Shown piece after piece: positions 1 through 64,000 of a stretch of 64,000 nt of DNA. The stretch spans positions 24,988,001 to 25,052,000 of the forward strand of contig OZ249436.1 of NCBI GenBank assembly GCA_965235115.1. Direction: 5' to 3'. Position 1 is the stretch's first letter; each line of letters begins with the position of its first letter. Origin of the DNA: Laetmonice hystrix (taxonomy: Eukaryota). The notes beneath the pieces were generated by a model. It ran no database searches and was not told where the DNA came from. It worked only from the letters and a program-made list of their open reading frames with translations. A program made the translations under genes and the position numbers.

Positions 1-84
1 TACAGGCCTAATGCGAAGCTCCCAGCCTAAAACGAGTTTCCAATTAATTTAAAGTTAACAAGATGCACTAATAATCGATTCCAA

Positions 85-96
85 GCCTAATTAGGC
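85..96. other. Perfect 12-bp palindrome GCCTAATTAGGC, once per unit
   Basis: Read directly; preceded by the 8-bp palindrome AATCGATT at 73-80. Confidence 0.85.
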
Positions 97-767
97 CATT
101 GCTAGTTGGATAACCAAATCTCATACAAAATACACCCTCCCGGCAGATGACCTGAGAATATTCAACTCTTATGTCCGATATATCCCTGTCCGCTTAGTAG
201 CACCCAGCCGGGCCCCCATTTTGACATTGCAACACCAATACAGCAAGTGCCCAGCTAACAGCACAAATAACAGGATTCAGGGCTTCCTACCACGTTACAA
301 GTCACAATAGATTGCTGCCTGTCGTAAAAATATACCAGACCATTTTAAAAAGTCACAGAACCCCAATCCGGCCCTAATATGTCACTCCCAGTACCAATAG
401 ACGCTGGAAGCACCATCAACTGAAATTCAGGCCTAGAACCCACCTCTCTCTACCAATATCATGCACCTAGTCCGTATACGAGGTTGTAATTTCCTTTAAT
501 CAACGGGCTGCGCCGCAGCAACCCACTCTGGTCTTTGCAATCTTTTTCAATATGCGTTAACATTTGTGACCAGCTCAACGCGCCTTGTAAAATTTTTCAA
601 AGTGCGTAAAAGTGTGTGTCCACCCCGACACGCTTTCCAAACCACTATACCCACCGAGCGACATCCACTCAAATACAGGCTTCGACCGATCCTCACTGTG
701 CCAATAATCCGCCACAAGGCAAATTCAGTCAATGCAAGCTGGAAAATCGAATGTCAAACCTAATGCT

Positions 768-775
768 CCCCCCCC
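768..775 (+). repeat. Length-variable poly-C tract (C8-C12), one per unit
   Basis: TAAT(G/A)CT-Cn-AGCACG: C8 in unit 1, C10 in units 2-3, C11 in unit 4, C12 in units 9, 33 and 36. Confidence 0.9.
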
Positions 776-867
776 AGCACGTTAACTGAAAAAAATCAAC
801 TAGCTTGAAAACTAGAATATAGCTTTGTTTAGCTAACAATCTACTCTCCCAGCGCCATCAACTCGCA

Positions 868-1753
868 TACAGGCGTAAAAGCAAACGCACTGCCCCATAT
901 AATGCTCCCAGCATAAAACGATGTTGCAATTAATTTAAAATTAACAAGATGCACTAGTAATCCGATCCAAGCTTAATTACGTCATTGCTAGTTTCATAAC
1001 CAAATCTCACAGAAAATACCCCACCCGGGCACATAACCTGAAAATATTCAACTTTTATCTCCAATGTATCCCTGTGCACCTAGTAGCACCCAAGCGGGCC
1101 CAATTTTGACATTCCAACACAAATACCGCAAATACCCGCCTAATGGCACAAAAAACTTTCTACCCCGTTGCAAGTCACATTAGCTTGCTGCTTGTCGTAA
1201 AAAATGGTGCAGACCATTTCTAAAGTCACAGTACCCCACTCCCGGCCTAATATTACGTTTCAGTATCCATATACGCTGCAAGCGGCAGGAACTCGAATAC
1301 AGGCCTAAAAGTAACCCCAGTCTAGCAATATCATACTCTCATGCCATATACGAGCTTGTAATTATCTTTAATTAATGGGCTCCGCAGCACCAACCCACTG
1401 CATTAACATTTGTTTAACAGCTTAACGCACCTTGTAAAAAAATTTTCAAGTGCGTAAAAATGCGTGTCCACCTCCACATACTTTAAAAATCACTATACCC
1501 ACCCAGCGACATTCACTCTAATACACGCCTAAGAGGAACTTCACTGTCCCATTTGATTCTCCAGCACGTATAGGATGTTTCAAGTAACATTTATCCACGG
1601 TCTGGCCCAATAACGTGCAACAAGGCATAGTAAGTCAATGCGAGCTCGCATGTCAAACCTAACCCGCCCCCCAGCACATGAGCTGAAAATATTCAAATAG
1701 CTTGAAAACTAGAATATAGCTTTGCTTAATACCATTATACCATCAACTCGCAT
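868..1753 (+). repeat. Subunit B (~886 bp) of the 1754-bp unit, diverged paralogue of subunit A
   Basis: Starts TACAGGCGTAA vs TACAGGCCTAA in A, with the same block order. Roughly 70-80% identical by eye, with several indels (B-only ~1552-1609; A-only ~527-552). Confidence 0.95.
1638..1651. other. Perfect 14-bp palindrome ATGCGAGCTCGCAT (contains a SacI site), once per unit except type-b-like units
   Basis: Read directly; broken to ATGCGACCTCGCAT in units 2, 9, 28, 29, 30 and 36. Confidence 0.9.
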
Positions 1754-4700
1754 TACAGGCCTAATGCGAAGCTCCCAGCCTAAAACGAGTTTCCAATTAA
1801 TTTAAAGTTAACAAGATGCACTAATAATCGATTCCAAGCCTAATTAGGCCATTGCTAGTTGGATAACCAAATCTCATACAAAATACACCCTCCCGGCAGA
1901 TGACCTGAGAATATTCAACTCTTATGTCCGATATATCCCTGTCCGCTTAGTAGCACCCAGCCGGGCCCCCATTTTGACATTGCAACACCAATACAGCAAG
2001 TGCCCAGCTAACAGCACAAATAACAGGATTCAGGGCTTCCTACCACGTTACAAGTCACAATAGATTGCTGCCTGTCGTAAAAATATACCAGACCATTTTA
2101 AAAAGTCACAGAACCCCAATCCGGCCCTAATATGTCACTCCCAGTACCAATACACGCTGGAAGCACCATCAACTGAAATTCAGGCCTAGAACCCACCTCT
2201 CTCTACCAATATCATGCACCTAGTCCGTATACGAGGTTGTAATTTACTTTAATCAACGGGCTGCGCCGCAGCAACCCACTCTGGTCTTTGCAATCTTTTT
2301 CAATATGCGTTAACATTTGTAACCAGCTCAACGCGCCTTGTAAAATTTTTCAAAGTGCGTAAAAGTGTGTGTCCATCCCGACACGCTTTCCAAACCACTA
2401 TACCCACCGAGCGACATCCACTCAAATACAGGCTTCGACCGATCCTCACTGTGCCAATAATCCGCCACAAGGCAAATTCAGTCAATGCAAGCTGGAAAAT
2501 CGAATGTCAAACCTAATGCTCCCCCCCCCCAGCACGTTAACTGAAAATAATCAACTAGCTTGAAAACTAGAATATAGCTTTGTTAAGCTAACAATCTACT
2601 CTCCCAGCGCCATCAACTCGCATACAGGCGTAAAAGCAAACGCACTGCCCCATATAATGCTTCCAGCCTAAAACGATGTTGCAATTAATTTAAAATTAAC
2701 AAGATGCACTAGTAATCCGATCCAAGCCTAATTACGTCATTGCTAGTTTCATAACCAAATCTCACAGAAAATACCCCACCCGCGCACATAACCTGAAAAT
2801 ATTCAACTTTTATCTCCAATGTATCCCTGTGCACCTAGTAGCACCCAAGCGGGCCCAATTTTGACATTCCAACACAAATACCGCAAATACCCGCCTAATG
2901 GCACAAAAAACTTTCTACCCCGTTGCAAGTCACATTAGCTTGCTGCTTGTCGTAAAAAATGGTGCAGACCATTTCTAAAGTCACAGTACCCCACTCCCGG
3001 CCTAATATTACGTTTCAGTATCCATATACGCTGCAAGCGGCAGGAACTCGAATACAGGCCTAAAAGTAACCCCAGTCTAGCAATATCATACTCTCATGCC
3101 ATATACGAGCTTGTAATTATCTTTAATTAATGGGCTCCGCAGCACCAACCCACTGCATTAACATTTGTTTAACAGCTTAACGCACCTTGTAAAAAATTTT
3201 CAAGTGCGTAAAAATGCGTGTCCACCTCCACATACTTTAAAAATCACTATACCCACCCAGCGACATTCACTCTAATACACGCCTAAGAGGAACTTCACTG
3301 TCCCATTTGATTCTCCAGCACGTATAGGATGTTTCAAGTAACATTTATCCACGGTCTGGCCCAATAACGTGCAACAAGGCATAGTAAGTCAATGCGACCT
3401 CGCATGTCAAACCTAACCCGCCCCCCAGCACATGAGCTGGAGATATTCAAATAGCTTGAAAACTAGAATATAGCTTTGCTTAATACCATTATACCATCAA
3501 CTCGCATTACAGGCCTAATGCGAAGCTCCCAGCCTAAAACGAGTTTCCAATTAATTTAAAGTTAACAAGATGCACTAATAATCGATTCCAAGCCTAATTA
3601 GGCCATTGCTAGTTGGATAACCAAATCTCATACAAAATACACCCTCCCGGCAGATGACCTGAGAATATTCAACTCTTATGTCCGATATATCCCTGTCCGC
3701 TTAGTAGCACCCAGCCGGGCCCCCATTTTGACATTGCAACACCAATACAGCAAGTGCCCAGCTAACAGCACAAATAACAGGATTCAGGGCTTCCTACCAC
3801 GTTACAAGTCACAATAGATTGCTGCCTGTCGTAAAAATATACCAGACCATTTTAAAAAGTCACAGAACCCCAATCCGGCCCTAATATGTCACTCCCAGTA
3901 CCAATAGACGCTGGAAGCACCATCAACTGAAATTCAGGCCTAGAACCCACCTCTCTCTACCAATATCATGCACCTAGTCCGTATACGAGGTTGTAATTTA
4001 CTTTAATCAACGGGCTGCGCCGCAGCAACCCACTCTGGTCTTTGCAATCTTTTTCAATATGCGTTAACATTTGTGACCAGCTCAACGCGCCTTGTAAAAT
4101 TTTTCAAAGTGCGTAAAAGTGTCTGTCCACCCCGACACGCTTTCCAAACCACTATACCCACCGAGCGACTTCCACTCAAATACAGGCTTCGACCGATCCT
4201 CACTGTGCCAATAATCCGCCACAAGGCAAATTCAGTCAATGCAAGCTGGAAAATCGAATGTCAAACCTAATGCTCCCCCCCCCCAGCACGTTAACTGAAA
4301 AAAATCAACTAGCTTGAAAACTAGAATATAGCTTTGTTTAGCTAACAATCTACTCTCCCAGCGCCATCAACTCGCATACAGGCGTAAAAGCAAACGCACT
4401 GCCCCATATAATGCTCCCAGCCTAAGACGATGTTGCAATTAATTTAAGATTAACAAGATGCACTAGTAATCCGATCCAAGCCTAATTACGTCATTGCTAG
4501 TTTCATAACCAAATCTCACAGAAAATACCCCACCCGCGCACATAACCTGAAAATATTTAACTTTTATCTCCAATGTATCCCTGTGCACCTAGTAGCACAC
4601 AAGCGGGCCCAATTTTGACATCCCAACACAAATACCGCAAATACCCGCCTAATGGCACAAAAAACTTTCTACCCCGTTGCAAGTCACATTAGCGTGCTGC

Positions 4701-7700
4701 TTGTCGTAAAAAATGGTGCAGACCATTTCTAAAGTCACAGTACCCCACTCCCGGCCTAATATTACGTTTCAGTATCCATATACGCTGCAAGCGGCAGGAA
4801 CTCGAATACAGGCCTAAAAGTAACCTCAGTCTAGCAATATCATACTCCCATGCCATATACGAGCTTGTAATTATCTTTAATTAATGGGCTCCGCAGCACC
4901 AACCCACTGCATTAACATTTGTTTAACAGCTTAACGCACCTTGTAAAATTTTTTCAAGTGCGTAAAAATGCGTGTCCACCTCCACATACTTTAAAAATCA
5001 CTATACCCACCCAGCGACATCCACTCTAATACACGCCTAAAAGGAACTTCACTGTCCCATTTGATTCTCCAGCACGTATAGGATGTTTCAAGTAACATTC
5101 ATCCACGGTCTGGCCCAATAACGTGCAGCAAGGCATAGTAAGTCAATGCGAGCTCGCATGTCAAACCTAACCCGCCCCCAAGCACATGAGCTGAAAATAT
5201 TCAAATAGCTTGAAAACTAGAATATAGCTTTGCTTAATACCATTATACCATCAACTCGCATTACAGGCCTAATGCGAAGCTCCCAGCCTAAAACGAGTTT
5301 CCAAATAATTTAAAGTTAACAAGATGCACTAATAATCGATTCCAAGCCTAATTAGGCCATTGCTAGTTGGATAACCAAATCTCATACAAAATACACCCTC
5401 CCGGCAGATGACCTGAGAATATTTAACTCTTATGTCCGATATATCCCTGTCTGCTTAGTAGCACCCAGCCGGGCCCCCATTTTGACATTGCAACACCAAT
5501 ACAGCAAGTGCCCAGCTAACAGCACAAATAACAGGATTCAGGGCTTCCTACCACGTTACAAGTCACAATAGATTGCTGCCTGTCGTAAAAATATACCAGA
5601 CCATTTTAAAAAGTCACAGAACCCCAATCCGGCCCTAATATGTCACTCCCAGTACCAATACACGCTGGAAGCACCATCAACTGAAATTCAGGCCTAGAAC
5701 CCACCTCTCTCTACCAATATCATGCACCTAGTCCGTATACGAGGTTGTAATTTACTTTAATCAACGGGCTGTGCCGCAGCAACCCACTCTGGTCTTTGCA
5801 ATCTTTTTCAATATGCGTTAACATTTGTAACCAGCTCAACGCGCCTTGTAAAATTTTTCAAAGTGCGTAAAGTGTGTGTCCACCCCGACACGCTTTCCAA
5901 ACCACTATACCCACCGAGCGACATCCACTCAAATACAGGCTTCGACCGATCCTCACTGTGCCAATAATCCGCCACAAGGCAAATTCAGTCAATGCAAGCT
6001 GGAAAATCGAATGTCAAACCTAATACTCCCCCCCCCCCAGCACGTTAACTGAAAATAATCAACTAGCTTGAAAACTAGAATATAGCTTTGTTTAGCTAAA
6101 AATATACTCTCCCAGCGCCATCAACTCGCATACAGGCGTAAAAGCAAACGCACTGCCCCATATAATGCTCCCAGCCTAAAACGATGTTGCAATTAATTTA
6201 AAATTAACAAGATGCACTAGTAATCCGATCCAAGCTTAATTACGTCATTGCTAGTTTCATAATCAAATCTCACAGAAAATACCCTTCCCGGGCAGATAAC
6301 CTGAAAATATTCAACTTTTATCTCCAATGTATCCCTGTGCACCTAGTAGCACACAAGCGGGCCCAATTTTGACATTCCAAGACAAAAACCGCAAATACCC
6401 GCCTAATGGCACAGAAAACTTTCTACCCCGTTGCAAGTCACATTAGCTTGCTGCTTGTCGTAAAAAATGGTGCAGACCATTTCTAAAGTCACAGTACCCC
6501 ACTCCCGGCCTAATATTACGTTTCAGTATCCATATACGCTGCAAGCGGCAGGAACTCGAATACAGGCCTAAAAGTAACCCCAGTCTAGCAATATCATACT
6601 CCCATGCCATATACGAGCTTGTAATTATCTTTAATTAATGGGCTCCGCAGCACCAACCCACTGCATTAACATTTGTTTAACAGCTTAACGCACCTTGTAA
6701 AATTTGTTCAAGTGCGTAAAAATGCGTGTCCACCTCCACATACTTTAAAAATCACTATACCCACCCAGCGACATCCACTCTAATACACGCCTAAAAGGAA
6801 CTTCACTGTCCCATTTGATTCTCCAGCACGTATAGGATGTTTCAAGTAACATTCATCCACGGTCTGGCCCAATAACGTGCAACAAGGCATAGTAAGTCAA
6901 TGCGAGCTCGCATGTCAAACCTAACCCGCCCCCAAGCACATGAGCTGAAAATATTCAAATAGCTTGAAAACTAGAATATAGCTTTGCTTAATACCATTAT
7001 ACCATCAACTCGCATTACAGGCCTAATGCGAAGCTCCCAGCCTAAAACGAGTTTCCAATTAATTTAAAGTTAACAAGATGCACTAATAATCGATTCCAAG
7101 CCTAATTAGGCCATTGCTAGTTGGATAACCAAATCTCATACAAAATACACCCTCCCGGCAGATGACCTGAGAATATTCAACTCTTATGTCCGATATATCC
7201 CTGTCCGCTTAGTAGCACCCAGCCGGGCCCCCATTTTGACATTGCAACACCAATACAGCAAGTGCCCAGCTAACAGCACAAATAACAGGATTCAGGGCTT
7301 CCTACCACGTTACAAGTCACAATAGATTGCTGCCTGTCGTAAAAATATACCAGACCATTTTAAAAAGTCACAGAACCCCAATCCGGCCCTAATATGTCAC
7401 TCCCAGTACCAATAGACGCTGGAAGCACCATCAACTGAAATTCAGGCCTAGAACCCACCTCTCTCTACCAATATCATGCACCTAGTCCGTATACGAGGTT
7501 GTAATTTACTTTAATCAACGGGCTGCGCCGCAGCAACCCACTCTGGTCTTTGCAATCTTTTTCAATATGCGTTAACATTTGTGACCAGCTCAACGCGCCT
7601 TGTAAAATTTTTCAAAGTGCGTAAAAGTGTCTGTCCACCCCGACACGCTTTCCAAACCACTATACCCACCGAGCGACATCCACTCAAATACAGGCTTCGA

Positions 7701-10700
7701 CCGATCCTCACTGTGCCAATAATCCGCCACAAGGCAAATTCAGTCAATGCAAGCTGGAAAATCGAATGTCAAACCTAATGCTCCCCCCCCCCAGCACGTT
7801 AACTGAAAAAAATCAACTAGCTTGAAAACTAGAATATAGCTTTGTTTAGCTAACAATCTACTCTCCCAGCGCCATCAACTCGCATACAGGCGTAAAAGCA
7901 AACGCACTGCCCCATATAATGCTCCCAGCCTAAGACGATGTTGCAATTAATTTAAGATTAACAAGATGCACTAGTAATCCGATCCAAGCCTAATTACGTC
8001 ATTGCTAGTTTCATAACCAAATCTCACAGAAAATACCCCACCCGCGCACATAACCTGAAAATATTTAACTTTTATCTCCAATGTATCCCTGTGCACCTAG
8101 TAGCACACAAGCGGGCCCAATTTTGACATCCCAACACAAATACCGCAAATACCCGCCTAATGGCACAAAAAACTTTCTACCCCGTTGCAAGTCACATTAG
8201 CGTGCTGCTTGTCGTAAAAAATGGTGCAGACCATTTCTAAAGTCACAGTACCCCACTCCCGGCCTAATATTACGTTTCAGTATCCATATACGCTGCAAGC
8301 GGCAGGAACTCGAATACAGGCCTAAAAGTAACCTCAGTCTAGCAATATCATACTCCCATGCCATATACGAGCTTGTAATTATCTTTAATTAATGGGCTCC
8401 GCAGCACCAACCCACTGCATTAACATTTGTTTAACAGCTTAACGCACCTTGTAAAATTTTTTCAAGTGCGTAAAAATGCGTGTCCACCTCCACATACTTT
8501 AAAAATCACTATACCCACCCAGCGACATCCACTCTAATACACGCCTAAAAGGAACTTCACTGTCCCATTTGATTCTCCAGCACGTATAGGATGTTTCAAG
8601 TAACATTCATCCACGGTCTGGCCCAATAACGTGCAGCAAGGCATAGTAAGTCAATGCGAGCTCGCATGTCAAACCTAACCCGCCCCCAAGCACATGAGCT
8701 GAAAATATTCAAATAGCTTGAAAACTAGAATATAGCTTTGCTTAATACCATTATACCATCAACTCGCATTACAGGCCTAATGCGAAGCTCCCAGCCTAAA
8801 ACGAGTTTCCAATTAATTTAAAGTTAACAAGATGCACTAATAATCGATTCCAAGCCTAATTAGGCCATTGCTAGTTGGATAACCAAATCTCATACAAAAT
8901 ACACCCTCCCGGCAGATGACCTGAGAATATTCAACTCTTATGTCCGATATATCCCTGTCCGCTTAGTAGCACCCAGCCGGGCCCCCATTTTGACATTGCA
9001 ACACCAATACAGCAAGTGCCCAGCTAACAGCACAAATAACAGGATTCAGGGCTTCCTACCACGTTACAAGTCACAATACATTGCTGCCTGTCGTAAAAAT
9101 ATACCAGACCATTTTAAAAAGTCACAGAACCCCAATCCGGCCCTAATATGTCACTCCCAGTACCAATACACGCTGGAAGCACCATCAACTGAAATTCAGG
9201 CCTAGAACCCACCTCTCTCTACCAATATCATGCACCTAGTCCGTATACGAGGTTGTAATTTACTTTAATCAACGGGCTGCGCCGCAGCAACCCACTCTGG
9301 TCTTTGCAATCTTTTTCAATATGCGTTAACATTTGTGACCAGCTCAACGCGCCTTGTAAAATTTTTCAAAGTGCGTAAAGGTGTGTGTCCACCCCGACAC
9401 GCTTTCCAAACCACTATACCCACCGAGCGACATCCACTCAAATACAGGCTTCGACCGATCCTCACTGTGCCAATAATCCGCCACAAGGCAAATTCAGTCA
9501 ATGCAAGCTGGAAAATCGAATGTCAAACCTAATGCTCCCCCCCCAGCACGTTAACTGAAAAAAATCAACTAGCTTGAAAACTAGAATATAGCTTTGTTTA
9601 GCTAACAATCTACTCTCCCAGCGCCATCAACTCGCATACAGGCGTAAAAGCAAACGCACTGCCCCATATAATGCTCCCAGCCTAAGACGATGTTGCAATT
9701 AATTTAAGATTAACAAGATGCACTAGTAATCCGATCCAAGCCTAATTACGTCATTGCTAGTTTCATAACCAAATCTCACAGAAAATACCCCACCCGCGCA
9801 CATAACCTGAAAATATTCAACTTTTATCTCCAATGTATCCCTGTGCACCTAGTAGCACCCAAGCGGGCCCAATTTTGACATTCCAACACAAATACCGCAA
9901 ATACCCGCCTAATGGCACAAAAAAACTTTCTACCCCGTTGCAAGTCACATTAGCTTGCTGCTTGTCGTAAAAAATGGTGCAGACCATTTCTAAAGTCACA
10001 GTACCCCACTCCCGGCCTAATATTACGTTTCAGTATCCATATACGCTGCAAGCGGCAGGAACTCGAATACAGGCCTAAAAGTAACCCCAGTCTAGCAATA
10101 TCATACTCTCATGCCATATACGAGCTTGTAATTATCTTTAATTAATGGGCTCCGCAGCACCAACCCACTGCATTAACATTTGTTTAACAGCTTGACGCAC
10201 CTTGTAAAAAATTTTCAAGTGCGTAAAAATGCGTGTCCACCTCCACATACTTTAAAAATCACTATACCCACCCAGCGACATTCACTCTAATACACGCCTA
10301 AGAGGAACTTCACTGTCCCATTTGATTCTCCAGCACGTATAGGATGTTTCAAGTAACATTCATCCACGGTCTGGCCCAATAACGTGCAACAAGGCATAGT
10401 AAGTCAATGCGAGCTCGCATGTCAAACCTAACCCGCCCCCCAGCACATGAGCTGAAAATATTCAAATAGCTTGAAAACTAGAATATAGCTTTGCTTAATA
10501 CCATTATACCATCAACTCGCATTACAGGCCTAATGCGAAGCTCCCAGCCTAAAACGAGTTTCCAATTAATTTAAAGTTAACAAGATGCACTAATAATCGA
10601 TTCCAAGCCTAATTAGGCCATTGCTAGTTGGATAACCAAATCTCATACAAAATACACCCTCCCGGCAGATGACCTGAGAATATTCAACTCTTATGTCCGA

Positions 10701-13700
10701 TATATCCCTGTCCGCTTTGTAGCACCCAGCCGGGCCCCCATTTTGACATTGCAACACCAATACAGCAAGTGCCCAGCTAACAGCACAAATAACAGGATTC
10801 AGGGCTTCCTACCACGTTACAAGTCACAATAGATTGCTGCCTGTCGTAAAAATATACCAGACCATTTTAAAAAGTCACAGAACCCCAATCCGGCCCTAAT
10901 ATGTCACTCCCAGTACCAATACACTCTGGAAGCACCATCAACTGAAATTCAGGCCTAGAACCCACCTCTCTCTACCAATATCATGCACCTAGTCCGTATA
11001 CGAGGTTGTAATTTACTTTAATCAACGGGCTGCGCCGCAGCAACCCACTCTGGTCTTTGCAATCTTTTTCAATATGCGTTAACATTTGTAACCAGCTCAA
11101 CGCGCCTTGTAAAATTTTTCAAAGTGCGTAAAAGTGTGTGTCCACCCCGACACGCTTTCCAAACCACTATACCCACCGAGCGACATCCACTCAAATACAG
11201 GCTTCGACCGATCCTCACTGTGCCAATAATCCGCCACAAGGCAAATTCAGTCAATGCAAGCTGGAAAATCGAATGTCAAACCTAATACTCCCCCCCCCAG
11301 CACGTTAACTGAAAATAATCAACTAGCTTGAAAACTAGAATATAGCTTTGTTTAGCTAACAATCTACTCTCCCAGCGCCATCAACTCGCATACAGGCGTA
11401 AAAGCAAACGCACTGCCCCATATAATGCTCCCAGCCTAAAACGATGTTGCAATTAATTTAAAATTAACAAGATGCACTAGTAATCCGATCCAAGCTTAAT
11501 TACGTCATTGCTAGTTTCATAACCAAATCTCACAGAAAATACCCCACCCGGGCACATAACCTGAAAATATTCAACTTTTATCTCCAATGTATCCCTGTGC
11601 ACCTAGTAGCACCCAAGCGGGCCCAATTTTGACATCCCAACACAAATACCGCAAATACCCGCCTAATGGCACAAAAAACTTTCTACCCCGTTGCAAGTCA
11701 CATTAGCGTGCTGCTTGTCGTAAAAAATGGTGCAGACCATTTCTAAAGTCACAGTACCCCACTCCCGGCCTAATATTACGTTTCAGTATCCATATACGCT
11801 GCAAGCGGCAGGAACTCGAATACAGGCCTAAAAGTAACCTCAGTCTAGCAATATCATACTCCCATGCCATATACGAGCTTGTAATTATCTTTAATTAATG
11901 GGCTCCGCAGCACCAACCCACTGCATTAACATTTGTTTAACAGCTTAACACACCTTGTAAAATTTTTTCAAGTGCGTAAAAATGCGTGTCCACCTCCACA
12001 TACTTTAAAAATCACTATACCCACCCAGCGACATCCACTCTAATACACGCCTAAAAGGAACTTCACTGTCCCATTTGATTCTCCAGCACGTATAGGATGT
12101 TTCAAGTAACATTCATCCACGGTCTGGCCCAATAACGTGCAACAAGGCATAGTAAGTCAATGCGAGCTCGCATGTCAAACCTAACCCGCCCCCAAGCACA
12201 TGAGCTGAAAATATTCAAATAGCTTGAAAACTAGAATATAGCTTTGCTTAATACCATTATACCATCAACTCGCATTACAGGCCTAATGCGAAGCTCCCAG
12301 CCTAAAACGAGTTTCCAATTAATTTAAAGTTAACAAGATGCACTAATAATCGATTCCAAGCCTAATTAGGCCATTGCTAGTTGGATAACCAAATCTCATA
12401 CAAAATACACCCTCCCGGCAGATGACCTGAGAATATTCAACTCTTATGTCCGATATATCCCTGTCCGCTTAGTAGCACCCAGCCGGGCCCCCATTTTGAC
12501 ATTGCAACACCAATACAGCAAGTGCCCAGCTAACAGCACAAATAACAGGATTCAGGGCTTCCTACCACGTTACAAGTCACAATAGATTGCTGCCTGTCGT
12601 AAAAATATACCAGACCATTTTAAAAAGTCACAGAACCCCAATCCGGCCCTAATATGTCACTCCCAGTACCAATAGACGCTGGAAGCACCATCAACTGAAA
12701 TTCAGGCCTAGAACCCACCTCTCTCTACCAATATCATGCACCTAGTCCGTATACGAGGTTGTAATTTCCTTTAATCAACGGGCTGCGCCGCAGCAACCCA
12801 CTCTGGTCTTTGCAATCTTTTTCAATATGCGTTAACATTTGTGACCAGCTCAACGCGCCTTGTAAAATTTTTCAAAGTGCGTAAAAGTGTGTGTCCACCC
12901 CGACACGCTTTCCAAACCACTATACCCACCGAGCGACATCCACTCAAATACAGGCTTCGACCGATCCTCACTGTGCCAATAATCCGCCACAAGGCAAATT
13001 CAGTCAATGCAAGCTGGAAAATCGAATGTCAAACCTAATGCTCCCCCCCCAGCACGTTAACTGAAAAAAATCAACTAGCTTGAAAACTAGAATATAGCTT
13101 TGTTTAGCTAACAATCTACTCTCCCAGCGCCATCAACTCGCATACAGGCGTAAAAGCAAACGCACTGCCCCATATAATGCTCCCAGCATAAAACGATGTT
13201 GCAATTAATTTAAAATTAACAAGATGCACTAGTAATCCGATCCAAGCTTAATTACGTCATTGCTAGTTTCATAACCAAATCTCACAGAAAATACCCCACC
13301 CGGGCACATAACCTGAAAATATTCAACTTTTATCTCCAATGTATCCCTGTGCACCTAGTAGCACCCAAGCGGGCCCAATTTTGACATTCCAACACAAATA
13401 CCGCAAATACCCGCCTAATGGCACAAAAAACTTTCTACCCCGTTGCAAGTCACATTAGCTTGCTGCTTGTCGTAAAAAATGGTGCAGACCATTTCTAAAG
13501 TCACAGTACCCCACTCCCGGCCTAATATTACGTTTCAGTATCCATATACGCTGCAAGCGGCAGGAACTCGAATACAGGCCTAAAAGTAACCCCAGTCTAG
13601 CAATATCATACTCTCATGCCATATACGAGCTTGTAATTATCTTTAATTAATGGGCTCCGCAGCACCAACCCACTGCATTAACATTTGTTTAACAGCTTAA

Positions 13701-16700
13701 CGCACCTTGTAAAAAAATTTTCAAGTGCGTAAAAATGCGTGTCCACCTCCACATACTTTAAAAATCACTATACCCACCCAGCGACATTCACTCTAATACA
13801 CGCCTAAGAGGAACTTCACTGTCCCATTTGATTCTCCAGCACGTATAGGATGTTTCAAGTAACATTTATCCACGGTCTGGCCCAATAACGTGCAACAAGG
13901 CATAGTAAGTCAATGCGAGCTCGCATGTCAAACCTAACCCGCCCCCCAGCACATGAGCTGAAAATATTCAAATAGCTTGAAAACTAGAATATAGCTTTGC
14001 TTAATACCATTATACCATCAACTCGCATTACAGGCCTAATGCGAAGCTCCCAGCCTAAAACGAGTTTCCAATTAATTTAAAGTTAACAAGATGCACTAAT
14101 AATCGATTCCAAGCCTAATTAGGCCATTGCTAGTTGGATAACCAAATCTCATACAAAATACACCCTCCCGGCAGATGACCTGAGAATATTCAACTCTTAT
14201 GTCCGATATATCCCTGTCCGCTTAGTAGCACCCAGCCGGGCCCCCATTTTGACATTGCAACACCAATACAGCAAGTGCCCAGCTAACAGCACAAATAACA
14301 GGATTCAGGGCTTCCTACCACGTTACAAGTCACAATAGATTGCTGCCTGTCGTAAAAATATACCAGACCATTTTAAAAAGTCACAGAACCCCAATCCGGC
14401 CCTAATATGTCACTCCCAGTACCAATACACGCTGGAAGCACCATCAACTGAAATTCAGGCCTAGAACCCACCTCTCTCTACCAATATCATGCACCTAGTC
14501 CGTATACGAGGTTGTAATTTACTTTAATCAACGGGCTGCGCCGCAGCAACCCACTCTGGTCTTTGCAATCTTTTTCAATATGCGTTAACATTTGTAACCA
14601 GCTCAACGCGCCTTGTAAAATTTTTCAAAGTGCGTAAAAGTGTGTGTCCATCCCGACACGCTTTCCAAACCACTATACCCACCGAGCGACATCCACTCAA
14701 ATACAGGCTTCGACCGATCCTCACTGTGCCAATAATCCGCCACAAGGCAAATTCAGTCAATGCAAGCTGGAAAATCGAATGTCAAACCTAATGCTCCCCC
14801 CCCCCCCAGCACGTTAACTGAAAATAATCAACTAGCTTGAAAACTAGAATATAGCTTTGTTAAGCTAACAATCTACTCTCCCAGCGCCATCAACTCGCAT
14901 ACAGGCGTAAAAGCAAACGCACTGCCCCATATAATGCTTCCAGCCTAAAACGATGTTGCAATTAATTTAAAATTAACAAGATGCACTAGTAATCCGATCC
15001 AAGCCTAATTACGTCATTGCTAGTTTCATAACCAAATCTCACAGAAAATACCCCACCCGCGCACATAACCTGAAAATATTCAACTTTTATCTCCAATGTA
15101 TCCCTGTGCACCTAGTAGCACCCAAGCGGGCCCAATTTTGACATTCCAACACAAATACCGCAAATACCCGCCTAATGGCACAAAAAACTTTCTACCCCGT
15201 TGCAAGTCACATTAGCTTGCTGCTTGTCGTAAAAAATGGTGCAGACCATTTCTAAAGTCACAGTACCCCACTCCCGGCCTAATATTACGTTTCAGTATCC
15301 ATATACGCTGCAAGCGGCAGGAACTCGAATACAGGCCTAAAAGTAACCCCAGTCTAGCAATATCATACTCTCATGCCATATACGAGCTTGTAATTATCTT
15401 TAATTAATGGGCTCCGCAGCACCAACCCACTGCATTAACATTTGTTTAACAGCTTAACGCACCTTGTAAAAAATTTTCAAGTGCGTAAAAATGCGTGTCC
15501 ACCTCCACATACTTTAAAAATCACTATACCCACCCAGCGACATTCACTCTAATACACGCCTAAGAGGAACTTCACTGTCCCATTTGATTCTCCAGCACGT
15601 ATAGGATGTTTCAAGTAACATTTATCCACGGTCTGGCCCAATAACGTGCAACAAGGCATAGTAAGTCAATGCGACCTCGCATGTCAAACCTAACCCGCCC
15701 CCCAGCACATGAGCTGGAGATATTCAAATAGCTTGAAAACTAGAATATAGCTTTGCTTAATACCATTATACCATCAACTCGCATTACAGGCCTAATGCGA
15801 AGCTCCCAGCCTAAAACGAGTTTCCAATTAATTTAAAGTTAACAAGATGCACTAATAATCGATTCCAAGCCTAATTAGGCCATTGCTAGTTGGATAACCA
15901 AATCTCATACAAAATACACCCTCCCGGCAGATGACCTGAGAATATTCAACTCTTATGTCCGATATATCCCTGTCCGCTTAGTAGCACCCAGCCGGGCCCC
16001 CATTTTGACATTGCAACACCAATACAGCAAGTGCCCAGCTAACAGCACAAATAACAGGATTCAGGGCTTCCTACCACGTTACAAGTCACAATAGATTGCT
16101 GCCTGTCGTAAAAATATACCAGACCATTTTAAAAAGTCACAGAACCCCAATCCGGCCCTAATATGTCACTCCCAGTACCAATAGACGCTGGAAGCACCAT
16201 CAACTGAAATTCAGGCCTAGAACCCACCTCTCTCTACCAATATCATGCACCTAGTCCGTATACGAGGTTGTAATTTACTTTAATCAACGGGCTGCGCCGC
16301 AGCAACCCACTCTGGTCTTTGCAATCTTTTTCAATATGCGTTAACATTTGTGACCAGCTCAACGCGCCTTGTAAAATTTTTCAAAGTGCGTAAAAGTGTC
16401 TGTCCACCCCGACACGCTTTCCAAACCACTATACCCACCGAGCGACATCCACTCAAATACAGGCTTCGACCGATCCTCACTGTGCCAATAATCCGCCACA
16501 AGGCAAATTCAGTCAATGCAAGCTGGAAAATCGAATGTCAAACCTAATGCTCCCCCCCCCAGCACGTTAACTGAAAAAAATCAACTAGCTTGAAAACTAG
16601 AATATAGCTTTGTTTAGCTAACAATCTACTCTCCCAGCGCCATCAACTCGCATACAGGCGTAAAAGCAAACGCACTGCCCCATATAATGCTCCCAGCCTA

Positions 16701-19290
16701 AGACGATGTTGCAATTAATTTAAGATTAACAAGATGCACTAGTAATCCGATCCAAGCCTAATTACGTCATTGCTAGTTTCATAACCAAATCTCACAGAAA
16801 ATACCCCACCCGCGCACATAACCTGAAAATATTTAACTTTTATCTCCAATGTATCCCTGTGCACCTAGTAGCACACAAGCGGGCCCAATTTTGACATCCC
16901 AACACAAATACCGCAAATACCCGCCTAATGGCACAAAAAACTTTCTACCCCGTTGCAAGTCACATTAGCGTGCTGCTTGTCGTAAAAAATGGTGCAGACC
17001 ATTTCTAAAGTCACAGTACCCCACTCCCGGCCTAATATTACGTTTCAGTATCCATATACGCTGCAAGCGGCAGGAACTCGAATACAGGCCTAAAAGTAAC
17101 CTCAGTCTAGCAATATCATACTCCCATGCCATATACGAGCTTGTAATTATCTTTAATTAATGGGCTCCGCAGCACCAACCCACTGCATTAACATTTGTTT
17201 AACAGCTTAACGCACCTTGTAAAATTTTTTCAAGTGCGTAAAAATGCGTGTCCACCTCCACATACTTTAAAAATCACTATACCCACCCAGCGACATCCAC
17301 TCTAATACACGCCTAAAAGGAACTTCACTGTCCCATTTGATTCTCCAGCACGTATAGGATGTTTCAAGTAACATTCATCCACGGTCTGGCCCAATAACGT
17401 GCAGCAAGGCATAGTAAGTCAATGCGAGCTCGCATGTCAAACCTAACCCGCCCCCAAGCACATGAGCTGAAAATATTCAAATAGCTTGAAAACTAGAATA
17501 TAGCTTTGCTTAATACCATTATACCATCAACTCGCATTACAGGCCTAATGCGAAGCTCCCAGCCTAAAACGAGTTTCCAAATAATTTAAAGTTAACAAGA
17601 TGCACTAATAATCGATTCCAAGCCTAATTAGGCCATTGCTAGTTGGATAACCAAATCTCATACAAAATACACCCTCCCGGCAGATGACCTGAGAATATTT
17701 AACTCTTATGTCCGATATATCCCTGTCTGCTTAGTAGCACCCAGCCGGGCCCCCATTTTGACATTGCAACACCAATACAGCAAGTGCCCAGCTAACAGCA
17801 CAAATAACAGGATTCAGGGCTTCCTACCACGTTACAAGTCACAATAGATTGCTGCCTGTCGTAAAAATATACCAGACCATTTTAAAAAGTCACAGAACCC
17901 CAATCCGGCCCTAATATGTCACTCCCAGTACCAATACACGCTGGAAGCACCATCAACTGAAATTCAGGCCTAGAACCCACCTCTCTCTACCAATATCATG
18001 CACCTAGTCCGTATACGAGGTTGTAATTTACTTTAATCAACGGGCTGTGCCGCAGCAACCCACTCTGGTCTTTGCAATCTTTTTCAATATGCGTTAACAT
18101 TTGTAACCAGCTCAACGCGCCTTGTAAAATTTTTCAAAGTGCGTAAAGTGTGTGTCCACCCCGACACGCTTTCCAAACCACTATACCCACCGAGCGACAT
18201 CCACTCAAATACAGGCTTCGACCGATCCTCACTGTGCCAATAATCCGCCACAAGGCAAATTCAGTCAATGCAAGCTGGAAAATCGAATGTCAAACCTAAT
18301 ACTCCCCCCCCCCAGCACGTTAACTGAAAATAATCAACTAGCTTGAAAACTAGAATATAGCTTTGTTTAGCTAAAAATATACTCTCCCAGCGCCATCAAC
18401 TCGCATACAGGCGTAAAAGCAAACGCACTGCCCCATATAATGCTCCCAGCCTAAAACGATGTTGCAATTAATTTAAAATTAACAAGATGCACTAGTAATC
18501 CGATCCAAGCTTAATTACGTCATTGCTAGTTTCATAATCAAATCTCACAGAAAATACCCTTCCCGGGCAGATAACCTGAAAATATTCAACTTTTATCTCC
18601 AATGTATCCCTGTGCACCTAGTAGCACACAAGCGGGCCCAATTTTGACATTCCAAGACAAAAACCGCAAATACCCGCCTAATGGCACAGAAAACTTTCTA
18701 CCCCGTTGCAAGTCACATTAGCTTGCTGCTTGTCGTAAAAAATGGTGCAGACCATTTCTAAAGTCACAGTACCCCACTCCCGGCCTAATATTACGTTTCA
18801 GTATCCATATACGCTGCAAGCGGCAGGAACTCGAATACAGGCCTAAAAGTAACCCCAGTCTAGCAATATCATACTCCCATGCCATATACGAGCTTGTAAT
18901 TATCTTTAATTAATGGGCTCCGCAGCACCAACCCACTGCATTAACATTTGTTTAACAGCTTAACGCACCTTGTAAAATTTGTTCAAGTGCGTAAAAATGC
19001 GTGTCCACCTCCACATACTTTAAAAATCACTATACCCACCCAGCGACATCCACTCTAATACACGCCTAAAAGGAACTTCACTGTCCCATTTGATTCTCCA
19101 GCACGTATAGGATGTTTCAAGTAACATTCATCCACGGTCTGGCCCAATAACGTGCAACAAGGCATAGTAAGTCAATGCGAGCTCGCATGTCAAACCTAAC
19201 CCGCCCCCAAGCACATGAGCTGAAAATATTCAAATAGCTTGAAAACTAGAATATAGCTTTGCTTAATACCATTATACCATCAACTCGCAT

Positions 19291-22200
19291 TACAGGCCTA
19301 ATGCGAAGCTCCCAGCCTAAAACGAGTTTCCAATTAATTTAAAGTTAACAAGATGCACTAATAATCGATTCCAAGCCTAATTAGGCCATTGCTAGTTGGA
19401 TAACCAAATCTCATACAAAATACACCCTCCCGGCAGATGACCTGAGAATATTCAACTCTTATGTCCGATATATCCCTGTCCGCTTAGTAGCACCCAGCCG
19501 GGCCCCCATTTTGACATTGCAACACCAATACAGCAAGTGCCCAGCTAACAGCACAAATAACAGGATTCAGGGCTTCCTACCACGTTACAAGTCACAATAG
19601 ATTGCTGCCTGTCGTAAAAATATACCAGACCATTTTAAAAAGTCACAGAACCCCAATCCGGCCCTAATATGTCACTCCCAGTACCAATAGACGCTGGAAG
19701 CACCATCAACTGAAATTCAGGCCTAGAACCCACCTCTCTCTACCAATATCATGCACCTAGTCCGTATACGAGGTTGTAATTTACTTTAATCAACGGGCTG
19801 CGCCGCAGCAACCCACTCTGGTCTTTGCAATCTTTTTCAATATGCGTTAACATTTGTGACCAGCTCAACGCGCCTTGTAAAATTTTTCAAAGTGCGTAAA
19901 AGTGTCTGTCCACCCCGACACGCTTTCCAAACCACTATACCCACCGAGCGACATCCACTCAAATACAGGCTTCGACCGATCCTCACTGTGCCAATAATCC
20001 GCCACAAGGCAAATTCAGTCAATGCAAGCTGGAAAATCGAATGTCAAACCTAATGCTCCCCCCCCCCAGCACGTTAACTGAAAAAAATCAACTAGCTTGA
20101 AAACTAGAATATAGCTTTGTTTAGCTAACAATCTACTCTCCCAGCGCCATCAACTCGCATACAGGCGTAAAAGCAAACGCACTGCCCCATATAATGCTCC
20201 CAGCCTAAGACGATGTTGCAATTAATTTAAGATTAACAAGATGCACTAGTAATCCGATCCAAGCCTAATTACGTCATTGCTAGTTTCATAACCAAATCTC
20301 ACAGAAAATACCCCACCCGCGCACATAACCTGAAAATATTTAACTTTTATCTCCAATGTATCCCTGTGCACCTAGTAGCACACAAGCGGGCCCAATTTTG
20401 ACATCCCAACACAAATACCGCAAATACCCGCCTAATGGCACAAAAAACTTTCTACCCCGTTGCAAGTCACATTAGCGTGCTGCTTGTCGTAAAAAATGGT
20501 GCAGACCATTTCTAAAGTCACAGTACCCCACTCCCGGCCTAATATTACGTTTCAGTATCCATATACGCTGCAAGCGGCAGGAACTCGAATACAGGCCTAA
20601 AAGTAACCTCAGTCTAGCAATATCATACTCCCATGCCATATACGAGCTTGTAATTATCTTTAATTAATGGGCTCCGCAGCACCAACCCACTGCATTAACA
20701 TTTGTTTAACAGCTTAACGCACCTTGTAAAATTTTTTCAAGTGCGTAAAAATGCGTGTCCACCTCCACATACTTTAAAAATCACTATACCCACCCAGCGA
20801 CATCCACTCTAATACACGCCTAAAAGGAACTTCACTGTCCCATTTGATTCTCCAGCACGTATAGGATGTTTCAAGTAACATTCATCCACGGTCTGGCCCA
20901 ATAACGTGCAGCAAGGCATAGTAAGTCAATGCGAGCTCGCATGTCAAACCTAACCCGCCCCCAAGCACATGAGCTGAAAATATTCAAATAGCTTGAAAAC
21001 TAGAATATAGCTTTGCTTAATACCATTATACCATCAACTCGCATTACAGGCCTAATGCGAAGCTCCCAGCCTAAAACGAGTTTCCAATTAATTTAAAGTT
21101 AACAAGATGCACTAATAATCGATTCCAAGCCTAATTAGGCCATTGCTAGTTGGATAACCAAATCTCATACAAAATACACCCTCCCGGCAGATGACCTGAG
21201 AATATTCAACTCTTATGTCCGATATATCCCTGTCCGCTTAGTAGCACCCAGCCGGGCCCCCATTTTGACATTGCAACACCAATACAGCAAGTGCCCAGCT
21301 AACAGCACAAATAACAGGATTCAGGGCTTCCTACCACGTTACAAGTCACAATAGATTGCTGCCTGTCGTAAAAATATACCAGACCATTTTAAAAAGTCAC
21401 AGAACCCCAATCCGGCCCTAATATGTCACTCCCAGTACCAATACACGCTGGAAGCACCATCAACTGAAATTCAGGCCTAGAACCCACCTCTCTCTACCAA
21501 TATCATGCACCTAGTCCGTATACGAGGTTGTAATTTACTTTAATCAACGGGCTGCGCCGCAGCAACCCACTCTGGTCTTTGCAATCTTTTTCAATATGCG
21601 TTAACATTTGTGACCAGCTCAACGCGCCTTGTAAAATTTTTCAAAGTGCGTAAAAGTGTGTGTCCACCCCGACACGCTTTCCAAACCACTATACCCACCG
21701 AGCGACATCCACTCAAATACAGGCTTCGACCGATCCTCACTGTGCCAATAATCCGCCACAAGGCAAATTCAGTCAATGCAAGCTGGAAAATCGAATGTCA
21801 AACCTAATGCTCCCCCCCCCAGCACGTTAACTGAAAAAAATCAACTAGCTTGAAAACTAGAATATAGCTTTGTTTAGCTAACAATCTACTCTCCCAGCGC
21901 CATCAACTCGCATACAGGCGTAAAAGCAAACGCACTGCCCCATATAATGCTCCCAGCCTAAGACGATGTTGCAATTAATTTAAGATTAACAAGATGCACT
22001 AGTAATCCGATCCAAGCCTAATTACGTCATTGCTAGTTTCATAACCAAATCTCACAGAAAATACCCCACCCGCGCACATAACCTGAAAATATTCAACTTT
22101 TATCTCCAATGTATCCCTGTGCACCTAGTAGCACCCAAGCGGGCCCAATTTTGACATTCCAACACAAATACCGCAAATACCCGCCTAATGGCACAAAAAA

Positions 22201-25200
22201 ACTTTCTACCCCGTTGCAAGTCACATTAGCTTGCTGCTTGTCGTAAAAAATGGTGCAGACCATTTCTAAAGTCACAGTACCCCACTCCCGGCCTAATATT
22301 ACGTTTCAGTATCCATATACGCTGCAAGCGGCAAGAACTCGAATACAGGCCTAAAAGTAACCCCAGTCTAGCAATATCATACTCTCATGCCATATACGAG
22401 CTTGTAATTATCTTTAATTAATGGGCTCCGCAGCACCAACCCACTGCATTAACATTTGTTTAACAGCTTGACGCACCTTGTAAAAAATTTTCAAGTGCGT
22501 AAAAATGCGTGTCCACCTCCACATACTTTAAAAATCACTATACCCACCCAGCGACATTCACTCTAATACACGCCTAAGAGGAACTTCACTGTCCCATTTG
22601 ATTCTCCAGCACGTATAGGATGTTTCAAGTAACATTCATCCACGGTCTGGCCCAATAACGTGCAACAAGGCATAGTAAGTCAATGCGAGCTCGCATGTCA
22701 AACCTAACCCGCCCCCCAGCACATGAGCTGAAAATATTCAAATAGCTTGAAAACTAGAATATAGCTTTGCTTAATACCATTATACCATCAACTCGCATTA
22801 CAGGCCTAATGCGAAGCTCCCAGCCTAAAACGAGTTTCCAATTAATTTAAAGTTAACAAGATGCACTAATAATCGATTCCAAGCCTAATTAGGCCATTGC
22901 TAGTTGGATAACCAAATCTCATACAAAATACACCCTCCCGGCAGATGACCTGAGAATATTCAACTCTTATGTCCGATATATCCCTGTCCGCTTTGTAGCA
23001 CCCAGCCGGGCCCCCATTTTGACATTGCAACACCAATACAGCAAGTGCCCAGCTAACAGCACAAATAACAGGATTCAGGGCTTCCTACCACGTTACAAGT
23101 CACAATAGATTGCTGCCTGTCGTAAAAATATACCAGACCATTTTAAAAAGTCACAGAACCCCAATCCGGCCCTAATATGTCACTCCCAGTACCAATACAC
23201 TCTGGAAGCACCATCAACTGAAATTCAGGCCTAGAACCCACCTCTCTCTACCAATATCATGCACCTAGTCCGTATACGAGGTTGTAATTTACTTTAATCA
23301 ACGGGCTGCGCCGCAGCAACCCACTCTGGTCTTTGCAATCTTTTTCAATATGCGTTAACATTTGTAACCAGCTCAACGCGCCTTGTAAAATTTTTCAAAG
23401 TGCGTAAAAGTGTGTGTCCACCCCGACACGCTTTCCAAACCACTATACCCACCGAGCGACATCCACTCAAATACAGGCTTCGACCGATCCTCACTGTGCC
23501 AATAATCCGCCACAAGGCAAATTCAGTCAATGCAAGCTGGAAAATCGAATGTCAAACCTAATACTCCCCCCCCCCCAGCACGTTAACTGAAAATAATCAA
23601 CTAGCTTGAAAACTAGAATATAGCTTTGTTTAGCTAACAATCTACTCTCCCAGCGCCATCAACTCGCATACAGGCGTAAAAGCAAACGCACTGCCCCATA
23701 TAATGCTCCCAGCCTAAAACGATGTTGCAATTAATTTAAAATTAACAAGATGCACTAGTAATCCGATCCAAGCTTAATTACGTCATTGCTAGTTTCATAA
23801 CCAAATCTCACAGAAAATACCCCACCCGGGCACATAACCTGAAAATATTCAACTTTTATCTCCAATGTATCCCTGTGCACCTAGTAGCACACAAGCGGGC
23901 CCAATTTTGACATTCCAACACAAATACCGCAAATACCCGCCTAATGGCACAAAAAACTTTCTACCCCGTTGCAAGTCACATTAGCTTGCTGCTTGTCGTA
24001 AAAAATGGTGCAGATCATTTCTAAAGTCACAGTACCCCACTCCCGGCCTAATATTACGTTTCAGTATCCATATACGCTGCAAGCGGCAGGAACTCGAATA
24101 CAGGCCTAAAAGTAACCCCAGTCTAGCAATATCATACTCTCATGCCATATACGAGCTTGTAATTATCTTTAATTAATGGGCTCCGCAGCACCAACCCACT
24201 GCATTAACATTTGTTTAACAGCTTAACGCACCTTGTAAAAAATTTTCAAGTGCGTAAAAATGCGTGTCCACCTCCACATACTTTAAAAATCACTATACCC
24301 ACCCAGCGACATTCACTCTAATACACGCCTAAGAGGAACTTCACTGTCCCATTTGATTCTCCAGCACGTATAGGATGTTTCAAGTAACATTCATCCACGG
24401 TCTGGCCCAATAACGTGCAACAAGGCATAGTAAGTCAATGCGAGCTCGCATGTCAAACCTAACCCGCCCCCCAGCACATGAGCTGAAAATATTCAAATAG
24501 CTTGAAAACTAGAATATAGCTTTGCTTAATACCATTATACCATCAACTCGCATTACAGGCCTAATGCGAAGCTCCCAGCCTAAAACGAGTTTCCAATTAA
24601 TTTAAAGTTAACAAGATGCACTAATAATCGATTCCAAGCCTAATTAGGCCATTGCTAGTTGGATAACCAAATCTCATACAAAATACACCCTCCCGGCAGA
24701 TGACCTGAGAATATTCAACTCTTATGTCCGATATATCCCTGTCCGCTTTGTAGCACCCAGCCGGGCCCCCATTTTGACATTGCAACACCAATACAGCAAG
24801 TGCCCAGCTAACAGCACAAATAACAGGATTCAGGGCTTCCTACCACGTTACAAGTCACAATAGATTGCTGCCTGTCGTAAAAATATACCAGACCATTTTA
24901 AAAAGTCACAGAACCCCAATCCGGCCCTAATATGTCACTCCCAGTACCAATACACTCTGGAAGCACCATCAACTGAAATTCAGGCCTAGAACCCACCTCT
25001 CTCTACCAATATCATGCACCTAGTCCGTATACGAGGTTGTAATTTACTTTAATCAACGGGCTGCGCCGCAGCAACCCACTCTGGTCTTTGCAATCTTTTT
25101 CAATATGCGTTAACATTTGTAACCAGCTCAACGCGCCTTGTAAAATTTTTCAAAGTGCGTAAAAGTGTGTGTCCACCCCGACACGCTTTCCAAACCACTA

Positions 25201-28200
25201 TACCCACCGAGCGACATCCACTCAAATACAGGCTTCGACCGATCCTCACTGTGCCAATAATCCGCCACAAGGCAAATTCAGTCAATGCAAGCTGGAAAAT
25301 CGAATGTCAAACCTAATACTCCCCCCCCCCCAGCACGTTAACTGAAAATAATCAACTAGCTTGAAAACTAGAATATAGCTTTGTTTAGCTAACAATCTAC
25401 TCTCCCAGCGCCATCAACTCGCATACAGGCGTAAAAGCAAACGCACTGCCCCATATAATGCTCCCAGCCTAAAACGATGTTGCAATTAATTTAAAATTAA
25501 CAAGATGCACTAGTAATCCGATCCAAGCTTAATTACGTCATTGCTAGTTTCATAACCAAATCTCACAGAAAATACCCCACCCGGGCACATAACCTGAAAA
25601 TATTCAACTTTTATCTCCAATGTATCCCTGTGCACCTAGTAGCACACAAGCGGGCCCAATTTTGACATTCCAACACAAATACCGCAAATACCCGCCTAAT
25701 GGCACAAAAAACTTTCTACCCCGTTGCAAGTCACATTAGCTTGCTGCTTGTCGTAAAAAATGGTGCAGATCATTTCTAAAGTCACAGTACCCCACTCCCG
25801 GCCTAATATTACGTTTCAGTATCCATATACGCTGCAAGCGGCAGGAACTCGAATACAGGCCTAAAAGTAACCCCAGTCTAGCAATATCATACTCTCATGC
25901 CATATACGAGCTTGTAATTATCTTTAATTAATGGGCTCCGCAGCACCAACCCACTGCATTAACATTTGTTTAACAGCTTAACGCACCTTGTAAAAAATTT
26001 TCAAGTGCGTAAAAATGCGTGTCCACCTCCACATACTTTAAAAATCACTATACCCACCCAGCGACATTCACTCTAATACACGCCTAAGAGGAACTTCACT
26101 GTCCCATTTGATTCTCCAGCACGTATAGGATGTTTCAAGTAACATTCATCCACGGTCTGGCCCAATAACGTGCAACAAGGCATAGTAAGTCAATGCGAGC
26201 TCGCATGTCAAACCTAACCCGCCCCCAAGCACATGAGCTGAAAATATTCAAATAGCTTGAAAACTAGAATATAGCTTTGCTTAATACCATTATACCATCA
26301 ACTCGCATTACAGGCCTAATGCGAAGCTCCCAGCCTAAAACGAGTTTCCAATTAATTTAAAGTTAACAAGATGCACTAATAATCGATTCCAAGCCTAATT
26401 AGGCCATTGCTAGTTGGATAACCAAATCTCATACAAAATACACCCTCCCGGCAGATGACCTGAGAATATTCAACTCTTATGTCCGATATATCCCTGTCCG
26501 CTTAGTAGCACCCAGCCGGGCCCCCATTTTGACATTGCAACACCAATACAGCAAGTGCCCAGCTAACAGCACAAATAACAGGATTCAGGGCTTCCTACCA
26601 CGTTACAAGTCACAATAGATTGCTGCCTGTCGTAAAAATATACCAGACCATTTTAAAAAGTCACAGAACCCCAATCCGGCCCTAATATGTCACTCCCAGT
26701 ACCAATAGACGCTGGAAGCACCATCAACTGAAATTCAGGCCTAGAACCCACCTCTCTCTACCAATATCATGCACCTAGTCCGTATACGAGGTTGTAATTT
26801 ACTTTAATCAACGGGCTGCGCCGCAGCAACCCACTCTGGTCTTTGCAATCTTTTTCAATATGCGTTAACATTTGTGACCAGCTCAACGCGCCTTGTAAAA
26901 TTTTTCAAAGTGCGTAAAAGTGTCTGTCCACCCCGACACGCTTTCCAAACCACTATACCCACCGAGCGACATCCACTCAAATACAGGCTTCGACCGATCC
27001 TCACTGTGCCAATAATCCGCCACAAGGCAAATTCAGTCAATGCAAGCTGGAAAATCGAATGTCAAACCTAATGCTCCCCCCCCCCCAGCACGTTAACTGA
27101 AAAAAATCAACTAGCTTGAAAACTAGAATATAGCTTTGTTTAGCTAACAATCTACTCTCCCAGCGCCATCAACTCGCATACAGGCGTAAAAGCAAACGCA
27201 CTGCCCCATATAATGCTCCCAGCCTAAGACGATGTTGCAATTAATTTAAGATTAACAAGATGCACTAGTAATCCGATCCAAGCCTAATTACGTCATTGCT
27301 AGTTTCATAACCAAATCTCACAGAAAATACCCCACCCGCGCACATAACCTGAAAATATTTAACTTTTATCTCCAATGTATCCCTGTGCACCTAGTAGCAC
27401 ACAAGCGGGCCCAATTTTGACATCCCAACACAAATACCGCAAATACCCGCCTAATGGCACAAAAAACTTTCTACCCCGTTGCAAGTCACATTAGCGTGCT
27501 GCTTGTCGTAAAAAATGGTGCAGACCATTTCTAAAGTCACAGTACCCCACTCCCGGCCTAATATTACGTTTCAGTATCCATATACGCTGCAAGCGGCAGG
27601 AACTCGAATACAGGCCTAAAAGTAACCTCAGTCTAGCAATATCATACTCCCATGCCATATACGAGCTTGTAATTATCTTTAATTAATGGGCTCCGCAGCA
27701 CCAACCCACTGCATTAACATTTGTTTAACAGCTTAACGCACCTTGTAAAATTTTTTCAAGTGCGTAAAAATGCGTGTCCACCTCCACATACTTTAAAAAT
27801 CACTATACCCACCCAGCGACATCCACTCTAATACACGCCTAAAAGGAACTTCACTGTCCCATTTGATTCTCCAGCACGTATAGGATGTTTCAAGTAACAT
27901 TCATCCACGGTCTGGCCCAATAACGTGCAGCAAGGCATAGTAAGTCAATGCGAGCTCGCATGTCAAACCTAACCCGCCCCCAAGCACATGAGCTGAAAAT
28001 ATTCAAATAGCTTGAAAACTAGAATATAGCTTTGCTTAATACCATTATACCATCAACTCGCATTACAGGCCTAATGCGAAGCTCCCAGCCTAAAACGAGT
28101 TTCCAATTAATTTAAAGTTAACAAGATGCACTAATAATCGATTCCAAGCCTAATTAGGCCATTGCTAGTTGGATAACCAAATCTCATACAAAATACACCC

Positions 28201-31200
28201 TCCCGGCAGATGACCTGAGAATATTCAACTCTTATGTCCGATATATCCCTGTCCGCTTAGTAGCACCCAGCCGGGCCCCCATTTTGACATTGCAACACCA
28301 ATACAGCAAGTGCCCAGCTAACAGCACAAATAACAGGATTCAGGGCTTCCTACCACGTTACAAGTCACAATAGATTGCTGCCTGTCGTAAAAATATACCA
28401 GACCATTTTAAAAAGTCACAGAACCCCAATCCGGCCCTAATATGTCACTCCCAGTACCAATACACGCTGGAAGCACCATCAACTGAAATTCAGGCCTAGA
28501 ACCCACCTCTCTCTACCAATATCATGCACCTAGTCCGTATACGAGGTTGTAATTTACTTTAATCAACGGGCTGCGCCGCAGCAACCCACTCTGGTCTTTG
28601 CAATCTTTTTCAATATGCGTTAACATTTGTGACCAGCTCAACGCGCCTTGTAAAATTTTTCAAAGTGCGTAAAAGTGTGTGTCCACCCCGACACGCTTTC
28701 CAAACCACTATACCCACCGAGCGACATCCACTCAAATACAGGCTTCGACCGATCCTCACTGTGCCAATAATCCGCCACAAGGCAAATTCAGTCAATGCAA
28801 GCTGGAAAATCGAATGTCAAACCTAATGCTCCCCCCCCAGCACGTTAACTGAAAAAAATCAACTAGCTTGAAAACTAGAATATAGCTTTGTTTAGCTAAC
28901 AATCTACTCTCCCAGCGCCATCAACTCGCATACAGGCGTAAAAGCAAACGCACTGCCCCATATAATGCTCCCAGCCTAAGACGATGTTGCAATTAATTTA
29001 AGATTAACAAGATGCACTAGTAATCCGATCCAAGCCTAATTACGTCATTGCTAGTTTCATAACCAAATCTCACAGAAAATACCCCACCCGCGCACATAAC
29101 CTGAAAATATTCAACTTTTATCTCCAATGTATCCCTGTGCACCTAGTAGCACCCAAGCGGGCCCAATTTTGACATTCCAACACAAATACCGCAAATACCC
29201 GCCTAATGGCACAAAAAAACTTTCTACCCCGTTGCAAGTCACATTAGCTTGCTGCTTGTCGTAAAAAATGGTGCAGACCATTTCTAAAGTCACAGTACCC
29301 CACTCCCGGCCTAATATTACGTTTCAGTATCCATATACGCTGCAAGCGGCAAGAACTCGAATACAGGCCTAAAAGTAACCCCAGTCTAGCAATATCATAC
29401 TCTCATGCCATATACGAGCTTGTAATTATCTTTAATTAATGGGCTCCGCAGCACCAACCCACTGCATTAACATTTGTTTAACAGCTTGACGCACCTTGTA
29501 AAAAATTTTCAAGTGCGTAAAAATGCGTGTCCACCTCCACATACTTTAAAAATCACTATACCCACCCAGCGACATTCACTCTAATACACGCCTAAGAGGA
29601 ACTTCACTGTCCCATTTGATTCTCCAGCACGTATAGGATGTTTCAAGTAACATTCATCCACGGTCTGGCCCAATAACGTGCAACAAGGCATAGTAAGTCA
29701 ATGCGAGCTCGCATGTCAAACCTAACCCGCCCCCCAGCACATGAGCTGAAAATATTCAAATAGCTTGAAAACTAGAATATAGCTTTGCTTAATACCATTA
29801 TACCATCAACTCGCATTACAGGCCTAATGCGAAGCTCCCAGCCTAAAACGAGTTTCCAATTAATTTAAAGTTAACAAGATGCACTAATAATCGATTCCAA
29901 GCCTAATTAGGCCATTGCTAGTTGGATAACCAAATCTCATACAAAATACACCCTCCCGGCAGATGACCTGAGAATATTCAACTCTTATGTCCGATATATC
30001 CCTGTCCGCTTTGTAGCACCCAGCCGGGCCCCCATTTTGACATTGCAACACCAATACAGCAAGTGCCCAGCTAACAGCACAAATAACAGGATTCAGGGCT
30101 TCCTACCACGTTACAAGTCACAATAGATTGCTGCCTGTCGTAAAAATATACCAGACCATTTTAAAAAGTCACAGAACCCCAATCCGGCCCTAATATGTCA
30201 CTCCCAGTACCAATACACTCTGGAAGCACCATCAACTGAAATTCAGGCCTAGAACCCACCTCTCTCTACCAATATCATGCACCTAGTCCGTATACGAGGT
30301 TGTAATTTACTTTAATCAACGGGCTGCGCCGCAGCAACCCACTCTGGTCTTTGCAATCTTTTTCAATATGCGTTAACATTTGTAACCAGCTCAACGCGCC
30401 TTGTAAAATTTTTCAAAGTGCGTAAAAGTGTGTGTCCACCCCGACACGCTTTCCAAACCACTATACCCACCGAGCGACATCCACTCAAATACAGGCTTCG
30501 ACCGATCCTCACTGTGCCAATAATCCGCCACAAGGCAAATTCAGTCAATGCAAGCTGGAAAATCGAATGTCAAACCTAATACTCCCCCCCCCAGCACGTT
30601 AACTGAAAATAATCAACTAGCTTGAAAACTAGAATATAGCTTTGTTTAGCTAACAATCTACTCTCCCAGCGCCATCAACTCGCATACAGGCGTAAAAGCA
30701 AACGCACTGCCCCATATAATGCTCCCAGCCTAAAACGATGTTGCAATTAATTTAAAATTAACAAGATGCACTAGTAATCCGATCCAAGCTTAATTACGTC
30801 ATTGCTAGTTTCATAACCAAATCTCACAGAAAATACCCCACCCGGGCACATAACCTGAAAATATTCAACTTTTATCTCCAATGTATCCCTGTGCACCTAG
30901 TAGCACACAAGCGGGCCCAATTTTGACATTCCAACACAAATACCGCAAATACCCGCCTAATGGCACAAAAAACTTTCTACCCCGTTGCAAGTCACATTAG
31001 CTTGCTGCTTGTCGTAAAAAATGGTGCAGATCATTTCTAAAGTCACAGTACCCCACTCCCGGCCTAATATTACGTTTCAGTATCCATATACGCTGCAAGC
31101 GGCAGGAACTCGAATACAGGCCTAAAAGTAACCCCAGTCTAGCAATATCATACTCTCATGCCATATACGAGCTTGTAATTATCTTTAATTAATGGGCTCC

Positions 31201-33326
31201 GCAGCACCAACCCACTGCATTAACATTTGTTTAACAGCTTAACGCACCTTGTAAAAAATTTTCAAGTGCGTAAAAATGCGTGTCCACCTCCACATACTTT
31301 AAAAATCACTATACCCACCCAGCGACATTCACTCTAATACACGCCTAAGAGGAACTTCACTGTCCCATTTGATTCTCCAGCACGTATAGGATGTTTCAAG
31401 TAACATTCATCCACGGTCTGGCCCAATAACGTGCAACAAGGCATAGTAAGTCAATGCGAGCTCGCATGTCAAACCTAACCCGCCCCCCAGCACATGAGCT
31501 GAAAATATTCAAATAGCTTGAAAACTAGAATATAGCTTTGCTTAATACCATTATACCATCAACTCGCATTACAGGCCTAATGCGAAGCTCCCAGCCTAAA
31601 ACGAGTTTCCAATTAATTTAAAGTTAACAAGATGCACTAATAATCGATTCCAAGCCTAATTAGGCCATTGCTAGTTGGATAACCAAATCTCATACAAAAT
31701 ACACCCTCCCGGCAGATGACCTGAGAATATTCAACTCTTATGTCCGATATATCCCTGTCCGCTTTGTAGCACCCAGCCGGGCCCCCATTTTGACATTGCA
31801 ACACCAATACAGCAAGTGCCCAGCTAACAGCACAAATAACAGGATTCAGGGCTTCCTACCACGTTACAAGTCACAATAGATTGCTGCCTGTCGTAAAAAT
31901 ATACCAGACCATTTTAAAAAGTCACAGAACCCCAATCCGGCCCTAATATGTCACTCCCAGTACCAATACACTCTGGAAGCACCATCAACTGAAATTCAGG
32001 CCTAGAACCCACCTCTCTCTACCAATATCATGCACCTAGTCCGTATACGAGGTTGTAATTTACTTTAATCAACGGGCTGCGCCGCAGCAACCCACTCTGG
32101 TCTTTGCAATCTTTTTCAATATGCGTTAACATTTGTAACCAGCTCAACGCGCCTTGTAAAATTTTTCAAAGTGCGTAAAAGTGTGTGTCCACCCCGACAC
32201 GCTTTCCAAACCACTATACCCACCGAGCGACATCCACTCAAATACAGGCTTCGACCGATCCTCACTGTGCCAATAATCCGCCACAAGGCAAATTCAGTCA
32301 ATGCAAGCTGGAAAATCGAATGTCAAACCTAATACTCCCCCCCCCCCAGCACGTTAACTGAAAATAATCAACTAGCTTGAAAACTAGAATATAGCTTTGT
32401 TTAGCTAACAATCTACTCTCCCAGCGCCATCAACTCGCATACAGGCGTAAAAGCAAACGCACTGCCCCATATAATGCTCCCAGCCTAAAACGATGTTGCA
32501 ATTAATTTAAAATTAACAAGATGCACTAGTAATCCGATCCAAGCTTAATTACGTCATTGCTAGTTTCATAACCAAATCTCACAGAAAATACCCCACCCGG
32601 GCACATAACCTGAAAATATTCAACTTTTATCTCCAATGTATCCCTGTGCACCTAGTAGCACACAAGCGGGCCCAATTTTGACATTCCAACACAAATACCG
32701 CAAATACCCGCCTAATGGCACAAAAAACTTTCTACCCCGTTGCAAGTCACATTAGCTTGCTGCTTGTCGTAAAAAATGGTGCAGATCATTTCTAAAGTCA
32801 CAGTACCCCACTCCCGGCCTAATATTACGTTTCAGTATCCATATACGCTGCAAGCGGCAGGAACTCGAATACAGGCCTAAAAGTAACCCCAGTCTAGCAA
32901 TATCATACTCTCATGCCATATACGAGCTTGTAATTATCTTTAATTAATGGGCTCCGCAGCACCAACCCACTGCATTAACATTTGTTTAACAGCTTAACGC
33001 ACCTTGTAAAAAATTTTCAAGTGCGTAAAAATGCGTGTCCACCTCCACATACTTTAAAAATCACTATACCCACCCAGCGACATTCACTCTAATACACGCC
33101 TAAGAGGAACTTCACTGTCCCATTTGAATCTCCAGCACGTATAGGATGTTTCAAGTAACATTTATCCACGGTCTGGCCCAATAACGTGTAACAAGGCATA
33201 GTAAGTCAATGCGAGCTCGCATGTCAAACCTAACCCGCCCCCCCCAGCACATGAGCTGAAAATATTCAAATAGCTTGAAAACTAGAATATAGCTTTGCTT
33301 AATACCATTATACCATGAACTCGCAT
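19291..33326 (+). repeat. Higher-order repeat: 4 units (c-e-g-g, ~7,018 bp) x2
   Basis: Markers at 19837/26855, 22093/29111 and 23345/30363 are offset by 7018 bp. The GCAGATCATT allele occurs only in units 14, 15, 18 and 19. Confidence 0.88.
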
Positions 33327-36300
33327 TACAGGCCTAATGCGAAGCTCCCAGCCTAAAACGAGTTTCCAAATAATTTAAAGTTAACAAGATGCACTAATAA
33401 TCGATTCCAAGCCTAATTAGGCCATTGCTAGTTGGATAACCAAATCTCATACAAAATACACCCTCCCGGCAGATGACCTGAGAATATTTAACTCTTATGT
33501 CCGATATATCCCTGTCTGCTTAGTAGCACCCAGCCGGGCCCCCATTTTGACATTGCAACACCAATACAGCAAGTGCCCAGCTAACAGCACAAATAACAGG
33601 ATTCAGGGCTTCCTACCACGTTACAAGTCACAATAGATTGCTGCCTGTCGTAAAAATATACCAGACCATTTTAAAAAGTCACAGAACCCCAATCCGGCCC
33701 TAATATGTCACTCCCAGTACCAATACACGCTGGAAGCACCATCAACTGAAATTCAGGCCTAGAACCCACCTCTCTCTACCAATATCATGCACCTAGTCCG
33801 TATACGAGGTTGTAATTTACTTTAATCAACGGGCTGTGCCGCAGCAACCCACTCTGGTCTTTGCAATCTTTTTCAATATGCGTTAACATTTGTAACCAGC
33901 TCAACGCGCCTTGTAAAATTTTTCAAAGTGCGTAAAGTGTGTGTCCACCCCGACACGCTTTCCAAACCACTATACCCACCGAGCGACATCCACTCAAATA
34001 CAGGCTTCGACCGATCCTCACTGTGCCAATAATCCGCCACAAGGCAAATTCAGTCAATGCAAGCTGGAAAATCGAATGTCAAACCTAATACTCCCCCCCC
34101 CCCAGCACGTTAACTGAAAATAATCAACTAGCTTGAAAACTAGAATATAGCTTTGTTTAGCTAACAATCTACTCTCCCAGCGCCATCAACTCGCATACAG
34201 GCGTAAAAGCAAACGCACTGCCCCATATAATGCTCCCAGCCTAAAACGATGTTGCAATTAATTTAAAATTAACAAGATGCACTAGTAATCCGATCCAAGC
34301 TTAATTACGTCATTGCTAGTTTCATAATCAAATCTCACAGAAAATACCCTTCCCGGGCAGATAACCTGAAAATATTCAACTTTTATCTCCAATGTATCCC
34401 TGTGCACCTAGTAGCACACAAGCGGGCCCAATTTTGACATTCCAAGACAAAAACCGCAAATACCCGCCTAATGGCACAGAAAACTTTCTACCCCGTTGCA
34501 AGTCACATTAGCTTGCTGCTTGTCGTAAAAAATGGTGCAGACCATTTCTAAAGTCACAGTACCCCACTCCCGGCCTAATATTACGTTTCAGTATCCATAT
34601 ACGCTCAAGCGGCAGGAACTCGAATACAGGCCTAAAAGTAACCCCAGTCTAGCAATATCATACTCCCATGCCATATACGAGCTTGTAATTATCTTTAATT
34701 AATGGGCTCCGCAGCACCAACCCACTGCATTAACATTTGTTTAACAGCTTAACGCACCTTGTAAAATTTGTTCAAGTGCGTAAAAATGCGTGTCCACCTC
34801 CACATACTTTAAAAATCACTATACCCACCCAGCGACATCCACTCTAATACACGCCTAAAAGGAACTTCACTGTCCCATTTGATTCTCCAGCACGTATAGG
34901 ATGTTTCAAGTAACATTCATCCACGGTCTGGCCCAATAACGTGCAACAAGGCATAGTAAGTCAATGCGAGCTCGCATGTCAAACCTAACCCGCCCCCAAG
35001 CACATGAGCTGAAAATATTCAAATAGCTTGAAAACTAGAATATAGCTTTGCTTAATACCATTATACCATCAACTCGCATTACAGGCCTAATGCGAAGCTC
35101 CCAGCCTAAAACGAGTTTCCAATTAATTTAAAGTTAACAAGATGCACTAATAATCGATTCCAAGCCTAATTAGGCCATTGCTAGTTGGATAACCAAATCT
35201 CATACAAAATACACCCTCCCGGCAGATGACCTGAGAATATTCAACTCTTATGTCCGATATATCCCTGTCCGCTTAGTAGCACCCAGCCGGGCCCCCATTT
35301 TGACATTGCAACACCAATACAGCAAGTGCCCAGCTAACAGCACAAATAACAGGATTCAGGGCTTCCTACCACGTTACAAGTCACAATAGATTGCTGCCTG
35401 TCGTAAAAATATACCAGACCATTTTAAAAAGTCACAGAACCCCAATCCGGCCCTAATATGTCACTCCCAGTACCAATAGACGCTGGAAGCACCATCAACT
35501 GAAATTCAGGCCTAGAACCCACCTCTCTCTACCAATATCATGCACCTAGTCCGTATACGAGGTTGTAATTTACTTTAATCAACGGGCTGCGCCGCAGCAA
35601 CCCACTGTGGTCTTTGCAATCTTTTTCAATATGCGTTAACATTTGTGACCAGCTCAACGCGCCTTGTAAAATTTTTCAAAGTGCGTAAAAGTGTCTGTCC
35701 ACCCCGACACGCTTTCCAAACCACTATACCCACCGAGCGACATCCACTCAAATACAGGCTTCGACCGATCCTCACTGTGCCAATAATCCGCCACAAGGCA
35801 AATTCAGTCAATGCAAGCTGGAAAATCGAATGTCAAACCTAATGCTCCCCCCCCCCAGCACGTTAACTGAAAAAAATCAACTAGCTTGAAAACTAGAATA
35901 TAGCTTTGTTTAGCTAACAATCTACTCTCCCAGCGCCATCAACTCGCATACAGGCGTAAAAGCAAACGCACTGCCCCATATAATGCTCCCAGCCTAAGAC
36001 GATGTTGCAATTAATTTAAGATTAACAAGATGCACTAGTAATCCGATCCAAGCCTAATTACGTCATTGCTAGTTTCATAACCAAATCTCACAGAAAATAC
36101 CCCACCCGCGCACATAACCTGAAAATATTTAACTTTTATCTCCAATGTATCCCTGTGCACCTAGTAGCACACAAGCGGGCCCAATTTTGACATCCCAACA
36201 CAAATACCGCAAATACCCGCCTAATGGCACAAAAAACTTTCTACCCCGTTGCAAGTCACATTAGCGTGCTGCTTGTCGTAAAAAATGGTGCAGACCATTT

Positions 36301-39300
36301 CTAAAGTCACAGTACCCCACTCCCGGCCTAATATTACGTTTCAGTATCCATATACGCTGCAAGCGGCAGGAACTCGAATACAGGCCTAAAAGTAACCTCA
36401 GTCTAGCAATATCATACTCCCATGCCATATACGAGCTTGTAATTATCTTTAATTAATGGGCTCCGCAGCACCAACCCACTGCATTAACATTTGTTTAACA
36501 GCTTAACGCACCTTGTAAAATTTTTTCAAGTGCGTAAAAATGCGTGTCCACCTCCACATACTTTAAAAATCACTATACCCACCCAGCGACATCCACTCTA
36601 ATACACGCCTAAAAGGAACTTCACTGTCCCATTTGATTCTCCAGCACGTATAGGATGTTTCAAGTAACATTCATCCACGGTCTGGCCCAATAACGTGCAG
36701 CAAGGCATAGTAAGTCAATGCGAGCTCGCATGTCAAACCTAACCCGCCCCCAAGCACATGAGCTGAAAATATTCAAATAGCTTGAAAACTAGAATATAGC
36801 TTTGCTTAATACCATTATACCATCAACTCGCATTACAGGCCTAATGCGAAGCTCCCAGCCTAAAACGAGTTTCCAAATAATTTAAAGTTAACAAGATGCA
36901 CTAATAATCGATTCCAAGCCTAATTAGGCCATTGCTAGTTGGATAACCAAATCTCATACAAAATACACCCTCCCGGCAGATGACCTGAGAATATTTAACT
37001 CTTATGTCCGATATATCCCTGTCTGCTTAGTAGCACCCAGCCGGGCCCCCATTTTGACATTGCAACACCAATACAGCAAGTGCCCAGCTAACAGCACAAA
37101 TAACAGGATTCAGGGCTTCCTACCACGTTACAAGTCACAATAGATTGCTGCCTGTCGTAAAAATATACCAGACCATTTTAAAAAGTCACAGAACCCCAAT
37201 CCGGCCCTAATATGTCACTCCCAGTACCAATACACGCTGGAAGCACCATCAACTGAAATTCAGGCCTAGAACCCACCTCTCTCTACCAATATCATGCACC
37301 TAGTCCGTATACGAGGTTGTAATTTACTTTAATCAACGGGCTGTGCCGCAGCAACCCACTCTGGTCTTTGCAATCTTTTTCAATATGCGTTAACATTTGT
37401 AACCAGCTCAACGCGCCTTGTAAAATTTTTCAAAGTGCGTAAAGTGTGTGTCCACCCCGACACGCTTTCCAAACCACTATACCCACCGAGCGACATCCAC
37501 TCAAATACAGGCTTCGACCGATCCTCACTGTGCCAATAATCCGCCACAAGGCAAATTCAGTCAATGCAAGCTGGAAAATCGAATGTCAAACCTAATACTC
37601 CCCCCCCCCCAGCACGTTAACTGAAAATAATCAACTAGCTTGAAAACTAGAATATAGCTTTGTTTAGCTAACAATCTACTCTCCCAGCGCCATCAACTCG
37701 CATACAGGCGTAAAAGCAAACGCACTGCCCCATATAATGCTCCCAGCCTAAAACGATGTTGCAATTAATTTAAAATTAACAAGATGCACTAGTAATCCGA
37801 TCCAAGCTTAATTACGTCATTGCTAGTTTCATAATCAAATCTCACAGAAAATACCCTTCCCGGGCAGATAACCTGAAAATATTCAACTTTTATCTCCAAT
37901 GTATCCCTGTGCACCTAGTAGCACACAAGCGGGCCCAATTTTGACATTCCAAGACAAAAACCGCAAATACCCGCCTAATGGCACAGAAAACTTTCTACCC
38001 CGTTGCAAGTCACATTAGCTTGCTGCTTGTCGTAAAAAATGGTGCAGACCATTTCTAAAGTCACAGTACCCCACTCCCGGCCTAATATTACGTTTCAGTA
38101 TCCATATACGCTGCAAGCGGCAGGAACTCGAATACAGGCCTAAAAGTAACCCCAGTCTAGCAATATCATACTCCCATGCCATATACGAGCTTGTAATTAT
38201 CTTTAATTAATGGGCTCCGCAGCACCAACCCACTGCATTAACATTTGTTTAACAGCTTAACGCACCTTGTAAAATTTGTTCAAGTGCGTAAAAATGCGTG
38301 TCCACCTCCACATACTTTAAAAATCACTATACCCACCCAGCGACATCCACTCTAATACACGCCTAAAAGGAACTTCACTGTCCCATTTGATTCTCCAGCA
38401 CGTATAGGATGTTTCAAGTAACATTCATCCACGGTCTGGCCCAATAACGTGCAACAAGGCATAGTAAGTCAATGCGAGCTCGCATGTCAAACCTAACCCG
38501 CCCCCAAGCACATGAGCTGAAAATATTCAAATAGCTTGAAAACTAGAATATAGCTTTGCTTAATACCATTATACCATCAACTCGCATTACAGGCCTAATG
38601 CGAAGCTCCCAGCCTAAAACGAGTTTCCAATTAATTTAAAGTTAACAAGATGCACTAATAATCGATTCCAAGCCTAATTAGGCCATTGCTAGTTGGATAA
38701 CCAAATCTCATACAAAATACACCCTCCCGGCAGATGACCTGAGAATATTCAACTCTTATGTCCGATATATCCCTGTCCGCTTAGTAGCACCCAGCCGGGC
38801 CCCCATTTTGACATTGCAACACCAATACAGCAAGTGCCCAGCTAACAGCACAAATAACAGGATTCAGGGCTTCCTACCACGTTACAAGTCACAATAGATT
38901 GCTGCCTGTCGTAAAAATATACCAGACCATTTTAAAAAGTCACAGAACCCCAATCCGGCCCTAATATGTCACTCCCAGTACCAATAGACGCTGGAAGCAC
39001 CATCAACTGAAATTCAGGCCTAGAACCCACCTCTCTCTACCAATATCATGCACCTAGTCCGTATACGAGGTTGTAATTTACTTTAATCAACGGGCTGCGC
39101 CGCAGCAACCCACTGTGGTCTTTGCAATCTTTTTCAATATGCGTTAACATTTGTGACCAGCTCAACGCGCCTTGTAAAATTTTTCAAAGTGCGTAAAAGT
39201 GTCTGTCCACCCCGACACGCTTTCCAAACCACTATACCCACCGAGCGACATCCACTCAAATACAGGCTTCGACCGATCCTCACTGTGCCAATAATCCGCC

Positions 39301-42300
39301 ACAAGGCAAATTCAGTCAATGCAAGCTGGAAAATCGAATGTCAAACCTAATGCTCCCCCCCCCAGCACGTTAACTGAAAAAAATCAACTAGCTTGAAAAC
39401 TAGAATATAGCTTTGTTTAGCTAACAATCTACTCTCCCAGCGCCATCAACTCGCATACAGGCGTAAAAGCAAACGCACTGCCCCATATAATGCTCCCAGC
39501 CTAAGACGATGTTGCAATTAATTTAAGATTAACAAGATGCACTAGTAATCCGATCCAAGCCTAATTACGTCATTGCTAGTTTCATAACCAAATCTCACAG
39601 AAAATACCCCACCCGCGCACATAACCTGAAAATATTTAACTTTTATCTCCAATGTATCCCTGTGCACCTAGTAGCACACAAGCGGGCCCAATTTTGACAT
39701 CCCAACACAAATACCGCAAATACCCGCCTAATGGCACAAAAAACTTTCTACCCCGTTGCAAGTCACATTAGCGTGCTGCTTGTCGTAAAAAATGGTGCAG
39801 ACCATTTCTAAAGTCACAGTACCCCACTCCCGGCCTAATATTACGTTTCAGTATCCATATACGCTGCAAGCGGCAGGAACTCGAATACAGGCCTAAAAGT
39901 AACCTCAGTCTAGCAATATCATACTCCCATGCCATATACGAGCTTGTAATTATCTTTAATTAATGGGCTCCGCAGCACCAACCCACTGCATTAACATTTG
40001 TTTAACAGCTTAACGCACCTTGTAAAATTTTTTCAAGTGCGTAAAAATGCGTGTCCACCTCCACATACTTTAAAAATCACTATACCCACCCAGCGACATC
40101 CACTCTAATACACGCCTAAAAGGAACTTCACTGTCCCATTTGATTCTCCAGCACGTATAGGATGTTTCAAGTAACATTCATCCACGGTCTGGCCCAATAA
40201 CGTGCAGCAAGGCATAGTAAGTCAATGCGAGCTCGCATGTCAAACCTAACCCGCCCCCAAGCACATGAGCTGAAAATATTCAAATAGCTTGAAAACTAGA
40301 ATATAGCTTTGCTTAATACCATTATACCATCAACTCGCATTACAGGCCTAATGCGAAGCTCCCAGCCTAAAACGAGTTTCCAAATAATTTAAAGTTAACA
40401 AGATGCACTAATAATCGATTCCAAGCCTAATTAGGCCATTGCTAGTTGGATAACCAAATCTCATACAAAATACACCCTCCCGGCAGATGACCTGAGAATA
40501 TTTAACTCTTATGTCCGATATATCCCTGTCTGCTTAGTAGCACCCAGCCGGGCCCCCATTTTGACATTGCAACACCAATACAGCAAGTGCCCAGCTAACA
40601 GCACAAATAACAGGATTCAGGGCTTCCTACCACGTTACAAGTCACAATAGATTGCTGCCTGTCGTAAAAATATACCAGACCATTTTAAAAAGTCACAGAA
40701 CCCCAATCCGGCCCTAATATGTCACTCCCAGTACCAATACACGCTGGAAGCACCATCAACTGAAATTCAGGCCTAGAACCCACCTCTCTCTACCAATATC
40801 ATGCACCTAGTCCGTATACGAGGTTGTAATTTACTTTAATCAACGGGCTGTGCCGCAGCAACCCACTCTGGTCTTTGCAATCTTTTTCAATATGCGTTAA
40901 CATTTGTAACCAGCTCAACGCGCCTTGTAAAATTTTTCAAAGTGCGTAAAGTGTGTGTCCACCCCGACACGCTTTCCAAACCACTATACCCACCGAGCGA
41001 CATCCACTCAAATACAGGCTTCGACCGATCCTCACTGTGCCAATAATCCGCCACAAGGCAAATTCAGTCAATGCAAGCTGGAAAATCGAATGTCAAACCT
41101 AATACTCCCCCCCCCCCAGCACGTTAACTGAAAATAATCAACTAGCTTGAAAACTAGAATATAGCTTTGTTTAGCTAACAATCTACTCTCCCAGCGCCAT
41201 CAACTCGCATACAGGCGTAAAAGCAAACGCACTGCCCCATATAATGCTCCCAGCCTAAAACGATGTTGCAATTAATTTAAAATTAACAAGATGCACTAGT
41301 AATCCGATCCAAGCTTAATTACGTCATTGCTAGTTTCATAATCAAATCTCACAGAAAATACCCTTCCCGGGCAGATAACCTGAAAATATTCAACTTTTAT
41401 CTCCAATGTATCCCTGTGCACCTAGTAGCACACAAGCGGGCCCAATTTTGACATTCCAAGACAAAAACCGCAAATACCCGCCTAATGGCACAGAAAACTT
41501 TCTACCCCGTTGCAAGTCACATTAGCTTGCTGCTTGTCGTAAAAAATGGTGCAGACCATTTCTAAAGTCACAGTACCCCACTCCCGGCCTAATATTACGT
41601 TTCAGTATCCATATACGCTGCAAGCGGCAGGAACTCGAATACAGGCCTAAAAGTAACCCCAGTCTAGCAATATCATACTCCCATGCCATATACGAGCTTG
41701 TAATTATCTTTAATTAATGGGCTCCGCAGCACCAACCCACTGCATTAACATTTGTTTAACAGCTTAACGCACCTTGTAAAATTTGTTCAAGTGCGTAAAA
41801 ATGCGTGTCCACCTCCACATACTTTAAAAATCACTATACCCACCCAGCGACATCCACTCTAATACACGCCTAAAAGGAACTTCACTGTCCCATTTGATTC
41901 TCCAGCACGTATAGGATGTTTCAAGTAACATTCATCCACGGTCTGGCCCAATAACGTGCAACAAGGCATAGTAAGTCAATGCGAGCTCGCATGTCAAACC
42001 TAACCCGCCCCCAAGCACATGAGCTGAAAATATTCAAATAGCTTGAAAACTAGAATATAGCTTTGCTTAATACCATTATACCATCAACTCGCATTACAGG
42101 CCTAATGCGAAGCTCCCAGCCTAAAACGAGTTTCCAATTAATTTAAAGTTAACAAGATGCACTAATAATCGATTCCAAGCCTAATTAGGCCATTGCTAGT
42201 TGGATAACCAAATCTCATACAAAATACACCCTCCCGGCAGATGACCTGAGAATATTCAACTCTTATGTCCGATATATCCCTGTCCGCTTAGTAGCACCCA

Positions 42301-43849
42301 GCCGGGCCCCCATTTTGACATTGCAACACCAATACAGCAAGTGCCCAGCTAACAGCACAAATAACAGGATTCAGGGCTTCCTACCACGTTACAAGTCACA
42401 ATAGATTGCTGCCTGTCGTAAAAATATACCAGACCATTTTAAAAAGTCACAGAACCCCAATCCGGCCCTAATATGTCACTCCCAGTACCAATACACGCTG
42501 GAAGCACCATCAACTGAAATTCAGGCCTAGAACCCACCTCTCTCTACCAATATCATGCACCTAGTCCGTATACGAGGTTGTAATTTACTTTAATCAACGG
42601 GCTGCGCCGCAGCAACCCACTCTGGTCTTTGCAATCTTTTTCAATATGCGTTAACATTTGTGACCAGCTCAACGCGCCTTGTAAAATTTTTCAAAGTGCG
42701 TAAAAGTGTCTGTCCACCCCGACACGCTTTCCAAACCACTATACCCACCGAGCGACATCCACTCAAATACAGGCTTCGACCGATCCTCACTGTGCCAATA
42801 ATCCGCCACAAGGCAAATTCAGTCAATGCAAGCTGGAAAATCGAATGTCAAACCTAATGCTCCCCCCCCCCCAGCACGTTAACTGAAAAAAATCAACTAG
42901 CTTGAAAACTAGAATATAGCTTTGTTTAGCTAACAATCTACTCTCCCAGCGCCATCAACTCGCATACAGGCGTAAAAGCAAACGCACTGCCCCATATAAT
43001 GCTCCCAGCCTAAGACGATGTTGCAATTAATTTAAGATTAACAAGATGCACTAGTAATCCGATCCAAGCCTAATTACGTCATTGCTAGTTTCATAACCAA
43101 ATCTCACAGAAAATACCCCACCCGCGCACATAACCTGAAAATATTTAACTTTTATCTCCAATGTATCCCTGTGCACCTAGTAGCACACAAGCGGGCCCAA
43201 TTTTGACATCCCAACACAAATACCGCAAATACCCGCCTAATGGCACAAAAAACTTTCTACCCCGTTGCAAGTCACATTAGCGTGCTGCTTGTCGTAAAAA
43301 ATGGTGCAGACCATTTCTAAAGTCACAGTACCCCACTCCCGGCCTAATATTACGTTTCAGTATCCATATACGCTGCAAGCGGCAGGAACTCGAATACAGG
43401 CCTAAAAGTAACCTCAGTCTAGCAATATCATACTCCCATGCCATATACGAGCTTGTAATTATCTTTAATTAATGGGCTCCGCAGCACCAACCCACTGCAT
43501 TAACATTTGTTTAACAGCTTAACGCACCTTGTAAAATTTTTTCAAGTGCGTAAAAATGCGTGTCCACCTCCACATACTTTAAAAATCACTATACCCACCC
43601 AGCGACATCCACTCTAATACACGCCTAAAAGGAACTTCACTGTCCCATTTGATTCTCCAGCACGTATAGGATGTTTCAAGTAACATTCATCCACGGTCTG
43701 GCCCAATAACGTGCAGCAAGGCATAGTAAGTCAATGCGAGCTCGCATGTCAAACCTAACCCGCCCCCAAGCACATGAGCTGAAAATATTCAAATAGCTTG
43801 AAAACTAGAATATAGCTTTGCTTAATACCATTATACCATCAACTCGCAT
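33327..43849 (+). repeat. Higher-order repeat: 2 units (d-c, ~3,507 bp) x3
   Basis: Type-d units (1-nt deletion CGTAAAGTG, no 61-aa ORF) at 33327, 36834 and 40341 alternate with type-c units (ORFs at 35626, 39134, 42641; spacing 3508 and 3507). Confidence 0.9.
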
Positions 43850-46800
43850 TACAGGCCTAATGCGAAGCTCCCAGCCTAAAACGAGTTTCCAATTAATTTA
43901 AAGTTAACAAGATGCACTAATAATCGATTCCAAGCCTAATTAGGCCATTGCTAGTTGGATAACCAAATCTCATACAAAATACACCCTCCCGGCAGATGAC
44001 CTGAGAATATTCAACTCTTATGTCCGATATATCCCTGTCCGCTTAGTAGCACCCAGCCGGGCCCCCATTTTGACATTGCAACACCAATACAGCAAGTGCC
44101 CAGCTAACAGCACAAATAACAGGATTCAGGGCTTCCTACCACGTTACAAGTCACAATAGATTGCTGCCTGTCGTAAAAATATACCAGACCATTTTAAAAA
44201 GTCACAGAACCCCAATCCGGCCCTAATATGTCACTCCCAGTACCAATACACGCTGGAAGCACCATCAACTGAAATTCAGGCCTAGAACCCACCTCTCTCT
44301 ACCAATATCATGCACCTAGTCCGTATACGAGGTTGTAATTTACTTTAATCAACGGGCTGCGCCGCAGCAACCCACTCTGGTCTTTGCAATCTTTTTCAAT
44401 ATGCGTTAACATTTGTGACCAGCTCAACGCGCCTTGTAAAATTTTTCAAAGTGCGTAAAAGTGTGTGTCCACCCCGACACGCTTTCCAAACCACTATACC
44501 CACCGAGCGACATCCACTCAAATACAGGCTTCGACCGATCCTCACTGTGCCAATAATCCGCCACAAGGCAAATTCAGTCAATGCAAGCTGGAAAATCGAA
44601 TGTCAAACCTAATGCTCCCCCCCCAGCACGTTAACTGAAAAAAATCAACTAGCTTGAAAACTAGAATATAGCTTTGTTTAGCTAACAATCTACTCTCCCA
44701 GCGCCATCAACTCGCATACAGGCGTAAAAGCAAACGCACTGCCCCATATAATGCTCCCAGCCTAAGACGATGTTGCAATTAATTTAAGATTAACAAGATG
44801 CACTAGTAATCCGATCCAAGCCTAATTACGTCATTGCTAGTTTCATAACCAAATCTCACAGAAAATACCCCACCCGCGCACATAACCTGAAAATATTCAA
44901 CTTTTATCTCCAATGTATCCCTGTGCACCTAGTAGCACCCAAGCGGGCCCAATTTTGACATTCCAACACAAATACCGCAAATACCCGCCTAATGGCACAA
45001 AAAAACTTTCTACCCCGTTGCAAGTCACATTAGCTTGCTGCTTGTCGTAAAAAATGGTGCAGACCATTTCTAAAGTCACAGTACCCCACTCCCGGCCTAA
45101 TATTACGTTTCAGTATCCATATACGCTGCAAGCGGCAAGAACTCGAATACAGGCCTAAAAGTAACCCCAGTCTAGCAATATCATACTCTCATGCCATATA
45201 CGAGCTTGTAATTATCTTTAATTAATGGGCTCCGCAGCACCAACCCACTGCATTAACATTTGTTTAACAGCTTGACGCACCTTGTAAAAAATTTTCAAGT
45301 GCGTAAAAATGCGTGTCCACCTCCACATACTTTAAAAATCACTATACCCACCCAGCGACATTCACTCTAATACACGCCTAAGAGGAACTTCACTGTCCCA
45401 TTTGATTCTCCAGCACGTATAGGATGTTTCAAGTAACATTCATCCACGGTCTGGCCCAATAACGTGCAACAAGGCATAGTAAGTCAATGCGAGCTCGCAT
45501 GTCAAACCTAACCCGCCCCCCAGCACATGAGCTGAAAATATTCAAATAGCTTGAAAACTAGAATATAGCTTTGCTTAATACCATTATACCATCAACTCGC
45601 ATTACAGGCCTAATGCGAAGCTCCCAGCCTAAAACGAGTTTCCAATTAATTTAAAGTTAACAAGATGCACTAATAATCGATTCCAAGCCTAATTAGGCCA
45701 TTGCTAGTTGGATAACCAAATCTCATACAAAATACACCCTCCCGGCAGATGACCTGAGAATATTCAACTCTTATGTCCGATATATCCCTGTCCGCTTTGT
45801 AGCACCCAGCCGGGCCCCCATTTTGACATTGCAACACCAATACAGCAAGTGCCCAGCTAACAGCACAAATAACAGGATTCAGGGCTTCCTACCACGTTAC
45901 AAGTCACAATAGATTGCTGCCTGTCGTAAAAATATACCAGACCATTTTAAAAAGTCACAGAACCCCAATCCGGCCCTAATATGTCACTCCCAGTACCAAT
46001 ACACTCTGGAAGCACCATCAACTGAAATTCAGGCCTAGAACCCACCTCTCTCTACCAATATCATGCACCTAGTCCGTATACGAGGTTGTAATTTACTTTA
46101 ATCAACGGGCTGCGCCGCAGCAACCCACTCTGGTCTTTGCAATCTTTTTCAATATGCGTTAACATTTGTAACCAGCTCAACGCGCCTTGTAAAATTTTTC
46201 AAAGTGCGTAAAAGTGTGTGTCCACCCCGACACGCTTTCCAAACCACTATACCCACCGAGCGACATCCACTCAAATACAGGCTTCGACCGATCCTCACTG
46301 TGCCAATAATCCGCCACAAGGCAAATTCAGTCAATGCAAGCTGGAAAATCGAATGTCAAACCTAATGCTCCCCCCCCCCAGCACGTTAACTGAAAAAAAT
46401 CAACTAGCTTGAAAACTAGAATATAGCTTTGTTTAGCTAACAATCTACTCTCCCAGCGCCATCAACTCGCATACAGGCGTAAAAGCAAACGCACTGCCCC
46501 ATATAATGCTCCCAGCATAAAACGATGTTGCAATTAATTTAAAATTAACAAGATGCACTAGTAATCCGATCCAAGCTTAATTACGTCATTGCTAGTTTCA
46601 TAACCAAATCTCACAGAAAATACCCCACCCGGGCACATAACCTGAAAATATTCAACTTTTATCTCCAATGTATCCCTGTGCACCTAGTAGCACCCAAGCG
46701 GGCCCAATTTTGACATTCCAACACAAATACCGCAAATACCCGCCTAATGGCACAAAAAACTTTCTACCCCGTTGCAAGTCACATTAGCTTGCTGCTTGTC

Positions 46801-49800
46801 GTAAAAAATGGTGCAGACCATTTCTAAAGTCACAGTACCCCACTCCCGGCCTAATATTACGTTTCAGTATCCATATACGCTGCAAGCGGCAGGAACTCGA
46901 ATACAGGCCTAAAAGTAACCCCAGTCTAGCAATATCATACTCTCATGCCATATACGAGCTTGTAATTATCTTTAATTAATGGGCTCCGCAGCACCAACCC
47001 ACTGCATTAACATTTGTTTAACAGCTTAACGCACCTTGTAAAAAAATTTTCAAGTGCGTAAAAATGCGTGTCCACCTCCACATACTTTAAAAATCACTAT
47101 ACCCACCCAGCGACATTCACTCTAATACACGCCTAAGAGGAACTTCACTGTCCCATTTGATTCTCCAGCACGTATAGGATGTTTCAAGTAACATTTATCC
47201 ACGGTCTGGCCCAATAACGTGCAACAAGGCATAGTAAGTCAATGCGAGCTCGCATGTCAAACCTAACCCGCCCCCCAGCACATGAGCTGAAAATATTCAA
47301 ATAGCTTGAAAACTAGAATATAGCTTTGCTTAATACCATTATACCATCAACTCGCATTACAGGCCTAATGCGAAGCTCCCAGCCTAAAACGAGTTTCCAA
47401 TTAATTTAAAGTTAACAAGATGCACTAATAATCGATTCCAAGCCTAATTAGGCCATTGCTAGTTGGATAACCAAATCTCATACAAAATACACCCTCCCGG
47501 CAGATGACCTGAGAATATTCAACTCTTATGTCCGATATATCCCTGTCCGCTTAGTAGCACCCAGCCGGGCCCCCATTTTGACATTGCAACACCAATACAG
47601 CAAGTGCCCAGCTAACAGCACAAATAACAGGATTCAGGGCTTCCTACCACGTTACAAGTCACAATAGATTGCTGCCTGTCGTAAAAATATACCAGACCAT
47701 TTTAAAAAGTCACAGAACCCCAATCCGGCCCTAATATGTCACTCCCAGTACCAATACACGCTGGAAGCACCATCAACTGAAATTCAGGCCTAGAACCCAC
47801 CTCTCTCTACCAATATCATGCACCTAGTCCGTATACGAGGTTGTAATTTACTTTAATCAACGGGCTGCGCCGCAGCAACCCACTCTGGTCTTTGCAATCT
47901 TTTTCAATATGCGTTAACATTTGTAACCAGCTCAACGCGCCTTGTAAAATTTTTCAAAGTGCGTAAAAGTGTGTGTCCATCCCGACACGCTTTCCAAACC
48001 ACTATACCCACCGAGCGACATCCACTCAAATACAGGCTTCGACCGATCCTCACTGTGCCAATAATCCGCCACAAGGCAAATTCAGTCAATGCAAGCTGGA
48101 AAATCGAATGTCAAACCTAATGCTCCCCCCCCCCAGCACGTTAACTGAAAATAATCAACTAGCTTGAAAACTAGAATATAGCTTTGTTAAGCTAACAATC
48201 TACTCTCCCAGCGCCATCAACTCGCATACAGGCGTAAAAGCAAACGCACTGCCCCATATAATGCTTCCAGCCTAAAACGATGTTGCAATTAATTTAAAAT
48301 TAACAAGATGCACTAGTAATCCGATCCAAGCCTAATTACGTCATTGCTAGTTTCATAACCAAATCTCACAGAAAATACCCCACCCGCGCACATAACCTGA
48401 AAATATTCAACTTTTATCTCCAATGTATCCCTGTGCACCTAGTAGCACCCAAGCGGGCCCAATTTTGACATTCCAACACAAATACCGCAAATACCCGCCT
48501 AATGGCACAAAAAACTTTCTACCCCGTTGCAAGTCACATTAGCTTGCTGCTTGTCGTAAAAAATGGTGCAGACCATTTCTAAAGTCACAGTACCCCACTC
48601 CCGGCCTAATATTACGTTTCAGTATCCATATACGCTGCAAGCGGCAGGAACTCGAATACAGGCCTAAAAGTAACCCCAGTCTAGCAATATCATACTCTCA
48701 TGCCATATACGAGCTTGTAATTATCTTTAATTAATGGGCTCCGCAGCACCAACCCACTGCATTAACATTTGTTTAACAGCTTAACGCACCTTGTAAAAAA
48801 TTTTCAAGTGCGTAAAAATGCGTGTCCACCTCCACATACTTTAAAAATCACTATACCCACCCAGCGACATTCACTCTAATACACGCCTAAGAGGAACTTC
48901 ACTGTCCCATTTGATTCTCCAGCACGTATAGGATGTTTCAAGTAACATTTATCCACGGTCTGGCCCAATAACGTGCAACAAGGCATAGTAAGTCAATGCG
49001 ACCTCGCATGTCAAACCTAACCCGCCCCCCAGCACATGAGCTGGAGATATTCAAATAGCTTGAAAACTAGAATATAGCTTTGCTTAATACCATTATACCA
49101 TCAACTCGCATTACAGGCCTAATGCGAAGCTCCCAGCCTAAAACGAGTTTCCAATTAATTTAAAGTTAACAAGATGCACTAATAATCGATTCCAAGCCTA
49201 ATTAGGCCATTGCTAGTTGGATAACCAAATCTCATACAAAATACACCCTCCCGGCAGATGACCTGAGAATATTCAACTCTTATGTCCGATATATCCCTGT
49301 CCGCTTAGTAGCACCCAGCCGGGCCCCCATTTTGACATTGCAACACCAATACAGCAAGTGCCCAGCTAACAGCACAAATAACAGGATTCAGGGCTTCCTA
49401 CCACGTTACAAGTCACAATAGATTGCTGCCTGTCGTAAAAATATACCAGACCATTTTAAAAAGTCACAGAACCCCAATCCGGCCCTAATATGTCACTCCC
49501 AGTACCAATAGACGCTGGAAGCACCATCAACTGAAATTCAGGCCTAGAACCCACCTCTCTCTACCAATATCATGCACCTAGTCCGTATACGAGGTTGTAA
49601 TTTACTTTAATCAACGGGCTGCGCCGCAGCAACCCACTCTGGTCTTTGCAATCTTTTTCAATATGCGTTAACATTTGTGACCAGCTCAACGCGCCTTGTA
49701 AAATTTTTCAAAGTGCGTAAAAGTGTGTGTCCACCCCGACACGCTTTCCAAACCACTATACCCACCGAGCGACATCCACTCAAATACAGGCTTCGACCGA

Positions 49801-52800
49801 TCCTCACTGTGCCAATAATCCGCCACAAGGCAAATTCAGTCAATGCAAGCTGGAAAATCGAATGTCAAACCTAATGCTCCCCCCCCCCAGCACGTTAACT
49901 GAAAATAATCAACTAGCTTGAAAACTAGAATATAGCTTTGTTAAGCTAACAATCTACTCTCCCAGCGCCATCAACTCGCATACAGGCGTAAAAGCAAACG
50001 CACTGCCCCATATAATGCTCCCAGCCTAAAACGATGTTGCAATTAATTTAAAATTAACAAGATGCACTAGTAATCCGATCCAAGCCTAATTACGTCATTG
50101 CTAGTTTCATAACCAAATCTCACAGAAAATACCCCACCCGCGCACATAACCTGAAAATATTCAACTTTTATCTCCAATGTATCCCTGTGCACCTAGTAGC
50201 ACCCAAGCGGGCCCAATTTTGACATTCCAACACAAATACCGCAAATACCCGCCTAATGGCACAAAAAACTTTCTACCCCGTTGCAAGTCACATTAGCTTG
50301 CTGCTTGTCGTAAAAAATGGTGCAGACCATTTCTAAAGTCACAGTACCCCACTCCCGGCCTAATATTACGTTTCAGTATCCATATACGCTGCAAGCGGCA
50401 GGAACTCGAATACAGGCCTAAAAGTAACCCCAGTCTAGCAATATCATACTCTCATGCCATATACGAGCTTGTAATTATCTTTAATTAATGGGCTCCGCAG
50501 CACCAACCCACTGCATTAACATTTGTTTAACAGCTTAACGCACCTTGTAAAAAATTTTCAAGTGCGTAAAAATGCGTGTCCACCTCCACATACTTTAAAA
50601 ATCACTATACCCACCCAGCGACATTCACTCTAATACACGCCTAAGAGGAACTTCACTGTCCCATTTGATTCTCCAGCACGTATAGGATGTTTCAAGTAAC
50701 ATTTATCCACGGTCTGGCCCAATAACGTGCAACAAGGCATAGTAAGTCAATGCGACCTCGCATGTCAAACCTAACCCGCCCCCCAGCACATGAGCTGGAG
50801 ATATTCAAATAGCTTGAAAACTAGAATATAGCTTTGCTTAATACCATTATACCATCAACTCGCATTACAGGCCTAATGCGAAGCTCCCAGCCTAAAACGA
50901 GTTTCCAATTAATTTAAAGTTAACAAGATGCACTAATAATCGATTCCAAGCCTAATTAGGCCATTGCTAGTTGGATAACCAAATCTCATACAAAATACAC
51001 CCTCCCGGCAGATGACCTGAGAATATTCAACTCTTATGTCCGATATATCCCTGTCCGCTTAGTAGCACCCAGCCGGGCCCCCATTTTGACATTGCAACAC
51101 CAATACAGCAAGTGCCCAGCTAACAGCACAAATAACAGGATTCAGGGCTTCCTACCACGTTACAAGTCACAATAGATTGCTGCCTGTCGTAAAAATATAC
51201 CAGACCATTTTAAAAAGTCACAGAACCCCAATCCGGCCCTAATATGTCACTCCCAGTACCAATAGACGCTGGAAGCACCATCAACTGAAATTCAGGCCTA
51301 GAACCCACCTCTCTCTACCAATATCATGCACCTAGTCCGTATACGAGGTTGTAATTTACTTTAATCAACGGGCTGCGCCGCAGCAACCCACTCTGGTCTT
51401 TGCAATCTTTTTCAATATGCGTTAACATTTGTGACCAGCTCAACGCGCCTTGTAAAATTTTTCAAAGTGCGTAAAAGTGTGTGTCCACCCCGACACGCTT
51501 TCCAAACCACTATACCCACCGAGCGACATCCACTCAAATACAGGCTTCGACCGATCCTCACTGTGCCAATAATCCGCCACAAGGCAAATTCAGTCAATGC
51601 AAGCTGGAAAATCGAATGTCAAACCTAATGCTCCCCCCCCCCAGCACGTTAACTGAAAATAATCAACTAGCTTGAAAACTAGAATATAGCTTTGTTAAGC
51701 TAACAATCTACTCTCCCAGCGCCATCAACTCGCATACAGGCGTAAAAGCAAACGCACTGCCCCATATAATGCTCCCAGCCTAAAACGATGTTGCAATTAA
51801 TTTAAAATTAACAAGATGCACTAGTAATCCGATCCAAGCCTAATTACGTCATTGCTAGTTTCATAACCAAATCTCACAGAAAATACCCCACCCGCGCACA
51901 TAACCTGAAAATATTCAACTTTTATCTCCAATGTATCCCTGTGCACCTAGTAGCACCCAAGCGGGCCCAATTTTGACATTCCAACACAAATACCGCAAAT
52001 ACCCGCCTAATGGCACAAAAAACTTTCTACCCCGTTGCAAGTCACATTAGCTTGCTGCTTGTCGTAAAAAATGGTGCAGACCATTTCTAAAGTCACAGTA
52101 CCCCACTCCCGGCCTAATATTACGTTTCAGTATCCATATACGCTGCAAGCGGCAGGAACTCGAATACAGGCCTAAAAGTAACCCCAGTCTAGCAATATCA
52201 TACTCTCATGCCATATACGAGCTTGTAATTATCTTTAATTAATGGGCTCCGCAGCACCAACCCACTGCATTAACATTTGTTTAACAGCTTAACGCACCTT
52301 GTAAAAAATTTTCAAGTGCGTAAAAATGCGTGTCCACCTCCACATACTTTAAACATCACTATACCCACCCAGCGACATTCACTCTAATACACGCCTAAGA
52401 GGAACTTCACTGTCCCATTTGATTCTCCAGCACGTATAGGATGTTTCAAGTAACATTTATCCACGGTCTGGCCCAATAACGTGCAACAAGGCATAGTAAG
52501 TCAATGCGACCTCGCATGTCAAACCTAACCCGCCCCCCAGCACATGAGCTGGAGATATTCAAATAGCTTGAAAACTAGAATATAGCTTTGCTTAATACCA
52601 TTATACCATCAACTCGCATTACAGGCCTAATGCGAAGCTCCCAGCCTAAAACGAGTTTCCAATTAATTTAAAGTTAACAAGATGCACTAATAATCGATTC
52701 CAAGCCTAATTAGGCCATTGCTAGTTGGATAACCAAATCTCATACAAAATACACCCTCCCGGCAGATGACCTGAGAATATTCAACTCTTATGTCCGATAT

Positions 52801-55800
52801 ATCCCTGTCCGCTTAGTAGCACCCAGCCGGGCCCCCATTTTGACATTGCAACACCAATACAGCAAGTGCCCAGCTAACAGCACAAATAACAGGATTCAGG
52901 GCTTCCTACCACGTTACAAGTCACAATAGATTGCTGCCTGTCGTAAAAATATACCAGACCATTTTAAAAAGTCACAGAACCCCAATCCGGCCCTAATATG
53001 TCACTCCCAGTACCAATAGACGCTGGAAGCACCATCAACTGAAATTCAGGCCTAGAACCCACCTCTCTCTACCAATATCATGCACCTAGTCCGTATACGA
53101 GGTTGTAATTTACTTTAATCAACGGGCTGCGCCGCAGCAACCCACTCTGGTCTTTGCAATCTTTTTCAATATGCGTTAACATTTGTGACCAGCTCAACGC
53201 GCCTTGTAAAATTTTTCAAAGTGCGTAAAAGTGTGTGTCCACCCCGACACGCTTTCCAAACCACTATACCCACCGAGCGACATCCACTCAAATACAGGCT
53301 TCGACCGATCCTCACTGTGCCAATAATCCGCCACAAGGCAAATTCAGTCAATGCAAGCTGGAAAATCGAATGTCAAACCTAATGCTCCCCCCCCCAGCAC
53401 GTTAACTGAAAAAAATCAACTAGCTTGAAAACTAGAATATAGCTTTGTTTAGCTAACAATCTACTCTCCCAGCGCCATCAACTCGCATACAGGCGTAAAA
53501 GCAAACGCACTGCCCCATATAATGCTCCCAGCCTAAGACGATGTTGCAATTAATTTAAGATTAACAAGATGCACTAGTAATCCGATCCAAGCCTAATTAC
53601 GTCATTGCTAGTTTCATAACCAAATCTCACAGAAAATACCCCACCCGCGCACATAACCTGAAAATATTTAACTTTTATCTCCAATGTATCCCTGTGCACC
53701 TAGTAGCACACAAGCGGGCCCAATTTTGACATCCCAACACAAATACCGCAAATACCCGCCTAATGGCACAAAAAACTTTCTACCCCGTTGCAAGTCACAT
53801 TAGCGTGCTGCTTGTCGTAAAAAATGGTGCAGACCATTTCTAAAGTCACAGTACCCCACTCCCGGCCTAATATTACGTTTCAGTATCCATATACGCTGCA
53901 AGCGGCAGGAACTCGAATACAGGCCTAAAAGTAACCTCAGTCTAGCAATATCATACTCCCATGCCATATACGAGCTTGTAATTATCTTTAATTAATGGGC
54001 TCCGCAGCACCAACCCACTGCATTAACATTTGTTTAACAGCTTAACGCACCTTGTAAAATTTTTTCAAGTGCGTAAAAATGCGTGTCCACCTCCACATAC
54101 TTTAAAAATCACTATACCCACCCAGCGACATCCACTCTAATACACGCCTAAAAGGAACTTCACTGTCCCATTTGATTCTCCAGCACGTATAGGATGTTTC
54201 AAGTAACATTCATCCACGGTCTGGCCCAATAACGTGCAGCAAGGCATAGTAAGTCAATGCGAGCTCGCATGTCAAACCTAACCCGCCCCCAAGCACATGA
54301 GCTGAAAATATTCAAATAGCTTGAAAACTAGAATATAGCTTTGCTTAATACCATTATACCATCAACTCGCATTACAGGCCTAATGCGAAGCTCCCAGCCT
54401 AAAACGAGTTTCCAATTAATTTAAAGTTAACAAGATGCACTAATAATCGATTCCAAGCCTAATTAGGCCATTGCTAGTTGGATAACCAAATCTCATACAA
54501 AATACACCCTCCCGGCAGATGACCTGAGAATATTCAACTCTTATGTCCGATATATCCCTGTCCGCTTAGTAGCACCCAGCCGGGCCCCCATTTTGACATT
54601 GCAACACCAATACAGCAAGTGCCCAGCTAACAGCACAAATAACAGGATTCAGGGCTTCCTACCACGTTACAAGTCACAATAGATTGCTGCCTGTCGTAAA
54701 AATATACCAGACCATTTTAAAAAGTCACAGAACCCCAATCCGGCCCTAATATGTCACTCCCAGTACCAATACACGCTGGAAGCACCATCAACTGAAATTC
54801 AGGCCTAGAACCCACCTCTCTCTACCAATATCATGCACCTAGTCCGTATACGAGGTTGTAATTTACTTTAATCAACGGGCTGCGCCGCAGCAACCCACTC
54901 TGGTCTTTGCAATCTTTTTCAATATGCGTTAACATTTGTGACCAGCTCAACGCGCCTTGTAAAATTTTTCAAAGTGCGTAAAAGTGTGTGTCCACCCCGA
55001 CACGCTTTCCAAACCACTATACCCACCGAGCGACATCCACTCAAATACAGGCTTCGACCGATCCTCACTGTGCCAATAATCCGCCACAAGGCAAATTCAG
55101 TCAATGCAAGCTGGAAAATCGAATGTCAAACCTAATGCTCCCCCCCCAGCACGTTAACTGAAAAAAATCAACTAGCTTGAAAACTAGAATATAGCTTTGT
55201 TTAGCTAACAATCTACTCTCCCAGCGCCATCAACTCGCATACAGGCGTAAAAGCAAACGCACTGCCCCATATAATGCTCCCAGCCTAAGACGATGTTGCA
55301 ATTAATTTAAGATTAACAAGATGCACTAGTAATCCGATCCAAGCCTAATTACGTCATTGCTAGTTTCATAACCAAATCTCACAGAAAATACCCCACCCGC
55401 GCACATAACCTGAAAATATTCAACTTTTATCTCCAATGTATCCCTGTGCACCTAGTAGCACCCAAGCGGGCCCAATTTTGACATTCCAACACAAATACCG
55501 CAAATACCCGCCTAATGGCACAAAAAAACTTTCTACCCCGTTGCAAGTCACATTAGCTTGCTGCTTGTCGTAAAAAATGGTGCAGACCATTTCTAAAGTC
55601 ACAGTACCCCACTCCCGGCCTAATATTACGTTTCAGTATCCATATACGCTGCAAGCGGCAAGAACTCGAATACAGGCCTAAAAGTAACCCCAGTCTAGCA
55701 ATATCATACTCTCATGCCATATACGAGCTTGTAATTATCTTTAATTAATGGGCTCCGCAGCACCAACCCACTGCATTAACATTTGTTTAACAGCTTGACG

Positions 55801-58800
55801 CACCTTGTAAAAAATTTTCAAGTGCGTAAAAATGCGTGTCCACCTCCACATACTTTAAAAATCACTATACCCACCCAGCGACATTCACTCTAATACACGC
55901 CTAAGAGGAACTTCACTGTCCCATTTGATTCTCCAGCACGTATAGGATGTTTCAAGTAACATTCATCCACGGTCTGGCCCAATAACGTGCAACAAGGCAT
56001 AGTAAGTCAATGCGAGCTCGCATGTCAAACCTAACCCGCCCCCCAGCACATGAGCTGAAAATATTCAAATAGCTTGAAAACTAGAATATAGCTTTGCTTA
56101 ATACCATTATACCATCAACTCGCATTACAGGCCTAATGCGAAGCTCCCAGCCTAAAACGAGTTTCCAATTAATTTAAAGTTAACAAGATGCACTAATAAT
56201 CGATTCCAAGCCTAATTAGGCCATTGCTAGTTGGATAACCAAATCTCATACAAAATACACCCTCCCGGCAGATGACCTGAGAATATTCAACTCTTATGTC
56301 CGATATATCCCTGTCCGCTTTGTAGCACCCAGCCGGGCCCCCATTTTGACATTGCAACACCAATACAGCAAGTGCCCAGCTAACAGCACAAATAACAGGA
56401 TTCAGGGCTTCCTACCACGTTACAAGTCACAATAGATTGCTGCCTGTCGTAAAAATATACCAGACCATTTTAAAAAGTCACAGAACCCCAATCCGGCCCT
56501 AATATGTCACTCCCAGTACCAATACACTCTGGAAGCACCATCAACTGAAATTCAGGCCTAGAACCCACCTCTCTCTACCAATATCATGCACCTAGTCCGT
56601 ATACGAGGTTGTAATTTACTTTAATCAACGGGCTGCGCCGCAGCAACCCACTCTGGTCTTTGCAATCTTTTTCAATATGCGTTAACATTTGTAACCAGCT
56701 CAACGCGCCTTGTAAAATTTTTCAAAGTGCGTAAAAGTGTGTGTCCACCCCGACACGCTTTCCAAACCACTATACCCACCGAGCGACATCCACTCAAATA
56801 CAGGCTTCGACCGATCCTCACTGTGCCAATAATCCGCCACAAGGCAAATTCAGTCAATGCAAGCTGGAAAATCGAATGTCAAACCTAATACTCCCCCCCC
56901 CCCCAGCACGTTAACTGAAAATAATCAACTAGCTTGAAAACTAGAATATAGCTTTGTTTAGCTAACAATCTACTCTCCCAGCGCCATCAACTCGCATACA
57001 GGCGTAAAAGCAAACGCACTGCCCCATATAATGCTCCCAGCCTAAAACGATGTTGCAATTAATTTAAAATTAACAAGATGCACTAGTAATCCGATCCAAG
57101 CTTAATTACGTCATTGCTAGTTTCATAACCAAATCTCACAGAAAATACCCCACCCGCGCACATAACCTGAAAATATTCAACTTTTATCTCCAATGTATCC
57201 CTGTGCACCTAGTAGCACCCAAGCGGGCCCAATTTTGACATCCCAACACAAATACCGCAAATACCCGCCTAATGGCACAAAAAACTTTCTACCCCGTTGC
57301 AAGTCACATTAGCGTGCTGCTTGTCGTAAAAAATGGTGCAGACCATTTCTAAAGTCACAGTACCCCACTCCCGGCCTAATATTACGTTTCAGTATCCATA
57401 TACGCTGCAAGCGGCAGGAACTCGAATACAGGCCTAAAAGTAACCTCAGTCTAGCAATATCATACTCCCATGCCATATACGAGCTTGTAATTATCTTTAA
57501 TTAATGGGCTCCGCAGCACCAACCCACTGCATTAACATTTGTTTAACAGCTTAACACACCTTGTAAAATTTTTTCAAGAGCGTAAAAATGCGTGTCCACC
57601 TCCACATACTTTAAAAATCACTATACCCACCCAGCGACATCCACTCTAATACACGCCTAAAAGGAACTTCACTGTCCCATTTGATTCTCCAGCACGTATA
57701 GGATGTTTCAAGTAACATTCATCCACGGTCTGGCCCAATAACGTGCAACAAGGCATAGTAAGTCAATGCGAGCTCGCATGTCAAACCTAACCCGCCCCCA
57801 AGCACATGAGCTGAAAATATTCAAATAGCTTGAAAACTAGAATATAGCTTTGCTTAATACCATTATACCATCAACTCGCATTACAGGCCTAATGCGAAGC
57901 TCCCAGCCTAAAACGAGTTTCCAATTAATTTAAAGTTAACAAGATGCACTAATAATCGATTCCAAGCCTAATTAGGCCATTGCTAGTTGGATAACCAAAT
58001 CTCATACAAAATACACCCTCCCGGCAGATGACCTGAGAATATTCAACTCTTATGTCCGATATATCCCTGTCCGCTTAGTAGCACCCAGCCGGGCCCCCAT
58101 TTTGACATTGCAACACCAATACAGCAAGTGCCCAGCTAACAGCACAAATAACAGGATTCAGGGCTTCCTACCACGTTACAAGTCACAATAGATTGCTGCC
58201 TGTCGTAAAAATATACCAGACCATTTTAAAAAGTCACAGAACCCCAATCCGGCCCTAATATGTCACTCCCAGTACCAATAGACGCTGGAAGCACCATCAA
58301 CTGAAATTCAGGCCTAGAACCCACCTCTCTCTACCAATATCATGCACCTAGTCCGTATACGAGGTTGTAATTTCCTTTAATCAACGGGCTGCGCCGCAGC
58401 AACCCACTCTGGTCTTTGCAATCTTTTTCAATATGCGTTAACATTTGTGACCAGCTCAACGCGCCTTGTAAAATTTTTCAAAGTGCGTAAAAGTGTGTGT
58501 CCACCCCGACACGCTTTCCAAACCACTATACCCACCGAGCGACATCCACTCAAATACAGGCTTCGACCGATCCTCACTGTGCCAATAATCCGCCACAAGG
58601 CAAATTCAGTCAATGCAAGCTGGAAAATCGAATGTCAAACCTAATGCTCCCCCCCCAGCACGTTAACTGAAAAAAATCAACTAGCTTGAAAACTAGAATA
58701 TAGCTTTGTTTAGCTAACAATCTACTCTCCCAGCGCCATCAACTCGCATACAGGCGTAAAAGCAAACGCACTGCCCCATATAATGCTCCCAGCATAAAAC

Positions 58801-61800
58801 GATGTTGCAATTAATTTAAAATTAACAAGATGCACTAGTAATCCGATCCAAGCTTAATTACGTCATTGCTAGTTTCATAACCAAATCTCACAGAAAATAC
58901 CCCACCCGGGCACATAACCTGAAAATATTCAACTTTTATCTCCAATGTATCCCTGTGCACCTAGTAGCACCCAAGCGGGCCCAATTTTGACATTCCAACA
59001 CAAATACCGCAAATACCCGCCTAATGGCACAAAAAACTTTCTACCCCGTTGCAAGTCACATTAGCTTGCTGCTTGTCGTAAAAAATGGTGCAGACCATTT
59101 CTAAAGTCACAGTACCCCACTCCCGGCCTAATATTACGTTTCAGTATCCATATACGCTGCAAGCGGCAGGAACTCGAATACAGGCCTAAAAGTAACCTCA
59201 GTCTAGCAATATCATACTCCCATGCCATATACGAGCTTGTAATTATCTTTAATTAATGGGCTCCGCAGCACCAACCCACTGCATTAACATTTGTTTAACA
59301 GCTTAACACACCTTGTAAAATTTTTTCAAGAGCGTAAAAATGCGTGTCCACCTCCACATACTTTAAAAATCACTATACCCACCCAGCGACATCCACTCTA
59401 ATACACGCCTAAAAGGAACTTCACTGTCCCATTTGATTCTCCAGCACGTATAGGATGTTTCAAGTAACATTCATCCACGGTCTGGCCCAATAACGTGCAA
59501 CAAGGCATAGTAAGTCAATGCGAGCTCGCATGTCAAACCTAACCCGCCCCCAAGCACATGAGCTGAAAATATTCAAATAGCTTGAAAACTAGAATATAGC
59601 TTTGCTTAATACCATTATACCATCAACTCGCATTACAGGCCTAATGCGAAGCTCCCAGCCTAAAACGAGTTTCCAATTAATTTAAAGTTAACAAGATGCA
59701 CTAATAATCGATTCCAAGCCTAATTAGGCCATTGCTAGTTGGATAACCAAATCTCATACAAAATACACCCTCCCGGCAGATGACCTGAGAATATTCAACT
59801 CTTATGTCCGATATATCCCTGTCCGCTTAGTAGCACCCAGCCGGGCCCCCATTTTGACATTGCAACACCAATACAGCAAGTGCCCAGCTAACAGCACAAA
59901 TAACAGGATTCAGGGCTTCCTACCACGTTACAAGTCACAATAGATTGCTGCCTGTCGTAAAAATATACCAGACCATTTTAAAAAGTCACAGAACCCCAAT
60001 CCGGCCCTAATATGTCACTCCCAGTACCAATAGACGCTGGAAGCACCATCAACTGAAATTCAGGCCTAGAACCCACCTCTCTCTACCAATATCATGCACC
60101 TAGTCCGTATACGAGGTTGTAATTTCCTTTAATCAACGGGCTGCGCCGCAGCAACCCACTCTGGTCTTTGCAATCTTTTTCAATATGCGTTAACATTTGT
60201 GACCAGCTCAACGCGCCTTGTAAAATTTTTCAAAGTGCGTAAAAGTGTGTGTCCACCCCGACACGCTTTCCAAACCACTATACCCACCGAGCGACATCCA
60301 CTCAAATACAGGCTTCGACCGATCCTCACTGTGCCAATAATCCGCCACAAGGCAAATTCAGTCAATGCAAGCTGGAAAATCGAATGTCAAACCTAATGCT
60401 CCCCCCCCAGCACGTTAACTGAAAAAAATCAACTAGCTTGAAAACTAGAATATAGCTTTGTTTAGCTAACAATCTACTCTCCCAGCGCCATCAACTCGCA
60501 TACAGGCGTAAAAGCAAACGCACTGCCCCATATAATGCTCCCAGCCTAAAACGATGTTGCAATTAATTTAAAATTAACAAGATGCACTAGTAATCCGATC
60601 CAAGCTTAATTACGTCATTGCTAGTTTCATAACCAAATCTCACAGAAAATACCCCACCCGGGCACATAACCTGAAAATATTCAACTTTTATCTCCAATGT
60701 ATCCCTGTGCACCTAGTAGCACCCAAGCGGGCCCAATTTTGACATTCTAACACAAATACCGCAAATACCCGCCTAATGGCACAAAAAACTTTCTACCCCG
60801 TTGCAAGTCACATTAGCTTGCTGCTTGTCGTAAAAAATGGTGCAGACCATTTCTAAAGTCACAGTACCCCACTCCCGGCCTAATATTACGTTTCAGTATC
60901 CATATACGCTGCAAGCGGCAGGAACTCGAATACAGGCCTAAAAGTAACCCCAGTCTAGCAATATCATACTCTCATGCCATATACGAGCTTGTAATTATCT
61001 TTAATTAATGGGCTCCGCAGCACCAACCCACTGCATTAACATTTGTTTAACAGCTTAACGCACCTTGTAAAAAAATTTTCAAGTGCGTAAAAATGCGTGT
61101 CCACCTCCACATACTTTAAAAATCACTATACCCACCCAGCGACATTCACTCTAATACACGCCTAAGAGGAACTTCACTGTCCCATTTGATTCTCCAGCAC
61201 GTATAGGATGTTTCAAGTAACATTTATCCACGGTCTGGCCCAATAACGTGCAACAAGGCATAGTAAGTCAATGCGAGCTCGCATGTCAAACCTAACCCGC
61301 CCCCCAGCACATGAGCTGAAAATATTCAAATAGCTTGAAAACTAGAATATAGCTTTGCTTAATACCATTATACCATCAACTCGCATTACAGGCCTAATGC
61401 GAAGCTCCCAGCCTAAAACGAGTTTCCAATTAATTTAAAGTTAACAAGATGCACTAATAATCGATTCCAAGCCTAATTAGGCCATTGCTAGTTGGATAAC
61501 CAAATCTCATACAAAATACACCCTCCCGGCAGATGACCTGAGAATATTCAACTCTTATGTCCGATATATCCCTGTCCGCTTTGTAGCACCCAGCCGGGCC
61601 CCCATTTTGACATTGCAACACCAATACAGCAAGTGCCCAGCTAACAGCACAAATAACAGGATTCAGGGCTTCCTACCACGTTACAAGTCACAATAGATTG
61701 CTGCCTGTCGTAAAAATATACCAGACCATTTTAAAAAGTCACAGAACCCCAATCCGGCCCTAATATGTCACTCCCAGTACCAATACACGCTGGAAGCACC

Positions 61801-64000
61801 ATCAACTGAAATTCAGGCCTAGAACCCACCTCTCTCTACCAATATCATGCACCTAGTCCGTATACGAGGTTGTAATTTACTTTAATCAACGGGCTGCGCC
61901 GCAGCAACCCACTCTGGTCTTTGCAATCTTTTTCAATATGCGTTAACATTTGTAACCAGCTCAACGCGCCTTGTAAAATTTTTCAAAGTGCGTAAAAGTG
62001 TGTGTCCACCCCGACACGCTTTCCAAACCACTATACCCACCGAGCGACATCCACTCAAATACAGGCTTCGACCGATCCTCACTGTGCCAATAATCCGCCA
62101 CAAGGCAAATTCAGTCAATGCAAGCTGGAAAATCGAATGTCAAACCTAATGCTCCCCCCCCCCCCAGCACGTTAACTGAAAATAATCAACTAGCTTGAAA
62201 ACTAGAATATAGCTTTGTTAAGCTAACAATCTACTCTCCCAGCGCCATCAACTCGCATACAGGCGTAAAAGCAAACGCACTGCCCCATATAATGCTTCCA
62301 GCCTAAAACGATGTTGCAATTAATTTAAAATTAACAAGATGCACTAGTAATCCGATCCAAGCCTAATTACGTCATTGCTAGTTTCATAACCAAATCTCAC
62401 AGAAAATACCCCACCCGCGCACATAACCTGAAAATATTCAACTTTTATCTCCAATGTATCCCTGTGCACCTAGTAGCACCCAAGCGGGCCCAATTTTGAC
62501 ATTCCAACACAAATACCGCAAATACCCGCCTAATGGCACAAAAAACTTTCTACCCCGTTGCAAGTCACATTAGCTTGCTGCTTGTCGTAAAAAATGGTGC
62601 AGACCATTTCTAAAGTCACAGTACCCCACTCCCGGCCTAATATTACGTTTCAGTATCCATATACGCTGCAAGCGGCAGGAACTCGAATACAGGCCTAAAA
62701 GTAACCCCAGTCTAGCAATATCATACTCTCATGCCATATACGAGCTTGTAATTATCTTTAATTAATGGGCTCCGCAGCACCAACCCACTGCATTAACATT
62801 TGTTTAACAGCTTAACGCACCTTGTAAAAAATTTTCAAGTGCGTAAAAATGCGTGTCCACCTCCACATACTTTAAAAATCACTATACCCACCCAGCGACA
62901 TTCACTCTAATACACGCCTAAGAGGAACTTCACTGTCCCATTTGATTCTCCAGCACGTATAGGATGTTTCAAGTAACATTTATCCACGGTCTGGCCCAAT
63001 AACGTGCAACAAGGCATAGTAAGTCAATGCGACCTCGCATGTCAAACCTAACCCGCCCCCCAGCACATGAGCTGGAGATATTCAAATAGCTTGAAAACTA
63101 GAATATAGCTTTGCTTAATACCATTATACCATCAACTCGCATTACAGGCCTAATGCGAAGCTCCCAGCCTAAAACGAGTTTCCAATTAATTTAAAGTTAA
63201 CAAGATGCACTAATAATCGATTCCAAGCCTAATTAGGCCATTGCTAGTTGGATAACCAAATCTCATACAAAATACACCCTCCCGGCAGATGACCTGAGAA
63301 TATTCAACTCTTATGTCCGATATATCCCTGTCCGCTTAGTAGCACCCAGCCGGGCCCCCATTTTGACATTGCAACACCAATACAGCAAGTGCCCAGCTAA
63401 CAGCACAAATAACAGGATTCAGGGCTTCCTACCACGTTACAAGTCACAATAGATTGCTGCCTGTCGTAAAAATATACCAGACCATTTTAAAAAGTCACAG
63501 AACCCCAATCCGGCCCTAATATGTCACTCCCAGTACCAATACACGCTGGAAGCACCATCAACTGAAATTCAGGCCTAGAACCCACCTCTCTCTACCAATA
63601 TCATGCACCTAGTCCGTATACGAGGTTGTAATTTACTTTAATCAACGGGCTGCGCCGCAGCAACCCACTCTGGTCTTTGCAATCTTTTTCAATATGCGTT
63701 AACATTTGTGACCAGCTCAACGCGCCTTGTAAAATTTTTCAAAGTGCGTAAAAGTGTGTGTCCACCCCGACACGCTTTCCAAACCACTATACCCACCGAG
63801 CGACATCCACTCAAATACAGGCTTCGACCGATCCTCACTGTGCCAATAATCCGCCACAAGGCAAATTCAGTCAATGCAAGCTGGAAAATCGAATGTCAAA
63901 CCTAATGCTCCCCCCCCCAGCACGTTAACTGAAAATAATCAACTAGCTTGAAAACTAGAATATAGCTTTGTTAAGCTAACAATCTACTCTCCCAGCGCCA

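Follow-up and report, generated by a model that had tools for sequence, protein, structure and literature searches.

The locus raises two questions: what kind of DNA fills a stretch of 64,000 nucleotides (the window, as the whole stretch that was analysed is called here) with near-identical copies of one long unit, and whether this DNA could act at the centromere. The array is almost certainly a non-coding complex satellite with the layered duplication history proposed below and, as judged from its sequence, it is probably centromeric or pericentromeric. The best overall explanation, held with moderate confidence, would be a complex satellite of (peri)centromeric type from a marine invertebrate.

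The array and its turnover

A head-to-tail satellite array in a single orientation runs unbroken over positions 1..64000, the whole 64-kb window. Thirty-seven anchor sites delimit 36 full units of 1752-1757 bp each, with a consensus of 1754 bp, and the final 858 bp are part of a 37th unit, 856 positions of which agree with the consensus.

1..64000, forward strand: tandem satellite array, 36 full units plus 858 bp, continuing past both window edges
21045..22798, forward strand: reference unit (unit 13), 1754 bp, 6 differences from the consensus

The window has no 16-mer in common with its reverse complement and contains only 2,413 distinct 12-mers; its GC content (0.426-0.439) and GC skew (-0.29 to -0.32) stay within these ranges across 32 of 32 bins. 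Units differ from one another by a mean of 20.0 differences per pair (1.1%) and at most by 36, their lengths change by 1-3 bp only, and none of the 36 is partial or carries an insertion. The earlier note had described an array of at least 64 kb in one orientation, composed of near-identical 1754-bp units and lacking insertions and genes, and this description was borne out. Among 1760 alignment columns, 70 are variable; 11 of these are singletons, and 59 are common to at least two units and fall in linked haplotypes. Part of the unit variation sits in poly-C runs. The CpG observed/expected ratio is 0.83, and 3 of 30 transitions lie in a CpG context, compared with 16% expected. Tandem Repeats Finder, with periods up to 500, reported no arrays in the window.

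Above the unit, three local multi-unit duplications were located.

1..22798, forward strand: local duplication at a lag of 7 units (12.3 kb), haplotypes ABCDCE-F-ABCDCE; units 1-6 (1-10522) pair with units 8-13 (12276-22798), with 9 differing sites in 10.5 kb
19291..33326, forward strand: local duplication at a lag of 4 units (7.0 kb), CEGG twice; units 12-15 and 16-19 have 11 differing sites in 7.0 kb
33327..43849, forward strand: local triplication at a lag of 2 units (3.5 kb), DC three times, with 2 and 4 differences in 3.5 kb; units 20-21 and 22-23 have the 2 differing sites

Matched runs at least three units long numbered 8, compared with 0.62 expected under permutation, and a significantly low mean distance was found at none of 18 unit lags (best p 0.075). 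Because none of these lags is significant, the 3.5-, 7.0-, and 12.3-kb duplications are not regular array-wide levels; a single HOR period along the array is found at 1754 bp and not at these three lengths. HORs of 3.5, 7.0, and 12.3 kb, as previously called, therefore survive as local duplications of 2, 4, and 7 units and not as an array-wide period. Identical units fall into five groups and testify to recent copying, which is the part of an earlier claim of active expansion that stands, and not to net growth. Among 1485 site pairs, 203 fail the four-gamete test; the failing share grows from 5% for pairs less than 300 bp apart to 28% for those separated by 900-1500 bp, and the units show at least five exchange intervals. 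Higher-order blocks from recent homogenisation, a feature associated with centromeric satellites and not diagnostic of them, are present.

Layers of repetition within the unit

The unit consists of two halves of 867 and 887 bp, in which 657 of 802 aligned columns are identical (81.9%; 70.5-71.2% when gaps are counted). The gaps between the halves measure 19, 12, 26, 58, 7, 4, and 12 bp, in addition to single bases. Within the halves, eight blocks were delimited, with approximate boundaries placed from a landmark motif.

21045..21911, forward strand: half A, 867 bp, 81.9% identity to half B over 802 aligned columns
21912..22798, forward strand: half B, 887 bp, aligned with gaps to half A
21010..21228, forward strand: block A1, copy of the ancestral ~220-bp monomer, leave-out profile 11.4 bits (shuffle maximum 0.1)
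21229..21434, forward strand: block A2, monomer homology not detected, 81% identical to B2
21435..21682, forward strand: block A3, monomer copy, leave-out profile 40.1 bits
about 21579-21685: old 50-bp local duplication in the 3' part of block A3, the sole significant short duplication
21622-21651: 30-bp imperfect palindrome (80%) in the 3' part of block A3, the longest inverted pair in the unit
21683..21878, forward strand: block A4, monomer copy with a 58-bp gap relative to B4, leave-out profile 10.2 bits
21879..22116, forward strand: block B1, monomer copy, leave-out profile 57.2 bits
22117..22308, forward strand: block B2, monomer homology not detected, in register with the 9.8-bp lattice of the adjacent blocks
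22309..22531, forward strand: block B3, monomer copy, leave-out profile 36.0 bits
22532..22763, forward strand: block B4, monomer copy, leave-out profile 39.3 bits

Self-similarity at lags of 220, 252, 429, and 656 reached z values of 4.7, 6.7, 5.2, and 8.1, compared with a family-wise null of 4.6, and in leave-out profile tests six of the eight blocks proved homologous, scoring 10-57 bits where shuffles never exceeded 1.7. Blocks A2 and B2 gave no match to the monomer in these tests, and global alignment did not support them as monomer copies either (p 0.39 and 0.11); they may descend from the monomer with very strong divergence. Some three quarters of the unit can be traced to the internal monomer. 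In the search for a protein-binding site conserved between the halves, the longest identical run was 27, equal to the 27 expected. In a manual view of the multiple alignment, block 2 hints at likeness to the monomer.

A ~59-bp motif had also been proposed, and this level fails: lags of 58, 59, and 60 score 9, compared with a family-wise 95% level of 14, and k-mer peaks at 58 and 60 (z 4.2 and 4.8) lie below the threshold of 5.4. The hexamer GCCTAA occurs 9 times per unit, compared with 0.84 expected, at spacings of 19, 58, 60, 60, 79, and 107 bp, all close to multiples of 9.75, and the apparent 59-bp repeat arises because of this recurrence. An origin from telomere repeats was not supported; GCCTAA never occurs in tandem. 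Of the levels listed in the earlier note, the ~870-bp subunit is confirmed as the two halves, and the block of ~200-250 bp is upheld by profiles and lags in six of eight blocks and not in A2 and B2. With the 59-bp level lost, the monomer restricted to these six blocks, and the top level local, five nested levels are not sustained. The layering of old diverged subunits in a young homogeneous higher-order unit, on the other hand, is supported (82% between halves, 1.1% difference between units).

The true bottom layer of the unit, which had been overlooked, is a phase-coherent A/T versus G/C periodicity of 9.74-9.8 bp with ~180 turns per unit. The identity autocorrelation at 9.8 bp (z 8.1 against a null maximum of 5.0) persists at lags of 150-200, the ~10-bp periodicity is significant in each half separately, and the top Fourier harmonic of the unit is 180. 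A periodicity z of 8.3 was attained by 2 of 4500 simulated nested repeats, a null that reproduces the nesting, and by none of 142 natural control pieces. The WW periodicity (z 6.6-7.1 at 9.75 bp), a centromere-associated and not a diagnostic feature, was equalled in 0 of 400 shuffles. Cross-phase with the neighbouring lattice gave a z of 4.1 for block B2 and only 1.8 for block A2. The period is common to all four bases, and its 10-state profile is strand-asymmetric. Half-to-half gaps of 19 and 58 bp fit the lattice, and those of 26, 12, 7, and 4 bp do not. Class-changing young variants fall at in-phase bases in 23 of 40 cases against a background of 57%, which gives no indication that the lattice is under selection in them. 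The seeming surplus of transversions that preserve class (55 of 92) comes entirely from C-G changes, A-T changes not being raised. Nucleosomal DNA has a period of ~10.0-10.4 bp, longer than the 9.74-9.8 bp found here.

From the measured divergence layers, a possible history of the unit can be proposed. A ~220-bp monomer may have diverged to ~60-70% identity, and three of its copies, together with one unrelated or unrecognisably diverged block, could have formed a unit of ~880 bp. This unit would then have doubled, its halves diverging to 82%, and the resulting 1754-bp dimer would have become the unit of homogenisation. Homology-directed repair, whose footprints are observed, may add or remove whole units in blocks of 1-7, and tract swaps (conversion) between neighbouring units could generate the recurring haplotypes, mosaic units, and heterogeneous HORs. 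In a putative structural role in chromatin, the ~9.8-bp pattern could set the rotational setting of about eight nucleosomes per unit.

Possible centromeric role and comparison with known satellites

Public runs of one organism contain the unit together with diverged relative contigs numbering in the thousands, and marine samples carry traces. A single unit recruited 5101 contigs in run X1 (815 at ≥99%, 1016 at 95-99%, 2120 at 90-95%, and 1150 at <90%), and only 1% of contigs continue into unlike sequence. Summed contig depth in this run, which is not a copy number, ranged from 77,914 to 1,856,927 per bin, and contigs with rare variants had depths of 17-72. The head-to-tail joint is present in four of four runs examined, and near-identical pieces (0-4 differences over 150-413 bp) occur in runs from four studies, one run being possibly the source sample and thus non-independent. 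The low shares in runs X7-X10 were left aside, and no RNA data set was among the public runs listed with the unit. The exact 27-base motif common to both halves was found in none of the metagenome, viral, and prokaryote genome contigs, and a distant blastn search of a phage collection with the unit gave no match. A 16-base motif at no fewer than 116 metagenome loci was discarded, all 116 listed being chance matches with a best alignment of 33 bases among those listed. Mostly open-access literature, searched also for exact unit lengths and for polychaete satellites, yielded no description of the present family or of an annelid centromeric satellite. Non-recognition of such a family is expected because species-restricted satellite families turn over fast; the 1754-bp satellite is another such family, of a type already known. 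Supplementary Table 2 of the centromere atlas (263 families) could list it or a relative.

The abundance, architecture, and 10-bp periodicity of the array fit a centromeric role, and none of them is centromere-specific. That the array forms the CENP-A-bearing core itself is possible, if somewhat doubtful; the unit contains no CENP-B-box-like site with fewer than 2 mismatches. Many centromeric satellites show 10-bp WW periodicity (PMC8997354), and the bovid SAT1.723, a GC-rich centromeric satellite, has a ~10-bp GC periodicity (PMC6475130) comparable with the 10-bp-type periodicity of the present unit. The statement that the unit is unusually long was excessive, since 103 of 263 candidate centromeric families in the atlas measure 201 bp to 5 kb (10.64898/2026.09.17.752431) and CENH3-bound satellites of Fabeae range over 33-2,979 bp (PMC7403623). 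Fabeae and potato satellites demonstrate that kilobase units can be centromeric, as proposed here, and the same Fabeae family may be centromeric or not; potato units derive from retrotransposon fragments, whereas the present unit is mostly explained by internal duplication (PMC7403623).

The array resembles the Arabidopsis CEN178 type in being homogenised in a single orientation with local block duplications and no long-range period (10.64898/2026.09.17.752431), and also in its whole-unit indels, mosaic units, and weak transition bias; the first two of these features, together with non-allelic conversion, are the hallmarks of mutation in Arabidopsis centromeres (10.1101/2025.06.02.657473). Heterogeneous HORs are common among candidate centromeric satellites (10.64898/2026.09.17.752431). 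In contrast to the 178 bp of Arabidopsis, the homogenised unit here is 1754 bp and itself a fossil HOR, and the 64 kb contain no retrotransposon insertion. Primate alpha-satellite HORs are alike, in organisation only, in that a young multimer of ~99% identity encloses monomers that are old and diverged, and the 8-block 1.75-kb unit lies within their size range (PMC5615363; 10.64898/2026.09.17.752431). The monomers here, however, are irregular (192-248 bp) and more diverged, two of eight being unrecognisable, and the array has an extra dimer layer, an upper level that is not regimented, a GC content of 43%, and no CENP-B-box-like match. A regimented HOR array of primate type was rejected for want of regular monomers of a single family (6/8 blocks; 192-248 bp). 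The primate analogy holds for the divergence layers and gives way at the top level, which is heterogeneous as in the Arabidopsis type.

Complex satellites of Tribolium are likewise long units composed of diverged subunits, which related families of one genome reuse; TfSat03 (340 bp) comprises three subunits of 66-73%, and TBREV (1061 bp), MAD2 (704 bp), and TAUD2 are further examples (10.1101/2024.12.02.626372). The long Tribolium units contain inverted subunits and mostly exceed 60% A+T, whereas all subunits here are direct and A+T is 57%.

The array could instead belong to heterochromatin away from the centromere, as a macrosatellite in a subtelomeric, knob-like, or interstitial block. Unequal exchange would then have produced the nesting and turnover neutrally, and the 9.8-bp rhythm would be left over from an older simple repeat of ~10 bp whose period deletions had reduced slightly. 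This explanation is less than probable and still carries appreciable weight. The shared four-base period and strand-asymmetric 10-state profile are as expected from a decayed short repeat, current selection on phase is without sign (23/40 against 57%), and short dyad symmetries, a proposed centromere feature, are not enriched (22 vs 26.9 and 8 vs 6.6 in shuffles). Sites far from centromeres are common for long satellites, Tribolium TfSat02 (1106 bp) among them (10.1101/2024.12.02.626372), and the human genome has megabase non-alpha arrays with units of 1.8-6.1 kb (PMC10153287). However, the very high abundance and large diverged family are typical of the major satellite of a genome, and the phase is held to 200-bp lags and across a block lacking monomer homology.

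Within the favoured (peri)centromeric explanation, it is conceivable, though unlikely, that the array is functional centromeric DNA of Laetmonice hystrix in which helical phase is conserved rather than sequence. In that unlikely event, the continuous lattice of ~180 turns per unit would have survived the divergence of the monomers, large indels, and the capture of an unrelated block, it would lock CENP-A nucleosomes in one rotational setting, and chromosomes would differ in the arrangement of ~220-bp modules. The array is of value as a clean test case: a single unit preserves four layers of its repeat history, the 9.8-bp periodicity is strong and measurable, and the large family includes relatives arranged in other ways. 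Binding by CENP-A, if it occurs, would make the array a centromere sequence for a little-studied group of marine invertebrates and would permit a direct test, from indel lengths and substitution phase compared across family members, of whether selection in satellites targets helical phasing instead of sequence.

Coding content and other origins

Positions 1-3600 contain 16 stop-to-stop frames of 50 aa or more, the longest of 87 aa, and none of eight frames (one copy of each) matched Pfam at E 0.1. Rfam searches, which would miss undescribed RNAs, gave no match at E up to 1 over 3.6 kb or at the gathering score over 64 kb; ARAGORN found no tRNA genes, no rRNA gene lies between units over 36 units, and no RNA folding signal was detected on the plus strand of half A or the minus strand of half B (z -1.21 and 0.12). 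The unit is non-coding.

The common cetacean satellite, which has a length of ~1.75 kb and a long internal dyad, shares its unit length and a marine source with the present array. It was rejected as a match on account of the direct internal nesting and lack of a long dyad here (longest 30 nt at 80%), the lack of CpG depletion or decay (CpG observed/expected 0.83; 3/30 transitions vs 16%), and the small size of the host runs (0.5-0.6 billion contig letters). The cetacean unit is LINE-1-derived (PMC6947457) and over 1 kb long (PMC5615363).

It is very improbable that the array stems from a transposon fragment or represents a tandem non-coding RNA gene or rDNA spacer repeat. Kilobase tandem units often come from retrotransposon pieces (10.64898/2026.09.17.752431; PMC7403623), and block 2, without monomer homology, could be a captured fragment; on the other hand, the internal monomer accounts for about three quarters of the unit, the Pfam, Rfam, and tRNA searches and the two strands folded gave nothing, no inverted repeat exceeds 30 nt at 80%, no conserved island exceeds chance, and 36 units lack an intervening rRNA gene. 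An assembly artefact, i.e., a collapsed or over-expanded repeat with an unreal unit order, is the least credible explanation: the public evidence consists of contigs rather than raw long reads and some variation lies in poly-C runs, but near-identical pieces and the head-to-tail joint recur in runs of four studies (one perhaps the source sample), and 59 of 70 variable columns are shared between units in linked haplotypes.

Composition and inner build of the array

The window is a single unbroken tandem array, in which an anchor (the first 24 bases) recurs at 37 sites and delimits 36 full units, each 1752-1757 bp long, with a 1754-bp consensus; the array's final 858 bases agree with the consensus start at 856 positions. 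Across the window no 16-mer is common to both strands, only 2,413 distinct 12-mers occur in the 64 kb, and base composition hardly changes over the 32 bins. The units differ from one another at a mean of 20.0 sites (1.1%; maximum 36), and 59 of the 70 variable columns in the 1760-column alignment are common to at least two units. These results confirm the claim of the earlier note of at least 64 kb of near-identical units in one orientation. Its statement that genes are lacking also held, the longest open frame within positions 1-3600 having 87 aa, with none of 8 distinct frames matched in Pfam, no Rfam match at two thresholds and no ARAGORN prediction. Strand asymmetry is strong and constant over the window (plus strand C 28%, G 15%, A 32%, T 24%).

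Features of the reference unit (unit 13; window coordinates, forward strand)
21045-22798: the whole unit
21045-21911: half A
21912-22798: half B
21229-21434: A2, second block of half A
22117-22308: B2, second block of half B
21045-21434: first 390 bp (22% of unit length), holding just 5 of the unit's 70 variable columns
21579-21685: old 50-bp local duplication (40 of 57 bases matching; length equal to five lattice turns), overlapped by a 30-bp imperfect palindrome; 26 bp of the duplication are absent from half B

Two halves, of 867 and 887 bp, form the dimeric unit; they are identical at 657 of 802 aligned columns, as the proposed ~870-bp subunit implied, and their alignment contains gaps of 19, 12, 26, 58, 7, 4 and 12 bp. 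Self-alignments of the unit at offsets 196-255, 430-444 and 626-653 (identity 64-75%), together with band peaks at lags 220, 252, 429 and 656 that exceed the family-wise null, indicate a ~220-bp monomer. Eight blocks of 192-248 bp were delimited by a landmark motif and examined with leave-out profiles, from the building of which the tested block and its partner were excluded. Six of the eight blocks are recognized by the monomer profiles, at 10.2-57.2 bits where shuffles reach no more than 1.7, and no match is obtained for A2 or B2, so that the ~200-250-bp level described earlier stands for the six homologous blocks only. Units made of subunits with 63-82% similarity are likewise described for Tribolium in the accessible part of 10.1101/2024.12.02.626372. 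The ~59-bp motif fails as a level, since lags 58-60 score 9 in the short-repeat test of the unit, below the 95% family-wise level of 14; the 50-bp local duplication is the sole significant short repeat. The 59-bp impression was probably produced by recurrence of the hexamer GCCTAA, found 9 times per unit against 0.84 expected. Two poly-C runs, near positions 768-775 and 1672-1679 of every unit, give most of the variation in unit length, some of which may be sequencing error, and were excluded from haplotype calls.

The ~9.8-bp lattice

The A/T versus G/C composition of the 1754-bp unit has a period of 9.75-9.8 bp, and this lattice is a level that the first reading overlooked. WW dinucleotide periodicity (z 6.6-7.1) is matched by none of 400 dinucleotide- or tetranucleotide-preserving shuffles, is significant in each half separately and remains when the 50-bp duplication is taken out; the lattice signal can still be seen at lags of 150-200 bp. 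In the Fourier spectrum of the unit, harmonic 180 is the highest peak for A+T, for A, for C, for G and for their sum, and not for T. Since copies of a single monomer are interdependent, simulated random monomers with the same nesting were used as the null. The observed z of 8.3 was reached at any period by 2 of 4500 simulated nested repeats, at 9.5-10.6 bp by 0 of 4500, and by none of the 142 natural pieces of 1754 bp. B2 lacks monomer homology and is phase-matched to its neighbouring blocks (z 4.1; A2, z 1.8; the period having been chosen after the fact), and all six GCCTAA spacings up to 130 bp lie near multiples of 9.75. The lattice may be a product of selection or the fossil of a ~10-bp ancestor; young variants are without phase bias (23/40 vs 57%), and the gaps between halves are whole turns in some cases only. 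In the parts available of the respective papers, 10-bp WW periodicity is reported in many satellites (PMC8997354, PMC5844345) and GC periodicity in bovid SAT1.723 (PMC6475130).

The strongest ~10-bp periodicity among the eight blocks lies in 21229-21434 and 22117-22308 (p 0.037 and 0.007, uncorrected), both without monomer homology.

Occurrence and relation to known satellites

The repeat is partly present in 7 of the 10 public runs listed, from four studies: three of these runs come from organism A (a single sample), one from organism B and three from marine metagenomes. It was not found in prokaryote, viral, phage or JGI metagenome sequences. Contigs were aligned on one unit for four of the ten runs, and the head-to-tail joint occurs in all four. 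In X1 (organism A; may be the source sample), 5101 contigs align, of which 3270 have less than 95% identity; summed depth is 78 thousand-1.9 million per bin, and 1% of the contigs continue into unlike sequence; X3, X5 and X6 give 19-56 contigs each at low depth, some near-identical to the unit. Several contig joints connect homologous positions of different blocks, such as 22354 to 21943 or 21062, and 22657 to 21099 (register judged by eye). A large satellite family, whose members would reuse these modules in differing versions or arrangements, is suggested, probably with thousands of copies, contig depth not being a copy number. In X1 the highest summed depth falls at 21104-21221, within the low-variation 21045-21434, making this the part most shared with relatives. 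The near-identical pieces of X5 (organism B), at depth 2-5 over 21045-22798, more probably reflect DNA carried over from prey, an epibiont or contamination than a satellite native to organism B.

The array is a complex macrosatellite with heterogeneous HORs, which is a known type; no description of this particular family was found in the published literature searched. The earlier note called the unit unusually long, which the comparison does not bear out: in the portion available of a centromere atlas, 103 of 263 candidate families measure 201 bp-5 kb, regimented and heterogeneous HORs are both common in candidate centromeric families, and satellite homology is lost over a span of tens of millions of years (10.64898/2026.09.17.752431), and Fabeae CENH3-bound satellites reach 2,979 bp (PMC7403623, in part). 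Unit length and absent match are therefore both unsurprising. An earthworm T2T paper gives centromere counts and, in the parts examined, no repeat sequence (PMC12130307).

CpG observed/expected is 0.83, without depletion, and no CpG decay is seen among window variants (3/30 transitions); this retention fits a non-vertebrate host. A cetacean satellite has a unit of similar length. As the identity of the array it was ruled out by the available parts of PMC6947457 and PMC5615363, by these CpG values (0.83; 3/30 CpG transitions) and by the unit having no inverted repeat longer than the 30-bp imperfect palindrome.

Turnover and the centromeric reading

Clustering of the units gave 8-10 haplotypes in the order ABCDCEFABCDCEGGCEGGDCDCDCEHBIICEFJAB. 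At lag 7 a matched run extends over 6 units, the longest in the array (p 0.0015), and runs of three or more matched units number 8, with 0.62 expected. Duplicated segments differ from each other at 9 sites over 10.5 kb, at 11 over 7.0 kb, and at 2 and 4 over 3.5 kb. The mean distance between units is not low at any of 18 lags, so that of the 3.5/7.0/12.3-kb HORs proposed previously the matched runs are real but represent local duplications. As an observation the five nested levels were largely right, with two corrected and the lattice added. The four-gamete test fails for 203 of 1485 site pairs, the share increasing with distance to 28% (farthest bin, 0 of 11 pairs); these conflicts and at least five exchange intervals show that tracts were exchanged between units. 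In Arabidopsis centromeres, mutation takes the form of indels of whole units, mosaic units and non-allelic conversion (10.1101/2025.06.02.657473, in the part available), and the array shows the same pattern; its turnover mechanism is suggested by sequence footprints.

Abundance, purity, turnover pattern and periodicity favour a (peri)centromeric array, which we consider somewhat probable, and this reading is weakened by dyad symmetries without enrichment in the unit, by the lack of visible current selection on phase and by its sequence-level basis. That the array would be the CENP-A core is a tentative proposal, which we lean slightly against. Kilobase macrosatellites are found away from centromeres too (PMC8122249, PMC10153287, both in part).

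C-G transversions are the commonest difference between half A and half B (35 of 92 transversions vs 17% expected from composition, p 1.5e-6), and no sequence context stands out for them. The excess may have been left by repair synthesis as its mutational signature; in the accessible part of PMC13102968, transversion excess is tied to interlocus conversion in human duplications. The C-G share is also 24/50 among X1 family variants, and only 9/30 among the young variants of the window (p 0.06).
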